DNA from: an uncultured virus (IMG/VR IMGVR_UViG_3300032219_000873)
Lineage: Duplodnaviria; Heunggongvirae; Uroviricota; Caudoviricetes
DNA: 64,000 bases
Reading direction: 5' to 3' (one strand)
IMG/VR virus record: IMGVR_UViG_3300032219_000873
Every line of letters begins with the position of its first letter. Position 1 is the first letter of the stretch. The position numbers and the translations under genes were made by a program. A model generated the notes under the pieces. That model was not told the DNA's origin, did no database searches, and saw only the letters and a program-made list of their open reading frames with translations. Below are positions 1-64,000 of the stretch, one piece after another.

Positions 1-31
1 ACCCCCCGTATGAGCTGGTCATACGAGGGGT
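1..31 (-). terminator. Hairpin downstream of the minus-strand gene, probable intrinsic terminator
   Basis: ACCCCCCGTATGA-GCTGG-TCATACGAGGGGT, 13-bp stem with one mismatch (G:U on the minus strand), 30 nt past the stop at 61; any U tract is outside the window. Confidence 0.5.
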
Positions 32-60
32 TAGGCTCACTTGTGTGTGAAGCAGTAGCC

Positions 61-378
61 TTAAGCGTGTTGTGCTAGGGCTACGATGCTGTTCCAGTCT
101 GCCTTGTAGCCGTTAGCCTTGATGATGGCTAGGCATTCACGGGAGACGGACTCGGTGTAGGCACGTGCTGAGTCTCCAAGTGCCTTAGGTGCTGCCTTGT
201 ATACCTGATAGGTGACAGCGATACGGGCTAGGGACATAGTTACACCTAGAGACTTCACCTCGAAGCTCTGGGTTAGTGCCTTAGCCGCCTTAGCCTCAAA
301 CTTGAGGATAAGGGCCTTGTATTCGGGTGAGTCTGCCAATGCCTGAGCAACGGCAGATGCGGATAGTAGAGCCGACAT
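61..378 (-). CDS. Hypothetical protein (only convincing minus-strand gene; probable early gene)
   Basis: ORF 61..411; strong RBS GAAAGGAA upstream of ATG at 378 (MSALLS...). Confidence 0.7.
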   Translation of the reverse strand: MSALLSASAVAQALADSPEYKALILKFEAKAAKALTQSFEVKSLGVTMSLARIAVTYQVYKAAPKALGDSARAYTESVSRECLAIIKANGYKADWNSIVALAQHA

Positions 379-874
379 AGTCGTTTCCTTTCGTGTGTGT
401 TTAGTGGGCATACGGGATTGTCTGCCCTATACACCTAGGGGGGTTATAGGGGGGTTTGCCCCCCTAGGCATACGGGACAGCACACACCCACAGACCGCCA
501 TACCCCGTAGAGCAGGCGTAACCCAATGCCTAACACGCATAAGAGCGATTAGGGCACAGTTAGTGGGCGTGTGCCGTAAGAACACACACGCAAGTGTTTG
601 CGAACACACACGCAACCCGACACGCATAGGCGTGGCGAGAGGTGGTGCTACACAGGACACCAACTAAGCGAACTGAATCGGTGCTAATCCCAAAGTATCA
701 CGAGCAACCCCATCAACCGCAAAATCAGGCAGGTTAGCGCCAGGGCGTACACACGGTTGATGCTATTTCAGTTGAGGCAGTAGCCAAAAACAACGAAAAG
801 CATTGGTTTGACCCCCCTAAACACTTCGGAATTCGCAGGTTGCGCCTGATTCGCCCCTGTAGTAAGCTATCCGC

Positions 875-1084
875 ATGACAGTTGACCAAGTTTTCGCCGC
901 CTTCGTTGAGAAAGAAGGCAACCACATGCTTAAGGACCACATGATTCAGATATGGTGGTACGCCCAGACGGAGGACGAGGAGACCTTACTTAGGGTCATA
1001 GACACTCTCTCCCAGCAGTACGAAGACCCAGAGGCAGCTGAGGTAGGGTTTATTGCCCTCTGGAACCACCTCTCTAAGGCTTAA
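875..1084 (+). CDS. Hypothetical protein (leaderless)
   Basis: 69 aa ORF; TAAGCT -10 box 6 nt before ATG. Confidence 0.65.
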   Translation: MTVDQVFAAFVEKEGNHMLKDHMIQIWWYAQTEDEETLLRVIDTLSQQYEDPEAAEVGFIALWNHLSKA

Positions 1085-1130
1085 TCTAAATCGCCCCTAT
1101 CATTCTGGTAGGATGTGTCATACTTAATTC

Positions 1131-1337
1131 GTGATTATCCAACTAAACCCGCCTTTGCCTTTGAATACTCCAAAAGGTTCGGCTTTGGCGCATTTTCTGA
1201 TTGATATGGGACCAGAGCACAATGTACAGTGGGTATGTTTCCAAGATGACACAGGACAGTGCTGGACCTGGATGAACTCAGATGTCAGGGCCCCACGCAA
1301 CATCACTATGCACCGCACTGAAGTGGAGCTGCCATGA
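1131..1337 (+). CDS. Hypothetical phage protein
   Basis: 68 aa, protein-like sequence (QLNPPLPLNTPKG...WVCFQDDTGQCWTW). Confidence 0.7.
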   Translation: MIIQLNPPLPLNTPKGSALAHFLIDMGPEHNVQWVCFQDDTGQCWTWMNSDVRAPRNITMHRTEVELP

Positions 1338-1522
1338 ACCGCAACTTATCCCCCAATGTAACTAAAGGTCTGTTCGGTGGGCCTCGCGGCATCAAGGGCG
1401 GCGACTATCTGCGTGCCAATGTAGAAAAAAATAGCGGGGGCGTTTTAGGGGTAGCCTCAACTGTAAATGGAAATGCGGATACTGTGCGAAAAATTGTGCG
1501 CCGTGGGAAAATAAAGCCATGA
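1334..1522 (+). CDS. Small basic hypothetical protein
   Basis: ATGA overlap with upstream gene, GGAG RBS. Confidence 0.6.
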   Translation: MNRNLSPNVTKGLFGGPRGIKGGDYLRANVEKNSGGVLGVASTVNGNADTVRKIVRRGKIKP

Positions 1523-1740
1523 GTAAAGTACGCGACTTCATGAACAAGCCACTGTCTACCGCTGGTCACTACGGCGGAGCACTTGCTGCAGGAGCTGCAA
1601 TGATTAGCAGCGGACATGCAGCTGTAGGCATTCCAGTCTATCTAGGTGTCTTGGGAGCGACTGCAGCATTTCAGGCAGCTAAGAAGGCTCCAAGTGGGTC
1701 CGAGCGCCACAACGCTCTAAGCGACAAGCAATTTAAGTAA
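1519..1740 (+). CDS. Small hypothetical protein with hydrophobic core
   Basis: ATGA coupling; ends HNALSDKQFK. Confidence 0.65.
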   Translation: MSKVRDFMNKPLSTAGHYGGALAAGAAMISSGHAAVGIPVYLGVLGATAAFQAAKKAPSGSERHNALSDKQFK

Positions 1741-1749
1741 GGATACGCC

Positions 1750-2046
1750 ATGCTATTCAAAGACCGTAGAACAGGCAACATTGTTGACACTGGCGCTCAC
1801 GCCTTCGGCGGACCAGCACCAATGCCAAAGTACGCAGACCAGCTTGCTTATGGCGACACGTCTTACAGTGGCTACATAACTAACGACCGCTCTACTCTAA
1901 GCCGAGAAGGTGAGAACAAGATTAAAGCTCTTGTAGCCACTAACCCTCGTGTACGCCGTGTAGCCGCATCTGACTACGAAACTGAGATGAAGCCTAAGAA
2001 GCAGTTGCAGGCAGAGCGCATTCTCCGAGGCAAGAAGAACAAGTAA
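1750..2046 (+). CDS. Hypothetical protein
   Basis: AAGGA RBS, 98 aa. Confidence 0.7.
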   Translation: MLFKDRRTGNIVDTGAHAFGGPAPMPKYADQLAYGDTSYSGYITNDRSTLSREGENKIKALVATNPRVRRVAASDYETEMKPKKQLQAERILRGKKNK

Positions 2047-2262
2047 TTGTCTGACCGCTACTTCGTAGACCCAAAGTTAGCTGCGCCCGCAACTGTTAAA
2101 GGAACTCCTGACATGGGCGAAGAACTTAAGTACCGTCTTGAAGAAGAGCGCGGCAAGCACGTCGTACTAGGCGAGCAATTTGATAAGCAATATCCAGCAA
2201 ATGAGGCTGGTCCACGCAAGCGTAATGACTTCGACCCTGAGATGTTCGGCGTAAGTCGATAG
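2047..2262 (+). CDS. Hypothetical protein
   Basis: Abuts previous stop; 71 aa. Confidence 0.6.
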   Translation: MSDRYFVDPKLAAPATVKGTPDMGEELKYRLEEERGKHVVLGEQFDKQYPANEAGPRKRNDFDPEMFGVSR

Positions 2263-2271
2263 GGGCGTTTT

Positions 2272-2394
2272 ATGTCTAACCTTCACCCAAAGCAGTTTCG
2301 TAACTACATTTTAGGCATTCCAGAGCTAGGAGATTCGCTTCCAGGGGATGACTACTTGGATGTATACGACGACGGTAGCTACACCAAGAAGTAA
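2272..2394 (+). CDS. 40 aa hypothetical protein (MSNLHPKQFRN...)
   Basis: Read manually; fills the gap between neighbours; below ORF-track cutoff. Confidence 0.55.
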   Translation: MSNLHPKQFRNYILGIPELGDSLPGDDYLDVYDDGSYTKK

Positions 2395-2396
2395 CT

Positions 2397-2672
2397 ATGG
2401 GGCGTAACAAAGTAGACTTCGACAGTCAGCTGGGCAAGTCCTTTAAGGTAGTCCAAACTCCTTCGGGAGCAGCTAAAGACTTTCGCACTGGTGAGACTCT
2501 GCCAGATGACCCAAACCGATACTCAATTGTCACTCCGTCAAATGGTGAGGCGTGGAATTGGCCAACAGCATCACCTGAAGCGCACGAAACCGCCAAAAAA
2601 GAGTTCCCAAAGCTCTTTACAGACCGAAGACTGAAGTACAAAGGTCGCCAAATACGTAAGAGTATGAAATAA
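2397..2672 (+). CDS. Hypothetical protein
   Basis: 91 aa, 2 nt after previous stop. Confidence 0.65.
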   Translation: MGRNKVDFDSQLGKSFKVVQTPSGAAKDFRTGETLPDDPNRYSIVTPSNGEAWNWPTASPEAHETAKKEFPKLFTDRRLKYKGRQIRKSMK

Positions 2673-2839
2673 GCCTTGTACGACTTATAGAAGACATTAC
2701 ACCCTATTTTAATAGAATCACCCATACCCAGTTGAGTTAAGCCGTCTACGCGCCTTCTGTGACACCACTTTTTTACCAAAATCGCTAAAAATTGCAAATA
2801 AGACTCACGAGTGACTTTTGCGTGAGAAAATTGACTCAA

Positions 2840-2929
2840 ATGAATATTGGACAGTGCGCAATCTGCAAAAAGTCATATCCAGTTGAGTCTTTAGCACGAG
2901 ATTGTGAGTCCAAACATGAAAGAGATTAA
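2840..2929 (+). CDS. 29 aa zinc-finger-like peptide (CAICKKSYPVESLARDCESKH)
   Basis: Read manually; CxxC...CxxxH spacing; follows GAAAAT promoter-like motif. Confidence 0.55.
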   Translation: MNIGQCAICKKSYPVESLARDCESKHERD

Positions 2930-2931
2930 CC

Positions 2932-3153
2932 ATGGGTCTTGAAGGAATGTACCGCAAAGCGGTTTCTAACATCCGTAAGCGTGACAAAAAATTAGCGGCC
3001 TTCGGAACAACTGCTGGTAAAGAAGCTGCGAAGCGAAACCAGAACCTCAGCCCTACTCAATGGTCTGCCTCTGCTAAATGGGCGGTTAAAAATCCAGAGA
3101 TGTCTGCATACGACAACGACGGCAATCCAGTTAATCCTTCTCACTGGGCATAG
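2932..3153 (+). CDS. Small basic hypothetical protein
   Basis: 73 aa; contains RNQNLSPTQW. Confidence 0.65.
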   Translation: MGLEGMYRKAVSNIRKRDKKLAAFGTTAGKEAAKRNQNLSPTQWSASAKWAVKNPEMSAYDNDGNPVNPSHWA

Positions 3154-3168
3154 TGGTATAGTGGTCCT

Positions 3169-3348
3169 ATGAATCCAGGACCAAAAGTTATGTGCGCCAG
3201 ATGCCTTGACGTAATCTTTTCGCAGCACCGCCACGACTTTGCTGAGTGCAAGTGTCGTGCAATTGCTATTGACGGGGGTGCTGACTATACTCGCACTGTA
3301 GGCAGCTCAGAAGATTTCATTTGGGACTTTGAGGAGAACAATGGCTAA
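3169..3348 (+). CDS. Small zinc-binding phage protein (CxxC...HRHDF..CxC...IDGG)
   Basis: Read manually, 59 aa; motif typical of small phage zinc-ribbon proteins; extended -10 TGGTATAGT 6 nt upstream. Confidence 0.7.
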   Translation: MNPGPKVMCARCLDVIFSQHRHDFAECKCRAIAIDGGADYTRTVGSSEDFIWDFEENNG

Positions 3349-3457
3349 AGGAACTGGCAAGTTTGGTTGGTGCTCAACTGGACAGCACAGCGAGTGCATC
3401 GTGCACCTCCCTGTTCATGTCGAAGTTAAATGCGAATGTGAGTGCCACGAGCAGTAA
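3341..3457 (+). CDS. 38 aa Cys/His-rich peptide (WCSTGQHSEC...CECECH)
   Basis: Read manually; GAGGAG RBS. Confidence 0.6.
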   Translation: MAKGTGKFGWCSTGQHSECIVHLPVHVEVKCECECHEQ

Positions 3458-3486
3458 ACGTTTAAATTTAGTGCTAGAATTTTATC

Positions 3487-3566
3487 GAACACGCCAACTG
3501 GGTGTTCATACACAACCTGTGCTTCGGGCAGGGATGCTTGAGGCACGTATCGTCTAAGGAGATACT
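3487..3566 (+). promoter_or_regulatory. Structured 5' leader of hsp20 (possible RNA thermometer)
   Basis: TGCTAGAAT -10 at ~3472-3480, then three short hairpins (GAACAC/GTGTTC, CCTGT/GCAGG, GATGC/GTATC) before TAAGGAG. Confidence 0.4.
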
Positions 3567-4094
3567 ATGTCCAGAAATCCATTTGAAATCCAGCCTTGGG
3601 GCAAGGATGACCACTACCCATCAAAGCAGCCTTATAAGGCCCCATCTAGGGTCGACCAGAAGCCTGTTACTATCTACACTCTGTTCCCTAACATTGACCG
3701 TTGGGGTATTGGCTACGACTCTGTGTTCAGCACTCTAACAGAGCTATCACAGCACAAGCCTTCCTTTCCTCCATACAACCTAACTAAGTCTGGCGATAGC
3801 TACACCATCACCATGGCGCTTGCTGGGTTTAAGAAGGAAGAAGTAGAGGTGTTTGTAAAGGACCGTGTTCTCACAGTCCGCTCAGACATCGAAGACCGCA
3901 ACGACATCCCTGAAGAGGGACAGTACGGTCAGGTAATTCACCACGGCATTGCGCAGCGCAACTTCACCACTACCTTTGCTATTGCAGAGTACATTGAGGT
4001 AAAGAGCGCCAAGCTTGAAGACGGACTACTAACCATTATGCTAGAGCTTGAGCTTCCTGAAGAAAAGAAGCCTAAGCAGATTGAGATTAGCTAA
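3567..4094 (+). CDS. hsp20: Small heat-shock protein, Hsp20/IbpA family
   Basis: FPPYNL, ALAGF, HHGIAQRNF, AKLEDGLLTI, PEEKKPKQIEI motifs. Confidence 0.95.
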   Translation: MSRNPFEIQPWGKDDHYPSKQPYKAPSRVDQKPVTIYTLFPNIDRWGIGYDSVFSTLTELSQHKPSFPPYNLTKSGDSYTITMALAGFKKEEVEVFVKDRVLTVRSDIEDRNDIPEEGQYGQVIHHGIAQRNFTTTFAIAEYIEVKSAKLEDGLLTIMLELELPEEKKPKQIEIS

Positions 4095-4318
4095 TGAAAA
4101 TTACTGAAGATATAACTCCACGTCGTTTTGTAGAGGTGTTCGGTCCAGCTCTAGAGGGGTACTTAGAGCAGTCATACGGCAAAGACGGGGCTTACGTCCT
4201 AGATTTGCTCCCACAGGCGTCAGAGTTTTTCAGCGTGTCGTATCACGCTCTTTGTGCTCTGGAGTATGCTGGGTACACTTCTGATTCGGTTGATGTGTCC
4301 GAAGAGGAAGTAAAGTAA
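4094..4318 (+). CDS. Hypothetical protein
   Basis: TAATG coupling with hsp20. Confidence 0.65.
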   Translation: MKITEDITPRRFVEVFGPALEGYLEQSYGKDGAYVLDLLPQASEFFSVSYHALCALEYAGYTSDSVDVSEEEVK

Positions 4319-4321
4319 ACT

Positions 4322-4411
4322 AAATAGCGGTAGGGACAAGGTTTAGCTACTTAACTAACTAAACTAACCAAATCTTCCATTACGTCTTCGGTCTTGTCCC
4401 TGCCTCTATTT
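4322..4411 (+). ncRNA. Long-stem, large-loop hairpin RNA candidate
   Basis: AAATAGCGGTAGGGACAAGG pairs with TCTTGTCCCTGCCTCTATTT; ~45-nt A/C/U-rich loop. Confidence 0.5.
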
Positions 4412-4415
4412 ACTA

Positions 4416-4495
4416 GGGCTGGTGTTGGTAAGTCTGTGGGGGTCTTAATTCCTTTCTTCCCCCCAGAAACGTGGGTTCGACTCCCACCCAGTCCA
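4416..4495 (+). ncRNA. tRNA-Ala/tmRNA-like RNA lacking D stem and normal anticodon arm
   Basis: Acceptor GGGCTGG/CCAGTCC with G3:U70, discriminator A; T arm GTGGG-TTCGACT-CCCAC; central stem with 16-nt loop. Confidence 0.7.
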
Positions 4496-4511
4496 CATGC
4501 AAAGGAGAAAT

Positions 4512-4682
4512 GTGGCTAGTTACGAGTATGAATGCCCTACGTGCAAATCAGTGATTGAGATTTTGCATCCAATTACTGACTCCCCAGTAATTATTTGCGC
4601 GACTTGTGTTGTGGCCAGACGTAAGAAGTTCTCTGTTGGAACCGTTACTTTTAAGGGCAACGGCTGGGGTAAAGACGCCTAA
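4512..4682 (+). CDS. FmdB-family zinc ribbon protein
   Basis: YEYECPTC...CATC...FKGNGW; AAAGGAG RBS before GTG. Confidence 0.85.
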   Translation: MASYEYECPTCKSVIEILHPITDSPVIICATCVVARRKKFSVGTVTFKGNGWGKDA

Positions 4683-4705
4683 TAGCCCATTTTTGACCCT
4701 AAGAC

Positions 4706-4737
4706 CCCGCTATTAGAAATAGCGGGATTTCTTTTTG
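4706..4737 (+). terminator. Rho-independent terminator
   Basis: CCCGCTATT-AGA-AATAGCGGG then ATTTCTTTTT. Confidence 0.8.
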
Positions 4738-4842
4738 TCTAGTTGAACTGCAGGTTAATTTCTACTAGGCTGGGGCCTCATAACTTAATATCGCTCAACA
4801 ATAAACGACCAAGTACTAACGCAAGGAAAGGTAGGTCGCTAA

Positions 4843-5472
4843 ATGAAGAGGTCAGTAATAATCATTACTGTTTCATCCCTGCTGGCGCTTTCGGGAGCGG
4901 CAATCGCCCAGGAACCGAGAACAGCAGTAGAACTTCCAGTAGTGGAGTACAACACTCTCCTAGGAAAAGAAACTGCAATCTCACAAATAGAACAAGATGC
5001 AAAACTCGCTTCTGCTAAAGCAGAGGCAGATGCCCTAACTGCTGCTAGGAAGAGCAAACTAGCTGCGGTGTATGAGCAGCAGAAGGTATCTAACCGAGCT
5101 GAACTAGAATCAATGGTTACAGCAGTACTAGACCGTGTAGGAAAGACCAGATACGTTTTCAGTGGTTCTACGCCACTTGGATGGGACTGCTCAGGCTTAG
5201 TAACTTGGGCTTACGGAGAAATGGGTGTTGAACTACCCCACTCTGCCGCTAAGCAAGCCAAGCTAGGCGCTGAGGTGGAAAAGCCCCAAGTCGGAGACAT
5301 TATCGTATTTGGTAACTCATCTGGATACTTTCACTCCAGTGTTTACGTAGGTGACGGGCTTATTGTCCACTCTGGGTTCAAACCTGGTAGGTATACAGAG
5401 GTTCTCCCTCTAGACCACCCAAGCTTGTCTACCTACAAGACTACTATTCGACGCTATCTAGACATAGACTAG
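4843..5472 (+). CDS. Secreted NlpC/P60 (C40) peptidoglycan endopeptidase
   Basis: Signal peptide, coiled coil, YVFSGSTPLGWDCSGL...GDIIVF...HSSVYVGDGLIVH. Confidence 0.9.
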   Translation: MKRSVIIITVSSLLALSGAAIAQEPRTAVELPVVEYNTLLGKETAISQIEQDAKLASAKAEADALTAARKSKLAAVYEQQKVSNRAELESMVTAVLDRVGKTRYVFSGSTPLGWDCSGLVTWAYGEMGVELPHSAAKQAKLGAEVEKPQVGDIIVFGNSSGYFHSSVYVGDGLIVHSGFKPGRYTEVLPLDHPSLSTYKTTIRRYLDID

Positions 5473-5478
5473 GTAGCA

Positions 5479-5551
5479 CCCTGCGTAGCCCAAAGGCAGA
5501 GGCAAACGACTTAAAATCGTAAAAGTGTCAGTTCGAATCTGACCGCAGGGA
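5479..5551 (+). tRNA. tRNA-Leu(UAA), short variable loop, no encoded CCA
   Basis: Acceptor CCCTGCG/CGCAGGG, anticodon loop CTTAAAA, T arm GTCAG-TTCGAAT-CTGAC, discriminator A. Confidence 0.9.
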
Positions 5552-5593
5552 CTTTAGAGTGTAATAGCTTATAAATCGTGAGAAACTACCATC

Positions 5594-5737
5594 ATGGGTA
5601 GGAATGACGCCTTAGATGACTTCGATTTCGAAGATGACTACGACGACGTCTATTTTGACGGAGACGACTTAGATGATGACCTCCTCTACGCTCTCTTCGA
5701 TGCCGACGAGTACGAGCCTTGGGATGACGAAGAATGA
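5594..5737 (+). CDS. 47 aa extremely acidic protein
   Basis: Read manually: MGRNDALDDFDFEDDYDDVYFDGDDLDDDLLYALFDADEYEPWDDEE; ATGA overlap with next gene. Confidence 0.65.
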   Translation: MGRNDALDDFDFEDDYDDVYFDGDDLDDDLLYALFDADEYEPWDDEE

Positions 5738-5985
5738 TGCCTGGACCTTCATGGGAAGATAACCAACTAGTTCCCTATTTGCTTGAGCTTAATGCGGTGC
5801 CTGGAAAGACCCGTGGGAACAACATCCCTAACAGTCCTTGGTGGCAGCAATACCCAGTGATGTACTCTTCAGCGACAAACTACGGAGCAATGAGTACAGC
5901 GACCAACACAAACAATCAACCAGCTGCAGACACTACCGCGGGTAACGTAGTAGCAGACGCTGGCTTCGGGGACTTTCAGCAGTAA
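5734..5985 (+). CDS. Hypothetical protein
   Basis: 83 aa, coupled to upstream stop. Confidence 0.6.
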   Translation: MMPGPSWEDNQLVPYLLELNAVPGKTRGNNIPNSPWWQQYPVMYSSATNYGAMSTATNTNNQPAADTTAGNVVADAGFGDFQQ

Positions 5986-6055
5986 CCCTCTCTAATAAGT
6001 AATAAAACTCGGCGCAATTACTTACTAGAGATAATGAAGGGAACTCAGAAAAGAA

Positions 6056-7630
6056 GTGAAAAACCTGCGAATAATCGCAGCACTACTCCTAGCATTCGGT
6101 CATTTATTTCTAGCATCTCCAGCACAAGCAGCTCAAACAGGGCCTGTTCAGATTACTTGTGAGAAGAATGGTACCCAAGGCACCTATCAGGTGGGTTGGG
6201 ATAACTCTAATCAGTTCTTTATGGGTAAGGGTAACATCGCTGCGCTTTACTGTACGGGAGGGTTCTCTCCACTAAGAGATGGGGCCACATACGTTTCTGA
6301 CACTTTAACTAATGAGTCTCTGCGTTATTACAACGGAGTTGTCCCTACGCCTGCTCCTGAACCGTCTTCCAGTCCCGTAGTATCTGAATCTTCGTCAGTG
6401 TCCTCTGAGAGCCCCAGTTCCACAGAATCGGCATCAGTGAGCTCAGAATCATCAGAGTCACAAACGACAAGCCCAGCTCCTGAGACCACCAGCTCACCAG
6501 AACCAGAAACCCAATCGCCATCAGTGTCAGAAGAAGTGACAGAGTCACCCTCAACGGACTCGTCTTCTTCACCAAGTGTAAGTACAACAGCGCCTTCTCT
6601 TCAATGGGAGTATGTAGTAAATGAAGGTAGCATGCTGGAGGCAGAAGCACCAGCAGGCAAAGTCTTTTCGGGGGCCGTGGCGTGGTATGTAGCTCACGAT
6701 TCTACCTGTGGTATTGATGTGTCCACTATAGTGGCCGCTGCGTTTAACGGCACAACTGCCTCAAGTATTGCTGCAGACAATTCTGTCTTTGGTGACCCTT
6801 GTCCTGGAGAGTATAAAAAGCTAACGGTTACTTTCGTTTACGAGACACTTGTAGGGCCCGCACCGTCACCAGAGCCTACCCCAACACCCCAGCCAGAGCC
6901 AACCCCGCAACCAGAACCAGTCCCAACACCAGAACCAGAACCAACCCCAGAACCCACAGAGGAGCCTTCACCAGTCGAGACACCTGCTCCTGAACCTGAA
7001 CCCACAGAACAACCAACCCCAGAGCCAGTAGAATCACAAGAACCACCAGTGGTCGTAGAGCCCGAGACTCCAGAACCCACAGAAGAACCTTCACCAGAAC
7101 CTACTCCTGAGACAGTTCCTGAAGAGCCAGAACCAGCCCCCACAGAAGACCCGACACCAGAACCAAGTCCCGAACCCACACCTGAGCCTGAACCTGCCCC
7201 AGAAACTCCAGAAGATATAACATCTGATACTCCAATCGAAGACGTTGTAGCTGTACTAGAAGACATTATACCTACAAGCCTGACAGAAGAGCAGGTAGCG
7301 GTGCTGGTAAGTATTGCATTAGAGACGTTTGAGACAGCAGAGCAAGGCTCTCCTGAGTATGAAGCTGCTTTGGACCTTTTGTTAGTCGCTGCTCAGGCAG
7401 ATGACATCGTACTAAATGAGGAACTGGCGGCCATACCGCTTATTGGAAACGTAGCTGGTGCAGCAGTAGAGATATTTAACGCCCTAGGAAACGCAGGAGC
7501 GGACATGTCTCCGCAAGTCCGTGAACAGTCAGAAAAGGTTGTAATCGCAGCCGTCATCGTAGGTCAAATTGCCCTAACCGCAACTTCGGCCGCAACTAGT
7601 GCAGCAGCAGCTGCAGCAAGGAGACCATAA
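6056..7630 (+). CDS. Secreted/membrane-anchored protein with SUEL/Gal-lectin-like domain and Ser- and Pro/Glu/Thr-rich stalks
   Basis: Signal peptide (AQA-AQT), [19 protein letters not shown] motif, PEPT repeats, hydrophobic C-terminus. Confidence 0.75.
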
Positions 7631-7815
7631 TGGTTAAATTCATTAAAGCCCTATTCAAGGACATTATCGACCAAGCATGGACTTTGCTCGGTATGTTCGT
7701 TGCGTGGGTTGTTTTGGAAGGTTCCGCAAAAGACGTAGTAGGTATGCTCATCTGGATTACTCTAGGTGTCTGGGTAATTACCTTCCCACTACGTTACGAA
7801 AAAGATGCTGAGTAA
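7630..7815 (+). CDS. Small membrane protein (2 TM)
   Basis: Hydrophobic; TAATG coupling. Confidence 0.75.
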   Translation: MVKFIKALFKDIIDQAWTLLGMFVAWVVLEGSAKDVVGMLIWITLGVWVITFPLRYEKDAE

Positions 7816-7972
7816 CGAAGAGTTATTCGCTAAAGCAGACTTTGAGGCTCGTCAGTTAGAAAAGCGCATAAACCGCAGGTTATCTTCTGACGAATACTCA
7901 GAGTTTGTCTGGTGGTTCATGAAAAGCTTGAAATACAGCCCTGAGCTTAGACCCCTAAATCCTTTCGGATAA
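7805..7972 (+). CDS. Hypothetical protein (55 aa)
   Basis: Read manually (MLSNEELFAKADFEARQLEK...). Confidence 0.45.
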   Translation: MLSNEELFAKADFEARQLEKRINRRLSSDEYSEFVWWFMKSLKYSPELRPLNPFG

Positions 7973-8011
7973 GTCAAACTTAATGTTGAGGGCACTACGT
8001 ATTTAAGGACT

Positions 8012-8455
8012 ATGATGAGTTGGAAGTCGCCTTTTCCAGATAAGAAGATTACGGGTCACTACGGCACTATGTCGGAGTTCCGTAAGAAGAACAACATGCA
8101 AGCACACTCGGGTACCGACTGGGCTATGCCTGAGAAGACTCCTATCCCTGCAATTGCAAAGGGAACTATCAAATTTGTTGGCGAGTCCAAGATTCTTGGT
8201 CACGTCATCGTCCAGTCTGCCGCTGACAAGGATGGCAAGATTTGGTTCATTGGTTACTGCCACCTACAGAAGGCTCCTACTTTAAAGGTGGGCGACAAGG
8301 TTGCTCAGGGTGACCCTATCGGATTGGTGGGCAACACGGGCAGCGCCTCAAGCGGGGCCCACCTTCACGCCACTTTGTCAAAGAAGGTCAAGGGCGTATT
8401 CGGGGTCACTGCTGACAAGGCTGACCTATTCAAGGCTATTAAGGAGAACGCATAA
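8012..8455 (+). CDS. M23 metallopeptidase, probable endolysin
   Basis: HSGTD, YCHL, GNTGSASSGAHLH. Confidence 0.9.
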   Translation: MMSWKSPFPDKKITGHYGTMSEFRKKNNMQAHSGTDWAMPEKTPIPAIAKGTIKFVGESKILGHVIVQSAADKDGKIWFIGYCHLQKAPTLKVGDKVAQGDPIGLVGNTGSASSGAHLHATLSKKVKGVFGVTADKADLFKAIKENA

Positions 8456-8826
8456 TGAAGGACATCGTAAAGCAAATTCTCGCTCGTGCCGCTGGTCTGT
8501 TCTTGGCGACCTTCTTCGCAGGCACTGGTGTAGGTTCTATCGCAACCAATGGTGACTGGTGGCTCGGCTCCATCATAGGTGTTGGCACCGCTTTCGCGGC
8601 CGTGGCGACTATGTTGGGCGTTTCACTCACGTGGCAGGGCAAGATTGACAATCAGGACGTGGCCAACGCATTCCGTGCCGCCGTAGCTAAAGCCGCTGAG
8701 AGCAACGAGAACCTAGAAGCAGCTTTGAAGGTCGAAGAAGACGGCGACTTCACGTTTGACGACGTAGAGTTTGACGACAACGACGACGAGTTGTTTGGCG
8801 ACGACCCAGACGACCGCAACGACTAA
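8455..8826 (+). CDS. Holin-like membrane protein
   Basis: Two TM segments, acidic tail, coupled to M23 gene. Confidence 0.6.
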   Translation: MKDIVKQILARAAGLFLATFFAGTGVGSIATNGDWWLGSIIGVGTAFAAVATMLGVSLTWQGKIDNQDVANAFRAAVAKAAESNENLEAALKVEEDGDFTFDDVEFDDNDDELFGDDPDDRND

Positions 8827-8828
8827 TA

Positions 8829-9041
8829 GTGCAAAAACGTAAGGCTTTGCGCCCCAACCAGCAGAAGTTAAAGGCTGTGTCGGGGCGCTTAGCCGTTGCG
8901 CCAGCAAAAGCGAAAAGCAAAGAAAAACCTTCCATTAAAGGGCACGCTACAACTGGCCGAGGAGCACAGGGGGAAAGCTCTAGTGGTGGTCCAGGTGTAC
9001 GCCCCATCATAAGAAAGGGCTCAACACGAGCAAGCAACTAA
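8829..9041 (+). CDS. Small basic protein
   Basis: Fills the gap between neighbours. Confidence 0.5.
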   Translation: MQKRKALRPNQQKLKAVSGRLAVAPAKAKSKEKPSIKGHATTGRGAQGESSSGGPGVRPIIRKGSTRASN

Positions 9042-9042
9042 A

Positions 9043-9396
9043 ATGTTCACCGTATCCTCTGAAGCGGCTGTGTATGTCGCATCTGGCATCTTTAGCCTTC
9101 TTATCCTTGTAAGTACTATCTGGTTTGCTGTTCGCCCAACCGTGAAAGCTGTCTCCGAGATTAACCACCAGTTAGAGGCGTTTATGCGCGACTGGAACGG
9201 GACTGTTGCAGAACCAGGCCGTGATGCTGTCCCAGGTGTGATGGAACGATTAAACCGTTTAGATGGTGAGCTAAGCCGTAATGGTGGAAAGTCTGTAAAA
9301 GACACCGTAAATAGAATTGAAAAGCGCCTAATTGAAGGCGATAAAAAGTTTGATGACTTATACAGTCGCGTTAATGCGATAGAGGATACACTTTAA
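9043..9396 (+). CDS. Membrane protein of actinophage lysis-cassette type
   Basis: N-terminal TM; DWNG...PGVMERL...NGGKSVKD.VNRIE. Confidence 0.7.
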   Translation: MFTVSSEAAVYVASGIFSLLILVSTIWFAVRPTVKAVSEINHQLEAFMRDWNGTVAEPGRDAVPGVMERLNRLDGELSRNGGKSVKDTVNRIEKRLIEGDKKFDDLYSRVNAIEDTL

Positions 9397-9398
9397 GC

Positions 9399-9941
9399 AT
9401 GAGTAATCCAAAAAGTCCTTACAGCTTTGGTGGCAACGGCGCTGGAAGCCTAGCCCAGAGCATTTCTAAGATTGGCGAAGCCTTCGGCGGCCTTAGCAAA
9501 GCGAAGCAACGTCTAAACGACAAGATGCTTGACTCTGAGATTCGCATCCGCGAGCGTGCTATCAATGACGTTTTTAAGTCTTCTCTCAAGAAGAAAGAGA
9601 TGAAGACCGCTGGCAAGGTAGAACGCAAGATTTACAAAGGCCAAGTCAAAACCAATGTAAAGGCCGCTGAGCGTCTAACGGGCACTGAAAAGGGTAAAGG
9701 CGTTGTAAAGCCTGGTTCTAACGTCTCCTTTAGCCGTGAGAATATGTCTTTCACTGCTAAAGACGCACCAAAGCCTAAAACAAGCTCCCGTAAGCCAGCG
9801 GCTAAGTCTTCAAATAAGGCTATGGTTAGTGGAGCTAACATTCCTAAGGCTCCAGTCACTGGTACAAAGCCGTCTTCAAAACCCGCGACCTCTACCCCAA
9901 AAGCAGCGGCTCCAAAAGCATCCTCTAGAAAGGCTGTGTAA
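9399..9941 (+). CDS. Lys-rich protein with histone-H1-like K/P/A/S tail
   Basis: 180 aa composition. Confidence 0.7.
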   Translation: MSNPKSPYSFGGNGAGSLAQSISKIGEAFGGLSKAKQRLNDKMLDSEIRIRERAINDVFKSSLKKKEMKTAGKVERKIYKGQVKTNVKAAERLTGTEKGKGVVKPGSNVSFSRENMSFTAKDAPKPKTSSRKPAAKSSNKAMVSGANIPKAPVTGTKPSSKPATSTPKAAAPKASSRKAV

Positions 9942-10171
9942 TGACTACTTGTGCAAACTGCGAATCACCAGCTGAGCTGGTGTACGAAGTAACCCCTAGC
10001 TTTTCTATCGTGTACTGCAACAAGCATGTACCACGAAGCATCAAGACCAACTTTTCAGGCGCTCTAAAACCTTTTGTTGAAGAAGCTCCAAAATCTACCA
10101 AGAAGAAGTCTGAACCTACAGAAGAGCCTGTAGTTGAGGATGTTTCCGTAGAAGACAATGGCGCTGATTAG
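9941..10171 (+). CDS. Small Zn-binding protein
   Basis: CANC...YCNKH. Confidence 0.65.
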   Translation: MTTCANCESPAELVYEVTPSFSIVYCNKHVPRSIKTNFSGALKPFVEEAPKSTKKKSEPTEEPVVEDVSVEDNGAD

Positions 10172-10394
10172 AAAGTTTGCAGTTCAGGGACATGAGGTCC
10201 CTAAATCTGCATACAGACCTCATGGTCCGTTCCCTCCCGAGATTCTTGCGCAAACTCGGGTAGTGTACGACGATTCTCACCCCGACTCTTTACACGAAGC
10301 ACTAGATGACGTTCGTATGTTCCGTTGTAGGGACTGCGGAGATATTCTCTATGAGGACGAACTACCCATTCATGAATGTGAGGAAGAAAACTAA
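10158..10394 (+). CDS. Small Zn-finger protein
   Basis: FRCRDC...HEC. Confidence 0.7.
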   Translation: MALIRKFAVQGHEVPKSAYRPHGPFPPEILAQTRVVYDDSHPDSLHEALDDVRMFRCRDCGDILYEDELPIHECEEEN

Positions 10395-11077
10395 TGGCCG
10401 TAAATGAAAATGGCAACCTAATTGACGACGCTGGAAACGTCGTAATTGACCACGTATGGGGTAACATGCCCATGCAACCAAACGATGACCGTGAAGAGAA
10501 CGGTGGCGGTCTTCTAAACGCCGCTCTAGACAACCACAACGTTGCTTACACCAACTGGAACGGTTACCCACTTTTCACCCCTAACAGTGCAGGACCAGAG
10601 GGCGCAGGCTACATTACTGTTGCTAGCGTTATCGGTCAGACCACTGCTAACGCAACCGACATCCTTGAGGATGCAGGTCTTGTTGTTACTGTAGGCACTG
10701 CTGCTACCAACGCTAAGAAGGACGTAACCCGCTTCAACGCAACTAGCGCAACTGTCGCTGTGGTTTACACCTCTTCTGCAAGCACCGCTTACCCAGTAGG
10801 CGCACAGGTAACCTTGCTAGCTGGTACCCCAGCTGGTTCTAGCCCAGTTAACCTACCTACCTACGCACGTGGTACTTGGACTGTAACTGCAGCAACTTCG
10901 ACCACCATTACCGTATCTGGTACTGGATTCACTGTTGCAGACACCACTGGTATCAACGAGACTGGCAACATCCACGGTGTAGCTGGAACCATCAAGACCC
11001 AGTCAGTCGCCGCAGGCGCTAACGAGATTGAAGTTGGCGACGCAATCACTATTGTTGCTTACGCAGCAGCTAGCTAA
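10394..11077 (+). CDS. PASTA-like domain protein, probably virion-associated
   Basis: Split PASTA signature (VASVIGQTTANATDILEDAGL...GTIKTQSVAAG...VGDAITIV); strong terminator downstream. Confidence 0.65.
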   Translation: MAVNENGNLIDDAGNVVIDHVWGNMPMQPNDDREENGGGLLNAALDNHNVAYTNWNGYPLFTPNSAGPEGAGYITVASVIGQTTANATDILEDAGLVVTVGTAATNAKKDVTRFNATSATVAVVYTSSASTAYPVGAQVTLLAGTPAGSSPVNLPTYARGTWTVTAATSTTITVSGTGFTVADTTGINETGNIHGVAGTIKTQSVAAGANEIEVGDAITIVAYAAAS

Positions 11078-11090
11078 TTTAGCGACCGTA

Positions 11091-11133
11091 AAAACTACAC
11101 CCCTAGTAACATTGTTGCTAGGGGTTTAGTTTT
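11091..11133 (+). terminator. Rho-independent terminator (possibly bidirectional)
   Basis: CCCCTAGTAAC-ATT-GTTGCTAGGGG-TTTAGTTTT. Confidence 0.8.
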
Positions 11134-11141
11134 AGGACATT

Positions 11142-11915
11142 ATGGCGAAATACTTTAAAGGCTACGACGCAGATGCCCGTCGCAGGCTCCTAGAACAATA
11201 CCGTCAGGGCACGGGCGCTCGTAGGCTACCGAGCTTTGGAGACCCCATCTTTGCAGACGAGCAAGGATACTCCCAAGAAGTCAGATTCAACGCTGAGGGT
11301 GAGCTAGAGGCTCGCTTTTACAAGCCGAGGAACACTGATGAAACCCCAGTTCGTGAGCCGTACATAGTTATCAACCCTGAGACGGGTAAAGAAGAGCTAC
11401 AGTACAACGCTTTAGACTTTGACAGTGTAAGCCCCGATAACGCTCGTCCAGCAGCTCTTACCATTGTCCCTACAAGTAGCACGAACTACAAGCGCCCATA
11501 CACCGTAGCTGCTGGCTGGGAGAGGTACCCTCGTCAATCTGGTGCTTCCTCAGATAATCTGGGAACGCTAACCGTGCTGTTTCGTGATGGAACTTTGTGG
11601 AACTACTACAACGTAGACCGCTCTTTCTGGGTCAAGTTTCGTTCATCTATCTCTAAGGGTGAGTTCATCGCTAAAGACCTGCCGTCTGCAGAACTAAGCA
11701 GGAACTATAACAATGGCCCTGCAGATGTCTCCAGAGTTTCAGAACAAAATCGTCAGCTTATCTATACTATTGCTCGTGCAAGCCAGTACCGCTTTTCAAC
11801 TAAGCGAGCCTACAAGTACACCAACAAAACTACTGGAGAGAGCCGTACGGTAAAGCCTGGGGCTGTCCCTAAGTCTGCCCAGAAGAAACTCGGAAAGAAC
11901 CCTAATCAGAAATAA
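11142..11915 (+). CDS. KTSC-domain-like protein
   Basis: GTLTVLFRDGTLWNYYNVDRSFWVKFRSSISKGEFI resembles the KTSC consensus. Confidence 0.65.
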   Translation: MAKYFKGYDADARRRLLEQYRQGTGARRLPSFGDPIFADEQGYSQEVRFNAEGELEARFYKPRNTDETPVREPYIVINPETGKEELQYNALDFDSVSPDNARPAALTIVPTSSTNYKRPYTVAAGWERYPRQSGASSDNLGTLTVLFRDGTLWNYYNVDRSFWVKFRSSISKGEFIAKDLPSAELSRNYNNGPADVSRVSEQNRQLIYTIARASQYRFSTKRAYKYTNKTTGESRTVKPGAVPKSAQKKLGKNPNQK

Positions 11916-12241
11916 TGCCTAAGATTCACAACATCGGACCAACACACTTCTTTCAGTACATCGACTTTCCTGTTGAGTGGGGAACTAAGCTTTACGTTAA
12001 AGGCTGGACACAAGAAATTTCTGAGCCTTTTAGGACTTCTGAGCCTTTTATTTTTAGGATGCCTAACCACAAAGCCTTTGTAGTTGGTAAGTGGACAGGT
12101 AAAATTGATAGTGAAGAAGAAGCACTAAACCGAGCAGTTCAAGGACGGGTATTAACAGATGAAGATTTTTCAACAGAAAAAGGATGGACTCCAGCTCCCA
12201 ACCTCACTAGTGAGTCGGGTAGCGAAGATTGGGACGTCTGA
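11915..12241 (+). CDS. Hypothetical protein
   Basis: TAATG coupling. Confidence 0.7.
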   Translation: MPKIHNIGPTHFFQYIDFPVEWGTKLYVKGWTQEISEPFRTSEPFIFRMPNHKAFVVGKWTGKIDSEEEALNRAVQGRVLTDEDFSTEKGWTPAPNLTSESGSEDWDV

Positions 12242-12401
12242 GCTAGTGCTCTGGGCTGAGAACGCCCTCTTTGCCATTGGCAAGAACCTAACCCAATGGT
12301 CTAGAAGCCAAGACCCTGTGCTTCTTGAGGAAGCCCACATTGGCGCAGAAGCCTTACTAGCAATTACTACAGAGCTAAAGAACCGTGAGCGCAATGGATG
12401 A
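12159..12401 (+). CDS. Hypothetical helical protein upstream of terminase
   Basis: 80 aa, overlaps both neighbours. Confidence 0.6.
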   Translation: MKIFQQKKDGLQLPTSLVSRVAKIGTSELVLWAENALFAIGKNLTQWSRSQDPVLLEEAHIGAEALLAITTELKNRERNG

Positions 12402-14001
12402 ACTTGAAGAAGACGAGTACTACGGTGAAGATAAGTTTGAAGAGATTAGTCCCGAGTACTATCAAGAAGAGCACGACGAAGAACTAGAGCAGTTCGAAGA
12501 AGAGGAAGAGGAAGACCCTCTATCTCAGGCGTTTGTAAACCGCATTATTGAAAAGATTATGCAGTTTATGGTTGTCCTAGTCGGTCATGACTTACACCCA
12601 TATCAGAAACCACTAGCCCGTCGTATTATAGAGTCCGTTATTATAAACGATGGTGAAGAAATCACTGCCCTAGCATCTCGTCAGTCAGGTAAGACAGAAA
12701 CAGTCTCCGACACCCTAGCTACACTGATGGTACTACTTCCTCTACTAGCCAAGCTTTACCCAGACCTATTGGGGCGTTTTAAAGACGGCCTATGGGTCGG
12801 AATGTTTGCACCTACTGAATCACAGGCAGAAACTTTGTTTAGCCGCACAGTGACCCGTCTAACGTCTGAGAGGGCGCAGGAAGTCCTAGGAGACCCTGAG
12901 ATTGACGACCAAGCAGCTAAAGTCGGTGGTGTAACCAGAATGATTAGGCTTAAGAAGTCTGGCTCTACGCTTACCATGATGACAGCTAACCCTCGTGCGA
13001 AAATTGAGTCTAAGTCCTTCCACGTAAGCGTTATTGACGAATGCCAAGAAGCCGATGACTTTGTAGTCTCCAAGTCAATCTCTCCGATGCTTGCGTACTA
13101 CGCAGGAACAATGATTAAAACTGGTACACCTACTACAAGTAAAAACAACTTCTATAGGTCTATCCAACTAAATAAACGCCGCGCTACTGGGCGTGGTTCT
13201 AGGCAGAACCACTATCAATGGGACTGGCGAGACGTTGCAAAGGTAAATGAAAATTATGCCAAGTTCATCAAAAAAGAGATGCTACGAATTGGAGAAGAGT
13301 CGGATGAATTCCAGATGTCTTACAACTGCAAGTGGCTTCTTGAACGAGGCATGTTTGTTACGTCTTCCGTCTTGGATGAGCTTGGTGACAAATCTCAAGA
13401 ACTCGTCAAAGTCTGGCATAAAACCCCTGTTGTGGTCGGAATCGACCCTGCTAGAAAAATGGACTCCACTGTTGTCACTGTGGTCTGGGTCGACTGGGAC
13501 CGTCCAGATGAATTTGGCTATTATGACCACCGAGTACTTAACTGGCTGGAATTACAAGGGGACGACTGGGAAGAGCAGTATTTTCAAATTGTTAACTTCC
13601 TCAATAACTACGATGTTCTTGCCATCGGTGTCGACGCCAACGGTGTCGGAGATGCCGTCGCCCAAAGACTAAAGGTGTTGATGCCTCGTGCTGAGGTAAT
13701 CGCCCTTACGTCTTCCCCTACTGAGCAGTCCAAACGCTTTAAGCACTTACAAGCTCTAATTCAACGCGGAATGATGTCCTACCCTGCTCACGCTAAGACC
13801 AAGCGCTTACGTATCTGGAAACAGTTCTACCAGCAGATGACTGACGCTGAAGTTATCTACAAAGGGCCTAACTTTACCGTAGCTGCTCCTAGGGAGAACT
13901 ACGCTCACGATGACTTTGTGGACTCTCTAGCTATTGCCTGTTCTATGACTGTAGACCTTGTTATGCCAGAGATTGAATCTACTTCAAACATGTTCTATTA
14001 A
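12385..14001 (+). CDS. terL: Terminase large subunit
   Basis: SRQSGKT Walker A, VIDECQ Walker B, GTP motif, GIDPA nuclease, HDDFVDSLA. Confidence 0.95.
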   Translation: MSAMDELEEDEYYGEDKFEEISPEYYQEEHDEELEQFEEEEEEDPLSQAFVNRIIEKIMQFMVVLVGHDLHPYQKPLARRIIESVIINDGEEITALASRQSGKTETVSDTLATLMVLLPLLAKLYPDLLGRFKDGLWVGMFAPTESQAETLFSRTVTRLTSERAQEVLGDPEIDDQAAKVGGVTRMIRLKKSGSTLTMMTANPRAKIESKSFHVSVIDECQEADDFVVSKSISPMLAYYAGTMIKTGTPTTSKNNFYRSIQLNKRRATGRGSRQNHYQWDWRDVAKVNENYAKFIKKEMLRIGEESDEFQMSYNCKWLLERGMFVTSSVLDELGDKSQELVKVWHKTPVVVGIDPARKMDSTVVTVVWVDWDRPDEFGYYDHRVLNWLELQGDDWEEQYFQIVNFLNNYDVLAIGVDANGVGDAVAQRLKVLMPRAEVIALTSSPTEQSKRFKHLQALIQRGMMSYPAHAKTKRLRIWKQFYQQMTDAEVIYKGPNFTVAAPRENYAHDDFVDSLAIACSMTVDLVMPEIESTSNMFY

Positions 14002-14090
14002 AAAGTTTGAGTTGAGTATTACAAAAGAGGTATTACAGGCCAAACTTGTAAGTGGAAAAGTCGACTATTCCAATCACTAAGGAGTTTCTT

Positions 14091-14483
14091 ATGGGTATCG
14101 CCCCAAATCCACAATTCCCTGAGCGCGGCGCTCAGGCTTACGAGATGAAGATGTCAGGCAACGCAGAGCGTCGTGGCCCACTCCGTTTCGAAGAGGGTGT
14201 TGCAACTGACACCGATGTCCCAACTGACTTCCAGAAGGGCATGGCCTCTGGCTTTGCTACTGCTCCAGGTCGTCCAAACCGTAACGCACCAGTATGGCAG
14301 AAGCCAGCTGCTGAGACTCTTTCAGAGCGTGCACACGTCGGTTCGGCTGCTTGGGTAGAGGCTCCTACCTTCTTGGGTGAGTTTGCACACGGCTCTTACA
14401 GCCAGAACTCAGAGCAGGTCATTGAGACCAAGATGGCCATGGGTCGCACCATGCGCATCAATCCAACCGTAGTAAACGACTAA
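14091..14483 (+). CDS. Hypothetical head-module protein
   Basis: TAAGGAG RBS before ATG 14091. Confidence 0.8.
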   Translation: MGIAPNPQFPERGAQAYEMKMSGNAERRGPLRFEEGVATDTDVPTDFQKGMASGFATAPGRPNRNAPVWQKPAAETLSERAHVGSAAWVEAPTFLGEFAHGSYSQNSEQVIETKMAMGRTMRINPTVVND

Positions 14484-14491
14484 TAAGTCTT

Positions 14492-14537
14492 CCTAGCTTC
14501 CGTTCCCAGTTCTCCCCTTTCTGGGAACGGGGCTAGG
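14492..14537 (+). ncRNA. Intergenic hairpin with anti-SD-like loop
   Basis: CCTAGCTTCCGTTCCCAG-TTCTCCCCTTT-CTGGGAACGGGGCTAGG. Confidence 0.55.
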
Positions 14538-14552
14538 TCCTTTAGGACTGCA

Positions 14553-14819
14553 ATGGCTGAAACCCCATCAAACCAAAAGCTTTACGCTATGGTCGTCATG
14601 CAAGCCAAGGCTAAGTACCGTATTTATCCGTCACCTGGCGCATCCCACTGGGTGCACAAGCGGTACCTAGAACTGGGCGGCAAGTTTATTGACCCAGTTG
14701 TAGAAAATGAGCGTAAACGATTTATTAGACGTATGATAGAGGCACGTGAGGGTCACCGCCCTGACGAGAAAGACCGCGACTTCAAGCACCGCGGACACCG
14801 CCTAGACAAGAAACACTAA
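14553..14819 (+). CDS. Basic hypothetical protein
   Basis: YPSPGASHWVHKRYLELGGKF. Confidence 0.75.
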   Translation: MAETPSNQKLYAMVVMQAKAKYRIYPSPGASHWVHKRYLELGGKFIDPVVENERKRFIRRMIEAREGHRPDEKDRDFKHRGHRLDKKH

Positions 14820-14824
14820 AAAAT

Positions 14825-16555
14825 ATGAGTGGCTCCTACTTCGATTTCTCACCGCCCAGCTATAGAGCGGCGTCATCTGACCTTACTATCTCCATTTCCC
14901 CTCTGGGATTGGTGGAGCTTGCTGATGAAGAATTTGAAGTACACGGCCCTCGCCTAAACCGCTACTCGCTCAACTGGGCTATGTACCTTGGTCACCACTG
15001 GGGTTACCGCCGTGAGCAGGGCGAAATGCAGATTGCGGTTAACTACTACCGCGCATTCATTGACTACCTAGCCCGATTTACCTTTGGGCATGGAGTTCAC
15101 TTCCGCTCACCAGCCAGCACCGAGCACATCGTTCCTGACCTACTTGAAAGAGTATGGGAAGTAGACAACGACAAGACCAAGATTCTGCTAGAAATGGCGC
15201 AAATTGGCGGCATTACTGGTGACTGTTTTGTAAAGATTGCTTACGAAGAGGCATGGCAAGACTCTATTGGTCGCTTCCACCCTGGCCGTGTACGTGTTCT
15301 TCCTCTTAACTCAGCTTTCTGTTTCCCAGAGTTTCACCCTCACGACCGTACTCGTCTGCTTCGTTTTAAGCAGAAGTACCGTTTCTGGGGCACCTCACTA
15401 GAAGGTACTCGTCAGGTCTTTACCTACACCGAGATTCTTACGGACGACATTATTGAGGAGTACATTAACGATGAGCTCATTGATTCGCGCCCTAACCCGC
15501 TGGGCCTTATCCCTGTTGTACACATACCAAACACACCTGTCTCTGGTTCTCCTTGGGGCCTATCTGATGCTCATGACATTATTTCTCTAAACAGGTCTTA
15601 CAACGAAATCTCTACTGATATCGCGGATATCATCAACTATCACGCTGCTCCAATCACTGTTATCGTGGGTGCAAAGGCTTCTAATCTTGAGAAGGGCGCT
15701 AAGAAGGTCTGGGGCGGTCTGCCAAAGGACGCTCAGGTATTCAACCTAGAAGGCGGTGGCTCTGGTATTCAGGGCGCTCTGCAGTACCTAGAGATGATTA
15801 AGCGCTCCATGCACGAGCTGATGAACATCCCAGAGTCTGCTCTAGGACAGTCTCAGCCTGTATCTAACACCTCTGGTGTAGCGCTTTCTATCCAGTACCA
15901 GCCTCTAATGAACCGTTGGACTCACAAGGTCGCACAGTATAAAGAAGGTCTACAGCGTATTAATGAGCTTATTATGCTCAACCTCGTTGTAAAAGAACCT
16001 GAGACCCTTGTATACAACCCTGCTGTAAACGGCCCTATTAAGCCAGGTCAGGTTGAGCGTCTAGACCCAGACGACCCAATCACTTACATCAACTACGCAC
16101 ACTTCCCTCCACCGCTACCTCTAGACAAGCTTGTACTACTTAACGAGCTTGCACAGAAGGTATCGATGGGTCTGGAGTCTAAGCACGGCGCACTACGTGC
16201 CCTTGGCGAGGAGTTCCCAGATGAGAAGCTACGCGAGATTCGTCAGGAGCTTGTTGACGAGGCACGTGCTGAGGGTGCTTTGAACTTGATGCGTGTACAG
16301 ATTCAGAAGCAGATTATGGATATGACTGGCATGATGGCTGGTCCTGACGGCACTGCTACTCCTATCGACCCAATGATAATGGGTGGTGGCGATGTTCTAG
16401 GTGATGGTCAAACTGGTCCTGTGGACCCAGCAACAGGCGCTGACCCACAGACTCAGATGGAAAACCTCGCTGCAGAGGTAGAGATTAGACAAGGTTTGTT
16501 GAACGACGCTTACAACACTGAGTTGCCAGTGCGTTCTACAATAGATAAAGACTAG
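14825..16555 (+). CDS. Portal protein (SPP1 gp6-like)
   Basis: Position, size 576 aa, NPLGLIPVVHIPN...GLSD, SNTSGVAL motifs. Confidence 0.9.
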   Translation: MSGSYFDFSPPSYRAASSDLTISISPLGLVELADEEFEVHGPRLNRYSLNWAMYLGHHWGYRREQGEMQIAVNYYRAFIDYLARFTFGHGVHFRSPASTEHIVPDLLERVWEVDNDKTKILLEMAQIGGITGDCFVKIAYEEAWQDSIGRFHPGRVRVLPLNSAFCFPEFHPHDRTRLLRFKQKYRFWGTSLEGTRQVFTYTEILTDDIIEEYINDELIDSRPNPLGLIPVVHIPNTPVSGSPWGLSDAHDIISLNRSYNEISTDIADIINYHAAPITVIVGAKASNLEKGAKKVWGGLPKDAQVFNLEGGGSGIQGALQYLEMIKRSMHELMNIPESALGQSQPVSNTSGVALSIQYQPLMNRWTHKVAQYKEGLQRINELIMLNLVVKEPETLVYNPAVNGPIKPGQVERLDPDDPITYINYAHFPPPLPLDKLVLLNELAQKVSMGLESKHGALRALGEEFPDEKLREIRQELVDEARAEGALNLMRVQIQKQIMDMTGMMAGPDGTATPIDPMIMGGGDVLGDGQTGPVDPATGADPQTQMENLAAEVEIRQGLLNDAYNTELPVRSTIDKD

Positions 16556-16655
16556 TTTTAAACGAATTTCGTGGAATTAATTTGGTTTAGATACCGAATT
16601 AGTTGAAAATGCTAAAAACTAGTTACGTAATAGGAACGGTCAACGAGCTACTTAT

Positions 16656-17453
16656 ATGGAAAACGACCAAGTCAACGAAAAGAGTACATTTATGGACGAA
16701 ACTACGCAGGCCCCAGAAACCAACGAGGCTGAAGTTACAAACAACGAGGCGGAGACTACTGAGGTGGCAAGTAACCTCTTCACTGCAGACGACATTGCTA
16801 AGGCACGTGCGCAGGAGAAGGAGAAGCTTTACCCACAGGTAGAGAAGCTAAAAGAGGAGCTAACCCTTCTTAAGCAGCGTGAGCAGGAACGCGAAGCTGA
16901 AGAGGCTCGCCGTAAGGAAGAGCGCAGAAAGCGCGAAGCCGAGGCAGCTAAAAAGAAGAAGGAAGAAGAAGAAGCAGAACTAGAGGTTCGCCAGCTGCTT
17001 CAACTTAAGGAGCAAGAGTGGCAGTCCCAGCTTGAGGCCGAGCGTCTTGAGCGTGAGAAGGCATTTGCACTCCTAGACCAAGAGCGCCGCTTCCAGGCCC
17101 TGATGCAGTATCGTCAGGCAAGACTGGAGCAGGAGCGCGAGAACATCATCCCTGAACTAATCGACATGATTCAGGGCAATTCCGAAGATGAGATTGAGCA
17201 GAGCATCTCGGCATTGAAAGACAAATCTGCAAAGATTTTCGACTCTGTCGCACAAGCTAGTGTGCAGACAAGAAAAGACATGGTAGGAGCACGGGTAACC
17301 GTACCTGCCTCAGGACCCCTGGATAATGACTCGGAGCAACGTTCGTTTACCCCTGACAGTATTAAAGACATGTCAATGGCTGACTACGCGAAGAACAGAG
17401 CCAAGCTTCTTGGCACAGGCAACAACCGTGGACAGGGTTTGTTCAACAACTAA
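16656..17453 (+). CDS. Capsid scaffolding protein
   Basis: Acidic coiled coil before MCP; ends IKDMSMADYAKNRAKLLG. Confidence 0.8.
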   Translation: MENDQVNEKSTFMDETTQAPETNEAEVTNNEAETTEVASNLFTADDIAKARAQEKEKLYPQVEKLKEELTLLKQREQEREAEEARRKEERRKREAEAAKKKKEEEEAELEVRQLLQLKEQEWQSQLEAERLEREKAFALLDQERRFQALMQYRQARLEQERENIIPELIDMIQGNSEDEIEQSISALKDKSAKIFDSVAQASVQTRKDMVGARVTVPASGPLDNDSEQRSFTPDSIKDMSMADYAKNRAKLLGTGNNRGQGLFNN

Positions 17454-17489
17454 TCAAACAACCTAACGACCGAAAGGACTTGAACCACT

Positions 17490-18602
17490 ATGGCTTCAGG
17501 TATTACTGGTACTGGTCAGCTAGCGTCCGCGCCAACCGCGTACTCGGGTTCTAACACCCAGCTGTCCCAGGCTATTCAAACCATCTGGTCAAAGGAAATT
17601 CTGTTCCAGGCGATGCCTATTCTTCGCTTTGAGCAGTTTGCTGTCAAGAAGACCGAGCTCGGTGTAGCTCCTGGTCTTCGTGTCAACTTCCTTCGCTACA
17701 AGAACTTCGCAGTGGACCCAACTCCACTTACCGAAGGTGTACGTATGCAGACCAACTCACTAACCGCAGAGCAGATTGCTATTACCGTTGCTGAGCACGG
17801 TTACGCTACTGCTGTTTCGGAGCTGTTGCTAAACGCTTCCTTCGACGACGTAATGGCTTCGGCTTCACGTCTTCTAGGTCGCCACATGGCACAGTACCTA
17901 GACCTACAGGCTCGTAACACCCTGTCTGCAGCTACTTCAGCTGTATTCGGTTACGACCGTTCAGGTATCACTGGTGGCGCATTCACCAACTACGACGAGG
18001 GTAGCAAGGCTACCTCCATCGCTAGCGTTTCCGCTAACCACAAGCTCACCACTGGTGCTATCAAGGATGCAGCTCTTACCCTTGCTGGTAAGAACATCCC
18101 ACGCCTAGGTGAGACCTACGTACAGTTCATCCACCCAAAGCAGTCTCGTGACCTTCGCTCGAACCCAGAGTTCATCGAAGTTACCAAGTACGCTGCTCCA
18201 GGTAACTTCATGCTTGGTGAGATTGGTCGTCTATACGACGTAGTCTTCATTGAGACCACTCAGGTGAAGAAGATTGCCTCGGGTACCGCTGTAAACTACA
18301 GCTCGCTTGTAGGTGCTCCAGAGAACGCAGGAGTTGTTCCTGTAAAGGCAAACACCGCTCCTGGTTCTGGTGGAAACCCAGAGCAGCCAGGCGCAACTGC
18401 CCCAACTGGCACCACTGCAACTGACGTTTACGAGTCCATCATGATTGGTGACAACGCATTTGGTCACGCAATCTCCCTACCAGTTGAGCTCCGTGACGGT
18501 GGTGTTCTAGACTTCGGTCGTGAGCACGCACTAGCATGGTACGCCATCTGGGGTCTAGGTGTTATCACCGACCAGGCTATTGTCAAGGTTTACACCGCGT
18601 AA
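17490..18602 (+). CDS. Major capsid protein, N4-gp56 family
   Basis: PLTEGV, EHGYA, FIHP, GEIGRLYDVVFIET, DFGR motifs; GAAAGGA RBS; biased codon use. Confidence 0.92.
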   Translation: MASGITGTGQLASAPTAYSGSNTQLSQAIQTIWSKEILFQAMPILRFEQFAVKKTELGVAPGLRVNFLRYKNFAVDPTPLTEGVRMQTNSLTAEQIAITVAEHGYATAVSELLLNASFDDVMASASRLLGRHMAQYLDLQARNTLSAATSAVFGYDRSGITGGAFTNYDEGSKATSIASVSANHKLTTGAIKDAALTLAGKNIPRLGETYVQFIHPKQSRDLRSNPEFIEVTKYAAPGNFMLGEIGRLYDVVFIETTQVKKIASGTAVNYSSLVGAPENAGVVPVKANTAPGSGGNPEQPGATAPTGTTATDVYESIMIGDNAFGHAISLPVELRDGGVLDFGREHALAWYAIWGLGVITDQAIVKVYTA

Positions 18603-18614
18603 TAGCTAAAAACC

Positions 18615-18658
18615 TTGGGTGGGGGCGTTGCTTCGGACGGAGCTGTGCCCCCACCCAA
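18615..18658 (+). terminator. Hairpin after major capsid gene (stabiliser or attenuator)
   Basis: TTGGGTGGGGGC...GCCCCCACCCAA; no U tract. Confidence 0.55.
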
Positions 18659-18689
18659 CACAAACATTCAACACTAGGAGAAATACACC

Positions 18690-19064
18690 GTGGCAACACA
18701 AAAGACAAGTCCATTGGACGCAACTGGCAAGGCAGCAGAAGACGCCGCAAAGCGCAACGCAGCCGAGCTACGTAAGAGACAAGACGAGATTTCAATTACT
18801 CGTCAGGCAGAGGCAGACCTACTAGAGACTGCTGTCTTTGACCCAAAGAGACCAGACCAACCACTTCTCATCGACGAAATTGAAGAGGTCGGTGTATCAG
18901 TAAACGGTAACGACATGGTTGTTATCCGTACCATTACTGACATCGAAGACATGACCTATGGAGTCGGAAACTCGTACACCTTCAAGAGTGGTGTTAAGTA
19001 CTCCGTCCCACGAGACCTTGCAGACTACTTAGAGGGTCTCGGCTACATTTGGCGACCTAACTAA
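18690..19064 (+). CDS. Hypothetical head-associated protein
   Basis: AGGAG RBS; directly follows MCP. Confidence 0.8.
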   Translation: MATQKTSPLDATGKAAEDAAKRNAAELRKRQDEISITRQAEADLLETAVFDPKRPDQPLLIDEIEEVGVSVNGNDMVVIRTITDIEDMTYGVGNSYTFKSGVKYSVPRDLADYLEGLGYIWRPN

Positions 19065-19079
19065 ATCGCTTAATAAGCT

Positions 19080-19131
19080 GCCCGCTTCGCTGGTTCCCGC
19101 CCTCCTCCCAGCGGAGCGGGCTTTCTCGTTT
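19080..19131 (+). terminator. Terminator-like hairpin with anti-SD-like loop
   Basis: GCCCGCTTCGCTGG-TTCCCGCCCTCCTC-CCAGCGGAGCGGGC-TTTCTCGTTT. Confidence 0.65.
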
Positions 19132-19189
19132 GCGCTGTATTTATCCTCATAATAAGGGAACATAGAGATAGAAATTTTACGGAGGTTTT

Positions 19190-20245
19190 GTGGCCACTCT
19201 GTCTTCGCTGGTTGAGCGGGTACGCTTTGAGCTTGGCGACCTACCCAAATCATTCGTCACTCAGTTTCAGTCTGACATTTCAACTAACCGCTACCGCTTA
19301 AACTACGCTCCAGTAGACGCTCTTCAAGTCACCGTCTTTAAGAATGGCGTGGACATCTCTGATACCGTAGAGATTGAAGAGCAAACAGGCGTGATGGTTT
19401 TGGAAGAACTGCCTAACTTTGACGATGAATTTACGGTAACTGGTAACTACTACAGGTACTTCACCACTCGTGAGCTAGAGAACATCGTATCTAGCGCCCT
19501 AGAGCAGCACGCAGGCCGTGACACTGACTCACTAGGCCGTAAGATTACCGTAGCTAACTTACCTAGTATCGAAGAGTACCCTGTGTCCTTGTACGCTACT
19601 ACCTTGGCGCTCTACACCTTAGCTACCGACGCTTCGTTCGACATCAACGTTTTCGCCCCAGACGGCGTCACTATCCCTCGTTCTGAGCGTTATCGCCAGC
19701 TTATGGAGATGATTGACTCCCGTAAGGAGCAATACCGTGAGCTGTGTACTCAGCTGGGCATCGGCTTGTACAGCATCGACGTGTTCACCTTCCGTCGAAT
19801 CAGTAAGACTACCAACCGTTACATCCCTGTTTACCGCCCACAGGAAGTGGACGACAGGTCTTACCCTCAGCGTGTGGACTTACCACTGTCTACCTATGGC
19901 GACGCACCTACCGCATGGCCTACAGAGGGCGGCGAGCTAACTGCCTACCAGGGTATCGCTTACTCAGGTACCGTAACCTTCAGCGGTACATTCACAGGCC
20001 AGTCGTTTGTTGCTCGTCTCATAAACCAAAGAGGAAGCAAGTACATTGTTCAGAACTTCGCTCTGACCGTAACTGCCGTAGGCACTGCTCATACCGCCAC
20101 TATTTCTTTAAGCGCAGACCAAACCTCAAGGATTGCTCGGCGCACTTACTGGCAGATAGCGTCTGTTAATGACACTACTGGCGAGATAATTGAGCTAAAG
20201 GGCGGAAACTTCCTAACCGACAGGGTAGGAACAGCGGTACTATGA
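19190..20245 (+). CDS. Probable head-tail adaptor/neck protein
   Basis: LVERVRFELGD N-terminus, position after capsid. Confidence 0.6.
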   Translation: MATLSSLVERVRFELGDLPKSFVTQFQSDISTNRYRLNYAPVDALQVTVFKNGVDISDTVEIEEQTGVMVLEELPNFDDEFTVTGNYYRYFTTRELENIVSSALEQHAGRDTDSLGRKITVANLPSIEEYPVSLYATTLALYTLATDASFDINVFAPDGVTIPRSERYRQLMEMIDSRKEQYRELCTQLGIGLYSIDVFTFRRISKTTNRYIPVYRPQEVDDRSYPQRVDLPLSTYGDAPTAWPTEGGELTAYQGIAYSGTVTFSGTFTGQSFVARLINQRGSKYIVQNFALTVTAVGTAHTATISLSADQTSRIARRTYWQIASVNDTTGEIIELKGGNFLTDRVGTAVL

Positions 20246-20544
20246 GTGGCTTTTACCCCGAGACTAACGTTGACCCCCTGTATCCTGTAGTAGATGTAGA
20301 TTTTCTCCCTGCGGTTCCGCAGAGAGTTAGCTCCAAACAAGTCATACCACTCGTCTCATACACCCACTCTCAGAGCGCAACTTCTTCGCAGTGGGTAGTC
20401 ACGCATAATCTTGGGTTCAAACCAAACGTCACTGTATTCGACAGTGCAGGGGATATTGTGGAAGGCCACATTATCCACAACAGTGTTAACCAACTAACCC
20501 TGCAGTTCTCGGCAACCATGTCGGGCGTTGCTCAACTATCCTAA
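20242..20544 (+). CDS. Virion accessory protein
   Basis: WVVTHNLGFKPNVTVFD motif. Confidence 0.7.
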   Translation: MSGFYPETNVDPLYPVVDVDFLPAVPQRVSSKQVIPLVSYTHSQSATSSQWVVTHNLGFKPNVTVFDSAGDIVEGHIIHNSVNQLTLQFSATMSGVAQLS

Positions 20545-20553
20545 GGAAATTAA

Positions 20554-21960
20554 ATGGCTCGTCAGTTTCTAACTGGGCTCAATCTTAATAAGAATGAGCT
20601 GCTAAACGCCAGAATTCAGAATCTGGCGAATGACCCTTCTAGCCCCGTATTGGGCCAGATTTACTTCAACACCTCTGCTAATGAGATGCGTATCTACAAC
20701 GGCACTGTGTTTGAGGCTGTTGGCCTAAATGGTGTTACTGCAGACGCTGCAGAGATTAACATTCTTGATGGCGCTACCCTCAGCACTACTGAGCTTAACT
20801 ACGTTGACGGCGTTACCTCTGGTATTCAGGGACAGTTGGATGCTAAGGCTCCAATTAACAATCCTGTGTTTACTGGAACCGTAAGCCTAGTAACCGACCT
20901 AGTATTTGAGGGCGCTACCGCTAATGCCTTTGAGACCACGGTAACTGCTACTGACCCAACTGCAGACCGTACTATCACCCTGCCAGACGCTACTGGTACC
21001 GTAATCCTCAGCACTAACACTGTAAACTCGCTAACTGCTCCATCTGCTTCGTTCTCTATGAACAGCCAGAAGATTACAAGCCTAGCTACTCCTACTGCTG
21101 ACACAGACGCTGCAACTAAGGCATATGTTGATGCTGTAGCTGAAGGACTTCACGTTCACGAATCAGTTAGAGTTGCTACAGATGCAAACGTTTCACTAGC
21201 AAATGCTCTTGAAAATGGAGACACCCTTAGCGGAGTAACTCTTGCAACTGGTGACCGCGTTCTTGTAAAGAACCAGACAACTACCTCAGAAAACGGTATC
21301 TATGTAGTTCAGGCTTCAGGGCAAGCAGTACGCGCACTGGACTTTAACACTGCAGCAGAGGTAGATAGCGGAGACTTTGTTTTCGTAACCTCTGGAACCT
21401 ACGCTAACACTGGTTGGGTACAGACAAGCCGTCCAGCAACAATCGGCACTGACCCAATCACCTTCGTACAGTTCTCTGGTGCTGGCACCTTCACTGCAGG
21501 TAATGGTCTAACCATAAACGGCAGCGAGTTTAACGTAGTTGGCACAGCTGACCGCATCACTGTAAACGCTGACTCTGTCGACATTGCTTCTACTTACGTA
21601 GGTCAGTCCTCCATTACCACCCTTGGAACTATTGCCACTGGTGTATGGAACGGTACTGACATTGCTGTTGCTGACGGTGGTACTGGTGCCTCTAACGCTG
21701 CAGGTGCAAAGACCAACCTAGGGTTCATGACCCGTGTTGCTGCTAACAACACCCTGCTAGTTCCTTCTTCTGGCATCGTTACTTGGGCTGTAACTCACAG
21801 CCTAGGTACTAAGGACATAACCGTACAAATTTACGACCTTGCTAACGATACTGATGTTGAGGTAGACGTAGTTCGTACTTCCACCTCAGTTGTTACCCTG
21901 TCATGGGTAGCAAGTGCTAACGTAGCAGCAGACAGTTACCGAGTAGTAATCGTCGGCTAA
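20554..21960 (+). CDS. Fibre/decoration structural protein
   Basis: DAATKAYVD, GDRVLVKNQT..ENGIY, GGTGA motifs of phage fibre proteins. Confidence 0.75.
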   Translation: MARQFLTGLNLNKNELLNARIQNLANDPSSPVLGQIYFNTSANEMRIYNGTVFEAVGLNGVTADAAEINILDGATLSTTELNYVDGVTSGIQGQLDAKAPINNPVFTGTVSLVTDLVFEGATANAFETTVTATDPTADRTITLPDATGTVILSTNTVNSLTAPSASFSMNSQKITSLATPTADTDAATKAYVDAVAEGLHVHESVRVATDANVSLANALENGDTLSGVTLATGDRVLVKNQTTTSENGIYVVQASGQAVRALDFNTAAEVDSGDFVFVTSGTYANTGWVQTSRPATIGTDPITFVQFSGAGTFTAGNGLTINGSEFNVVGTADRITVNADSVDIASTYVGQSSITTLGTIATGVWNGTDIAVADGGTGASNAAGAKTNLGFMTRVAANNTLLVPSSGIVTWAVTHSLGTKDITVQIYDLANDTDVEVDVVRTSTSVVTLSWVASANVAADSYRVVIVG

Positions 21961-21979
21961 TCCCCCTTAGGACATAGTC

Positions 21980-23887
21980 TTGCCAAAAAGATTCCTCACA
22001 CCGCCCCAACTCCCCAGTGGAACTAACCTTCCATCTGCGGGAGCGGCTGGTGCGCTCTTTTTTAAAGCTGACGAGAATAAGCTCTATGTTCACGACGGAA
22101 CTAGCTGGGTTGTTTCTCAAGGTCCTACGGGTCCGACTGGTGCAACTGGCCCAACAGGTGCCGCGTCAACTGTCACTGGCCCTACTGGTGCTACTGGAGC
22201 CGCTGGCTCACAAGGTGTACAAGGAGATACGGGACCAACAGGGGCTACTGGCGCTCAGGGAACCACTGGAGCAACGGGCCCTACTGGGCCTATAGGCCCT
22301 CAGGGTGACACTGGACCACAGGGTGGCCAAGGCGTTCAAGGTAACGCTGGAGCGACTGGCGCTACAGGAGCTACAGGACCTACTGGCGCTACGGGCCCTA
22401 CTGGAGCTAAAGGAGACGCTGGTAACAACGGTGCCACTGGTGCTACAGGACCTACTGGTCCAGCTGGTTCCAACGGAACTATTGGTGTTGATGGTGCAAC
22501 TGGCCCCACTGGACCAACGGGTGCACAAGGGCCTGAAGGACCTCAGGGTGTTCAGGGAAACGTAGGAGCAACTGGCGCTACAGGTCCAACAGGTGCGACT
22601 GGTACTCAGGGACCTACTGGACCAACAGGTGTGCAGGGCCAAACAGGACCAACAGGTGCTCAAGGTATTCAGGGACCAACTGGACCTCAAGGTGCGTCTG
22701 GCGATAGCTCAACTCACTACCACTACAACGCTCGAACTAACACCACAAGCGGTGACCCAACAACAAACCAGCTCGGTTGGAATAACGCGACTCAAATTAG
22801 TTCAACGGCTCTTCGAGTAAATCACATAGACGCAGATTCACAAGATGACAGCATTTTTCTTCATCTGATTAACCAGTACGACAACCTTATTATTCAAGAC
22901 AAAAACAATGCGGCTAATTTTCAAACTTGGGAAGTGTCAGGAACACCAACACTAAACGCAACTTGGGACGAGTTCCCAGTGACTCTAGTTAATTCATCGG
23001 GTACTGGCACAACAAACTTCCCTAGCAATCATCCTTTACTTCTTATCATCGTTTCCGTTGGAAATGTTGGACCTATAGGACCCACTGGTGCCACGGGTGG
23101 AGTTGGTCCAACTGGTCCTACTGGTTCTGTTGGCCCCACAGGACCAACTGGTGCAGCTTCGACAGTTACAGGCCCTACAGGTGCTCAAGGTCCAACAGGG
23201 CCTACAGGAGCTCAGGGCCCTGAGGGTGCTCAAGGTGTACAAGGTAGCGTTGGTGCTACAGGCCCAACTGGTGCAGCATCCACTGTTGTCGGACCTACTG
23301 GCCCTACAGGAGCAACTGGTGCGGCGTCAACAGTTACTGGGCCTACAGGTCCTACTGGTGCTACTGGCGCAGCCTCAACCGTTACAGGACCTACTGGTCC
23401 TACGGGTGCTAACGGAACGCAAGGACCCACTGGACCAACGGGTGCACAAGGCTCTCAAGGTTCGCAGGGAATTCAAGGCCCAACAGGTGCTACAGGAGCA
23501 ACTGGTGCAACTGGTGCCACGGGTCCAGGTATTGCTGGAGTAACGGCGACCGCCACTGAACTTAATTATTCCGTTGGTGTTACTTCTGCGATTCAGACTC
23601 AGCTGAACGGTAAGCTTTCTGCAACAATCACAAGCCCTGCTACTGGTCAGACTATCCAGTACAATGGAACCGCTTGGGTAAATGCAGTTGCTGGTAGCAC
23701 CACCACTGTTTCAGAGAATGCACCATCCACTCCATCTACGGGTGACACTTGGTTTAAGTCTTCTACTGGTCAGCACTTCATCTATTATGATTCTTACTGG
23801 GTAGAACTCGGAGTAGGTCCTGCGGGACCTGCAGGTGCTGCAGGTGCCGATGGAGATGCCGCTTACCACCCATTCTTAATAGGATAA
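21980..23887 (+). CDS. Collagen-like (Gly-X-Y) fibre protein
   Basis: Two long GPT/GAT/GPQ triplet runs flanking a globular domain. Confidence 0.9.
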
Positions 23888-23897
23888 AGGAATAACA

Positions 23898-24233
23898 ATG
23901 CCATTTGGATACAAGGTTCTAGGGCAGGTAGCCCCTGCAAACACAAGCATTGCTAATGCTTACACGGTGCCAGCTGGAAAAACGGCAATTGTGTCTAACA
24001 TTGCGGTAGCCAACGTCACAGGAACTGCTGCAGTATATGAAGTTTATGTACGAATCAACGGGGCGGCTTCAGCAGCTTCGAATGCTTTGGTTTTTGATGC
24101 AAGCGCAGCGGCTAACAGCACCACGATGATTCAGGGAAACATCACCCTTTCAGCTGGTGACATTATCAGCGTGCAAACAGGTACTTCAAACGCAATTACC
24201 TTTCACGTCTTTGGAACTGAGGTGACTGACTAA
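23898..24233 (+). CDS. Small beta-rich virion adaptor (paralog of 26772..27101)
   Basis: YKVLGQVAP...YTVP...FGTE. Confidence 0.75.
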   Translation: MPFGYKVLGQVAPANTSIANAYTVPAGKTAIVSNIAVANVTGTAAVYEVYVRINGAASAASNALVFDASAAANSTTMIQGNITLSAGDIISVQTGTSNAITFHVFGTEVTD

Positions 24234-24553
24234 TGGGCATCAGTGTTATTGGCGGAGCGACAGCCTCATCTTCCCCTATAAAAAGCATTCAGCGTGGCGT
24301 AACTACCAGCGCTACCACTGTAACCATTTCAGCGGTAAATACGGCAAAAAGCTTTGTCACTTCGTTTAGCAATGCCAGCACTGGAAATGTTAGCGGCTCA
24401 AACTCAAACACCCCGAGCGGAAACGCAGGCTACACTTCTAGCGTAAATTTTGGAACAGACTGGGCCGCTAAAGCTTTTGGGGCTTACCTTTCTAGCAGCA
24501 CTCAGTTAGTGACTACAGGGGCAGTAAGATGGGAGGTCATCGAATACGTATGA
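24233..24553 (+). CDS. Small structural protein
   Basis: IKSIQRG...VTISAVNTAKS...WEVIEY. Confidence 0.7.
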   Translation: MGISVIGGATASSSPIKSIQRGVTTSATTVTISAVNTAKSFVTSFSNASTGNVSGSNSNTPSGNAGYTSSVNFGTDWAAKAFGAYLSSSTQLVTTGAVRWEVIEYV

Positions 24554-24882
24554 GTAGATTTTTTTATGCAAAGTTTAAAAATGGCCTTGCAGTTGAAGGT
24601 ATAGAAACTTTTTCAGAAATAATTTCACCTGATTTAATTCGGGTTAATTCTTTACCTGAAGGTTTTTTGTTTAAAAGGTATGAAAACGCAGCTTGGGTAG
24701 AAGTTCCTAGTCAGAAAATTGCACAAATAGATTTCGAAGGTAAAGTAACCTACACCACTAGAACTTTTTTTCCAGAAGACTTTTCTAGTGACTACGTAAT
24801 TGCTGAAGAAGCAGTTGAGGTTGGATGGACTTTTATAAATGGCACTTGGCTAGAACCAGAGGTGACTGATGGCAGCGATTGA
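24550..24882 (+). CDS. Hypothetical protein, AT-rich (fibre-assembly-like)
   Basis: ATGA coupling; VEVGWTFINGTWLEP. Confidence 0.65.
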   Translation: MSRFFYAKFKNGLAVEGIETFSEIISPDLIRVNSLPEGFLFKRYENAAWVEVPSQKIAQIDFEGKVTYTTRTFFPEDFSSDYVIAEEAVEVGWTFINGTWLEPEVTDGSD

Positions 24883-25237
24883 TTTTCCTAATAGCCCGAC
24901 TACAGGTCAGACCGTAGTTGTAGGTCAGCGAACTTGGTCATGGAGTGGGTCCGTATGGGAGAGCGATAATGACCGTGCGTTTGTCCGCACAGTGTCCGTC
25001 AGCGCTCCGTCGGCCCCTGTTGTAGGAGACGAGTGGTTTAACTCTGAAACAGGCCGTCTTTATACTTATTATGATTCTTATTGGATAGAAATCGGAACGT
25101 CTGTTTCTGGGCAAGACGGTCTTTCCGCCTATGAGGTGGCTGTAGCCGACGGGTTTGTAGGAACAGAAGAAGAATGGCTAGCAACGCTAGTCCCAACAGG
25201 AAAAGCCATCGCCATGGCTCTAGTCTTTGGAGGATAA
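24869..25237 (+). CDS. Fibre anchor-like protein
   Basis: [19 protein letters not shown]...YYDSYW; GLSAYEVAV..GF.GTEEEWL. Confidence 0.75.
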   Translation: MAAIDFPNSPTTGQTVVVGQRTWSWSGSVWESDNDRAFVRTVSVSAPSAPVVGDEWFNSETGRLYTYYDSYWIEIGTSVSGQDGLSAYEVAVADGFVGTEEEWLATLVPTGKAIAMALVFGG

Positions 25238-25597
25238 ATGGCCGCCCCAAACATTGTCAATGTAACCAGCATCTACGGCAGAACTGTTCACGTTAACCTA
25301 ACCACGTCATCGCAGTCCATTGTCTCAAACTCTGCTAGCAGTAATAAGGTGTTTAAGATTAACACCATCATTGTGGCTAACGTAGACGGCACCGCAGCTG
25401 CTGATGTAACAGTTAACTACAGCAATGCGGGCACAACCTTTGCGCTCGCCAGCACTATCTCTGTGCCTGCTGACTCTACTTTAGTTATTCTAGACAAGGC
25501 CAGCTCAATTTACCTAGAAGAAAATGACGCTATCGCAGCACTTGCTTCAGCTAACGGAGACTTAGTTATTCACATTTCTTATGAGGAGATTGCTTAG
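25238..25597 (+). CDS. Small beta-rich virion adaptor
   Basis: MAAPNIVNVTSIYG...IYLEE...SYEEI. Confidence 0.75.
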   Translation: MAAPNIVNVTSIYGRTVHVNLTTSSQSIVSNSASSNKVFKINTIIVANVDGTAAADVTVNYSNAGTTFALASTISVPADSTLVILDKASSIYLEENDAIAALASANGDLVIHISYEEIA

Positions 25598-26469
25598 TGC
25601 CAAGAAATGCTGGAAGAATAGGCCCGACCGCTACCAGAGCTGGTGGCGGTATTTGGGCTTTGAACCAGCAGTATCAACAAGTTAGAGATGGAACATGGTA
25701 TCCCCCCGTAGTAACAGGGGGGACGCTTACTTCAGACGCAACTTACTACTACCGCACATTTACTGGCAATGGCACCTTAGAAATTTCTGGAAGTGCCGTG
25801 ACTATGGACTACTTAGTAGTTGCTGGTGGTGGCGCAGGAGGGCACAGTAACGTTGATAGTCGACAGTCTTCAGGAGGTGGTGCTGGTGGGTTGCTCCAAG
25901 GCACCCTCCTCAATTTAGCGGCTGGGTCTTACCCTGTAGTCATTGGAGCAGGAGGAACTGCTCCAGCAACCGATGGAAACAATACCACCGCTTTTACCCT
26001 AACCGCTTTAAAGGGAGGTAAGGGCGGCGGTGGCGGCGGAGGTAACGGTGGCGGCGGTAGTGGCGCTTACGGCTCAGGTGGAGGTCAGGGAGGTTCGGGC
26101 GACAACATACCAACGGCTAATAACGCCCAAGGAACTTCAGGACAAGGATTTGCTGGTGGTTCTGCTACTTTTGGTTCTGGCGACGCTGCTGGTGGTGGTG
26201 GTGGAGCTGGTGGAGCTGGTGGAAACGCTTCGGGTACTACCGCTGGAACTGGTGGTGCTGGAGTAACTTCGACTATCAGTGGCGCAAGCGTAGGGTATGC
26301 AGGCGGCGGCGGTAACAACAGCGACTTAGGTTTCGGTGGTGGATTTAATGGGTCTGACCCTAACCGAGCGGGTATGGCTAACCGTGGTGGTGGTGGAAAG
26401 GGTACTACAGGAGCTGGTGGTTCTGGAGTGGTCATTGTGAGATATCTTAGAAGCATAGTAGGTGGATAA
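25597..26469 (+). CDS. Glycine-rich fibre/receptor-binding protein
   Basis: YLVVAGGG...[10 protein letters not shown]. Confidence 0.8.
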
Positions 26470-26771
26470 TGGCAGCATTAGATTTCCCAAATTCCCCGAC
26501 GACAAACCAAGTATTTGTCTCAGGTGATGGTCGCTCATGGACATGGACAGGGTCTACTTGGAATGCTGTTCTTGTAGTGTCGCCTACTGGTCCAACTGGA
26601 CCGACTGGAGCAGCCTCAACGGTTACAGGGCCTACTGGTCCTACGGGTCCTGCTGGCACTACAGGTGCTACTGGCCCAACTGGTGCGGCGTCCACCGTTA
26701 CTGGCCCAACTGGTGCTGCAGGTGCCGCTGGTGAAGCAAGCTTTAACTCATTCTTACTATTAGGAGCGTAA
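26469..26771 (+). CDS. Short collagen-like anchor protein
   Basis: [16 protein letters not shown] repeats; FNSFLLLGA. Confidence 0.8.
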
Positions 26772-27101
26772 ATGCCAACCGTATACAAAGTACTAGCTCA
26801 GTCAGCGCCTAGCGCAACAACCGCAACAGACATCTACACTGTGCCCAGCTCTACTCAGACTGTAATCAGCACCATAGTAGTTGCTAACCGTGCAGCAAGC
26901 GACGCTACTTATCGTATTGCGGTGCGACCAAACGCAGCAACTCTAGCAAACCAACACTACGTTGCATACGATGTGACCGTAGGAGCTTCGGACTCTACCA
27001 ACCTTACTTTAGGAATCACTGTAGACGCTGCTGACGTAATTACGGTGTACGCATCTACTGCCAACTTGAGCTTTAACATCTTCGGAACCGAAATCTCCTA
27101 A
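26772..27101 (+). CDS. Small beta-rich virion adaptor
   Basis: YKVLAQSAP...YTVP...FGTEI. Confidence 0.75.
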   Translation: MPTVYKVLAQSAPSATTATDIYTVPSSTQTVISTIVVANRAASDATYRIAVRPNAATLANQHYVAYDVTVGASDSTNLTLGITVDAADVITVYASTANLSFNIFGTEIS

Positions 27102-27109
27102 GGATTCTC

Positions 27110-28006
27110 ATGGCGGCAACGTCTTTAAAAAAATCAGGTATTAAAACCTTCTTAAAGGGCTCCAGTATGCTGGTAGGTAACGCCGCATACAACCCCCTTC
27201 CAATTGTCACGGGTGGAACACTGGCTTCTGACGCTACCTACTCTTATCGGACGTTTACATCTAATGGCACATTAACCGTTAGCAATGGAACCGTGACTAT
27301 GGACATTCTTGTAGTAGGTGGCGGAGGAGCTTCGGGCCAGTGGTACGGTGGCGGCGGCGGTGCGGGTGGTCTTCTTGGGTTTAATAGCCAGTCTTTGTCG
27401 GGTGCGTACGCAGTTACTGTAGGAGCTGGTGGTACTGGTGTTCGTGGTAGCGGGTATGGTGCAGGGCGAGGCGCAAGCGGTGTTAACTCTCAGTTTGGCT
27501 CATTAACCGTTGCTCTTGGTGGTAGTGGTGGCTCCTCTACAGGAGGAGCTGGTGCTTTAACGGGTGGTTCTGGTGGTGGTGGTGGCTATGCGTCCAGTGC
27601 GGGTGCAGGAACTGCGGGCCAAGGTAACGACGGTGCTGGAACTGGTTACCCTGCCTATGGTGGCGGTGGTGGTGGCGGTGCTGGAGCGGCTGGTGGCGCA
27701 CTAACTTACGACGGCACAGTACGTGGTGGCTCTGGCGGTAATGGCTCGTCTGCATACTCGACTTGGGGAGCGGCTACTACCACTGGCGAAAATGTATCTG
27801 GAACCTATTGGTATGCTGGTGGAGGTCAAGGTCAAGGTCAAGGAGACACTACACAGCGCGGCGGAAATGGTGGTGGCGGAAACATCGGCAGTGGCGAAGG
27901 CGAGGACGCAATGCAAAGCACAGGCGGTGGTGGCGGTGGTGGCTTCGGCTTCTCTGGTGGCTCTGGAATTGTTATTGTTCGTTATCTAAAGACGGCGGCG
28001 AACTAA
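27110..28006 (+). CDS. Glycine-rich fibre protein
   Basis: VTGGTLASDATYSYRTFT...GGSGIVIVRY. Confidence 0.8.
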   Translation: MAATSLKKSGIKTFLKGSSMLVGNAAYNPLPIVTGGTLASDATYSYRTFTSNGTLTVSNGTVTMDILVVGGGGASGQWYGGGGGAGGLLGFNSQSLSGAYAVTVGAGGTGVRGSGYGAGRGASGVNSQFGSLTVALGGSGGSSTGGAGALTGGSGGGGGYASSAGAGTAGQGNDGAGTGYPAYGGGGGGGAGAAGGALTYDGTVRGGSGGNGSSAYSTWGAATTTGENVSGTYWYAGGGQGQGQGDTTQRGGNGGGGNIGSGEGEDAMQSTGGGGGGGFGFSGGSGIVIVRYLKTAAN

Positions 28007-30261
28007 TGGCAGTTAAATCATTTAAACGTTCCACTATTAAAACCCTGAGAAGCTACAGAAACTTTTCCGTAGGAAATGTACGTCCAATTGTTACTGGAGG
28101 AACTCTTACTTCAGACGCTACGTATTACTATCGCACATTTACGGCCGCTAGCGACTTGGTAGTTACTGGCAGTAGCTTGAGCGCTGATGTTCTTGTCGTC
28201 GGTGGCGGTGGCGGCGGAGGTTTTGGAGAAGGTAACCCAAATGGCGACGGAGCTGGTGGTGGAGGTGCAGGTGGCTACCAAACTTCAACTCTTTCCCTTG
28301 CTCCCGCAACATACCCAGTTGTAATAGGCGCTGGAGGAGCAGGTGGGCCATACAACGGTGCTGCTGCTAATGGGTCTAGTAGCTCTGCTTTTAGCCTTAC
28401 TTCTTTAGGTGGGGGTAGGGGTGGTTCCGATGAAAATACTTTTCCTGCAGGTAGCGGTGGCTCTGGTGGTGGTACTGCCTCAATGTGTAATGGAAATAGC
28501 TCAGGTGGAACTGGAACTGCAGGTCAGGGCACCAATGGAGGCTCTGACGTTGACGGAGGATGTTCACTTCGTTCTGGAGCTGGTGGTGGTGGAGCTGGTG
28601 GAGCTGGTGCAAACACTACCTCAAACCCTGCAGGTGCTGGTGGTGTTGGACTCCAATGGCTAAATGGAACTTTTTACGCTGGTGGTGGCGGTGGTGGAGC
28701 TGGTGGTGGCACAGGCCGTACTGGTGGTACAGGCGGTAACGGTGGAGGCTCAAATGGAGCGCCTTCTGAATCTGCCGCAGGGCCAGCCACTGTAAACACT
28801 GGCGGTGGTGGCGGTGGTGGCGGTGCTGGTTTTGCTTTAAACGGAGCAGGTGGTGCAGGCGGCTCTGGTGTTGTAATTGTAAGATACACAAGACTTCAAG
28901 TGGAAGTCCCCATTGTGGTAAATTACTTAGTAATTGGTGGTGGCGGTGGCGGTGGTAGAGATAACTTTTCAGAAAATCGTGGTGCTGGTGGTGGCGGTGC
29001 TGGTGGATACCGCACATCATTAGGCACTTCTGGTGGTGGCGCTGCGGCTGAATCCGCGCTTAGTTTATTTACCGCCGCTAACTACACCGTAACCGTTGGC
29101 GCTGGTGGTCGTGGCGGAACTACTACTAACGATGTTGCTGGAGTTTCGGGGGCATCTGGGTCAGACTCTGTTTTTGCAACCATTACATCAATCGGTGGCG
29201 GTGGTGGTGGCGGTCATGGTTCTACCTTTGGAGCTGCTGGTCTAGCTGGTGGCTCTAGCGGTGGTGCAGGTAACTGCCAAAGCTCAACTGGCGCACCTAC
29301 TGCTAATCAGGGTTTCTCTGGAGGGCGTGACCTAGGCTGTAACTCCCCTTATCATGGTTTCGGTGGTGGTGGTGCGGGCGCAGCAGCTGCAAACAGCAGC
29401 TCTGCATCCACAGCAGGAGGTGACGGTGTTGCTTCAAGCATTACTGGCACTAGCGTTACTCGTGCTGGTGGTGGTGGTGGTCGTGGTGGCTCAAATACTG
29501 CTGCTGGTGGCACAGGCGGTGGTGGCGCAGGAACTGGAGTCGCTGGAACTGTAAACACAGGCTCTGGTGGCGGTGGAAACCGAGGCGGCGATGGTGGAGC
29601 AGGTGGCTCTGGTGTAGTCATTCTTAGCTACCCACAGGAATACGACATCCGTAATGGTGCAGGTCTTAGCTACACAACTTCTGTTGTAGGTGCAAATAAA
29701 GTCACAACCTTCACAGCGGGAACAGGCAACATTCAGTTTGCAGCGGCTGTCAACTCTTCATTCGTTCTGCTAGAGACTGTAACTCTAACCTCTGCTCAGG
29801 CATCGGTTGAGTTTACAAACTTGCTTAGCAAGTATGGGACTGATTATCAGCACCTTCAGGTTCGCATGGTTGGAAGAGCCTCCCGCTCTGGCGCAACTAC
29901 CGACCCTCTAATTGTCAGGCTAAATGGTGCAACACAAACCTACGGACACCACCTATACGGCAACGGGTCAAGCGTAGGAAGCGGAAGCATTGCCACCTCT
30001 TACTCAATCCTTGATGCAATTACAGGTGCTACGGCAACAGCCAACGCTTTTGGAGCTTGTGTGATTGACATTCTTGACCCTTTTGAGACAACAAAGAACA
30101 AAACTATTAAGGCGTTCAGTGGTGCTAATACTGTCGTTGGCTTGAGTTCTACATTTTGGAACTCAACAAGTGCTGTAACAAGCGTTTCTCTGACTCCATT
30201 TAGTGCAACTAACTTCTTGGTTGGAACTAAAATTTCTATCTACGGTCTGAAGGGAAGCTAA
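28006..30261 (+). CDS. Glycine-rich fibre protein, two Gly domains plus C-terminal beta domain
   Basis: Start reassigned to coupled ATG 28006 (MAVKSFKRS). Confidence 0.8.
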   Translation: MAVKSFKRSTIKTLRSYRNFSVGNVRPIVTGGTLTSDATYYYRTFTAASDLVVTGSSLSADVLVVGGGGGGGFGEGNPNGDGAGGGGAGGYQTSTLSLAPATYPVVIGAGGAGGPYNGAAANGSSSSAFSLTSLGGGRGGSDENTFPAGSGGSGGGTASMCNGNSSGGTGTAGQGTNGGSDVDGGCSLRSGAGGGGAGGAGANTTSNPAGAGGVGLQWLNGTFYAGGGGGGAGGGTGRTGGTGGNGGGSNGAPSESAAGPATVNTGGGGGGGGAGFALNGAGGAGGSGVVIVRYTRLQVEVPIVVNYLVIGGGGGGGRDNFSENRGAGGGGAGGYRTSLGTSGGGAAAESALSLFTAANYTVTVGAGGRGGTTTNDVAGVSGASGSDSVFATITSIGGGGGGGHGSTFGAAGLAGGSSGGAGNCQSSTGAPTANQGFSGGRDLGCNSPYHGFGGGGAGAAAANSSSASTAGGDGVASSITGTSVTRAGGGGGRGGSNTAAGGTGGGGAGTGVAGTVNTGSGGGGNRGGDGGAGGSGVVILSYPQEYDIRNGAGLSYTTSVVGANKVTTFTAGTGNIQFAAAVNSSFVLLETVTLTSAQASVEFTNLLSKYGTDYQHLQVRMVGRASRSGATTDPLIVRLNGATQTYGHHLYGNGSSVGSGSIATSYSILDAITGATATANAFGACVIDILDPFETTKNKTIKAFSGANTVVGLSSTFWNSTSAVTSVSLTPFSATNFLVGTKISIYGLKGS

Positions 30262-30716
30262 TGTCATACATACCTTTGGCAACTGTCACGCTAGGCGGAA
30301 GCGACGCTGACATTGTTTTCACTAACATTCCTGCACTCTTTAAAGATTTAGTAGTGATATTTAACGGGTCGATTTCTACGAGCAATAACTCACCCTTCTA
30401 TATGAATGGTGATACTACCTCTGGGAACTACGGTAGAGTGTCTGCTTGGGGAACTGGGTCAGCAACTGGCTCAGGGGCGTTCTATGGTGCAATCTGGTCA
30501 GGTTCGCAAAATACAGTGATTTACAATTTCATGGATTACTGCTCTACCGATAAGCACAAGGTTGCATTAGTAAGATGCAACAACGCTGCTAATGAGGTTT
30601 CGATGCAAGCAATTAGGTGGGCAAACACTGCTGCAATAACAAGCCTTACTTTTCTTGCTGGCTCTGGGCCAACTTACACAACTGGCTCTACATTCAGCCT
30701 TTATGGGGTGGTATAA
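30261..30716 (+). CDS. Structural beta-domain protein (paralog of preceding C-terminal domain)
   Basis: IVFTNIP...WANTAAITSL...GSTFSLYG. Confidence 0.75.
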   Translation: MSYIPLATVTLGGSDADIVFTNIPALFKDLVVIFNGSISTSNNSPFYMNGDTTSGNYGRVSAWGTGSATGSGAFYGAIWSGSQNTVIYNFMDYCSTDKHKVALVRCNNAANEVSMQAIRWANTAAITSLTFLAGSGPTYTTGSTFSLYGVV

Positions 30717-31253
30717 ATGACAATGACTTTGATTCAGCATCAAGAGCTAAGCTCTGCTCAGGCGAGCATTACTTTTAGCTCTATTCCGCAGACCTTCGAT
30801 GATTTGCTAGTCGTTTGTTCTTTGCGAAGTAATCGTAGCGGGGATGCAGCGGGAGACCAACTAATCCAATTCAACGGAACCACAAGTGGTTATAGTACAA
30901 AATATTTAAATGGAAATGGCTCATCTGCGAGCGGCGTCACACCTGTTGAAACAAATGGAATTTTTGGAATGTTGTCAGCTGCTGCACTTGCAACGACAAG
31001 CACATTTTCAAGTTCTCAAATATACATTCCAAATTACAGATTATCTGTGAATAAAAGCGTATCTGTTGACATGGTTACAGAAAATAATGGCAATCCTGCT
31101 TATCAAAGATTGCTTGCTGGGTTGTGGAGTAATACTGCTGCAATAACTTCTCTAAGTGTCACAGATGGCAACAGCGCACAACTAATTGCAGCGACCAGCA
31201 TAACTTTGTATGGCATCCTTAAGGGAACTTCAAACGGCGTGACCGTTGTATAA
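30717..31253 (+). CDS. Structural beta-domain protein (same paralog family)
   Basis: SAQASITFSSIPQTF...WSNTAAITSL...TLYGI. Confidence 0.75.
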   Translation: MTMTLIQHQELSSAQASITFSSIPQTFDDLLVVCSLRSNRSGDAAGDQLIQFNGTTSGYSTKYLNGNGSSASGVTPVETNGIFGMLSAAALATTSTFSSSQIYIPNYRLSVNKSVSVDMVTENNGNPAYQRLLAGLWSNTAAITSLSVTDGNSAQLIAATSITLYGILKGTSNGVTVV

Positions 31254-31267
31254 CAGAAAGAAAACAA

Positions 31268-31501
31268 ATGACTGAAATCATCACTAAACTAATTGTGGAC
31301 TGCACCACAGGCGAGCAGACCATTGTGCCTCTAACCGAAGAAGAACTGGCAGAGCGTGAAGCAATGCGTATTCAGGCTGAGGCGGACCAAGCAGCTAGAG
31401 AAGCTGAAGAAACCGCAAAGGCAGAGGCAAAGGCTTCTGGTATTGCAAAGCTTCTAGCACTTGGCTTGACTCAGGCCGAAGCAGAGGCTCTGCTAAACTA
31501 A
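31268..31501 (+). CDS. Fibre-associated small helical protein
   Basis: CTTGEQTIVPLTEEE...AKLLALGLT. Confidence 0.75.
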   Translation: MTEIITKLIVDCTTGEQTIVPLTEEELAEREAMRIQAEADQAAREAEETAKAEAKASGIAKLLALGLTQAEAEALLN

Positions 31502-31526
31502 TAAGATAACCTAAGGAGATACAACT

Positions 31527-31877
31527 ATGGCGCATTGGGCCGAACTTGACGAAAACAACGTCGTACTACGCGTACTCGTAGGCGATAACAACGACCCTAA
31601 CGGTGACGAGGGCTACCAGTGGCTATTGGACAACCTTGGCGGCACTTGGGTAAAGACTTCCTACAATGCCACTATCCGTAAGAATTTTGCAGGTATTGGC
31701 TATACCTATAATGAAGAGCTAGACGCTTTCATTTCGCCAAAGCCATTTGAGTCTTGGCTACTAGATGAGGACACTGCTCGCTGGGAAGCTCCAGTCGCTT
31801 ACCCAACTGATGGCGACGTATATACTTGGGACGAGGAAACTCTTTCTTGGGTTCCTGCTCCTGACGCTATTGCTTAA
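31527..31877 (+). CDS. Fibre-associated phage protein
   Basis: MAHWAELDENN...TSYN..RKNFAGIGYTY...W.AP. Confidence 0.8.
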   Translation: MAHWAELDENNVVLRVLVGDNNDPNGDEGYQWLLDNLGGTWVKTSYNATIRKNFAGIGYTYNEELDAFISPKPFESWLLDEDTARWEAPVAYPTDGDVYTWDEETLSWVPAPDAIA

Positions 31878-32095
31878 TGGACGCAAAGCCTTGGGATTTA
31901 CTAAATCCTAACATTGAACACGTTTCTGCTGAGGTAGCGGCTTCTCGCGTCTCTATTTGTGAAAGCTGTGAGAAGTGGCTTTCTGTTACTCGTCAATGTA
32001 AGCGTTGTGGATGCTTTATGGATTTAAAAACTAAACTTCCTCATGCAGCGTGTCCTTTAGGTAAGTGGAGTGCGGTTCCTGATGAGTCTTCATAA
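31877..32095 (+). CDS. Small Cys-rich protein
   Basis: RVSICESC...CKRCGCFMDLKTKL...CPLGKW. Confidence 0.75.
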   Translation: MDAKPWDLLNPNIEHVSAEVAASRVSICESCEKWLSVTRQCKRCGCFMDLKTKLPHAACPLGKWSAVPDESS

Positions 32096-32129
32096 AGACG
32101 CAACAAATCGACGCACATCTTCTACCCCT

Positions 32130-33170
32130 ATGAAAATAGCCGTTGTAACTATTGCCCTAAATGAAGAGCAGTTTGTAGAGACGTGGTATGCCTCGGCTAA
32201 AGCTGCAGACTATTTATTGATTGCTGATACAGGGTCTACAGATGCCACGGTTGAAAAGGCTAAGGCGCTTGGTATTAATGTGGTATCAATCTCTATTAAA
32301 CCTTGGCGCTTTGATGACGCTCGAAATGCGGCTCTTGCTCTAGTTCCTGACGACATCGATTACGTAGTTAACCTTGACATGGACGAAGTCCTAGTAGATG
32401 GGTGGCGAGCAGAACTAGAAAAGGCCACCGCTACTCGCCCTCGCTACAAGTACACATGGTCTTGGACTGAAGATGGAAATCCAGGGCTTCAGTACAACGG
32501 AGACAAGATTGTTAAGCGCCATGGCTATCGCTGGAAGCATCCTGTCCATGAGGTCATGGTAACCGACCGTCTGGAGGAGACCCAAGAGTTTATTGGGCTA
32601 GAGATTTACCACTACCCAGACAGCTTAAAACCACGCTCCCAGTACTTTCACCTACTAGAGTTAGCCACCAAAGAAGACCCTTGGGATGACCGAAACGCCT
32701 TTTACTTGGGGCGAGAGTACTTCTTTTACCAGCGCTACGCTGATGCTTCAAAAGAACTTAGGCGTCACCTAGAGTTGCCTAGAGCCGTATGGCCTCCAGA
32801 ACGCGCCGCTTCTATGCGTTTCCTAGCTAAATGTGAGCCTGAGAACACTCGTGACTGGCTAGAGAAAGCTATCAAGCAGGCACCTGGTCGCCGTGAGGCT
32901 CTAGTAGAGCTGGCCCAGTACTTCTACACTCGTGAGGATTGGCAAAACTGCTACTGGAGAGCGCTTGAAGCTATCAAGATTGAAGAAAAGCCTCTTGATT
33001 ACCTCTGCGAAGAGTTTGCTTGGAACGAACTGCCATACGACCTAGCGGCTATTTCCGCTCATAACTTGGGATTTAAAGAAGAGTCCATAAAGTACGGCCA
33101 ACAGGCGGTTTATCTAAGCCCAACAGACGCCCGCTTAGCCAGCAATCTCGTTTTCTATAAGGCAAACTAG
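32130..33170 (+). CDS. GT2 glycosyltransferase with TPR-like C-terminus
   Basis: IALNEE, DTGSTD, FDDARNAAL, LDMDE, HPVHE. Confidence 0.9.
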   Translation: MKIAVVTIALNEEQFVETWYASAKAADYLLIADTGSTDATVEKAKALGINVVSISIKPWRFDDARNAALALVPDDIDYVVNLDMDEVLVDGWRAELEKATATRPRYKYTWSWTEDGNPGLQYNGDKIVKRHGYRWKHPVHEVMVTDRLEETQEFIGLEIYHYPDSLKPRSQYFHLLELATKEDPWDDRNAFYLGREYFFYQRYADASKELRRHLELPRAVWPPERAASMRFLAKCEPENTRDWLEKAIKQAPGRREALVELAQYFYTREDWQNCYWRALEAIKIEEKPLDYLCEEFAWNELPYDLAAISAHNLGFKEESIKYGQQAVYLSPTDARLASNLVFYKAN

Positions 33171-33194
33171 TAGTAATACTTTTCGGAGGTATCC

Positions 33195-33464
33195 ATGCCT
33201 AGATTGGCAAACATTCAGGTCCGCAGAGACACCGCGGCTAACTGGACCTCAGCTAACCCTACCCTTGCAGCTGGTGAGCTTGGGCTAGAAACTGACACCC
33301 TTAAGCTAAAGCTAGGCAACGGCTCCACTGCGTGGACTTCCCTAGCGTATGTTGGTTCGGGCACCGCAGAGAACGCAACTAAGTTTGATAACCGCAAGCT
33401 TTATGTGCAGTCCTCAGCGCCATCTTCTGGCATGGTTGCAGGAGACCTCTGGATTAAGAATTAA
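33195..33464 (+). CDS. Fibre N-terminal domain protein (Mtd-N/hyaluronidase-N-like)
   Basis: IQVRRDTAANWTSANPTLAAGELGLETDT.KLKLGNGSTAWTSL. Confidence 0.8.
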   Translation: MPRLANIQVRRDTAANWTSANPTLAAGELGLETDTLKLKLGNGSTAWTSLAYVGSGTAENATKFDNRKLYVQSSAPSSGMVAGDLWIKN

Positions 33465-33472
33465 GGGTATAA

Positions 33473-35155
33473 ATGTCATACTCTATTTCTCAAGCAAGCG
33501 GGTACCCCCCAACACAAACTGAAGTAGCCGCGTTTTATAGCGCTACTAACGACCGTACTTTTAACATCCGTATTAGCGTTGCTAACGCAACTACGGGCGC
33601 AACTCTTGTTGGTTCAACCGTCTTAACTCCTGGGCAGCTAACTGACGGGTTTGCGTTTTCTAATGGGCTAACTCCTGGAACGTCATACAACATTGTTATG
33701 ACAATTCGTCGTTCCAGCAACTTTGAAGAGCTGGGCACCCGTAGCGTTACCATTTCTACCCTTGCTGCTCCGCCCCCTGCTCCTCCAAGCTGGTCCTCTA
33801 ATTTCCCTTCTGGTCAAGTTGGCAGTGCATACTCTGGTAGTGCCACCGCGAGTTTTCCTTCTGGAGGTTCGTGGGGCTTTCTAACTGCTCCAAGCATTCC
33901 TGGTTTAACCCTCGGCTACGACGGTGGCTCTAGTTTTAGATTAACTGGCACTCCAACTACGGCAGGGACGTATAACTTTAGCGCTAGGGCTACTGATAAC
34001 TTCAGTCAATCCACCGACGCTTCGTTTAGCATCACCATCAGTGCTGCTCCTCCACCGCCAGCCACTGTTCCCAGCGTAGTTGGGCAGTCCCAATCGACTG
34101 CGGTTACAAACATTCAGAACGCAGGATTAGTCGCCTCTGTTAGCTCTACCTCATCGGGAGCAAACTCGGGTAACAATGGCACTGTAGCTTCGCAGAATCC
34201 TGCTGGTGGTAGCAGCGTTACCTCAGGCAGCACAGTCTCCATCACCGTCTACTCGTTCAACCCGCCAGCGTGGATTGACAACGTAATCGTAAATACTTTT
34301 ACTGTTGGCACTGCTTACTCTGACTCGGTTTCGGCTACAAACAGCCCTACATACTCAATTAGTTCTGGTTCTTTGCCTACAGGCATCTCTTTGAACTCGT
34401 CTTCAGGAGCTATCACAGGAACTCCCACCACTCCTCAGGGATACTCCTTCACTATTAGCGCGTCCAATGGTGACGGTGCAGTAACTGTTTCGTACAGCGG
34501 AAACACGGGGTCACCACCTGTTTGGGTAGACCAGACTCTAGCTAGTTTCTTGCAGGGACGTGTTTACTCAGACGCAGTGGCTGCCACTAACAGCCCTACC
34601 TATTCCATAAATGCTGGTTCTCTACCTACAGGTATCTCACTTAACTCATCAACTGGTGCAGTAACTGGCACTCCTAGTGGTAGCGGCTCATTCAGCTTCA
34701 CTATTCAAGCGTCTAATAGCTCGGGTTCTATTACAGCAGCATTTAGCGGGAGCATTGTTCTAGTACCTAACTGGATTGATAACACGCTTGGAAGCGTTAT
34801 AAACGGAGTCGCTTTCTCAGACGGAGTGTCAGCTACTAACAGCCCTAGCTACTCTGTGACTGCAGGCTCTTTGCCAGCAGGATTGTCCTTAAACTCCTCA
34901 TCAGGTGCTGTTACTGGGACTCCTTCAGGCTCTGTTGGAACTGCGTACTCTTTCACGATTACTGCTACAAACGCTAACGGTAGTATTGCACAGGCGTTTA
35001 GTGGCTCAGTGCAGCCTGACCTTACAGGTCAAGTGAGTGTTTTTGACGGCACTACGTGGTCTCTTAAAGAAGTGTACGTCTACGACGGCACTGCATGGAA
35101 TAAGGGAGCTCTGCACGTTTACGACGGTACTAGCTGGGTTAAGTCCAGCTTCTAA
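33473..35155 (+). CDS. Virion protein with repeated putative Ig domains and a PASTA domain
   Basis: GSLPTGISLNSSSGAITGTP repeats; VPSVVGQSQSTA...GTVASQNPAGG. Confidence 0.85.
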   Translation: MSYSISQASGYPPTQTEVAAFYSATNDRTFNIRISVANATTGATLVGSTVLTPGQLTDGFAFSNGLTPGTSYNIVMTIRRSSNFEELGTRSVTISTLAAPPPAPPSWSSNFPSGQVGSAYSGSATASFPSGGSWGFLTAPSIPGLTLGYDGGSSFRLTGTPTTAGTYNFSARATDNFSQSTDASFSITISAAPPPPATVPSVVGQSQSTAVTNIQNAGLVASVSSTSSGANSGNNGTVASQNPAGGSSVTSGSTVSITVYSFNPPAWIDNVIVNTFTVGTAYSDSVSATNSPTYSISSGSLPTGISLNSSSGAITGTPTTPQGYSFTISASNGDGAVTVSYSGNTGSPPVWVDQTLASFLQGRVYSDAVAATNSPTYSINAGSLPTGISLNSSTGAVTGTPSGSGSFSFTIQASNSSGSITAAFSGSIVLVPNWIDNTLGSVINGVAFSDGVSATNSPSYSVTAGSLPAGLSLNSSSGAVTGTPSGSVGTAYSFTITATNANGSIAQAFSGSVQPDLTGQVSVFDGTTWSLKEVYVYDGTAWNKGALHVYDGTSWVKSSF

Positions 35156-35206
35156 CCTGATTTTTTAAACCAAATAGGGCACACTTATTTAGTACGAAAG
35201 GCCATC

Positions 35207-35797
35207 ATGCGCGGCAGTAAAATCATCGGCAGATTTGACATGGATTATGAAGCCATATCCATGTATGAAGCCATGGCCGAAGAACTGGGTGGCAAAGTTG
35301 GTATTGAAGTGGACTGGTTCCGCTGGCAAGACTGGTATTTAGAAGACGCAGACAATAACGTTGTAGACGATATTTATGATGTCTCTAGTGCTGTTGAGGG
35401 TGGTGGGCGTCGTTGGATGGCCCCATTCAAGATGCCTACTATTGCAGCGCAGATGGTCCGTGGTGGAAACCAGATGAATGAACGTGGTTTCTATACTACA
35501 GATACTTTGCGCCTTGTTATAAACGCAGGTGAACTTAAGAACCGTATTCCTGAGATTCTTAGGAATGAGCCTAATCAAAGTATTAAAGACCGTATCCTAT
35601 ACAGAGGTCAGGTATTTACACCTACCCGTATTAACCCCCGTGGTGCTTTTGGGTTCCGCTGGGCAGTTGTAACCATTGATTGCAATGAGGTCAACTCAGA
35701 AGAGTTGGTCAATGACCCACAATTTTTGCGATACGCATCCCCTACACCTATCGGCTATGGCGCTGGAAGCTATGGCTCTAACTCTTACGGAGGCTAA
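35207..35797 (+). CDS. Probable head-closure/neck protein
   Basis: Position; DRILYRGQVF. Confidence 0.55.
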   Translation: MRGSKIIGRFDMDYEAISMYEAMAEELGGKVGIEVDWFRWQDWYLEDADNNVVDDIYDVSSAVEGGGRRWMAPFKMPTIAAQMVRGGNQMNERGFYTTDTLRLVINAGELKNRIPEILRNEPNQSIKDRILYRGQVFTPTRINPRGAFGFRWAVVTIDCNEVNSEELVNDPQFLRYASPTPIGYGAGSYGSNSYGG

Positions 35798-35799
35798 TC

Positions 35800-36828
35800 A
35801 TGCCATTAAACAAACCTAACATTGGGCAGTCTAACTGGGGGCCAGCTCTAAACGCGGCTTTAGATTACCTAGACGCTCGTGCTAACCCTTTTTCTGGCTA
35901 TGACGCCGAAATTCATGTCAGCCAGATAGACGGAAATGACACTACTGGCAACGGTGACCTTGTAAACCCAGTTGCTACTATCACTAAAGCTCTTACCCTA
36001 GTTACTTCAAGCCGTAAAACAGTCATTGTTCACCCAGGAGTTTACACTGAAAGCCCATCAATAACTACTCAGTTCACAACCATAACTGGTCCTGGACTCA
36101 TTGGTGGAAACATTGTACTTTCTGGAACTTTGAGCACAAATACTGGGTGCACTATTGCAGGTATAAAGATGACAAACTTAACTGTGAATACGCCGACTGG
36201 TACGGGAAATGTTAACATCCTAAACTGCGAGGTCTCTGGAACTTTTACAAAAACCAGCAATGCTACTTACGTTGTTGTTCGTCTATGTGACATCAACGCC
36301 GCAGTTGTAACTGGGGCTGGATTAATAGCCTTCTTTGGTGGCAATCCAAATCGTATAAACGTCAACAACGCCAGTGCAAACGTGATTGTCAAGAGCGCTG
36401 TTACTATTGCACCAGTCCTAACTGCTGGAACCTTATCCCTTGTAGACTCCGTGGTAAGTGCCGCCGTTACCAACGCCGTCGCATCGGGTGCCTCAAGCGT
36501 GATTACTTTGGCTAACTGTCAGTTTTTAACAGCAGCGCTAACTGGCGTTGCACCACTTGTTTTAAATGGTTTTTATTCAATACTTAACTGTGTATACGAC
36601 AAGCCAAACTCAACCTTAGTTGCCTCATCTGGAACTGGTGGTAGCACTAATTCAATTGACTACTTCCAGTACATTAACGCTGACAGGTTTATCACTCAAG
36701 GCGGAACATCCTCTCAGTTTGTAAGGGGTGACGGTACTCTTGGGTCACTTGGTGCTACAGGCACATTTACCTCTCAAAATAACAAGACTATTACTGTTAC
36801 AAACGGCATAATTACTTCTATCGTCTAA
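35800..36828 (+). CDS. Beta-helix-like structural/spike protein
   Basis: GNDTTGNGD..NPVATITKAL; V.PGVYTE. Confidence 0.65.
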   Translation: MPLNKPNIGQSNWGPALNAALDYLDARANPFSGYDAEIHVSQIDGNDTTGNGDLVNPVATITKALTLVTSSRKTVIVHPGVYTESPSITTQFTTITGPGLIGGNIVLSGTLSTNTGCTIAGIKMTNLTVNTPTGTGNVNILNCEVSGTFTKTSNATYVVVRLCDINAAVVTGAGLIAFFGGNPNRINVNNASANVIVKSAVTIAPVLTAGTLSLVDSVVSAAVTNAVASGASSVITLANCQFLTAALTGVAPLVLNGFYSILNCVYDKPNSTLVASSGTGGSTNSIDYFQYINADRFITQGGTSSQFVRGDGTLGSLGATGTFTSQNNKTITVTNGIITSIV

Positions 36829-36842
36829 TACTAAGGACTGAC

Positions 36843-37040
36843 ATGGCTGAAGAACGCAAAAGTATTAAAAAGACACGTGTTGCAGCACGTGTAGGTAAGA
36901 ACCCTTCTGCAAACGTAGAAACTACTCTAGACAGCACTAAGTACCGCGCTGGCGGGGCAAAGATTAAGTCCAAGAAGGGCGGAATTGTGCGCAAGCCAAC
37001 CGCCAAAATTCGATACAAAAAGACCCATAAAAATGACTAA
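36843..37040 (+). CDS. Lys-rich microprotein
   Basis: AAGGA RBS. Confidence 0.7.
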   Translation: MAEERKSIKKTRVAARVGKNPSANVETTLDSTKYRAGGAKIKSKKGGIVRKPTAKIRYKKTHKND

Positions 37041-37221
37041 TAAAAAACCTACTAAATCTAAGGTAAACGAAGCAGGCAATTACACCAAGCCTGGAATGCG
37101 TAAAGCACTCTTTAATAAGATTAAGGCTGGCTCTAAGGGTGGTGACCCTGGTGAGTGGTCGGCTCGTAAGGCTCAGCTTCTAGCCTCTGAGTACAAGAAG
37201 GCTGGCGGAGGGTACAAGTAA
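37033..37221 (+). CDS. Lys-rich microprotein
   Basis: NYTKPGMRK...WSARKAQLLA.EYKKAGGGY. Confidence 0.75.
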   Translation: MTNKKPTKSKVNEAGNYTKPGMRKALFNKIKAGSKGGDPGEWSARKAQLLASEYKKAGGGYK

Positions 37222-37457
37222 TGGCTCTTGCTAAGTCGCAAAAGTCTCTTAAGGACTGGACTGACCAGAAGTGGAAGACTTCAGACGGTAAACCGTCTAA
37301 AGGTAAGAAGCGTTACTTGCCAGAAAAGGCATGGAACGAGCTTAGTGCCTCTGAGAAGGCTGCAACAAATAAAGCAAAAGCTGCAGGCAACAAAAAAGGC
37401 AAGCAGTTTGTAGCACAACCAAAAAAGATTGCTGCTAAAACAGCAAAACACAGATAG
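37221..37457 (+). CDS. Lys-rich microprotein
   Basis: SLKDWTDQKW...RYLPEKAW; TAATG coupling. Confidence 0.75.
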   Translation: MALAKSQKSLKDWTDQKWKTSDGKPSKGKKRYLPEKAWNELSASEKAATNKAKAAGNKKGKQFVAQPKKIAAKTAKHR

Positions 37458-37465
37458 GACTGTAA

Positions 37466-37603
37466 ATGGCTGACAAGAAAATGACTCCAAAGCAGATGAA
37501 GCTTGCTGCAATGTCTGGTGACAAGGGCAAGATTACCCGTGGCGACGTTATCAAAGCTGCTCAGATGAAAAAGGGCGGCATGATGAAGGCAAAGAAGAAG
37601 TAA
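37466..37603 (+). CDS. 45 aa Lys/Met-rich microprotein
   Basis: Read manually; AGGA RBS. Confidence 0.65.
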   Translation: MADKKMTPKQMKLAAMSGDKGKITRGDVIKAAQMKKGGMMKAKKK

Positions 37604-37690
37604 ATGGCAACTTGTAAGTGCGGTTCTTGCGCCTCATGCAAGAAAAAAGTAAAGTCAACTAAGAAGGCAGCAAAATATGGCCGAAAGTAA
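37604..37690 (+). CDS. 28 aa Cys/Lys peptide (MATCKCGSCASCKKK...)
   Basis: Read manually; abuts upstream stop. Confidence 0.5.
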   Translation: MATCKCGSCASCKKKVKSTKKAAKYGRK

Positions 37691-37985
37691 AAAGTCTAGC
37701 GGTAAGAAGAGAGACCCACGCCTAGAGCGTGCAGGTGTCTCTGGCTATAACAAGCCAAAGGCTACCCCTGGAGCTAAGAAGTCTCACGTTGTTGTCGCTA
37801 AAGAAGGCGACCAGATTAAGACTATTCGTTTTGGTGAGCAAGGTGCAGAGACCGCTGGCAAGCCTAAGGCAGGCGAATCCGAGCGCATGAAGGCTAAGCG
37901 TAAAAGCTTCAAGGCTCGTCACGCTAAGAACATTGCTAAGGGCAAGATGTCTGCGGCTTGGTGGGCAGATAAAGTCAAGTGGTAG
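37677..37985 (+). CDS. Lys-rich phage protein
   Basis: KTIRFGEQG...RKSFKARH...SAAWWADKVKW. Confidence 0.8.
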   Translation: MAESKKSSGKKRDPRLERAGVSGYNKPKATPGAKKSHVVVAKEGDQIKTIRFGEQGAETAGKPKAGESERMKAKRKSFKARHAKNIAKGKMSAAWWADKVKW

Positions 37986-37987
37986 TA

Positions 37988-38269
37988 GTGGCTGAAAAAA
38001 AGAAGTTTGGACCGTACAAGGGCTCTAAGGCTAACGGCGGTCGACCTATTTACGTCTACAAAGAAAAGGTAGATGGTAAGTGGGTCACAACTTCTAAGAA
38101 CAAGGCTCGTGCAGACTACGAGTCTGAAAACGGCAAGATTAAGAGCAAGAAAAAGACCGTAGACCACAAAAACAACAATCACTCGGATGACCGTAAGGGT
38201 AACCTTCAATTGTTGGATAAAGGCAAGAATACCGCTAAAGAAAACAAGCGTAGAGTAGGAAAGAAATAA
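37988..38269 (+). CDS. Basic protein with HNH-like motif
   Basis: VDHKNNNHSDDRKGNLQLL...N. Confidence 0.7.
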   Translation: MAEKKKFGPYKGSKANGGRPIYVYKEKVDGKWVTTSKNKARADYESENGKIKSKKKTVDHKNNNHSDDRKGNLQLLDKGKNTAKENKRRVGKK

Positions 38270-38559
38270 TGGCAACTAAACCAAAGATGACTGGTCCATA
38301 TAAGAAGGCTGCTGACGAGAAAAAGGACGCTTATCTAATGAAGAAGGCTGGCCTTGACAAGGAGCAGAAGGAAAAGTTTGAAAAGATGGACAAGGCTCAC
38401 GGAGCAAAAAAGAAGCCTAAGACTCTTCAAGAAGACAAGAAGATTGATAAGGGCATAATCAAGAAGATTAAGTCTGATGAGAAGCGCCACGAAGCTCGTG
38501 AGGGCAAAAAGGGTGAAAAAGCTGAAGATAAGCGCGAGAAGAAGGCTGGAAAGAAGTAA
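38269..38559 (+). CDS. Lys/Glu-rich microprotein
   Basis: TAATG coupling. Confidence 0.75.
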   Translation: MATKPKMTGPYKKAADEKKDAYLMKKAGLDKEQKEKFEKMDKAHGAKKKPKTLQEDKKIDKGIIKKIKSDEKRHEAREGKKGEKAEDKREKKAGKK

Positions 38560-38729
38560 TGGCTGACCCAAAGAAAATCGGAAAGGTCATGAAAGAGTAC
38601 AAGGCAGGAACCCTGCACTCTGGAAAAGACCCTAAGGGACCTAAGAAAGCTCCAGTTGTAAAGTCTAAGAAGCAAGCTGTGGCTATTGCTATGTCTGAGG
38701 CTGGCATGAGCAAGAAGAAAAAGAAGTAA
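38559..38729 (+). CDS. 56 aa Lys-rich microprotein
   Basis: Read manually: KVMKEYKAGTLHSGK...KQAVAIAMSEAG. Confidence 0.75.
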   Translation: MADPKKIGKVMKEYKAGTLHSGKDPKGPKKAPVVKSKKQAVAIAMSEAGMSKKKKK

Positions 38730-38866
38730 TGGCTCGTCCGAAGAAGAAGGTAGAGGGGCTTGACCCTAAAAAACCTTCCTACGAGAAGCAGCCCCAAATG
38801 AAGCGCAATCAAAACTTGCCTGCTCGAATGAAGAACTCTAAGGGCCACATGAAGGGCAAGAAGTAA
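38729..38866 (+). CDS. 45 aa Lys-rich microprotein
   Basis: Read manually; TAATG coupling. Confidence 0.6.
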   Translation: MARPKKKVEGLDPKKPSYEKQPQMKRNQNLPARMKNSKGHMKGKK

Positions 38867-38922
38867 TGTGCGGGTGTCAAAACTGCGGTTGCGGTAAAAA
38901 AGATGATAGGCTACCTAACTAG
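38866..38922 (+). CDS. 18 aa Cys-rich peptide (MCGCQNCGCGKK...)
   Basis: TAATG coupling. Confidence 0.4.
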   Translation: MCGCQNCGCGKKDDRLPN

Positions 38923-38942
38923 AACCCTGACAAGGAGCTAGT

Positions 38943-39338
38943 GTGGCTGACAAGCATTCCCTCACCAATGTCGATGAAGACGCTCTGGTGGGGGATTGTC
39001 TTATTTGTGGGCCGTCTATTAGAGTTCGTAAGAGTTACGTAAAAAAGCCTAATCAAAAACAGTACTATCGCTGTTACCGCAAATATTTAGTTACCAAGAC
39101 GTCGATTGAGAGACCTTGGGACTTCCATCGAAAAGACCATTGTGAACGCTGTGGGTTCTTACCTGAGCACGACTGCCAACTTACCGTGGACCACATTGAC
39201 GGGAACAAGTACAACAACAGCCCCTCAAATTTCAGGACTCTGTGTGCTAACTGCCACAACTTAAAGAGTTACCTTAATAAAGACCACTTTACTCGTTACC
39301 GTTCACCCCTCGTAACCCCTGATTCTTCCCTATCCTAG
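38943..39338 (+). CDS. HNH endonuclease
   Basis: CERCG...VDHIDGNKYNNSPSNFRTLCANCH; AAGGAG RBS. Confidence 0.9.
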   Translation: MADKHSLTNVDEDALVGDCLICGPSIRVRKSYVKKPNQKQYYRCYRKYLVTKTSIERPWDFHRKDHCERCGFLPEHDCQLTVDHIDGNKYNNSPSNFRTLCANCHNLKSYLNKDHFTRYRSPLVTPDSSLS

Positions 39339-39406
39339 TAGTGCAGAACTCCGTGCGGAATCTGCCTAGCGTTGCTAGAACTGCGCCTCTGATTGGGGAT
39401 TTTGCT

Positions 39407-39616
39407 ATGTTTGCCAAGGATGTAAAGCCCTGGTGGGAGAGAGTCAACGACTACTACCTCTTTGAAGAAAGAGATGAGTTTGTTCGTGGAGCCACCGACT
39501 ACCAGCCTAACAACCGCCAAGAAGCAATGGTCGCGCAGTTACTCGCAGGCTATGTTCCAAACAGCAAACAGCAAACTCCACAGCCAATAGGTCGCAAAGT
39601 TGAACGACGTAATTAG
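39407..39616 (+). CDS. Hypothetical protein
   Basis: GGGGA RBS before ATG 39407. Confidence 0.6.
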   Translation: MFAKDVKPWWERVNDYYLFEERDEFVRGATDYQPNNRQEAMVAQLLAGYVPNSKQQTPQPIGRKVERRN

Positions 39617-39872
39617 CACCCTTCACAAGAGCATTCAAAAGAAAACCGTAGGTCTATCTAGAGACCTACGTAGCTCTGCCATGCACAGTGGCTGGCCTGA
39701 AGGTCTTGCACGTTCCCTCAGCGTTAACTCCTCCGAAGGTAAAGTCAGCATTGACTACCCTGATGAGCTACGCAACGACATCCACTCCTGGGAGTACGGC
39801 ACTGAAGACCGCCGTCCAAATGCTGTAATGCGCCGTTTTATGAACCGTGTCGATAGCAAGTTGGAGGGATAA
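39600..39872 (+). CDS. Tail-completion/neck-like protein
   Basis: WEYGTE..RP...RRF, EYGT motif. Confidence 0.6.
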   Translation: MNDVISTLHKSIQKKTVGLSRDLRSSAMHSGWPEGLARSLSVNSSEGKVSIDYPDELRNDIHSWEYGTEDRRPNAVMRRFMNRVDSKLEG

Positions 39873-39873
39873 C

Positions 39874-40521
39874 ATGACATTTTTGCTATCTGAAGACAAG
39901 GCTCTGCGTGAAAGACTGCAGGGTATGACAGTCACTGACCAGAAAGCTGATGAAGAAGGCGTTGTCAGACAGGTAAACGTCTGGTTTGGTCAGCCTGACC
40001 AAGAAATTCGTGCTCAGACTTACCCCTACATCACTATTGACATGATTGACGTTAATCGTGACAATCTCCGTGAAATGCGCGGCAAGACTAATGCCGCTTA
40101 CTTACAGGGAGACGTAGTCGTCGGTACAGATGAGGCATTTGAGATTGATTTGCCTATTCCTGTAAACGTTGACTACCAAATTACAACGTATTCTAGGCAC
40201 CCTAGACATGACCGCTCTATTATGAGTCAGTTACTAGGGATAAAGTTACCTATTAGATTTGGCACGCTAGAGCTGGATGACAATACTGTCCGAAGGCTTG
40301 ACGTGTTAGACATCACTAAAAGAGATGTCACCGAGCAGTCCAAACGGCTGTTTATCAACGCAATAACCGTGCGAGTCTCTAGTGAGATTTCGCAGGCAAC
40401 TTACAAAATCCTCAACAAGGTTCTTGAAGTCCACATTGATGACCCCGCTCCTTCGCGTGATGGTGGTCGTACGATGGACCCAGTTTATCTGGGGACTGGC
40501 GAGCAAGTACTTTCAGCATAA
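39874..40521 (+). CDS. Probable tail terminator/completion protein
   Basis: Precedes sheath; YPYITI...PIPVNVDYQIT. Confidence 0.65.
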   Translation: MTFLLSEDKALRERLQGMTVTDQKADEEGVVRQVNVWFGQPDQEIRAQTYPYITIDMIDVNRDNLREMRGKTNAAYLQGDVVVGTDEAFEIDLPIPVNVDYQITTYSRHPRHDRSIMSQLLGIKLPIRFGTLELDDNTVRRLDVLDITKRDVTEQSKRLFINAITVRVSSEISQATYKILNKVLEVHIDDPAPSRDGGRTMDPVYLGTGEQVLSA

Positions 40522-40563
40522 TTCGGAACCCATAGAAATAAACCAACTAGTTAGGAGATAAAG

Positions 40564-42057
40564 ATGACTTATGGTCGTCCAGGCGTCTACATCAGCGAGC
40601 GCCTACTTCCTGCGCCTATTACCGTGACTGGAACCGCAAACGCTGCGGGTGCCGCTCTCGGTGTATTTGCTCAGGGTCCCGAAACTGTAACTCGTATTAC
40701 TTCATGGTATGACTTTGTACAGAAGTTTGGCAGTTACAGCATTTCATTCCCAGCTACCTTCGGTGTAGCTCAGTTCTTCCAGAATGGTGGCTCTGAGTTG
40801 TATGTGAAGCGTGTGCTGGCATCTGGCGCTGCTGCCGCATCTGTAACCATTCCTCGTACTGGAACTGGTGCTGCTGTAGGTAGCGTGGTAGCTAAGAACC
40901 GCGGTGCAGACGGAAACAACCTACGAATTCAGATTACTGCTGCAGCCATCTCTGGCTACTACAACCTATCTGTTTTCAAGGAAATCCCTTCTAGCCCAGA
41001 CAACGATGTTCTGCTGGAGCAGTTTACCAACGTACTATTCAACGACACTGCGTCGTCGGACTACGTAGTAACTGTAGTTAACCAGTCTTCAGCTAACATT
41101 TCTGTCACTATCACTGACAATGTGACTGCCCCAGCAACTTCTGGAACCCCACTACCACTAACTGGTGGTACTAACGGAACCGCTCCTGTTGCGGCTGACT
41201 ATGTCACTGCCGTTGCTGATTTCTCCACTGTGGCTCAGCCTCTAGTAATTTTTGCTCCAGAGATTATCACGGTGCTAGGCGCTACTAACGGCAAGCTTGT
41301 ACAAGATGCAGTTATCAGCTGGGCTAAAGTTAACGATGGTTTTGCTGTAGTCGACACTGACGACGGCCTATCAGTTGCTCAGGCTGTTACCTATGCAACT
41401 GGTTTAGGTGCTACTAGCCACGCGGCTGTTTACTACCCAAACATCTTCATCGCAGACCCACTAGGCCGTAGCTCTTCTTCGCTACGTAAGCTTGGCCCTG
41501 CAGGTGCAATGGCTGGACAGTACATCGCAACTGACAAGCAGACTGGGCCATTCAAGGCTCCAGCTGGTGTTCGTGCTCAGGTTCGTGGGGCAGTAGCTCT
41601 AGAGAAGACTCTAACTTCTACTGAGTTAGACACCCTAAACTCCGCTGCAACTCCTGTTAACGCTCTTCGTAGCCTTCCAGGTGCAGGCATCGTAGCAATG
41701 GGTGGCCGTACCCTTCTACAGGACGGTACCGCTAACCGCTACGTCAACATGCGTCGCTCCCTCATTTACATCAAGAAGAGCTTGAAGGACCTAACTGAGT
41801 TCGCACTCTTTGAGAACAACGATGAGCGTCTATGGAACCGAATCAGCACTGCTGTGACTGTATTCCTAAACGACTACCGCAACCAAGGCGGTCTACGTGG
41901 TGCTACTCAGGCTGAGGCTTTCTTCGTGAAGGTAGACGCCGAGAACAACACTCCAGAGTCCATTGCTAACGGTGAAGTACGTATTGAGATTGGTGTTGCT
42001 CTGCAGTACCCAGCTGAGTTCGTAGTCATCACCTTGAGCCAGAAGACTGCTAACTAA
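40564..42057 (+). CDS. Tail sheath protein
   Basis: RPGVYISE, FFQNGG, KAPAG, RYVNMRR, FENND..LW, PAEFVVI. Confidence 0.95.
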   Translation: MTYGRPGVYISERLLPAPITVTGTANAAGAALGVFAQGPETVTRITSWYDFVQKFGSYSISFPATFGVAQFFQNGGSELYVKRVLASGAAAASVTIPRTGTGAAVGSVVAKNRGADGNNLRIQITAAAISGYYNLSVFKEIPSSPDNDVLLEQFTNVLFNDTASSDYVVTVVNQSSANISVTITDNVTAPATSGTPLPLTGGTNGTAPVAADYVTAVADFSTVAQPLVIFAPEIITVLGATNGKLVQDAVISWAKVNDGFAVVDTDDGLSVAQAVTYATGLGATSHAAVYYPNIFIADPLGRSSSSLRKLGPAGAMAGQYIATDKQTGPFKAPAGVRAQVRGAVALEKTLTSTELDTLNSAATPVNALRSLPGAGIVAMGGRTLLQDGTANRYVNMRRSLIYIKKSLKDLTEFALFENNDERLWNRISTAVTVFLNDYRNQGGLRGATQAEAFFVKVDAENNTPESIANGEVRIEIGVALQYPAEFVVITLSQKTAN

Positions 42058-42073
42058 TTAAGGAGATAGACAA

Positions 42074-42688
42074 ATGCCTATTCTAAACAACAGGTCAACT
42101 CTAGAGACTGACCCAATCAGAAATTTTAGGTTTCTGGTTACCTTCACCCCTCACTCCAAGGACGCCACTTGGTTAAGCCCTGTAACTCTAGGGTTTACTT
42201 CGGTTGGCGGACTAGCGGTCACCACTGACTCTATTCCTTACCGTGAGGGTGGATATAACACCACTGTTCACCAGATTCCTGGTCAGACCACCTTTGCACC
42301 TATTACGCTTCAGCGTGGTGTAATCGTTGGTACTAACCAGAACTGGAAGTGGATGCGTGAGCTGTTTGCTACCGTAGAAGGTGGCTCATCCAACACCCTT
42401 GCTAAGAGCTTCCGTGCAGACCTAGAGATTGCAGTGCTAACCCACCCAATCCCTGGCTCTACCCAGGTTAGCGGAGCAGGCACTGCTGGAGATGACCACG
42501 TCTCCCTTCGTTTCAAGGTCTACAACGCATGGCCTACCAGCGTTGCATACTCAGACCTAAACGCAGGTGACAACGCCATCTTCGTTGAGCAGATGACCTT
42601 GGTTCACGAGGGATTTGACCTCAACTGGGCACCTAACCTAAGCAGCACCGCAACAACCAGCTATGCAGCTGGAGCGGTTTCAGCGTAA
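42074..42688 (+). CDS. Tail tube protein, T4 gp19-like
   Basis: DPIRNFRF, YREGG, PITLQRG, NAWP, LVHEG. Confidence 0.95.
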   Translation: MPILNNRSTLETDPIRNFRFLVTFTPHSKDATWLSPVTLGFTSVGGLAVTTDSIPYREGGYNTTVHQIPGQTTFAPITLQRGVIVGTNQNWKWMRELFATVEGGSSNTLAKSFRADLEIAVLTHPIPGSTQVSGAGTAGDDHVSLRFKVYNAWPTSVAYSDLNAGDNAIFVEQMTLVHEGFDLNWAPNLSSTATTSYAAGAVSA

Positions 42689-42709
42689 ACATCTAAACTA
42701 AGGAACTAA

Positions 42710-43525
42710 ATGGAAAACAAGACCGTATCAGCATCACAAAACCCTGGCCTAGCTAACAAGCTAATTCAGCAGGCAATACAAGACGAAACCCCTGTCGTTG
42801 AAAAGGCAGAAGTAAAAGTTCCTTTCAGCAACGTGGTTGACCTTCCTGGCGGGTATGTAACATTCGCTGGGGAGGTCATCACCACGGCTGAGGTCCGAGA
42901 GCTTACAGGCCGAGATGAAGAGGTAATTATTAAAGCCTCTAACATTGGTAAAGCCCTCATCACTATCCTCAACAGAGGCGTAGTAAAGATTGGTAACACG
43001 GATGCAACTGAGCCGCTTCTAGATGAGCTACTTGTTGGTGACCGTGACGCACTGATTTTAGGTATCTACCGTGCAACTTTTGGTGACACCGTAGACCTAA
43101 GTGGATACGACACTTCTACTGGACAGGTAGAGTCCGTAACCGTAAACATCGTAGACGATATCAAGCACAGGGTGCTTACTGATGTCATAAACGAGCGCAG
43201 ATTTACAATTAAAGGCAAAAAGAACGAGTATGTAGTCGCACTACCTACGGGAGCTGCTCAAAAAGAAATGGCAGCATCATCCGACAAGAGTGTGTCTGAA
43301 CTTACATCAATTTTGCTGTACCACTGTGTAAAGGAAGTTAATGGTGGACCTGTTTACTCTCTAGAGCAGATTCGTGCTTTAGGAATTGCAGACCGTCAGA
43401 TGATTACCGAAGAGTTAACAAACCGAGCCCCTGGCCCACAATTTGACGACATAACTGTGCCAAACCCTGAAACCGATGGAAAGGTTGTGGTCCCAATTAG
43501 TCTTGGGGCTATCTTTCGACTCTAG
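42710..43525 (+). CDS. Tail assembly chaperone
   Basis: Between tube and tape measure; VRELTGRDEE. Confidence 0.7.
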   Translation: MENKTVSASQNPGLANKLIQQAIQDETPVVEKAEVKVPFSNVVDLPGGYVTFAGEVITTAEVRELTGRDEEVIIKASNIGKALITILNRGVVKIGNTDATEPLLDELLVGDRDALILGIYRATFGDTVDLSGYDTSTGQVESVTVNIVDDIKHRVLTDVINERRFTIKGKKNEYVVALPTGAAQKEMAASSDKSVSELTSILLYHCVKEVNGGPVYSLEQIRALGIADRQMITEELTNRAPGPQFDDITVPNPETDGKVVVPISLGAIFRL

Positions 43526-43547
43526 TATCTGCAGTTACGAACGACTG

Positions 43548-43679
43548 ATGCGAGAGTGGGCATTAATTGCCCAAAGTTTTACAGGGTGGAGTTTGACAGA
43601 AATTAAAGAGCTGTCTCCACGTGAACGAGATAACTGGATAGAAATAGCCAGAGAATCTGGAAAATTAGTAAGAGGCTAG
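43548..43679 (+). CDS. Second tail chaperone segment (possibly reached by +1 frameshift)
   Basis: GWSLTEIKELSPRERDNW, GpE/GT-like; no clear RBS. Confidence 0.6.
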   Translation: MREWALIAQSFTGWSLTEIKELSPRERDNWIEIARESGKLVRG

Positions 43680-43680
43680 T

Positions 43681-46050
43681 ATGGCAAAAGACGACGCTAT
43701 AGGGCTTGTCGCTCGGATTAACACCGAGTTAGACAAGGCTACCCAAAAAGCTGACAAGCTCCTAAAAGCACTGGGCAGTGGCAACAATGCCGCTGGCGGT
43801 GGCGGCGTCATGTCTGGCAGCCTTGGAAAAATTAGCACTCTAGCTAATAACTCCTTCCACATGAGCACCATGAGTGCTGCTGGTGGTCTTCTAAAGAGCG
43901 GTCTTGGAACCGCAGCAGTTGGCGCGTTTAACATGATGCCTTCTGTAGACGCCACCATTGGTCGCATGGGCGGGTTCTTTACTGCAGGTGTTCGCATGGG
44001 CGGAATTGGCACTGCCCAACTTCAGCGCAGCACAGGCTTAGGGTTAGCTGGCGGGCTAAGCTACGCAGGTGCTGACGCTGATGTCGCTGCCTACGCTTCT
44101 AGGGCATTTGTTTCTGGGAACAGCTCTGCTTATCAGGCTATGCTTCGTTCTGCAGGTAATGCTACTAAGTACCTAAACATGGACACGGTCCAAGCTTTTG
44201 CCGCAGTTGAGCAGCTTGGTTCAGGACAGGGTTCTGGAAACCTTATGTCTAGGTATGGCATCTTTACTACTGACCCAACCACTGGGCGCGAAAAGACTCA
44301 AGGACAGATATTCTCTGAACTTGCAGGCCGTCTAACTATGGGTCACAAGAAGATGAGTGTCGAAGACACCATGAAGAACCTTCGTGGCGGATTCCTTGGT
44401 TATGAGATTCGTAACTCAGGTATGAACGAAACTCAACAAGACTTGTTTTCTCAGTACATGATTGCCCAAGCAAAGGGTGTCAACATGGACTTGTCTGACG
44501 CAAGCGCCATGTCAAAGTTGAGCGACCCAAACGCTAACCCGTTCACTTCTGCGTACGCAATTAACACTGCGCAGACTGGCGCTATGCAGTCTGCTCAGGA
44601 CACCTATCTAAAAGCTATTAATGATGCTACCCCTGCTATCGTCGCAATGAATGACGCTGCAGGAAAACTTGCTAGCAGTTTTGTCGGTTACGCTAACGCT
44701 ATGGGCCAAACTCTTCTTGGAGACAAGGCTACTAGTGGAGGTCTAGGTGCTTTGGGTGGAGTAGCTCAAATGGCTATTGGCTCATTCTTAGGCGCAAAAG
44801 CTCTTGGGGGAATTGGTAAAGGAGGCTCTGCTAGTAAGGCTATGACCTCAACCAGTAAGGGTCCATCTGCCAGAGCTATGACTGGCGTTAAAGGTTTTGG
44901 AGCTAGTGCCGTCGCCGCTCTTGCAGGTGAAGGTATAAAAGCAGCTACTGGTAACCAGCAAGGTAGCCAGGGAAACAAACTTGGTAATGCACTATCCATG
45001 GCGGGAACATTTGCTAGCGTTGCTAGTTTGTCGGCGTTTATCCCTGGAGTTAACGCTTTTGCACCACTAATTATGGGTGGAGCTGCTCTTATCGGTGGAG
45101 GAATTGGTTACGCTACTGGTGGTGAAGAAAACAGCGTTGGTACTGGTGGTACCACTGACACTAGTGCAGGAGCATTCCAAAGACCTGTAGAGTCAACTGC
45201 TATTTCTGCTAGCTATGGTCAAAAAGGCTCTGTATGGGCAGCGGGCTACCACAAGGGAACAGACTACCCTGTACCTGTAGGCACAGCTGTGTATGCCGCT
45301 GCTGAAGGAACTGTTAGCAAGGCTCACCACGGAAGTGGAAGTCACTCGTTTGGCCTTTACGTTGCAATTGACCACGCAAACGGTTACACCACAATTTATG
45401 CTCACTTGTCACAGGCTCTAGTGCACCCAGGAGACAGCGTCACTAAGGGGCAGATAATTGGTAAGTCAGGTCAGTCTGGAAATGTCACAGGACCGCACCT
45501 TCACTTCGAAGTTCGCAAAAACGGTGTCGCGGTCAGCCCTGGTTCGCTGGCAGGAGGTGTGCAGGGAGGAGGCTCTCCAAGCACTGGTAAGGGAAACGGA
45601 ACTGCTAACGCAGTGACCAGAGGCTCTGAAGCTAACATCCTAGACTTAGTTCTAGGTAAAGGCTCAAGCGGAATTACCCCTTCTATCACTGTCTCTAATA
45701 GCGGTGTTAAAGGCAACTTCCAAACCAGCTCTCAAATGGTGGGAAACAGCATGAAAGGCGGAAGTCTGTCTTTAGCCTCACCTGTTATTGCGGCTACAGG
45801 AACTACGGCTGGGGTAGGTGGTGAAGGCAGCGCAATTGCTCTTGGAACGTCTAGTGTCGGTGCCCCCACGCCTCTATCTTCAGACTCCGCTATTTACGGC
45901 TCTCCAAGCATGTCTAGAGGAGCAAGCCCCGTTGTCAACATTTCAGTTAACTTGAGCAACAGCTCAGCCATGGAAGCTAAGAAACTAGCTGAGTTAGTTA
46001 AATCATATTTAGAAGAAGACGCTGCTCTAAGCAACGTAGGTAGGAGATAG
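43681..46050 (+). CDS. Tape measure protein with M23 peptidase domain
   Basis: Ala/Gly-rich helical region; HKGTD, YAHL, GPHLHFEVR. Confidence 0.85.
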   Translation: MAKDDAIGLVARINTELDKATQKADKLLKALGSGNNAAGGGGVMSGSLGKISTLANNSFHMSTMSAAGGLLKSGLGTAAVGAFNMMPSVDATIGRMGGFFTAGVRMGGIGTAQLQRSTGLGLAGGLSYAGADADVAAYASRAFVSGNSSAYQAMLRSAGNATKYLNMDTVQAFAAVEQLGSGQGSGNLMSRYGIFTTDPTTGREKTQGQIFSELAGRLTMGHKKMSVEDTMKNLRGGFLGYEIRNSGMNETQQDLFSQYMIAQAKGVNMDLSDASAMSKLSDPNANPFTSAYAINTAQTGAMQSAQDTYLKAINDATPAIVAMNDAAGKLASSFVGYANAMGQTLLGDKATSGGLGALGGVAQMAIGSFLGAKALGGIGKGGSASKAMTSTSKGPSARAMTGVKGFGASAVAALAGEGIKAATGNQQGSQGNKLGNALSMAGTFASVASLSAFIPGVNAFAPLIMGGAALIGGGIGYATGGEENSVGTGGTTDTSAGAFQRPVESTAISASYGQKGSVWAAGYHKGTDYPVPVGTAVYAAAEGTVSKAHHGSGSHSFGLYVAIDHANGYTTIYAHLSQALVHPGDSVTKGQIIGKSGQSGNVTGPHLHFEVRKNGVAVSPGSLAGGVQGGGSPSTGKGNGTANAVTRGSEANILDLVLGKGSSGITPSITVSNSGVKGNFQTSSQMVGNSMKGGSLSLASPVIAATGTTAGVGGEGSAIALGTSSVGAPTPLSSDSAIYGSPSMSRGASPVVNISVNLSNSSAMEAKKLAELVKSYLEEDAALSNVGRR

Positions 46051-46052
46051 TC

Positions 46053-47438
46053 ATGGCAGTAGGTGGAGTCGGTCCAAGAACGCCTAGGGCAACTCAAAAT
46101 CCTAGCGCTAGCACTAACAGGGGTGCGATTGTAATCACCAACCCAAATCAAGGAATTGACTATACCCGTGCTACGAACTCGCCTACTAAAGGCAGAACTT
46201 CTGCAAGTATGGCTACGCAGGACTCAAAGGCGCAACTTTCGGCTGCTAAAAATCAGTTAGATGACTTAGTAAGAGAAGAAAAAGTAGTTCTTGGAAAAAT
46301 TAAGACTATTTTAGCTGAGCTAAAACAGTTGCGAGAAGATAACCCAGGTGGGGTCAACAATTCTCTAATTATAAAAAAACAAAAAGAACTTACTGAACAG
46401 TACACCCGTTTATCTGAGATTAAAAACTTAAAGGCAGCTACTGCAAAGTTAATCAAGGAGTTTACATCCTCTGTAGCTGAAGCAGAAACTACTGCGGCTG
46501 CAAATGCTGCGGCTCAGCAACCTACCGTATTAAAAGAAGACAAGTCTGCAAAAATGAACCTTAGTGCCTGTAAAGACCTTTACTTCAGAGGTACTGAGCA
46601 GTTTATGGCCGAAACTAAAGACATCTCTGCAAACGCCCCTGGAAAGCCTGCCGAATGGCGAGACTACTTAGCTGACACAAGCTACAAGACCGCAGAAAAG
46701 CTGTGGGGGCTAGGTGTTGCAACTAAAGGTCGAATTCAAACGTTTGTGCCTCCTTCTACTGCAGGAACTGACAGCAAGGCAACTAAACCTAAAGACTCTT
46801 CGTCTGGCGGTTCTAACGTTGCTTTGGGGCGACGTATGTTTCAGTTTCACTATAACCCAGGCTCTGTAACCATGACTTATGGAAGCGTAAGTGGTGTTGA
46901 CCTTGGATTGATTGCTTCAGGTGGTGGATTGAGCAATGTGTACTCTGCTTTAGGTCAAGTGCAGTTTGAACTTCTAGTTAACCGTATGCCTGATATGAAG
47001 TACATCAAGCCAAATGGTAACTACCGTAAAGACGGAGTCAATTACTTAGAGGTGTACGACCGTGTCCCGCTGGGTGAGCAAGTGGGTAGACCAAACGAGC
47101 TTAAAGAGATTTATAACAAGGGCACAATGTATGACATTGAATTCTTATTAAAGATTCTTATGGGAGGTGTTTCCTACAAGAGCTGGTTGCGAGGAAACGA
47201 GCTAACTTCAGACTTAGGGTTTGCAATTCCTCAGCCTGTAGAACTGCACATGGGCAACCGTTTACGCTACGTAATTTCGGTGACAAACATCAGCCTAAAG
47301 CACGTTATTTTTAATGAGCGTATGGTGCCGCTGTTTACAACACTCTCTATTACAGCTAACCGTATTCCTGCAGACGCAATCGGTACTACAAACACAGACC
47401 TAAACGACGTTGGTTCTACTCAAGGAGGTAGCCAGTGA
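46053..47438 (+). CDS. Baseplate/tube-initiator-like protein
   Basis: FQFHYNP motif; position after TMP. Confidence 0.6.
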   Translation: MAVGGVGPRTPRATQNPSASTNRGAIVITNPNQGIDYTRATNSPTKGRTSASMATQDSKAQLSAAKNQLDDLVREEKVVLGKIKTILAELKQLREDNPGGVNNSLIIKKQKELTEQYTRLSEIKNLKAATAKLIKEFTSSVAEAETTAAANAAAQQPTVLKEDKSAKMNLSACKDLYFRGTEQFMAETKDISANAPGKPAEWRDYLADTSYKTAEKLWGLGVATKGRIQTFVPPSTAGTDSKATKPKDSSSGGSNVALGRRMFQFHYNPGSVTMTYGSVSGVDLGLIASGGGLSNVYSALGQVQFELLVNRMPDMKYIKPNGNYRKDGVNYLEVYDRVPLGEQVGRPNELKEIYNKGTMYDIEFLLKILMGGVSYKSWLRGNELTSDLGFAIPQPVELHMGNRLRYVISVTNISLKHVIFNERMVPLFTTLSITANRIPADAIGTTNTDLNDVGSTQGGSQ

Positions 47439-47710
47439 TTCTTTCAGATAGCAGATACTCAGACGGCACTTTACAAACAAACCTAGACTCACGTAAAGAC
47501 CTCTACTCAATCTCAGTTGGGCGTGTGTTCCCTGAAGATGTGCGTGCGTTCTTTTACTACACGTGGACTAGCGCTGACCGAATTGATTTAATCTCCTTGA
47601 GGTTCTTGGGTGACCCTGAGCTTTGGTGGCAGATTATGGACTTAAACCCTGAGTTATCCAACCCACTATCTATCCTTCCTGGAAGTCTGGTGCGGATACC
47701 AAGTGTCTAG
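47435..47710 (+). CDS. LysM/tail-X-like baseplate protein
   Basis: DRIDLISLRFLGDPELWWQIMDLNP...PGSLVRIP. Confidence 0.85.
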   Translation: MILSDSRYSDGTLQTNLDSRKDLYSISVGRVFPEDVRAFFYYTWTSADRIDLISLRFLGDPELWWQIMDLNPELSNPLSILPGSLVRIPSV

Positions 47711-49004
47711 AAGAATTGCTAAAGATGTTAAAGGCACCGTTTATAAGGTGTCGTTTCCAACGTTGCCTAATAGGACTATTCAACCTTCGTTAGTTGACCT
47801 GTACCAAAAAGCAGGTCAGCACGACATCTTGATTATGGAGTTTGAAATTAGCGTCCCTTCTTGGATTGCAACTTTAAAAACAGGTGTTCCTGTCAAGTTT
47901 GAGTGGTCGCAGGGCAAGCGGACTAACGTGTGGTATGGATACGTCACGGTTGTAGACAGCGAGAAATCTCCTCAAAAATATCAACCAATGAGAATTCAGT
48001 GTGTTGGCTCATCATACGTGCTAAAGCAGTCTGCTTCTCGTATTTTTAAAAACAAAACCATTCGTGAAGTTGCAGCCATAATTGCTGCTGAAAATGGGCT
48101 GTCTTTTATTGGTGACAAAGTCCCTAATTTAATTAGGTATCCTCAACTCACTATTACTGGAGAAAGTTACTGGGAATGGCTACAAGCGCACGCAAATGAA
48201 ATTGGATGTGTAGCTTTTGTATCAGGTACACGACTTTATTTCCGCCGAGCACAAGAGGTTCTAGACGTAGGGAGTAGTGACATTCCTGTATTACAAATGT
48301 GGGACACTGACATTCCTCTTACGGACGTTGGTTACGACCGCACTCTTATCGGCTTTAAAGTAATGAGCGGTGAGTATGTCGAAAGAAGCGCGAACACTAG
48401 AGCTGCTAAAATCTCTTCAGGAGTTAACCCTCAAACTGGTAAAGAGTTTGTAGCCAAGACAACGCAGAAAGACGTAGGAAAAGGTCTTCGTAAGACTGTA
48501 AGTGATGTACTGTTTGAAGACCCCTTAACTACTTCCGTAGCAAACTCTCGTGACATGGCAAAATCAAAGACAGCGGGTGCCGCACTACTCTCACAGTTTT
48601 CGCTGCCTGCTAAAGCTATTGCTCAAGGTGACCCTCGTATGCAGCCGTTTTACCCCGTATACGTTGAAGGCACTAACCAACTAGGTGACGGCTATTGGAT
48701 GATTTTTGAAGTAGTGCACAAGTTTGTCATTACTGGCGAATACAAAGCACAACTACTTCTACTTACTGATGGTTCAGGGCCTAACTTAACAACCCTTTAT
48801 AGAACAGCCACTCCAAGCTTTGCTGGAACGGTAAACTTAAAAAAGGCTATTGTAGACAACACACCGAGAGCAGGCGCAGCGTTAAAGGGAGCGAGCGCTC
48901 TTAAGTCAAACACCAGAATTATTAAACAAGGAAATCAAGGATTCCTAAGAACTCCGACTCGTTGGAAAGCGACCGCAAAGAGTAAGTCAGAAGGTAGACG
49001 ATGA
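47703..49004 (+). CDS. Baseplate hub (gpD/gp27-like)
   Basis: ESYWEWL, GDPRMQP, GYWMI..VVH; position. Confidence 0.75.
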   Translation: MSRRIAKDVKGTVYKVSFPTLPNRTIQPSLVDLYQKAGQHDILIMEFEISVPSWIATLKTGVPVKFEWSQGKRTNVWYGYVTVVDSEKSPQKYQPMRIQCVGSSYVLKQSASRIFKNKTIREVAAIIAAENGLSFIGDKVPNLIRYPQLTITGESYWEWLQAHANEIGCVAFVSGTRLYFRRAQEVLDVGSSDIPVLQMWDTDIPLTDVGYDRTLIGFKVMSGEYVERSANTRAAKISSGVNPQTGKEFVAKTTQKDVGKGLRKTVSDVLFEDPLTTSVANSRDMAKSKTAGAALLSQFSLPAKAIAQGDPRMQPFYPVYVEGTNQLGDGYWMIFEVVHKFVITGEYKAQLLLLTDGSGPNLTTLYRTATPSFAGTVNLKKAIVDNTPRAGAALKGASALKSNTRIIKQGNQGFLRTPTRWKATAKSKSEGRR

Positions 49005-49426
49005 TAGTAAACCCAAACGCACCAAAACCTGTTGCAGTGTCTCTTCCTTTTAGTTTTGACGCTTTTGGAAGCATAGCCGTAACCACTTCTCAGGAAAAAA
49101 TTTGGGGAGACCGAGTCCGCTTAGCTGTAGGAACAGCTCTTGGTGAAAGAGTTTTTCGTCCTGACTATGGGACAGGTATTCCTCAATCGTTATTTGACTC
49201 CCCAGATGTTGTCAAGGAAGTAATTGAGCAAGACATTTCGTCGGTATTTGGACAGTTCTTGCCTGCTTTAAGTTTTTCTGAAGTGATTATTGACTACGAC
49301 TCAACGCAAAACATTCTTGCTGTAGAAGTTCTTTACAGTCTTCCTGGTGAAGACGAGCTTGAGACCGTAACTATCGGTGTCGCCACCCTTTCTGGAAACA
49401 ACCCAATAACTGAGGACATAGCATGA
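49001..49426 (+). CDS. Baseplate wedge, gp25/GpW family
   Basis: T.LGERVFRPDYGT. Confidence 0.9.
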   Translation: MIVNPNAPKPVAVSLPFSFDAFGSIAVTTSQEKIWGDRVRLAVGTALGERVFRPDYGTGIPQSLFDSPDVVKEVIEQDISSVFGQFLPALSFSEVIIDYDSTQNILAVEVLYSLPGEDELETVTIGVATLSGNNPITEDIA

Positions 49427-51282
49427 CAACTCCTGCAAGCACAATTCCAGTATCTGTTGACTACACCAGCAGAGACTACTACTCCCTAAGAGCTGCTCTA
49501 ATTGAACGAGTTCAAGCTCGTCTGGAGTCTGTTGAAGCCTCCAGTCGTTGGCGTGGAGACGACCCTTCTGACTTCGGTGTCGCTCTTATTGAGGCGTTTG
49601 CTTACATGGGCGACCTAATGAGCTACTACATTGACCGTGCAGCTAACGAATCCTTTATCTCTACAGCTACCCAGCGTCAAAACGTAATTAACATTGCTAG
49701 GTCTTACGGCTACACTCCTGCAGGGTTTCAAACCGCGCTTACTAACTTGACCATAACTAACACCAGTGGTGCCAGCATTACTATTCCAGCAGGAACTCAG
49801 GTAGCAGGGGACGTTCTTGTTGCTGACTCTCAGGTAGAAATTATTTTCAGCATTGTTGCTGACGTCACTATTGCTGCTGGAGCTACCGTTCAGAACATCT
49901 TAGCTAGCCATGGCGAGCAGATTAGTTTGCGTTCAGAATACCTTGTTGACGGTGGAGAAATTGTTGGGGTATCAAGCGGTACTCCTAGTCAAAAGTTTGA
50001 GCTAGCTGAGACCACTGTTGTAGAAGACTCTATTCAAGTATTTATTGAGGTTGGAAATGACTGGATTGAATGGGATAGGGTATCTCACCTATCTGACTAC
50101 AGTTCAACAGACTCAATCTTTGAGGTTGTAATTGACGCGGATAACGTGCACTCTATTCAATTTGGAGATGGTATCTCTGGGCTTATTCCAGCGCCTAACG
50201 CTCGTATTAAAGCTGATTACGTAGTTGGTGGGGGTGTTCTAGGAAACATTACTAGCAACATCTTGACTTCTATCAAGACTGTTCCAGGGCTAACTCAACC
50301 TGAAATTGCTGCTCTTGCGGCTAAAGTGACTATTACTAACGCAGTTGCGACAGGTGGAAATGACCCAGAGTCAACTGAGTCAATTAGATTGCTTGCTCCA
50401 AAGTCACTGACTGCTTTGAACCGAGCAGTCAGCCTCGTAGACTACGAAAACCTCACTCTCGGAGTGTCTTCAGTGGGCAAGGCCAAGGCAGTGGCAAGTA
50501 GCCGTACATCTGTCACAATTTATGTGTCTCCATTGAGCAGTGATACGTCAACCGACACCTACCCAGGACTTACGTCAGGATTGGTTCCAAAAGCTGAGTG
50601 GTATGCTCTTCGTGACAGAGTCCAGGAGTTCTTAGAAAACCGTACTCAACTAGGGGTCACCGTAACTATTGCCCCTCCGACTTATGTCCCTGTAAATACG
50701 GTGCTAGAGTACACAAAGCTTGCGGGGTACTCACAAGCGCAAGTTGAGTCCCAGATTAAGTCTTCGATTCTTTCTATCTTCTCTTACAACAACATCAGCT
50801 TTGGAGATGTAATTCGTCCTGAAGAAGTTGAATTCCAACTACGTCAGCTCCCGTTAGTTGACTCGGTAAAGGTGATTGCGCTGCACCGCGCATCTGACGC
50901 CGAAGCTAGGAACATTTTGATTGCTGAGCCAAACGAAATCTTTGTGTTCAGTGACACTTCAGGTTCTTTGAACTCTGTGGAGGTTTCAGAGGCGTCTAAC
51001 GTGTCAACTGCAAGTGCACTAACTCTTAGTGTTGGTACCCTGTCCCCATCATTTAACTCTAGCATTAGGAACTACACTGCTACTGTTCCTAACGGAACTA
51101 CTGCTACTACGGTCAGCATTACCAGAAGCAACGCTGGTGCAACGGTGTACATTAATGGGTCGACTGGTGCATCAAAGTCAATCACTACTGCAGTCGGAAC
51201 TACTGTAGTGAGCATAGTTGTGTTTGCTGCCAACGCTGTCGACAGCACCTCTTACACAGTAACTATCACTAGGGCTTCTTAA
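49423..51282 (+). CDS. Baseplate J/gp6-like wedge with C-terminal cadherin-like beta-sandwich
   Basis: DYTSRDY, SDFGVALIE, FGDG, GGNDPES, RAVS..DY; LSPSFNS..RNYTA. Confidence 0.9.
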   Translation: MTTPASTIPVSVDYTSRDYYSLRAALIERVQARLESVEASSRWRGDDPSDFGVALIEAFAYMGDLMSYYIDRAANESFISTATQRQNVINIARSYGYTPAGFQTALTNLTITNTSGASITIPAGTQVAGDVLVADSQVEIIFSIVADVTIAAGATVQNILASHGEQISLRSEYLVDGGEIVGVSSGTPSQKFELAETTVVEDSIQVFIEVGNDWIEWDRVSHLSDYSSTDSIFEVVIDADNVHSIQFGDGISGLIPAPNARIKADYVVGGGVLGNITSNILTSIKTVPGLTQPEIAALAAKVTITNAVATGGNDPESTESIRLLAPKSLTALNRAVSLVDYENLTLGVSSVGKAKAVASSRTSVTIYVSPLSSDTSTDTYPGLTSGLVPKAEWYALRDRVQEFLENRTQLGVTVTIAPPTYVPVNTVLEYTKLAGYSQAQVESQIKSSILSIFSYNNISFGDVIRPEEVEFQLRQLPLVDSVKVIALHRASDAEARNILIAEPNEIFVFSDTSGSLNSVEVSEASNVSTASALTLSVGTLSPSFNSSIRNYTATVPNGTTATTVSITRSNAGATVYINGSTGASKSITTAVGTTVVSIVVFAANAVDSTSYTVTITRAS

Positions 51283-51737
51283 TGGAGCAGAACTTTGGCG
51301 GTGTTTATTTAGGGCTAGTTCACGATAACAAGGACCCCCTAAATAATCGCCGTTTAAAAATTCGTGTACCCCAGCTTTTTGGGGATAGCAACACTGACTG
51401 GGCACCAGCTATGTTAAACAACACCACAGACTACGAAGTTCCAAACGTAAATCAAACAGTCTGGGTGATGTTTCAAGGTGGTAAGCCTTCATTCCCTGTG
51501 TGGTCTGCGGTGCATGCTGTTCCTGGACAAGCATCAAAAAAAGTAGTTATTAAAACACCTACTACTGTTCAATTAGCTGAAGAGTTCATTGTAAGTAGTA
51601 CAGCTACTAATAGAACAGAGCTAGACCTAGTAGCCACGCTAGTAGCGATGTCTCAAGAAATTGAAGACCTCGTAACACGAGTGACGAGCCTTGAGGCTCG
51701 CATGACTGCAGAGGAAAACAAACCAGACCTGACTTAG
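51282..51737 (+). CDS. Baseplate spike gpV/gp5 OB-fold protein
   Basis: DNKDP..RRLKIRVPQL...WA...VWVMFQGG.PSFPVW. Confidence 0.85.
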   Translation: MEQNFGGVYLGLVHDNKDPLNNRRLKIRVPQLFGDSNTDWAPAMLNNTTDYEVPNVNQTVWVMFQGGKPSFPVWSAVHAVPGQASKKVVIKTPTTVQLAEEFIVSSTATNRTELDLVATLVAMSQEIEDLVTRVTSLEARMTAEENKPDLT

Positions 51738-51794
51738 TTCAGGCGGTTTATTGGCGGGAAACCTTAGAAAATAGAGTAGAACTTAGGAGACCTT

Positions 51795-52229
51795 ATGGCC
51801 GCTCAATATCCTGGTCAGATTACCACTCAGCTTGTCAACAAAGTTGACCTCACTGACATCGTTTACGCACGTGACGTAAACGACGCGTATGACGAAATCA
51901 AGGCAATTCAAAGCACTATTGGAGTGACGCCTACCGTTCCAGGAGGCTGGGGAACTGGCGCTTTTGCTACTCCTGAAAGCTTTGCTACTGTGGCAGCGCG
52001 TATTAAGAATCTTGAAAACCTTGGGGTTTCTCTAAACAACACGGCTGTCCGTAATACTGGTGGCAGCACCATTACTGCAAGCGGCGTTGCTGTTGTTCCT
52101 CTTGTTCTAAAGGGAGCAGCTAGCCAGACTGGAAACTTGCTAGAAGTGCAGAGCTCTTCTGGAACCATTCTGGGCCGTTTCACTTCTGCTGGAACCTTAG
52201 TCGCAGCGATTGATGGTGGCACTGCTTAA
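51795..52229 (+). CDS. Structural protein (fibre-associated)
   Basis: AGGAG RBS; DVNDAYDEIKAIQ. Confidence 0.7.
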   Translation: MAAQYPGQITTQLVNKVDLTDIVYARDVNDAYDEIKAIQSTIGVTPTVPGGWGTGAFATPESFATVAARIKNLENLGVSLNNTAVRNTGGSTITASGVAVVPLVLKGAASQTGNLLEVQSSSGTILGRFTSAGTLVAAIDGGTA

Positions 52230-54457
52230 TGGCTATTTACGGTAACGTAATTTATGGCGCTGGTGCACAATATGGTCAAGCGTCCAACTTACCTTACTCT
52301 GTTGAACCACTGACTGCTAAAGCACTTTGGTATGACACTGTCCTACTTAACTGGGTTCCTTCTCAGAGCCCCTACTCTGCGTTTCGACTACTGCGTAACC
52401 AGACCCACTTACCAGAGACTCCTGAAGATGGCCTTCGCCTTGTTGATTGGACTTTCAACAACCCAAACTCGGAAGAGCTAAAGGGGCAGAACCAGTACGT
52501 AGACAACACCCAGTTAGTATCAGGAAAGTACGCTTACTATAGGGTGTGGCTTCTAAACGCTGATGATTCATGGGTAGTTGCAGGAGAAGCAGCGGTTCTT
52601 GTACCAAAGCAATTTGGAACAACTGCAATCGGAGACAAGACTTCTCACAAGAAACTTATGGAGCTACTTCCACGAGTTATTACAGGTACTGGTCGTTCTC
52701 CATTTGACCCTGTGGATTACGACTCTGACCTCTCAAAGTTTTTAGAGTCGTTCTCGTTTACTTATGACGAGCTGCTGACTTACATTGAGCTCCTTCATCC
52801 TGAAACATACGGTGACTACGGAAGCGCAACCTCATTAGTGCTAAAAAGTCTTGAGCTAGGTGTTACTCCAGAGCTTCAGACCATTACGCAAACTCACATC
52901 AAGTCTGTTCGTGAAGCTGTATACGCATATCAACGAAAAGGGACTCTGCTTGGCTTAGGTGCATTTGTTGAAGCAGTTTCAGGTTTTGAGCCAGAGATTA
53001 CTACCTCGCCAAACATTTTACTGTCAATTGAAGACAGCTCTTTTTACAAAGGCACTGGCTCGTGGCAACCCCTAAACGGAGTGACTTTAACTTCTGATAG
53101 CTCTGGCATTTACTCTGAAGAGCCTGCTTCTTGCGACACTACATACGTTGGAAAAGCTGTAGTAGGAACTGCTGGCGCTTCAATCATTAATGGTCAGACT
53201 GACCCTATTAAGTTGGGTGCCCCAGTAACTAACGGCACTAAGTACTTGTTTAGCTTTAAAGCTGCAACTGTGTCAGGCACGATGTCTATTACACCAAAGA
53301 TTCACTGGTTTAACTATCTTGGTGACAAAATTGCCACTTCTACGGGAACAGCGTACACCGCCACAACTTCTTGGGGAACTGGAAGTATGCAGGCGTTTGC
53401 TCCTGGATATAGCAAGACTATTACGGCATATCAAGCTACTAGCTCAGTTACCACCATTACTTTTAAAGAGGTTCACCCATTTGTTATTGGGAATTCTATT
53501 CTTATTTTTAATAATGCAGATGGTCTAAACGGTACCTACACGGTTACTGCTGTAACCAGCACCACTCTCTCGTTTGCAAGAAGCGGAACTGCAACTTCTA
53601 GCGAGCTGATTACCTCTGGTACAGCTCAACTTAGCACTTGGAGCTATGCCGAGTCTGCAACTTACGCTGCTATAGAACTTGTCTTTGGAAGTACTGGAAC
53701 GGTGTACGTTGACGTTTTGCAACTTACTACTGACCTCAGCGGTAACTACCGAGACGCACGTTGCATCTGGCTGACCTTGAAGCCCTCCAAGATTAACTGG
53801 GTAAAGAACCCTTCGTTTTTTCCATCAGGCACAGCTTGGAGTGTTACTGCTACAAGTAGCACTCAAGTGACCTCTAGTTTAGTTGGAGTAAACGCAGGAC
53901 TCAATGCACTTCGTGTCACCCCTCTTACCTCAGGCACAACTGTTTTGAGTACAAAGACTTCAGGCGGCATTCCAAACCTAGGAAATTTTTACACCTTCTC
54001 TATCTACGCAAAGCTAGCTAGCGGCACCAAAGCGGCTACCTTGGTACTAAACGCCCTCAACAGCTCAACTGACGCCGTAGTAGAAACTGCCAGTGCTAAC
54101 GTCACGTTGACTAACAACTGGGCTCGTTACTCAGTCTCTTTATTCGTTCCAATCACCTCAGTCGACATTAAGCTAGAGGGTCGTGTGCAGATTGTTAACG
54201 GCACAGCCACGATTGACTTTGACGCTGCTCAGATTGAGCAGTCATTTGGTCCAACTGATTACTTCGACGGTTCCCTACCAGGGACGTCAGGCGCGGGTTG
54301 GTACGGCACTGCTCATCAGTCAGAGTCCTACATCTACCCTGTCAAGAGCGCTCGTATCTCAAGGCTGTTGAACGAGATTGAAAAATACTTACCCGTTACA
54401 ACTTCTTACAAAGTATTTACTTTGAGTGGCTTAGAGAAAGCCAAGATTACATACTAA
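52229..54457 (+). CDS. Baseplate wedge/tail protein I-like with carbohydrate-binding-like domains
   Basis: YQRKGTLLGL; NW.KNPSF, TFSIYAK, DAAQIEQ, YFDGS. Confidence 0.7.
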   Translation: MAIYGNVIYGAGAQYGQASNLPYSVEPLTAKALWYDTVLLNWVPSQSPYSAFRLLRNQTHLPETPEDGLRLVDWTFNNPNSEELKGQNQYVDNTQLVSGKYAYYRVWLLNADDSWVVAGEAAVLVPKQFGTTAIGDKTSHKKLMELLPRVITGTGRSPFDPVDYDSDLSKFLESFSFTYDELLTYIELLHPETYGDYGSATSLVLKSLELGVTPELQTITQTHIKSVREAVYAYQRKGTLLGLGAFVEAVSGFEPEITTSPNILLSIEDSSFYKGTGSWQPLNGVTLTSDSSGIYSEEPASCDTTYVGKAVVGTAGASIINGQTDPIKLGAPVTNGTKYLFSFKAATVSGTMSITPKIHWFNYLGDKIATSTGTAYTATTSWGTGSMQAFAPGYSKTITAYQATSSVTTITFKEVHPFVIGNSILIFNNADGLNGTYTVTAVTSTTLSFARSGTATSSELITSGTAQLSTWSYAESATYAAIELVFGSTGTVYVDVLQLTTDLSGNYRDARCIWLTLKPSKINWVKNPSFFPSGTAWSVTATSSTQVTSSLVGVNAGLNALRVTPLTSGTTVLSTKTSGGIPNLGNFYTFSIYAKLASGTKAATLVLNALNSSTDAVVETASANVTLTNNWARYSVSLFVPITSVDIKLEGRVQIVNGTATIDFDAAQIEQSFGPTDYFDGSLPGTSGAGWYGTAHQSESYIYPVKSARISRLLNEIEKYLPVTTSYKVFTLSGLEKAKITY

Positions 54458-54466
54458 GCTGTCCTT

Positions 54467-54718
54467 ATGGACCTATTAATTTCTGTAATTATCGCTGGGA
54501 TGGTTGCAGGGTACGTAACTGAATTAGTTGCGATGCTGTTTGACCGTCCCTTTCTCCGCCTTCTAACAGGACTAGCCGCATCTGGCGTGTCGTTGTATTT
54601 TATGGGCTACTACGAAGTGCAACTAGCCTTGCTAACTCTGGCATCTTCCTTCTTGACTGCCTCCGTTTTGAAATTACTAAATAAGCCTGTTGTCGTGAAT
54701 GGAAGATTTAGGGGATAG
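54467..54718 (+). CDS. Small membrane protein (3 TM)
   Basis: Hydrophobic; leaderless. Confidence 0.7.
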   Translation: MDLLISVIIAGMVAGYVTELVAMLFDRPFLRLLTGLAASGVSLYFMGYYEVQLALLTLASSFLTASVLKLLNKPVVVNGRFRG

Positions 54719-54729
54719 TATTTTCCTCT

Positions 54730-55719
54730 ATGTGTACGGCTGAGGAAAAATTTTTTACACCACTGTCGGCAAGTGAGTATCGCTTGCTTGACATACTTTG
54801 CACGCTCTCTAAAGACAGCAAAGTCAAGGTGACTGTTGCGGAACTGGCCCGCTATGCCCAGTGTTCTGAGGAGTCAATTCGCCGTGGGCTACGTGGTCTT
54901 GAAGCTGCCACTTTGGTTGAGACTGTGCGCACAAAACGCAACCTAGGAAAGTTCTCTTTCAGCCATTATTCATTGATTTCACCATCCCACAAAAATGTGG
55001 GGTGGACCGAAGAACCATCCCACAAAATTGTGGGGTCAACAGCTGTAACAGGTAATATCAGTATTATTAGTAATGACTTAAAAGTAAATAAGACTACGTC
55101 TTATTTAGTGCCTGACGGCACAAATGAGGAGAAGAGGAGACCATTCATCTTGGTTAATCGTTGGAAAGATGATGATGAAGTTGGTGGCTTTGGCTTGTTT
55201 GAGAACGAGCTAGTAGCAAAGGTCGCAGGACCTACAGCAAGTAAGAGAAACCCAAAGACTAGAAATCAGCGTCCACAGGAAGACTGGACTACGGCAGATG
55301 TAGCCTCAGAGTTTTCTTCTAGGGTCTACAGAACCATCCCTGGAGTTCCCAACCTAGTGAACACCGAGAAGGTCCGCGGAGCTCTATCGAAGATGCGCAA
55401 GGACTACGACAGCAACGCTTTGATTGAACTAGAAGTGATGAAAATCTTTTTTGAAGACCCATGGCTTCAGCGTGAAGGTGTCGACAAGCCTCAGTACATC
55501 GTGGGTAGATTCTTGAAGTCTTTTGCTGCACACTACGACCAAGCTCTTCGTAATCTAGGATTGCCAGAGAGGTCAGCACCAACTACGGAAGAGTTGGATT
55601 CGCTAAATCCGTCAGACTTTGTGTATGCTTCTGATGGGCGTCGCTTCGACAACTCAATGCCAGGGCGTTTGGCAATGAGCCACTACGAAGACAAACTGAG
55701 GAGGAAAAATGCCATATGA
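54730..55719 (+). CDS. Replication initiator with N-terminal winged HTH
   Basis: VAELARYAQCSEESIRRGLRGLE; precedes DnaC-like ATPase; contains iterons. Confidence 0.7.
   Translation: MCTAEEKFFTPLSASEYRLLDILCTLSKDSKVKVTVAELARYAQCSEESIRRGLRGLEAATLVETVRTKRNLGKFSFSHYSLISPSHKNVGWTEEPSHKIVGSTAVTGNISIISNDLKVNKTTSYLVPDGTNEEKRRPFILVNRWKDDDEVGGFGLFENELVAKVAGPTASKRNPKTRNQRPQEDWTTADVASEFSSRVYRTIPGVPNLVNTEKVRGALSKMRKDYDSNALIELEVMKIFFEDPWLQREGVDKPQYIVGRFLKSFAAHYDQALRNLGLPERSAPTTEELDSLNPSDFVYASDGRRFDNSMPGRLAMSHYEDKLRRKNAI
54981..55092. repeat. Putative replication origin: two 23-bp iterons plus AT-rich tract
   Basis: ACCATCCCACAAAAATGTGGGGT (54981-55003) and ACCATCCCACAAAATTGTGGGGT (55014-55036). Confidence 0.7.
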
Positions 55720-56431
55720 CCTAGGGACACTTAGCTTGCTAAAGCGTCGCTGGCTCTTAGCAGAGTCAAACATCCCCCACCGTTTCTTAGGGTTAGACCC
55801 AAAGGATGTGGAGAAGCGCATTGGAAGTTTTGCGCCAGAGATTGAGGATTGGATTGATGACGTAATTACGGGCAAGGTAATCAAAACCATCGGAGGTCTT
55901 GGTAAGACTGGTGTTGGTCTGTTATTTGATGGAGCACCTGGACTGGGTAAGACCACCCACGCTGTAATGGCGTTGACTGAACTAATCCGTGCTTTGCCAG
56001 ACGACGAGCAGAAGTCTCGTGAGATTTTCAAGTACAAGACCGAAGACTACGGAATCAAGACTCGTCCGATTTACTACATGACCGTTCCAGATTTCATCTA
56101 CCGTAAGAAGGCGATGATTGACGCTGAGCCAGAGCAGCGTCGTGAGCTTAACTATGTTCTGGAAGGACTGCACGGCAGGTCAAAGTTTGACCACTTGAAT
56201 GTGCGTGTCTTAGTGCTGGACGACTTGGGCAAAGAGTTATCGTCTGATTACAACGTAGCTGGGTTTGACGAGCTGCTGCGTTCTCGTTACGATAAGGGGC
56301 TACCAACAATCGTGACGACAAACCTGACCCGCGAACAGTGGGGCAGAAAATATGGAGAAGCAATGGGAAGTTTCGTTTACGAAGCTTTCAATCGTGTAAT
56401 AATTGGAACTAAGGACCTGAGGAGGAACTAA
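55709..56431 (+). CDS. DnaC/IstB-like AAA+ helicase loader
   Basis: GAPGLGKT, LVLDDLGKE, RSRYDKGLPTIVTTN. Confidence 0.9.
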   Translation: MPYDLGTLSLLKRRWLLAESNIPHRFLGLDPKDVEKRIGSFAPEIEDWIDDVITGKVIKTIGGLGKTGVGLLFDGAPGLGKTTHAVMALTELIRALPDDEQKSREIFKYKTEDYGIKTRPIYYMTVPDFIYRKKAMIDAEPEQRRELNYVLEGLHGRSKFDHLNVRVLVLDDLGKELSSDYNVAGFDELLRSRYDKGLPTIVTTNLTREQWGRKYGEAMGSFVYEAFNRVIIGTKDLRRN

Positions 56432-56736
56432 TGAAAGATGCAACTATGCTGAGTGACTGGAGAACTGTCCAGCTGTTTCTAAGCGAAGAAGGTATCGCAG
56501 AAGTTGAGGTTGACTCGCTTCGCCCGTACCAAGCTCGCTGCAATTGCAAGGCTGGCAGCGCTAAGGGCAAGTGCGCTCATATCAAGCGTGTGAGAGAAGT
56601 CATGGATGCCAACAACGGTCATTACACCGTGCACATTCCTGTAGAGATTGAGGAAGAAGAAGCAGACGCTGCAATGGCGAGCGCCGAGTCTTTCCGAGAG
56701 TTCATCATCAAGTACGCAAAAGTAGAAGTTCTTTAA
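56431..56736 (+). CDS. SWIM zinc-finger protein
   Basis: CNC.......CAH. Confidence 0.75.
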   Translation: MKDATMLSDWRTVQLFLSEEGIAEVEVDSLRPYQARCNCKAGSAKGKCAHIKRVREVMDANNGHYTVHIPVEIEEEEADAAMASAESFREFIIKYAKVEVL

Positions 56737-57155
56737 TGATTAATGGGGACATCTCTAACGAGACTCCTCCACGTATCATTGTCACTATTGATGTCGTGGT
56801 TCAGTCCGACATTAACACGACCAAGAACGTCTTTGGTAAGCCCAAGACTTCTCGCACTGTTACAGGTCTGAACAACGCACAACTCTCTAAGCTGTGGAAC
56901 GCAGCGTTTAACTACGGACTAGCAATTGAGCTGGCAGCTTTTTCAGCTGACGGCTGGGTGCAAGCAGACGTAGACAAACTGATGACACGTTTAGACAACC
57001 GTGGCGGTAACCCGTTCAACTATGCTGAGCTGTACGACAGCTTTCAAGACTTAGTGAGCGAGTTACCTTACCGACCAAACTTAAAAGCTGTGATAGATTT
57101 ATCAAACCAAGTTGCAAGGTATGGGTCTTGGGGCTTAGACCTAAATAACCTGTAA
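56736..57155 (+). CDS. Hypothetical replication-module protein
   Basis: TAATG coupling, 139 aa. Confidence 0.75.
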   Translation: MINGDISNETPPRIIVTIDVVVQSDINTTKNVFGKPKTSRTVTGLNNAQLSKLWNAAFNYGLAIELAAFSADGWVQADVDKLMTRLDNRGGNPFNYAELYDSFQDLVSELPYRPNLKAVIDLSNQVARYGSWGLDLNNL

Positions 57156-57174
57156 CATTTCCTGCGGAGGGCAG

Positions 57175-58425
57175 ATGGCGTACGACAACGAGTATCGGTT
57201 AGTTAGCAAAGTAATTGCTGACCGAGTAATCATCCCTGTTATTGAGCAGGGCATCAGCGACGACTGGATTGTGGATGACGACCTACGTCGTATCTGGAAG
57301 TTCGTTCGTGAGCACTATGCCAACTATCGTGAAGTGCCGTCCATTATTGCCGTCACAGATAACTTCCCTAACTTCCGAGCCATCAAGGTTGAGGACAGTC
57401 TTGAGTACCTAATTGACAAGATGGTTGAGTTCCGTCGCAATCGTTTGACCCGAAATGGTCTAGAGACAGTTGTCGACCGCATGACTCAGAATGACCACGA
57501 GTCTGCACTGACTGAGATGAGTAAGACCATTACGTTGGTCAACGCTCAAGGTGTCGTAGGTACAACTCACATTGACGTCACTAAAAACTCAGACAAGTTT
57601 TGGGAAGCCTACGAGACACTGCAGAGCAATAAGCTTCTTGGAGTACCTACTGGGTTTGAGAAGATTGACGAAGCAACTGCAGGTTTGCAAGGCGGTCAGT
57701 TAATCACCATGATTGCTCCTCCTAAAACAGGTAAGTCCCAGATTGCTCTTCGTATGGCTGCTAACGTTCACGAGGCTGGCTTGGTCCCTATGTACCAGTC
57801 GTTTGAGATGAACAACCATGAGCAGGAGCAGCGCTACCTGTCCATGGCATCACATGTCTCAAGCAATCGTTTGCGTCGTGGCCAGCTAACTGCTTCTGAA
57901 GAAGACCGTGCGCGTAACTTTACAGAAGACTTAAAAGACAAGCACCCACTCCACTTTGTGGATGCCATTAACGGCTTGACTATTGACTCGCTAGTAGCCA
58001 AGGCAGAGCAGCTAAAACCAGACGCTCTATTTGTCGACGGCGTATATTTGATGCTAGACCAAGTTACTGGTGAGGCAAACACTCCACAGGCGTTGACCAA
58101 CATCACTCGTGGACTGAAGCGTGTTGCTCAGAAGCTAGACATTCCTGTAGTTATTACAACTCAGACACTTCTGTGGAAGATGCGTGGCGGAAAAGTGACC
58201 GCAGACTCTATTGGTTATTCGTCTTCGTTCTTCCAAGACTCTGACGTAATCCTTGGTCTTGAGCCAATTGAGGAAGACGAGAACATGCGTCTGCTAAAGA
58301 TTGTTCAGTCACGTAACTGCCCACCAAGCGAAACTTCGATTACTTGGAACTGGGATACAGGCTGTTTCCACGATGAGTCCAAGGCATCTACTTGCAAGTA
58401 CTGCTCTCCGTGGGGAATGGTATGA
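57175..58425 (+). CDS. dnaB: DnaB-like replicative helicase
   Basis: GVPTGF..ID, APPKTGKS, SFEM, FVDGVYL, QDSD. Confidence 0.93.
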   Translation: MAYDNEYRLVSKVIADRVIIPVIEQGISDDWIVDDDLRRIWKFVREHYANYREVPSIIAVTDNFPNFRAIKVEDSLEYLIDKMVEFRRNRLTRNGLETVVDRMTQNDHESALTEMSKTITLVNAQGVVGTTHIDVTKNSDKFWEAYETLQSNKLLGVPTGFEKIDEATAGLQGGQLITMIAPPKTGKSQIALRMAANVHEAGLVPMYQSFEMNNHEQEQRYLSMASHVSSNRLRRGQLTASEEDRARNFTEDLKDKHPLHFVDAINGLTIDSLVAKAEQLKPDALFVDGVYLMLDQVTGEANTPQALTNITRGLKRVAQKLDIPVVITTQTLLWKMRGGKVTADSIGYSSSFFQDSDVILGLEPIEEDENMRLLKIVQSRNCPPSETSITWNWDTGCFHDESKASTCKYCSPWGMV

Positions 58426-59429
58426 CCCATAACGTAGAGAAAGCTCTTGAAGCTCTAGAGATTGACTACCAGGACCGTGGGGAGAATGCTCAAGCGGTTT
58501 GCCCAATGCACGAGCGTATTACAGGTGACCCTGACCACAACCCGTCGTGGTTCATCCATCTAACCTCAGGGCAACACATTTGCTTTTCCTGCGGGTACAA
58601 GGGAAACCTAGTCCAGCTTGTCTGTGACATTAAAGAGTTTTACACCCCTTCATGGAATGGGGTTCCTGCTCAGTACGACTACAGCATGGGCAACAAGTGG
58701 TTGGCAGGTGCCATTGAGGTAACCATCGAAGAGCTAAAGCAGGCTCTTGGAAAGATACCTCAGTACATCTCCCCACCCCCTCGCCCAGTCCCTATGTCAG
58801 AAGCACGGTTAGCAATTTACGTATCCCCTCCAGACGAAGCTCTTGAAGCCCGTCAGTTAACACGAGAAGCAGCAACTACTTATGGGGTTCAGTGGAACCG
58901 TAATACTTCCACTTGGATTCTGCCGTTGCGTGATGCGCAACACGCAACACTATTAGGATGGCAAGAGAAGGGCACCGTAGACCGCACGTTTAAGAACCGC
59001 CCAACAGGATTACAAAAGTCTAAGACTTTGTTTGGCGTAGACATTCAGCGTGAGGACATCGCCATAGTTGTAGAATCTCCATTAGACTGTTTAAGAATTT
59101 ATAGTGCAGGATACGAAGGAGCAGTCGCAACCTGCGGAGCTATCGTCAGCGAAGAGCAGGCGAAACTTCTGCGGTATTCAGAGAAAGTAATTGCGGCGTT
59201 TGATAACCCCAACATTGACTCAGCTGGAAAGAAAGCCAGTGACCAAATGCGTACTTGGGCTCGTAAGTTTGGAATGAACTTGTTTTTCTTTAACTACGGT
59301 GACAGCGGTAAGAAAGACCCAGGCGACATGACTAACGAAGAGATTCAGTGGGGTATTGAGAACGCCAAGTCTGCAATACTAGGAGAATCAGCATATGTTT
59401 ACGGGAACTCTCAAGCCATATCAAACTGA
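58422..59429 (+). CDS. DNA primase (Zn finger + TOPRIM)
   Basis: CPMH...HICFSCG, VVESPLD, AFDNP..DSAG, KDPGD. Confidence 0.9.
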   Translation: MTHNVEKALEALEIDYQDRGENAQAVCPMHERITGDPDHNPSWFIHLTSGQHICFSCGYKGNLVQLVCDIKEFYTPSWNGVPAQYDYSMGNKWLAGAIEVTIEELKQALGKIPQYISPPPRPVPMSEARLAIYVSPPDEALEARQLTREAATTYGVQWNRNTSTWILPLRDAQHATLLGWQEKGTVDRTFKNRPTGLQKSKTLFGVDIQREDIAIVVESPLDCLRIYSAGYEGAVATCGAIVSEEQAKLLRYSEKVIAAFDNPNIDSAGKKASDQMRTWARKFGMNLFFFNYGDSGKKDPGDMTNEEIQWGIENAKSAILGESAYVYGNSQAISN

Positions 59430-60948
59430 GGCCGTCGCAAAGATGGTTGAAAACAAGCGCATGCTTGTTGCATATGAAATGGGTCTGGGAAAGACCCCTA
59501 TGACTATCGCTGCAATCGAAGAGCTTGAGGTTGAAGGACCAACCCTTGTATTGTGCCTAGCTTCCCTTAAATACCAATGGCAAAAAGAAGTTGCCAAGTT
59601 CACAGATAAAACCGCCATAGTTATTGACGGAACTCCTAAGCAAAGAGCCGAACAGTACGCTCAAGTCAACGACCACAGCTACACCGTTATGAATTACGAG
59701 CAGATTGTCAACGACTGGGACATTGTCAGGGCTATTCCTTTCAAAGCAATCATCTGCGACGAAGCCACTGCCATTAAAGGCTTCAGAGCTAAACGAGCTA
59801 AAAAAGTTAAGGAACTAGCAAAGCCAATTGCAATCAGGTTTGCTCTAACAGGGACTCCTATTGAGAACGGTAGGCCCGAAGAGATTTACAGCATTATGCA
59901 GTTTGTAGACTCTACTGTTCTGGGTCGCTTTGACTTGTTTGACCAAACGTTTATTGTCCGCAATCACTTTGGCGGAGTCCAGCGCTATCGCAACTTAGCT
60001 ACCCTTCACAAAGTTTTATCTGACCACGCCGTGCGTAAGTCTCAGAAAGATGAAGACGTAAAGCCCTATTTGCCAGACGCTATTTACCGAGAACCATTAC
60101 TTATCTCTCTGGACTCAAAGGCTCAAAAAGTATACGACTACATTTCTACAGACTTATTAGAGCTTCTAATAGATGCGCGTGAAACATTTGGCTCATCGTT
60201 TAACCTGGCTGCACATTACGGGCAGATGTCTGCTGATGACCCCATGAACGAGATGCGGGGGCAAGTCATGTCTAGAATTACCGCCATGAGGATGCTCTGC
60301 TCAAGTCCACAAGTTCTTCAAACCAGTGCTGCAGAGTTTGCTTCTCACTCAGGTAAAGGCAGCGCTTACATCCACTCTTTGGGGGACAGGCTAGAAGAAT
60401 TAAATAAGTCTCCCAAGCTAGACGCCACGATTAGTTATCTACAAGACCACTTAGACATTGACACAAGTTATAAAGCTGTTGTATTCAGCTCCTACATAAA
60501 GTCAGTAGAAGAGATAGTCTCAAGGTTAAATGCTTCAGGTTACGAAGCAGTGGCGTACACAGGAAGGATGAACGCCAGTGAAAAAGAGTCCGCTAAAGTC
60601 CATTTCCAATCTAGTTCAGATTGTCGTGTTCTTGTCAGCAGTGATGCTGGTGGTTACGGCGTGGATTTGCCTCAGTCTAATCTTCTTGTTAATTATGACC
60701 AGCCTTGGAGCGCTGGTCTCGCTGTGCAAAGAAACGGTCGCATCAACAGGGCGTCAAGTACGTGGGCAACTATCACGATTCAAGACATCCTTGTCAAAGG
60801 AAGCATTGAGCAACGACAGTACGACACGCTGAAACAAAAATCTAACATTGCTAACGCTATTCTTGATGGTGAGGGTATAAACTCCAAGGGAGGAGTTGAT
60901 TTGACTGTAGGAAGTCTTATAAGCTTCTTAACGGACAAGTTACTGTAG
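59395..60948 (+). CDS. SNF2-family helicase
   Basis: EMGLGKT, CDEAT, LTGTPIEN, QRNGRINR. Confidence 0.92.
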   Translation: MFTGTLKPYQTEAVAKMVENKRMLVAYEMGLGKTPMTIAAIEELEVEGPTLVLCLASLKYQWQKEVAKFTDKTAIVIDGTPKQRAEQYAQVNDHSYTVMNYEQIVNDWDIVRAIPFKAIICDEATAIKGFRAKRAKKVKELAKPIAIRFALTGTPIENGRPEEIYSIMQFVDSTVLGRFDLFDQTFIVRNHFGGVQRYRNLATLHKVLSDHAVRKSQKDEDVKPYLPDAIYREPLLISLDSKAQKVYDYISTDLLELLIDARETFGSSFNLAAHYGQMSADDPMNEMRGQVMSRITAMRMLCSSPQVLQTSAAEFASHSGKGSAYIHSLGDRLEELNKSPKLDATISYLQDHLDIDTSYKAVVFSSYIKSVEEIVSRLNASGYEAVAYTGRMNASEKESAKVHFQSSSDCRVLVSSDAGGYGVDLPQSNLLVNYDQPWSAGLAVQRNGRINRASSTWATITIQDILVKGSIEQRQYDTLKQKSNIANAILDGEGINSKGGVDLTVGSLISFLTDKLL

Positions 60949-60956
60949 GAGGGAAC

Positions 60957-61397
60957 ATGCCAAAGGCAATCGACGAACCAAGAGAGTTCGCAAATCCAGA
61001 TGATTCAAACTCACAAATTCGTGAGTACATTAAGCTAGCGCAGACTATTGACTCGCTAGAAGAGCGTAAGAAAGAACTGCGCACCAAGCTTTTTGACCTG
61101 CTTGATGCCGAAGGTGAAGAGGATGAGAAGGGCAATGTGCTCTATCACTTCGACTCCCCTATCGAAGGCGTTACCAGACTTGAGAAGCAGCGCCGTGCTA
61201 CTCGTAAACTAGACGAGACTGTCGCAGAAGAAATTATTACAACTCAAAATCTTGAAGACGAGGTCTACAAGATGGTGAGAGTAATCGATGAAGATGCGCT
61301 TATGGCCGCTTTTTATGAGGGCAAGGTCACCGAAGAACAAATTGACCAGATGTTCCCTACCACTGTTGTATGGGCACTGAGAACACCAAAGAAGTAA
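60957..61397 (+). CDS. Hypothetical protein (coiled-coil, Gam/gp157-like size and pattern)
   Basis: GGAGG RBS; IDEDAL. Confidence 0.7.
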   Translation: MPKAIDEPREFANPDDSNSQIREYIKLAQTIDSLEERKKELRTKLFDLLDAEGEEDEKGNVLYHFDSPIEGVTRLEKQRRATRKLDETVAEEIITTQNLEDEVYKMVRVIDEDALMAAFYEGKVTEEQIDQMFPTTVVWALRTPKK

Positions 61398-61408
61398 GGA
61401 GAGTACTT

Positions 61409-61633
61409 ATGGCAGCTACGTCTAAAGTTGGCGACTCTATTTTTATTGGTTACACTTTTACCAAGAGAAATGACGAGACTGAGTGGGTCCCAGAAGTTAC
61501 TATCTCTGATGAGATTGATAACGTATTCGCCACTGTGTACATCAGGGAACCCGACCTTATTGAAGTAATTTCTTTGCTTACGTCTAAACTACAAAAAGCA
61601 AAAAAAGAACTAGCTAAAAACCCTAACTTTTAA
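61409..61633 (+). CDS. Hypothetical protein
   Basis: AAGGAG RBS. Confidence 0.65.
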   Translation: MAATSKVGDSIFIGYTFTKRNDETEWVPEVTISDEIDNVFATVYIREPDLIEVISLLTSKLQKAKKELAKNPNF

Positions 61634-61647
61634 CACAAAGAAGTAAC

Positions 61648-62136
61648 ATGCCAGGAATGCGTAGCGAAGAGGACATCCTCAAAGCGTTTGAGGGTCTGGA
61701 CACCGTTCCAGGCTCGCGTAAGCCACGCCGTCCTGACTCACCTGTCGCACAAAAGAAACGTGCACAAGCTTTCGGGGAGTCTAATGGGTGGGATGAAAAC
61801 CCACTTATTAAAACCCTGAATGGAGTGGAGACAGAGCTGTTTACTGTAGGAGCGCTAGCACAGGCCCTAGAGAAACAGATTGTCACCATCCGACTGTGGG
61901 AGCGAAAGGGATACATCCCCGTAGCTCCTTACAGACTCCGCTCAAAGCAACTGAATGGGCAAAAAGTAAACGGCAACCGTGTTTACACACGGGAACTTAT
62001 CGAAATTACTATCGAAGAGTTTGCAGCTCGTGGACTTTTGGGTTCAGCCCGTGTAGAGTGGAAACTGCTAGGCGATTTAACAGAGGCTCTTGTAGTCCGA
62101 TGGAAGACCGCTGTAGCTAAACCAAAAACCGAGTAA
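61648..62136 (+). CDS. MerR-like HTH DNA-binding protein
   Basis: FTVGALAQAL....TIRLWERKGYIP...RVYT. Confidence 0.8.
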   Translation: MPGMRSEEDILKAFEGLDTVPGSRKPRRPDSPVAQKKRAQAFGESNGWDENPLIKTLNGVETELFTVGALAQALEKQIVTIRLWERKGYIPVAPYRLRSKQLNGQKVNGNRVYTRELIEITIEEFAARGLLGSARVEWKLLGDLTEALVVRWKTAVAKPKTE

Positions 62137-62165
62137 CGTCTCCGATTAGAAAGAACATAACAACT

Positions 62166-62837
62166 ATGGCTATTATTGAGCCCGAAATCGATGCAAACGA
62201 CTACTTCATTAACGATGAGGTAGAGGCAGCCCCTAAGCACGGCACCACCGTGCAGGCAGGTTGGGGTGCCATCACCGCAGTTTCCAAGCCAAAGCGTGAG
62301 GCTGGAGACTACCCTACTGACTTCAAGTTCACCGAGCAGGCTCAGCTTGTCCGCTTTATTGAGGACGAGCCGTTTGCGGTGTACAAGCAGCACTGGGTAC
62401 AGGTACCAAACGACAACGGAGCCGTCTCATGGCGCTCATTCGTATCGCTAGGAGAAGACGACCCGCTAACTGTAATCGCTGGTCTGACCCCACGTGCCAA
62501 AGCTGCATTCAACATCTTGAACCTGTCTTCCGAGACTCCAGAGGTTCAGGTGCTGACTGCTTCTGTAACACTTGCACGCCAACTACAGGCTGCTAACGAG
62601 GACCCCCGCCGTGGACCTCTGAGCAAGTACTACTGGGCAATCTCACGTCAGGGAACTGGCCGTGACACTCAGTACACTGTTGAGCGTGTGCGAGCTTCCG
62701 AGCTCGCTGATGAGTGGGACCTAGACTCAGAGAAGATAGATGCTGTCGCAGCAGTCGCCCCTCGCTACGACGCGAAGTCTATCTACGTCGCACCTTACGA
62801 GGAAAACCTCAAGGTTGCACGCCAGCTCGTAAGCTAG
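62166..62837 (+). CDS. Single-stranded DNA-binding protein (gp32-like)
   Basis: VRFIEDEP...YKQHWV; ISRQGTGRDTQY; sits before the polymerase. Confidence 0.7.
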   Translation: MAIIEPEIDANDYFINDEVEAAPKHGTTVQAGWGAITAVSKPKREAGDYPTDFKFTEQAQLVRFIEDEPFAVYKQHWVQVPNDNGAVSWRSFVSLGEDDPLTVIAGLTPRAKAAFNILNLSSETPEVQVLTASVTLARQLQAANEDPRRGPLSKYYWAISRQGTGRDTQYTVERVRASELADEWDLDSEKIDAVAAVAPRYDAKSIYVAPYEENLKVARQLVS

Positions 62838-62849
62838 GTTACACACCAC

Positions 62850-62900
62850 GGGAGAAGCCACAATTCATCCCTCCTCTCCGTATTGTGGCTTCTCCCTCTT
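62850..62900 (+). ncRNA. Perfect 15-bp hairpin with anti-SD-like loop
   Basis: GGGAGAAGCCACAAT-TCATCCCTCCTCTCCGT-ATTGTGGCTTCTCCC. Confidence 0.6.
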
Positions 62901-62917
62901 AAACTTCATGGGGCATT

Positions 62918-64000
62918 ATGAACATCATTACAACACTTGAGCAGCTGGACGAATTTGTCGCTGCATACTCTAAGGTCGACGGGTTTGCGTTTGACGTAGA
63001 GACAATCGGAGAGCACCGAATTCTTCCCGTCATTAACGACGTGGCATGGATTGCATTTGCTACTGACGGACGTGTAGACGTCATTCCTATGGGCCACCCT
63101 AACGGTGACTTTCAGTTTCACACCAAGCCATTACTTAAAGCTGGTCAGGCACAAATTGCTAAAGGTAAGCCTTTGACCGACGCACACTTTTCAAAGAACA
63201 AGGTGCACTGGAAGCCACAGTTCAGCGAACCACCAGTTCAGCTACTTCCTGGGCAGGTGTTCAAAGCTATTGAGCCTTTAATGTTTGGTCCGCAGTTAAA
63301 GGTTGGGCACAACCTTAAGTTTGACTTGAAGTCCATTGCAAAGTATTACAGGAAGCGAGTTCCTCTAAAGCCCTACTTTGATACTTTGATGGCAAGCTTC
63401 CTAATCAACAACCTCAACCGTTTTGACCTCAGCTTACAGGCTTGTGTGAAGCGTGAGCTAGGCATTGAGATTGTCAAGGGTGTAGGTGAGGACATTTCTC
63501 AGCACTCTTTTGACGACGTAGCTAAATACGCTGCGATTGACGCCGATGTTACTTGGAAGCTTTACCGTGCGTTAGAGCCAAAGATTACTGGCGCATTACA
63601 GCAAGTATGGAAGCTAGAGATGGACGTTCTCCGCTCTCTATGTGATATGGAGCTGACAGGTGCTTACATTGACCAAGAGCAGCTAGACAACTTAGCTGAG
63701 CAGATTAGTGAAGACTTGGAGAAGGCCAAAGCCAAAGCATTTGCAATTGCTGGTGAGCCTTTTGCCATTAACTCTGTTCAGGTTAAGCAGCGCCTATTGT
63801 TTGCCCCAGACCCTGTAACTCAGAAGCCACGCATTAAGCCAAACCCAAAGGTAAAAGTAACGTTTACTCCTAAGGGCCGTGAGATGTTCAACTCTGGAAA
63901 AGACGTTGACCACACAGCCTTCTCTGTATCTGCAGATGCGCTGGAGTTCTACCGTGGTAAAGACCCTCTGGTAGATACTTTGCTAGAGTACCAAGACTTG
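62918..64000 (+). CDS. polA: DNA polymerase family A, N-terminal part (3'-5' exonuclease), truncated by window end
   Basis: Read manually: AFDVET, GHNLKFDL, FDTLMAS, YAAIDADVT, ME.TGAYID, INS..VKQ. Confidence 0.9.
   Translation, partial: MNIITTLEQLDEFVAAYSKVDGFAFDVETIGEHRILPVINDVAWIAFATDGRVDVIPMGHPNGDFQFHTKPLLKAGQAQIAKGKPLTDAHFSKNKVHWKPQFSEPPVQLLPGQVFKAIEPLMFGPQLKVGHNLKFDLKSIAKYYRKRVPLKPYFDTLMASFLINNLNRFDLSLQACVKRELGIEIVKGVGEDISQHSFDDVAKYAAIDADVTWKLYRALEPKITGALQQVWKLEMDVLRSLCDMELTGAYIDQEQLDNLAEQISEDLEKAKAKAFAIAGEPFAINSVQVKQRLLFAPDPVTQKPRIKPNPKVKVTFTPKGREMFNSGKDVDHTAFSVSADALEFYRGKDPLVDTLLEYQDL

What the first reader, a model, noticed from the sequence alone, without database searches (positions are those of the whole stretch)
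4416..4495. tRNA-Ala/tmRNA-like scaffold whose anticodon arm displays a 16S anti-Shine-Dalgarno mimic
Seen: 7-bp acceptor stem GGGCUGG/CCAGUCC with G3:U70 and discriminator A, a perfect T arm (GUGGG-UUCGACU-CCCAC), an unpaired 11-nt D region with GG, and a central stem (CUG-U-GGGGG/CCCCCCAG) closing a 16-nt loop UCUUAAUUCCUUUCUU. Established: G3:U70 plus A73 is the AlaRS identity element, a stemless D loop is the hallmark of the tmRNA tRNA-like domain, and actinobacterial 16S rRNA ends ...CACCUCCUUUCU, which shares UCCUUUCU with this loop. There is no tag ORF and no 7-nt anticodon loop. Inference: either a mini-tmRNA (rescue without tagging, or an SmpB decoy), or a nuclease-stable tRNA scaffold presenting an anti-SD guide. 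The guide could act in trans, or in cis on the AAAGGAG RBS just downstream (4501-4507).
Basis: partly seen in the sequence, partly recalled or inferred. Interest (0 to 1): 0.85.

Follow-up and report, generated by a model that had tools for sequence, protein, structure and literature searches.

The report
Phage mini-tmRNA scaffold with pyrimidine loop
A lake phage carries a small tRNA-shaped RNA, apparently descended from the message-less "mini-tmRNAs" of phages, whose exposed loop resembles a pyrimidine stretch of ribosomal RNA and stays unchanged in relatives, which hints at an undescribed way of tampering with host translation.

Summary
Window 4416-4495 (+) folds into a 7-bp acceptor stem (G3:U70, A73), a stemless D region, a bulged central stem with an open 16-nt pyrimidine loop, and a canonical T arm.

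It is not a decayed tRNA. I found eight distinct versions in phage and metagenome contigs. Their stems carry compensatory changes, and the loop core UUCCUUUC is invariant. That holds in 5 of 5 versions found without using the loop as bait.

It is best read as a diverged offshoot of the phage "TLD-only" mini-tmRNA family, known from mycobacteriophage DS6A and noted before by this scan on other DNA. Covariance models built only from canonical members score it 36.7-48.8 bits, against 25 bits or less for ordinary tRNAs. A canonical member occupies the same slot upstream of the same zinc-ribbon gene in another lineage.

The pyrimidine loop replaces the family's usual tip hairpin. Some relatives lose G3:U70 and the D/T-loop contact but keep the loop, so the loop is probably the working part.

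The mechanism is inferred, not shown. I favour anti-Shine-Dalgarno-type pairing. Rivals are SmpB titration, an rRNA-mimic decoy, and cis control of the downstream gene. No expression data cover the element. It is a new variant of a known kind.

The parts
4416..4495 (+). The whole tRNA-like / TLD-like RNA (80 nt, no encoded CCA)
   Evidence: Sequence. Folds. Rfam tRNA 27.5 bits. TLD-only models R1 48.8 bits and R2 36.7 bits.
4416..4422 (+). Acceptor stem, 5' strand GGGCUGG. G4418 is G3 of the G3:U70 pair.
   Evidence: GGGCUG is kept in 8 of 8 versions. G3:U70 is kept in 6 of 8.
4423..4432 (+). Stemless D region UGUUGGUAAG with GG
   Evidence: GG is present only in the 5 versions that also have the canonical T loop UUCGACU.
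4433..4467 (+). Central bulged stem-loop, in the position of tmRNA helix P2 / the anticodon arm
   Evidence: MFE. The stem sequence differs among versions but pairing is kept: GGGGG/CCCCC, GAGGGG/CUCCUC, GCUGG/CCAGU, GGUC/GACC.
4443..4458 (+). Open 16-nt pyrimidine loop UCUUAAUUCCUUUCUU
   Evidence: P(unpaired) 0.91. Identical 16 nt in the marine contig version L141. Shares 8 nt with the 16S tail and 8 nt with the 23S H70 stretch.
4449..4456 (+). Invariant loop core UUCCUUUC
   Evidence: Present in 8 of 8 versions, including 5 of 5 found without the motif as bait.
4471..4487 (+). T arm GUGGG-UUCGACU-CCCAC
   Evidence: Three of five stem pairs show double (compensatory) changes across versions.
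4488..4495 (+). Acceptor 3' strand CCAGUCC plus discriminator A
4321..4412 (+). Conserved long hairpin (about 19-bp stem, large loop) ending 3 nt before the element
   Evidence: Folds of 9 versions show many compensatory changes. It is also present in L029, which lacks the element.
4501..4507 (+). Shine-Dalgarno AAAGGAG of the downstream gene, 5 nt after the element
   Evidence: A purine-rich SD is kept in all versions. Loop-SD duplex is -6.1 kcal/mol.
4512..4682 (+). FmdB-like zinc-ribbon ORF (56 aa, GTG start)
   Evidence: Pfam Zn_ribbon_8 at 32.1 bits, just under its 34.4 cut-off. It follows the element in 8 of 8 versions.
4706..4735 (+). Terminator-like hairpin plus T run that closes the unit
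3567..4318 (+). Upstream genes of the same unit: hsp20 (3567-4094) and a 74-aa ORF (4094-4318)
   Evidence: PHROG and Pfam Hsp20 matches. No sigma-70-like promoter on the + strand in 3300-5700.

Best explanation
This is a genuine small RNA gene. It is a diverged offshoot of the phage TLD-only ('mini-tmRNA') lineage that has been re-used as a tRNA-shaped scaffold.

It lies inside the hsp20 - orf74 - hairpin - element - FmdB transcription unit. I infer that RNase P cuts it out at G4416 and that tRNA 3'-end enzymes cut after A4495, followed by CCA addition. The long hairpin just upstream would then cap the 3' end of the upstream message.

The acceptor/T-arm part supplies processing and stability. 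In the window's own copy it may also still allow alanine charging and SmpB binding.

The working part is the open 14-16-nt pyrimidine loop with the invariant core UUCCUUUC. I think it most likely works by base pairing with purine-rich, Shine-Dalgarno-type sequences (GAAAGGA / AAAGGAG). That would make it an anti-SD-like regulatory RNA acting in trans, and possibly also on the RBS 5 nt downstream.

What is shown: the fold, its conservation, its family relationship and the invariance of the loop. What is inferred: transcription, processing and the mode of action.
For: Family relationship:
- Model R1, built from 6 bona fide TLD-only RNAs, scores the window 48.8 bits. The 93 canonical members score 44.4-88.6 and tRNAs 12.7-24.3.
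- Model R2, built from 93 canonical members, scores the window 36.7 bits and tRNAs 25.1 or less. The Microbacterium phage TLD-like RNAs score 36.0-37.9.
- A canonical TLD-only tmRNA sits directly upstream of the homologous gene's RBS in L007.
- The complete 91.6-kb relative has no other TLD-like RNA.

The loop as the working part:
- UUCCUUUC is present in 8 of 8 versions, while the stems, the D region, the T loop and G3:U70 all vary.
- The 16-nt loop is identical in a marine contig whose D region and T arm differ.
- The loop is predicted unpaired.
- None of 99 unique canonical members has a pyrimidine run of 8 or more there.

Operon context: a terminator lies after FmdB and there is no promoter-like site upstream on the + strand.

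Pairing: the core is complementary to AAAGGA-type SDs. Examples are the FmdB RBS (7 bp including one G.U) and the capsid gene RBS (-11.1 kcal/mol).

From established knowledge (recalled): an acceptor/T-arm minihelix is sufficient for RNase P, and C/U-rich loops that pair with SD regions are a common sRNA mechanism in Gram-positive bacteria.
Against: - No RNA evidence. The single metatranscriptome run covers only parts of hsp20.
- The loop lacks the CCUCC core that a best SD binder would have.
- Its duplex with gene starts (mean -5.0 kcal/mol) is weaker than that of a 16S-tail yardstick (-6.7), and the FmdB value (-6.1) is unremarkable.
- No extended complement of the loop exists elsewhere in the 64 kb (8 matches at 3 or fewer mismatches against 6.6 expected).
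- The phage's own genes use the same kind of SD, so it is unclear how a trans effect would be selective.
- Family membership is at the low end. The D-loop motif GGUUUYGAC and the tip hairpin are not kept. The shortest and most altered versions (L119, L141, L106, L105) score like tRNAs or not at all.
- Three of the eight versions were found with a pattern that required TTCCTTTC, so for those the loop is conserved by construction.
Confidence: 0.4

Rival explanations
1. It is an SmpB / trans-translation decoy like other TLD-only mini-tmRNAs. The RNA is charged or simply binds SmpB and so blocks or diverts host ribosome rescue and tagging. On this reading the loop is only a tolerated replacement of the tip hairpin.
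For: Family relationship. The window copy keeps G3:U70, A73, GG in the D region and a canonical T loop. In passages of PMC4131195 and PMC11915505, the DS6A TLD-only RNA is described, and a similar molecule is reported to inhibit tmRNA strongly in E. coli, perhaps by titrating SmpB.
Against: The motifs most conserved in canonical members (GGUUUYGAC, GGAC, tip hairpin) are altered or gone. Three of eight versions lack GG and have a changed T loop, and 2 of 8 have G3:C70, yet all keep the loop. This pattern points to selection on the loop rather than on the TLD surface.
Confidence: 0.2
2. It is an rRNA-mimic decoy. The loop imitates single-stranded pyrimidine segments of the ribosome (the 16S 3' tail and the 23S helix/loop 70 stretch) that sequence-specific toxins of actinobacteria cut. 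The RNA would soak up or inhibit such a toxin during infection.
For: The loop shares UCCUUUCU with the 16S tail and AAUUCCUU with the 23S stretch read from E. coli rrlH. For shuffled loops of the same composition this happens in 1.6% and 0.2% of cases, and both together in 0.025%. The invariant core contains both UUCCU and UCCUU, which are the reported cleavage motifs of MazF-mt6 and MazF-mt3, toxins that cut 23S H70 and the 16S anti-SD (passages of PMC5408214, and PMC12274833). The portal protein is 54.7% identical to Streptomyces phages, so the host is probably an actinobacterium. The identical loop in marine and freshwater versions fits a universal target.
Against: The comparison with 23S was made after seeing the loop. 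The AA before UUCC is not kept in L106 and L119. The host, and whether it has such toxins, is unknown. A cleavable decoy is consumed by a multiple-turnover nuclease. There is no direct evidence.
Confidence: 0.13
3. It is a cis-acting leader of the FmdB-like gene. The loop either sequesters the SD 5 nt downstream (as a pseudoknot) or serves as a pyrimidine-rich standby or S1 site, and the tRNA-like fold sets the 5' end of that message.
For: The element is followed by SD plus FmdB in 8 of 8 versions. 7-9 bp of complementarity is possible. Of 98 canonical TLD-only RNAs, 23 also have an SD-like motif within 30 nt downstream.
Against: The pairing is weak and not better than for other genes. L029 has the same hairpin, SD and gene without the element. 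The canonical TLD in L007 sits at the same place with no pyrimidine loop. There is no covariation between loop and SD. The loop and the 3' end lie far apart in an L-shaped fold (inference).
Confidence: 0.12
4. It is only a processing signal ('tRNA punctuation', as with mascRNA behind MALAT1). RNase P cleavage separates the hsp20 message, capped by the long hairpin, from the FmdB message, and the excised RNA has no function of its own.
For: Intercistronic position directly behind a conserved long hairpin. Weak Rfam resemblance to mascRNA (16.5 bits, E 0.9).
Against: This does not explain an invariant 8-nt loop core across versions whose stems have all changed. L029 manages without the element.
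Confidence: 0.08
5. It is a decayed tRNA-Ala pseudogene or a chance tRNA-like fold.
For: It falls below the Rfam tRNA gathering score (27.5 against 29) and ARAGORN does not call it.
Against: Eight versions carry compensatory stem changes and an invariant loop. The element has fewer variants than the neighbouring CDS. No homologue has a D stem or a 7-nt anticodon loop.
Confidence: 0.02

Closest known systems
TLD-only ('CDS-less') tmRNA of mycobacteriophage DS6A and its unannotated relatives in other phages
   Same: About 80 nt. 7-bp acceptor stem with G3:U70 and A73, stemless D loop with GG, one central hairpin in place of the whole mRNA-like part, canonical T arm, and phage-encoded. The window scores in or near the family range with models built only from such RNAs.
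   Different: The D-loop motif GGUUUYGAC and the GGAC before the T arm are changed (to GGUAAGUC and AAAC). The family's tip hairpin (AAAGCC-GCACGC-GGA type) is replaced by an open pyrimidine loop that none of 99 unique canonical members has. Sister versions lose G3:U70 and the D/T-loop contact.
Bacterial tmRNA (Rfam RF00023)
   Same: tRNA-like domain architecture with alanine identity marks.
   Different: No resume codon, tag ORF or pseudoknots. A near-identical copy scores 24.5 bits against a cut-off of 47, which is the same range as ordinary tRNAs.
tRNA-Ala / tRNA (Rfam RF00005)
   Same: Acceptor stem, G3:U70, A73 and T arm. The tRNA model aligns end to end.
   Different: No D stem, no 7-nt anticodon loop and no anticodon. 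It is below the gathering score and ARAGORN does not call it.
mascRNA / MALAT1-type tRNA-like processing signals and mitochondrial tRNA punctuation (recalled)
   Same: A tRNA-like fold inside a longer transcript, directly behind a structure that could protect the new 3' end.
   Different: Only a weak Rfam resemblance (16.5 bits, E 0.9). Those signals have no conserved displayed loop. The domain of life is different.
C/U-rich-loop regulatory RNAs of Gram-positive bacteria (e.g. actinobacterial 6C RNA, staphylococcal RsaE; recalled) and engineered 'tRNA scaffold' RNAs (recalled)
   Same: An exposed pyrimidine loop able to pair with purine-rich SD regions, and a functional sequence displayed where the anticodon arm would be.
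   Different: No sequence homology was tested or expected. Here the scaffold is natural and derived from tmRNA.

Membership tests
tRNA (RF00005) | Score at or above the Rfam gathering threshold, or a call by a tRNA finder | tested here: not met
   27.5 bits against 29. Not listed at gathering threshold. ARAGORN finds only tRNA-Leu at 5479-5552.
tRNA (RF00005) | D stem and a 7-nt anticodon loop with an anticodon | tested here: not met
   The D region is unpaired and the central loop is 14-16 nt in all 8 versions.
tRNA (RF00005) | 7-bp acceptor stem and a T arm with a UUCGA-type loop | tested here: met
tmRNA (RF00023) | Score at or above the gathering threshold of 47 bits | tested here: not met
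   The near-identical copy in G002 scores 24.5 bits and ordinary tRNAs score 21.5-23.7 in the same search. No tmRNA hit in the window at gathering threshold.
tmRNA (RF00023) | mRNA-like domain with resume codon and tag ORF, plus pseudoknots | tested here: not met
   Only 35 nt lie between the D region and the T arm, forming a single hairpin.
tmRNA (RF00023) | tRNA-like domain: G3:U70, A73 and a D loop without a stem | tested here: met
Phage TLD-only mini-tmRNA (DS6A type) | Size about 75-92 nt, with a 7-bp acceptor stem carrying G3:U70 and followed by A | tested here: met
   Window: 80 nt with G3:U70 and A73. Family: G3:U70 in 6 of 6 reference RNAs. In the IMG/VR set U70 was required by the search pattern, and 98 of 99 unique sequences have a 7/7 acceptor stem.
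Phage TLD-only mini-tmRNA (DS6A type) | Score with covariance models built only from family members, compared with tRNAs | tested here: met
   R1: window 48.8 bits, canonical members 44.4-88.6, tRNAs 24.3 or less. R2: window 36.7 bits, tRNAs 25.1 or less, and Franklin22, Katzastrophic, DS6A, BRock and L075 at 36.0, 37.9, 62.9, 75.3 and 77.5. This is the low end of the family. The margin over the best tRNA is 11-24 bits.
Phage TLD-only mini-tmRNA (DS6A type) | D-loop motif GG(U)UUYGA(C) and G(G)AC before the T arm | tested here: not met
   The window has GGUAAGUC and AAAC. AAAC also occurs in the Microbacterium phage RNAs. In the 93 canonical sequences this motif was part of the search pattern.
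Phage TLD-only mini-tmRNA (DS6A type) | Tip of the central arm is a short conserved hairpin (AAAGCC-GCACGC-GGA type) | tested here: not met
   It is replaced by the open pyrimidine loop. No pyrimidine run of 8 or more occurs in the middle of 99 unique canonical members.
Phage TLD-only mini-tmRNA (DS6A type) | Alanylation by AlaRS, SmpB binding, and inhibition of trans-translation | not testable with these tools
   Needs biochemistry. G3:C70 in 2 of 8 sister versions argues that charging is dispensable in the clade.

The most novel reading that the evidence does not exclude
Phages have turned a tmRNA-derived, tRNA-shaped scaffold into a display stand for a mimic of the ribosome's own exposed pyrimidine segments: the 16S 3' tail carrying the anti-SD, and the 23S helix/loop 70 stretch. 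On this reading the RNA is a decoy or inhibitor for ribosome-cutting toxins (MazF- or RelE-type abortive-infection nucleases), that is, an RNA counter-defence that protects ribosomes.
Probability: 0.13. Interest if true: 0.88.

Novelty: new variant of a known kind. Interest (0 to 1): 0.62.

Why it matters
Message-less mini-tmRNAs are barely described in print. One phage example (DS6A) appears in the two papers I read in passages, and two full-text searches found nothing on tRNA-like anti-SD mimics or named mini-tmRNAs in phages.

This window shows what that family can evolve into. The tRNA/tmRNA features relax, while a new, strictly conserved loop that resembles rRNA takes over.

If the loop acts on SD sequences, or on enzymes that recognise rRNA tails, it would be a new route by which phages manipulate host translation or evade defence. 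It would also be a natural precedent for tRNA-scaffolded functional RNAs.

The finding also flags unannotated RNA genes in cultured actinophages (BRock, Franklin22, Katzastrophic).

Tried and rejected
Searches that found nothing useful:
- Megablast of 3400-5700 against cultured phages found no match.
- The window's own assembly is not held, and the nearest record G001 (18.5 kb) lacks the region.
- A genome-contig scan with the family pattern gave one chance hit in a Hungatella MAG with no tRNA-like fold. I therefore found no copy in bacterial genomes, and gained no host clue.
- Earlier-findings look-ups by sequence, by FmdB words and by place returned nothing.
- Schifano et al. 2013 (PMC3666664) is not held, and the 2014 MazF-mt3 paper was not found as a held text. 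The toxin specificities are therefore taken from passages of a review and of a 2025 paper.

RNA evidence: 20 runs hold parts of the stretch. The one RNA run (contigs only, share 0.04) covers pieces of hsp20 only, so nothing can be said about expression or ends of the element.

Rfam tmRNA as a discriminator: window-type copies score like ordinary tRNAs, so the test is uninformative.

Pattern-scan hits that were dropped:
- Of the 41 IMG/VR hits to GGGCTG..TTCCTTTC..CAGYCCA, 34 are chance matches inside coding-like sequence, many of them copies of one sequence.
- L118 is a tRNA-like RNA with a CU-rich centre in a different context. Models R1 and R2 do not detect it, so I left it out of all counts.
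- L138 from the metagenome scan was also left out, because no tRNA-like fold is evident.

Alignments: MAFFT alignments A1 and A3 misplace the helices, so I used model-guided alignment A4 and per-sequence folds instead.

Hypothesis checks that came back negative:
- The loop has no extended target in the window.
- FmdB as a general partner of TLD-only RNAs: only 1 of 98 unique canonical members is followed by an FmdB-like N-terminus within 60 nt.

Full report
**Observation.**
- Acceptor stem GGGCUGG/CCAGUCC with G3:U70, and discriminator A.
- An unpaired D region with GG.
- A bulged central stem closing the 16-nt loop UCUUAAUUCCUUUCUU.
- A T arm GUGGG-UUCGACU-CCCAC.
- AAAGGAG at 4501-4507, ahead of a GTG-initiated 56-aa ORF.

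The MFE structure is this cloverleaf-like fold at -32.7 kcal/mol. Its z-score against 500 shuffles is -3.3. In context, the loop and the SD are predicted unpaired (0.91 and 0.95).

ARAGORN and Rfam at gathering thresholds find only the ordinary tRNA-Leu(UAA) at 5479-5552. At relaxed threshold the Rfam tRNA model aligns to 4416-4495 end to end at 27.5 bits, just under its cut-off of 29. It treats the D region and the central loop as inserts.

**Setting.** The window is a tailed phage. It encodes terminase, portal, major head, sheath and baseplate proteins. Its portal is 54.7% identical to those of Streptomyces phages of the BRock group. GC content is about 48%. Runs that hold the stretch are lake, aquatic and freshwater metagenomes.

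The element lies between an hsp20 gene plus a 74-aa ORF and an FmdB-like zinc-ribbon ORF (Pfam Zn_ribbon_8 at 32.1 bits, cut-off 34.4). A terminator-like site follows that ORF at 4706-4735. No sigma-70-like promoter is seen on the + strand between 3300 and 5700. The element therefore probably sits inside a polycistronic transcript (inference).

**Homologues.** I collected homologues by routes that do and do not depend on the loop.
- An exact search with the T arm plus acceptor 3' strand found two IMG/VR contigs.
- Searches with the FmdB-like protein (23 loci) and with Hsp20 (49 loci) brought in further neighbours.
- Context-free patterns found more in IMG/VR: 41 loci, of which 6 are true window-type members plus one distant look-alike, L118.
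- The same approach in metagenomes found 7 loci, 6 of them true.

In all there are eight distinct versions: window, L117, L129, L139, L141, L119, L106 and L105. All fold into the same architecture: acceptor stem, unpaired D region, central hairpin, T arm.

The stems differ by compensatory changes.
- Three of five T-stem pairs change on both sides.
- The central stem is GGGGG/CCCCC, GAGGGG/CUCCUC, GCUGG/CCAGU or GGUC/GACC in different versions.

The loop core UUCCUUUC is present in 8 of 8. Three of these (L105, L139, L141) were found with a pattern that required it. The other five were found without it, and all five have it.

The marine contig version L141 has the very same 16-nt loop as the window, although its D region, T stem and T loop differ.

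In DNA contigs of three further runs, only two positions inside the element vary. One is at the loop edge (4458). The other turns a U:A T-stem pair into U.G (4486). The adjoining coding stretch shows about 20 listed changes in 130 nt.

The homologues have no D stem and no 7-nt anticodon loop, and the loop is conserved. A decayed tRNA is excluded.

**What family it belongs to.** In another phage lineage, whose FmdB-like protein is 46% identical, the same slot directly upstream of that gene's RBS holds an 81-nt RNA (L007). It matches the Rfam tmRNA model at 56.6 bits (cut-off 47), with the whole internal 310 positions replaced by 17 nt. L022 has a second such RNA at 54.4 bits.

These are "TLD-only" tmRNAs. 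This kind is recorded for mycobacteriophage DS6A. The authors note that a similar molecule strongly inhibits tmRNA, perhaps by titrating SmpB. I read this in passages of PMC4131195 and PMC11915505. Earlier notes of this scan had reported such RNAs on other DNA, some just after hsp20 in freshwater phages of 93-94 kb.

I fetched the DS6A RNA. I also found unannotated ones in Streptomyces phage BRock and in Microbacterium phages Franklin22 and Katzastrophic.

These give 99 unique sequences of 65-92 nt with a very uniform design.

Model scores:
- Model R1, from six bona fide members, scores the window 48.8 bits. The 93 canonical members score 44.4-88.6 and ordinary tRNAs 12.7-24.3.
- Model R2, from the 93 canonical members alone, scores the window 36.7 bits and its closest versions 30.1-34.6.
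- With R2 the Microbacterium phage RNAs score 36.0-37.9, DS6A 62.9, BRock 75.3, and tRNAs 25.1 or less.

The Rfam tmRNA model itself cannot discriminate. A window-type copy scores 24.5 bits and ordinary tRNAs 21.5-23.7.

The complete 91.6-kb relative has no other TLD-like RNA. The window has no second hit.

I conclude that the element is a diverged member or offshoot of the TLD-only lineage, at the low end of the family by score. Descent from a tRNA-Ala is not strictly excluded.

**What is different.** Canonical members keep three motifs:
- a D-loop motif GGUUUYGAC;
- GGAC before the T arm;
- a short tip hairpin of the AAAGCC-GCACGC-GGA type. Part of this is imposed by my search pattern.

The window has GGUAAGUC and AAAC. 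Instead of the tip hairpin it has the open pyrimidine loop. None of the 99 unique canonical sequences has a pyrimidine run of 8 or more in that region.

Within the window-type clade the tRNA-like features relax.
- G3:U70 is kept in 6 of 8 versions. L106 and L105 have G3:C70.
- The five versions with GG in the D region have the canonical T loop UUCGACU.
- The three versions without GG (L141, L106, L105) have UGCAAYU. This looks like joint loss of the D-loop/T-loop contact.
- The most altered versions are no longer recognised by R1 or R2.

Only the loop stays fixed. Selection therefore seems to act mainly on the loop, with the acceptor/T-arm part kept as a scaffold.

**How it may work.** What is shown is the fold, its conservation, its family relationship and the invariance of the loop. 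What follows is inferred.

- Processing: an acceptor/T-arm helix is what RNase P and tRNA 3'-end enzymes need (established knowledge, recalled). The RNA is therefore probably excised from the operon transcript. The conserved long hairpin ending 3 nt upstream has many compensatory changes and is also present in L029, which lacks the element. It would then cap the upstream message.
- Base pairing (favoured, 0.4): I favour pairing of the loop with purine-rich SD-type sequences. The core is complementary to AAAGGA-type SDs, and exposed C/U-rich loops are a common sRNA device (recalled). The support is modest. The duplex with the FmdB RBS is only -6.1 kcal/mol, against a mean of -5.0 over 85 crude gene starts. 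The loop lacks CCUCC. No extended target exists in the window.
- SmpB decoy, the family function (0.2): weakened by the decay of TLD motifs.
- rRNA mimic (0.13): the loop shares 8 nt with the 16S tail and 8 nt with the 23S helix/loop 70 stretch read from E. coli rrlH. This occurs in 1.6%, 0.2% and, jointly, 0.025% of shuffled loops, although the 23S comparison was made post hoc. The invariant core contains both UUCCU and UCCUU, the reported motifs of MazF-mt6 and MazF-mt3, which cut exactly those rRNA sites (passages read).
- Cis leader for FmdB (0.12): weakened by L029, which lacks the element, and by the loop-less canonical TLD at the same place in L007.
- Pure processing signal (0.08): does not explain the invariant loop.

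There are no RNA data for the element.

**Novelty.** Phage TLD-only tmRNAs are known, and this scan has met them before. New here is a subfamily in which the tip hairpin is replaced by a strictly conserved, rRNA-like pyrimidine loop while the tRNA identity features erode. Two full-text searches found no description of such an RNA. Papers outside the held library were not searched. I rate it a new variant of a known kind, with interest 0.62.

Noticed in passing
window 4321-4412: A conserved long hairpin (about 19-bp stem, roughly 50-nt loop) starts right after the stop codon of the 74-aa ORF and ends 3 nt before the element. Nine versions keep it through many compensatory changes, including L029, which lacks the tRNA-like element. 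It has no U tract. It may be an RNase III site or a 3'-end cap.
   Followed up: partly
L132 550-627 (KX925554.1 97143-97220, minus strand); L131 351-438 (NC_073427.1 39916-40003); L133 350-438 (OL742562.1 41011-41099): The cultured actinophages BRock, Franklin22 and Katzastrophic carry unannotated TLD-only mini-tmRNA-like genes next to their tRNA genes. All have G3:U70, and Franklin22 has an encoded CCA.
   Followed up: partly
Of 98 unique, 23 have an SD-like motif within 30 nt downstream, so many appear to sit as leaders directly ahead of an ORF.
   Followed up: partly
L075 1501-1581 compared with L006, L012 and L013: As with L029 in the window's lineage, close relatives of L007 have the same junction and FmdB-like gene without the TLD. 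The RNA is therefore present or absent at the same spot in two lineages, by insertion or by repeated loss.
   Followed up: no
L118 401-482 (minus strand of the locus): A tRNA-like RNA (acceptor GGGCUG/CAGCCC, T arm UUCAG-UUCGACU-CUGAA) whose centre is full of UUUCC/UUCCUUUCC repeats, lying in a different gene context upstream of an HNH-like ORF. It may be an independent case of a pyrimidine display on a tRNA scaffold.
   Followed up: partly
window 5479-5552: An ordinary tRNA-Leu(UAA), 57 bits. It is also present at the matching place in the relative L003.
   Followed up: no
window 4843-5472 and 6056-7630: A secreted-looking NlpC/P60 peptidase, and a 524-aa protein with long Pro/Thr/Glu-rich repeats, lie just downstream of the operon.
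   Followed up: no

Follow-up and report, generated by a model that had tools for sequence, protein, structure and literature searches.

The stretch of viral DNA analysed here (the window, 64,000 nucleotides) carries three strong hairpins with large pyrimidine loops on its + strand. We tentatively read them as RNA-level boundary hairpins of an actinobacterial style, whose exposed loop may recognise G-rich, Shine-Dalgarno (SD)-like RNA by pairing, in the manner of the 6C small RNA (sRNA). The hairpin at 19080-19121 is, judged from its sequence, an intrinsic terminator with a selected loop, which closes the capsid gene block, while pairing of the loops with G-rich sites, as computed, is plausible but unproven. 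All three hairpins had been reported in an earlier note on this DNA, and they lie and fold as described there:

14492-14537, + strand: hairpin between a 143-aa gene (after the large terminase gene) and an 88-aa gene (before the portal gene); dG -29.7, z -6.4; 11-nt loop UUCUCCCCUUU at 14510-14520.
19080-19121, + strand: hairpin, predicted intrinsic terminator, 3' of a 124-aa gene, the next one after the major capsid gene; stem of 14 bp, dG -29.3, z -3.8; 14-nt loop UUCCCGCCCUCCUC at 19094-19107.
62850-62896, + strand: hairpin 12 nt past a 223-aa gene and 21 nt ahead of the DNA polymerase gene; dG -26.8, z -8.7; 17-nt loop UCAUCCCUCCUCUCCGU at 62865-62881.

All 200 shuffles folded less well than each of these hairpins. 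With strong large-loop hairpins defined by a stem of 10 bp or more, loops of 8-20 nt in which one base class makes up 85% or more, and dG <= -17, three with pyrimidine loops and none with purine loops lay on the + strand of the window; 400 dinucleotide shuffles gave a mean of 0.022 pyrimidine-loop hairpins and a maximum of one, three being reached in none. The three are the only large, unstructured intergenic loops among the listed strong + strand hairpins. Each is situated 12-16 nt 3' of a stop codon and has a stem of 14-18 bp and a loop that is 88-100% pyrimidine with 5-9 C (C share 45%, 64% and 53% at 14492, 19080 and 62850, respectively). In the window and five complete relatives together, 13 of the 14 large unstructured intergenic loops 3' of + strand genes are at least 85% pyrimidine, these being homologous sites and not 14 independent cases; the pyrimidine bias is tied to the mRNA strand. 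C/U-rich loops recur at four conserved intergenic positions of the phage family. Since stems and loops are unrelated between positions, the dispersed "family" of the earlier note holds as a common design and not as common descent from copies of one element. Likewise, the proposed location after highly expressed genes holds for 19080, one gene past the major capsid gene, and not for 14492 and 62850, which follow function-unassigned genes. The CCUCCU or CCUUUCU words, likened to the 16S 3' tail, are partly present: CCUCC occurs in the 19080 loop, and the 14492 loop has CCUUUCU only when two stem bases are counted. The 3-nt loops of ordinary terminators in the window, cited for contrast, were borne out by the folds:

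4706-4726, + strand: terminator-like hairpin with a 3-nt loop and a T-run.
11099-11125, + strand: terminator-like hairpin with a 3-nt loop.

The window belongs to a lake myovirus lineage of ~90 kb, whose nearest cultured kin are Streptomyces phages (61-62% identity in the major capsid protein), and a Pfam scan of its proteins found PASTA, NlpC/P60 and M23 domains; the host is most likely an actinobacterium. BRock and LuckySocke, both Streptomyces phages, likewise have a hairpin whose loop is C-rich directly 3' of the capsid gene.

The loops are not accidental. At 19080, a hairpin is found in all 68 relatives read, and the conserved loop core GCCCUCCUC, which lies within 19094-19107, occurs in 63 of them (42 of 47 distinct sequences). 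Across the 47 distinct sequences, pairing holds in 98.2% of the cells and compensatory changes are seen at 13 of 17 pairs, a level reached by none of 500 shuffles, while the entropy of the loop core is 0.19 bits as against 0.65-0.72 in the stems; the loop measures 12-15 nt. An exact 16-mer of the loop was found in at least 120 viral contigs, and among the 80 listed, 75 form a 19080-type hairpin with a stem of at least 11 bp and 74 have GGAGG plus a start within 100 nt downstream. The alignments thus show a loop under strong purifying selection on a covarying stem. Because the loop is kept nearly unchanged across hundreds of related phages, it has a job to do. The stem is followed by a T-rich tail at 19122-19133; the window reads TTTCTCGTTT as its U-run, most relatives (C)CTTTTT. 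Hence, 19080 shares with Rho-independent terminators the GC-rich stem soon after a stop codon and the U-run, but differs from them, including the ordinary ones of the window with their 3-nt loops, in its large, sequence-conserved loop; 14492 and 62850 depart from that class by having no U-run after the stem.

Loop conservation among homologs, which the earlier note had set as a check on its idea, divides the sites: loops are kept at 19080 and vary at 14492 and 62850, so that free variation, which was to refute the idea, is seen at two of the three. At the 14492 position a hairpin is retained in relatives, with a large pyrimidine-rich loop in only 2 of 40; one of these (L001) is identical to that of the window, the other (L026) is a different 8-nt loop, and the remainder have mostly 3-7-nt loops. 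At 62850, 56 of the 59 relatives read have a hairpin with dG <= -14, whose loop varies in sequence and length and is only 4 or 6 nt in some lineages. The 28 distinct loops of at least 8 nt at this site consist of 37% C, 41% U, 14% A and 8% G, and the anti-SD words CUCC/CCUC show no excess (9 of 28 loops, 9.2 expected when each loop is shuffled, P = 0.65). As these words are no commoner than composition predicts, selection at 62850 acts on composition and not on an anti-SD word. The fourth position lies at the capsid gene:

18615-18658, + strand: hairpin directly 3' of the major capsid gene, containing an inner helix of 5 bp and a GGAC loop of 4 nt; of the non-pyrimidine type in the window.

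This is the homologous site of the UACUCCUUCUU-type pyrimidine loop (11-13 nt) found in 54 of 76 relatives, the remaining 22 having, like the window, other loops, mostly tetraloops. In the relatives it is again a conserved loop on covarying stems (91.2% of cells paired and 12 of 15 pairs with compensatory changes in 41 distinct large-loop sequences), and no U-run follows it. Assembled RNA contigs of relatives lie mainly over the capsid gene region and one stops at 18654, contigs being unable to show 3' ends. Overall, tetraloops replace the pyrimidine loops at three of the four positions, including the one before the polymerase gene, so the pyrimidine loops are dispensable there. Where the U-run is lacking (14492, 62850 and the capsid-gene hairpins of relatives), the hairpin probably acts as a leaky stop, protects the 3' end or serves in processing.

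Such loops could be where a host factor with a preference for C/U-rich single strands lands or cuts, with no RNA pairing involved, a serious possibility that we nevertheless regard as unlikely. In its most concrete form, actinobacterial RNase E would cut the loop and in this way process the polycistronic transcript where one gene borders on the next; other candidates are Rho, ribosomal protein S1 and a KH-domain protein. The 62850 site, which keeps its composition (C+U 78%, G 8%) and neither sequence nor length, behaves as a composition-reading factor predicts. However, such a reader leaves the nine invariant letters of the 19080 loop unexplained, and cutting in the loop would undo a protective hairpin. 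Rho loading, moreover, needs RNA far longer than the 11-17 nt of these loops. Known elements close to this idea are the C-rich stem-loops of Streptomyces, defined by a 3-5-bp stem and a loop of 10 nt or more whose C content exceeds 60%, and proposed as alternative, possibly Rho-related, terminators (Panek et al., 2008, PMC2422843). They and classical terminators can stand in for each other at a given gene in different species (PMC2422843), which mirrors the swap of pyrimidine loops and tetraloops seen here. Both groups thus combine loops of at least 10 nt at gene 3' ends with exchange for classical hairpins among relatives, but the phage stems are 12-18 bp long and the loops are C+U-rich, with 45-64% C in the three of the window.

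The 6C-like reading, which we prefer, starts from a long GC-rich stem that presents a large, unstructured, C/U-rich, G-poor loop, a design typical of Actinobacteria. We take the 6C sRNA to be Rfam RF01066, called B11 in mycobacteria; the covariance model gave no match at the gathering score in the whole window and none at E <= 10 in 18590-19200. The likeness to 6C lies in unpaired C-rich pyrimidine loops of about 12 nt on stable stems, the L3 loop being a 12-nt pure pyrimidine run, and these loops bind G-rich ribosome sites, including that of dnaB, without the chaperones Hfq or ProQ (PMC6486639). By analogy, the phage loop may serve as a recognition surface that pairs with G-rich SD-like RNA without a chaperone. 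In contrast to 6C, a free-standing multi-hairpin host sRNA gene, the phage elements are single hairpins predicted in mRNA 3' ends or between cistrons.

The best candidate partner of the 19080 loop would be the GGAGGGC-type ribosome site of the phage DnaB-like helicase gene; generic pairing with the SD sites of other messages may also occur.

57166-57172, + strand: GGAGGGC ribosome-binding site of the DnaB-like helicase gene; candidate trans target of the 19080 loop.

Chosen as a target after the window had been seen, the helicase start region is the best complement of the loop (GCCCUCC) among the window start regions (-16.6 kcal/mol, rank 1 of 96), and it ranks first of 137 in an independent genome (G005). 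Among the distinct helicase start regions of relatives, 27 of 61 contain GAGGGC; the overall figure for six genomes is 6 of 779 start regions. In one lineage (G004, G007) a loop C to U change is accompanied by a G to A change at the facing position of the ribosome site, and no second lineage with such covariation was found. The link fails in three other complete genomes, G003, G004 and G006, where the helicase ranks 13, 44 and 41, and also in G008, G014 and G016, where a canonical or near-canonical loop stands against a non-matching helicase site. A perfect 9-nt complement of the loop core is absent from all complete relatives, and within the window, sites complementary to the core with one mismatch are at chance level (14 found, 12.2 expected). 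GCCCUCCUC itself occurs once per genome, on one strand, in four of five genomes.

If pairing of this kind takes place, abundant late transcripts of the capsid operon would dampen translation of replication genes late in infection. In its specific form, the capsid-operon terminator would double as a riboregulator whose invariant, 6C-like loop pairs with GGAGGGC-type sites of the phage's replication genes, the helicase first, and perhaps with G-rich sites of the host, which we consider quite unlikely; if true, a loop made in huge amounts late would switch translation from replication to assembly. A bolder variant would have the 16S-tail-like loops serve as decoys that draw off host toxins cutting the anti-SD tail; toxins of the MazF-mt11 type cleave at CACCU (PMC12274833). 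An RNA-based system of translation takeover, as the earlier note had envisaged, is unsupported and we grade it as speculation. The leaderless phage starts on which it drew are contradicted by an SD-like word at -18 to -4 in 60 of 96 predicted starts of the window; as most phage genes are SD-led, an anti-SD sponge would also strike genes of the phage itself.

Nine invariant loop letters at 19080 exceed what SD pairing needs, and a protein or host partner fits them equally.

Possibly, a sequence-specific phage or host protein reads the 19080 loop as an operator, tuning termination or read-through into the downstream late genes, a reading we hold to be rather improbable. An invariant loop on a freely covarying stem is the classic signature of protein-bound hairpins, such as boxB with lambda N or the operator hairpin with MS2 coat protein, and the lack of a perfect RNA complement in the phage genomes would suit such a protein. 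Against it, no RNA-binding family was recognised among the 97 window proteins scanned with Pfam, though about half have no family, and the recurrence of the design elsewhere with other loops points to a reader of broader specificity.

Pairing in cis is very unlikely in our view. In this model, read-through transcripts would let the loop pair with the next gene's ribosome site, and the resulting pseudoknot would lower or couple its translation; the proposed partner of 19080 is as follows:

19181-19185, + strand: GGAGG ribosome-binding site of the 351-aa gene 3' of the 19080 terminator.

CCUCC of the 19080 loop is indeed complementary to this GGAGG, as is CUCCU of the capsid-gene loop in relatives to the AGGAG of the following gene, and spacings of 12-70 nt would permit a pseudoknot. 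However, the duplex of the 19080 loop with its own GGAGG (-9.4 kcal/mol) ranks only 23 of 85 start regions, and the start regions downstream of the loops generally rank 12 to 70 among 84-117. The downstream GGAGG, conserved with a single exception in 58 distinct relatives, also stays constant where the loop differs: four of five relatives that do not have the loop core still read GGAGG and the fifth reads GGAGA. Lineages with tetraloops show no change of the downstream SD. Moreover, a conserved element between the 19080 terminator and the next gene is maybe a promoter, in which case many transcripts of that gene would not include the hairpin.

That the hairpins are plain terminators or stabilisers, with functionless loops whose pyrimidines merely avoid self-structure, start codons and SD-like words, fits the replacement by tetraloops at three positions but explains neither the large loops, nor the absence of purine-only loops (none against three), nor a 19080 loop far more conserved than its own stem, and we give it hardly any credence.

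The icaR 3' UTR and the C/U-rich-loop sRNAs RsaE/RoxS and LhrC of Gram-positive bacteria pair with an SD by means of a pyrimidine motif, which lies in a 3' region or in the loop of a hairpin. Unlike in these cases, pairing of the phage loops with the first ribosome sites of their own operon is unsupported, the AGAAAGGA ribosome site of the capsid gene pairing only weakly with the loop behind the gene (-4.3 to -8.2 kcal/mol).

A further pyrimidine loop, which the earlier note had added to the three, does exist within a tRNA-like element:

4416-4498, + strand: tRNA-like element with an acceptor stem containing G3:U70, a T arm and no normal anticodon arm.

ARAGORN made no call on this element, its sole find in the window being tRNA-Leu at 5479-5552, and the tmRNA model (cmscan) matched only the two tRNA-like ends, at 18.4 bits where the gathering score is 47. 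The middle hairpin carries a 16-nt pyrimidine-rich loop, UCUUAAUUCCUUUCUU, at 4443-4458. The element is retained in the closest relative (G002), where the T arm shows a compensatory change and the loop, though different, is still rich in pyrimidines.

The three intergenic hairpins with large pyrimidine loops fold as the earlier note had claimed, with energies of -29.7 kcal/mol (14492-14537, loop of 11 nt), -29.3 kcal/mol (19080-19121, 14 nt) and -26.8 kcal/mol (62850-62896, 17 nt), and none of 200 shuffles folded as well as any of them. Under fixed criteria for a strong hairpin (at least 10 bp, loop of 8-20 nt, at least 85% of one base class, dG <= -17), the plus strand of the window holds three pyrimidine-loop and no purine-loop hairpins; in 400 dinucleotide shuffles the mean was 0.022 pyrimidine-loop hairpins, and never more than one was found. 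The fold statistics and shuffle counts thus confirm that the three hairpins are a real, non-random feature. The remaining strong intergenic hairpins have either the 3-nt loops ascribed to ordinary terminators (4706 and 11099) or an inner helix (18615-18658). Two accompanying claims held only in part: a position after a highly expressed gene is plausible for the 19080 hairpin and not for those at 14492 and 62850, and for the 14492 loop to share a word with the presumed 16S 3' tail, two bases of the stem have to be added to it. An Rfam scan of the window at gathering score returned tRNA-Leu alone, and the hairpins themselves gave nothing beyond chance-level matches.

Features of the window (genes from profile searches)
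4416-4498, plus strand, tRNA-like element whose acceptor stem carries G3:U70 and which has a T arm and lacks a normal anticodon arm
12385-14001, plus strand, large terminase
14825-16555, plus strand, portal
17490-18602, plus strand, major capsid protein
57175-58425, plus strand, DnaB-like helicase
from 62918, plus strand, family-A DNA polymerase
within the window, plus strand, tail sheath, tube and baseplate proteins, and primase

The phage is a myovirus, and all long open frames of the 64-kb window lie on the plus strand. Megablast of 14000-20300 against isolated phages gave no match at the DNA level; the nearest capsid proteins are those of the Streptomyces phages BRock, LuckySocke and their kin (61-62% identity over the full length). 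Since the window encodes PASTA, NlpC/P60 and M23 domains, as identified by profile search, the host is presumably Gram-positive and probably actinobacterial. A capsid-based scan of viral contigs confirmed at least 598 related contigs. Five complete relatives of 89-98 kb were compared, four of which have terminal repeats. Genes flanking the capsid gene keep their order in 80 relatives, and the DNA runs containing the window stretch are labelled as freshwater or lake metagenomes.

The strongest conservation was found at 19080. The hairpin is present in all 68 relatives with a readable gap between the 124-aa and 351-aa genes, and in 63 of them its loop holds GCCCUCCUC. Across 47 distinct sequences, 98.2% of the stem cells are paired and 13 of the 17 pairs have changed on both sides; all of 500 shuffles fell short on each of the five measures, and in slid controls 35-59% of the cells were paired. 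The entropy of the loop core is 0.19 bits versus 0.65-0.72 bits in the stems, and most relatives have a T-run after the stem. On this comparative evidence, we take the 19080 hairpin for an intrinsic terminator, with selection acting more strongly on the loop than on the stem. The loop is also held more tightly than the surrounding protein-coding DNA, which varies, and so provides an RNA motif that lends itself to clean tests. At least 120 viral contigs contain the exact loop 16-mer. Among the 80 matches listed, 75 are 19080-type hairpins with stems of at least 11 bp (14 such distinct stems), and 74 are followed within 100 nt by GGAGG and a start. Apart from five that lack a stem, the listed matches all lie in one genomic context, and we reject the proposed dispersed family in the sense of common descent. 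A further conserved stretch, shared with the corresponding gap of loci from related contigs (L001-L080), lies between the terminator and the next RBS (19122-19180); it reads …CTGTATTT…, then …GAGAACATAGA- or GAGATGAT-like, and may be a promoter of the downstream late genes. Its motif matched three times within the window against 0.72 expected, which is unconvincing as recurrence.

Loop conservation in related phages, firm at 19080, does not extend to the other two sites. At 14492 the hairpin is kept, and a large pyrimidine-rich loop is present in just 2/40 relatives, the loop of the closest relative (L001) being identical to that of the window. Upstream of the polymerase gene (62850), a strong hairpin is present in 56 of 59 relatives, with 28 distinct large loops that vary in sequence and length and consist of 37% C, 41% U, 14% A and 8% G; the flank immediately downstream is 40% G+C and 21% G. 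Nine of these 28 loops contain CUCC or CCUC, where loop-by-loop shuffling predicts 9.2 (P = 0.65). As judged from these loops, the composition of the 62850 site is maintained and an anti-SD word is not. Directly 3' of the capsid gene, a hairpin with covarying stems and a UACUCCUUCUU-type loop of 11-13 nt is present in 54 of 76 relatives; over 41 distinct sequences, 91.2% of cells are paired and 12 of 15 pairs are compensatory. The remaining 22, like the window, have other loops, mostly UUCG, GCAA or GUUA tetraloops. BRock and LuckySocke also possess a C-rich-loop hairpin at this position. The window and the five complete relatives together have 14 large unstructured loops between genes and downstream of a plus-strand gene, and 13 of these are at least 85% pyrimidine, a count that includes homologous sites and thus represents fewer than 14 independent events. 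RNA contigs of relatives, which make up small shares of two freshwater metatranscriptome runs, cover mainly 17.1-18.8 kb and almost nothing past 18960; one stops at 18654, in the capsid-gene hairpin, although assembled contigs show neither RNA ends nor levels.

From its conservation, the 19080 loop clearly matters, and this part of the anti-SD interpretation stands; the evidence gives no support to one single family, to a specific pseudoknot in cis, to leaderless phage genes or to a takeover of host translation. To our knowledge, C-rich loops are the only chaperone-free RNA route of translation control in Actinobacteria, and so far this control has been studied in a few host sRNAs. Hairpin loops with unpaired C-rich stretches are described as a hallmark of actinobacterial sRNAs, and the C-rich loops of the 6C sRNA, of which L3 is a 12-nt pure pyrimidine run, as pairing with G-rich RBSs without a chaperone and repressing targets that include dnaB (PMC6486639). 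The window hairpins share this phylum-specific design but lie outside the 6C family, having no Rfam match. Pairing of C-rich loops with G-rich RBSs is the best-founded mechanism in Actinobacteria, and the 6C-like design sits here in the mRNA ends of uncultured lake phages that are very abundant, with 598 or more related contigs. In Streptomyces, stem-loops with C-rich loops of 10 nt or longer have also been proposed as alternative terminators, exchanged with classical ones between species (PMC2422843). A catalogue of 10,006 candidate structured RNAs from IMG/VR (PMC10690425) may already include the 19080 hairpin; the literature searched yielded no article that deals with pyrimidine loops conserved in terminators of actinophages.

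Among start regions of the window, the top partner of the 19080 loop is the helicase RBS, GGAGGGC (-16.6 kcal/mol, rank 1 of 96), a candidate picked after the window had been inspected. For the helicase start, the rank is 2 of 142 in G002, which is nearly identical to the window, 1 of 137 in G005, an independent genome, and only 13, 44 and 41 in G003, G004 and G006, respectively. Of 61 distinct start regions of the helicase gene, 27 contain GAGGGC, a word present in 6 of 779 start regions overall. When loop and helicase RBS were compared in 16 paired genomes, facing changes were seen in one lineage (G004, G007), and the two were mismatched in G008, G014 and G016; a perfect complement of the 9-nt loop core is absent from the phage genomes searched. 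We regard trans pairing of the 19080 loop with the helicase RBS as a lead rather than a finding; if the loop does act in trans, the terminator would contain a switch that times phage expression. The unusual helicase RBS, GAGGGC(A), is itself conserved (window 57160-57175 and loci L171-L250 from related contigs).

Two other explanations are serious rivals to pairing. A host factor that reads composition, such as RNase E, might act on the loops; the mycobacterial enzyme is reported to favour C-rich single strands and to cut immediately 5' of cytidines, often in intergenic regions (PMC10641625). The maintained composition at 62850 is what such a factor would read, and the near-invariant letters at 19080 are what a loop-specific protein would bind. 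If the loop is a protein-binding or RNase site, it would mark how these phages set the expression ratio of the capsid gene to its neighbour. Cis pairing fared worse: when every pyrimidine loop was paired with all start regions of its own genome, its own downstream gene ranked 12 to 70 of 84-117, and the downstream GGAGG or AGGAG stays constant where loops change or become tetraloops. With complementarity unremarkable and covariation absent, we reject a cis pseudoknot with the next RBS. Pairing in the manner of icaR, between the 3' loop and the RBS of the capsid gene itself, is weak (-4.3 to -8.2 kcal/mol) and is likewise rejected. Whichever mechanism applies to the loop, the evidence fails to support a takeover of host translation, and the phage genes are mostly SD-led, 60 of 96 predicted starts having an SD-like word at -18 to -4. 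The capsid-gene RBS (17468-17489) reads AGAAAGGA in nearly all relatives and fits the far end, not the GGAGG core, of what is presumably a CCUCCUUUCU-type 16S tail.

The tRNA-like element at 4416-4498 aligns with the tmRNA model (cmscan) at just its two ends, at 18.4 bits, below threshold. In G002 (oriented, about 60275-60345) the element is retained with a compensatory T-arm change, and G006 (oriented, about 4000-4110) has a different element of about 80 nt with tmRNA-like ends, terminating in CCACCA; all three may represent small phage RNAs resembling tmRNA or tRNA in miniature. The window also encodes an Hsp20 small heat-shock protein (3567-4094), an 89-aa protein with Mtd_N, the N-terminal domain of major tropism determinant (33195-33464), and two HNH endonucleases (37979-38269 and 38943-39338). 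A collagen-repeat protein and three glycine-rich-domain proteins within 21980-30261, where GC skew is strongly positive, are probably tail fibres. Finally, a cluster of G/C-run hairpins occupies 1-700 of the window, including 1-31 and 429-473 (arms CCTAGGGGGG / CCCCCCTAGG), and 53500-54000 of G002 (oriented); this stretch is gene-poor, its few ORFs lie on the minus strand, and it may serve in regulation or as an origin.
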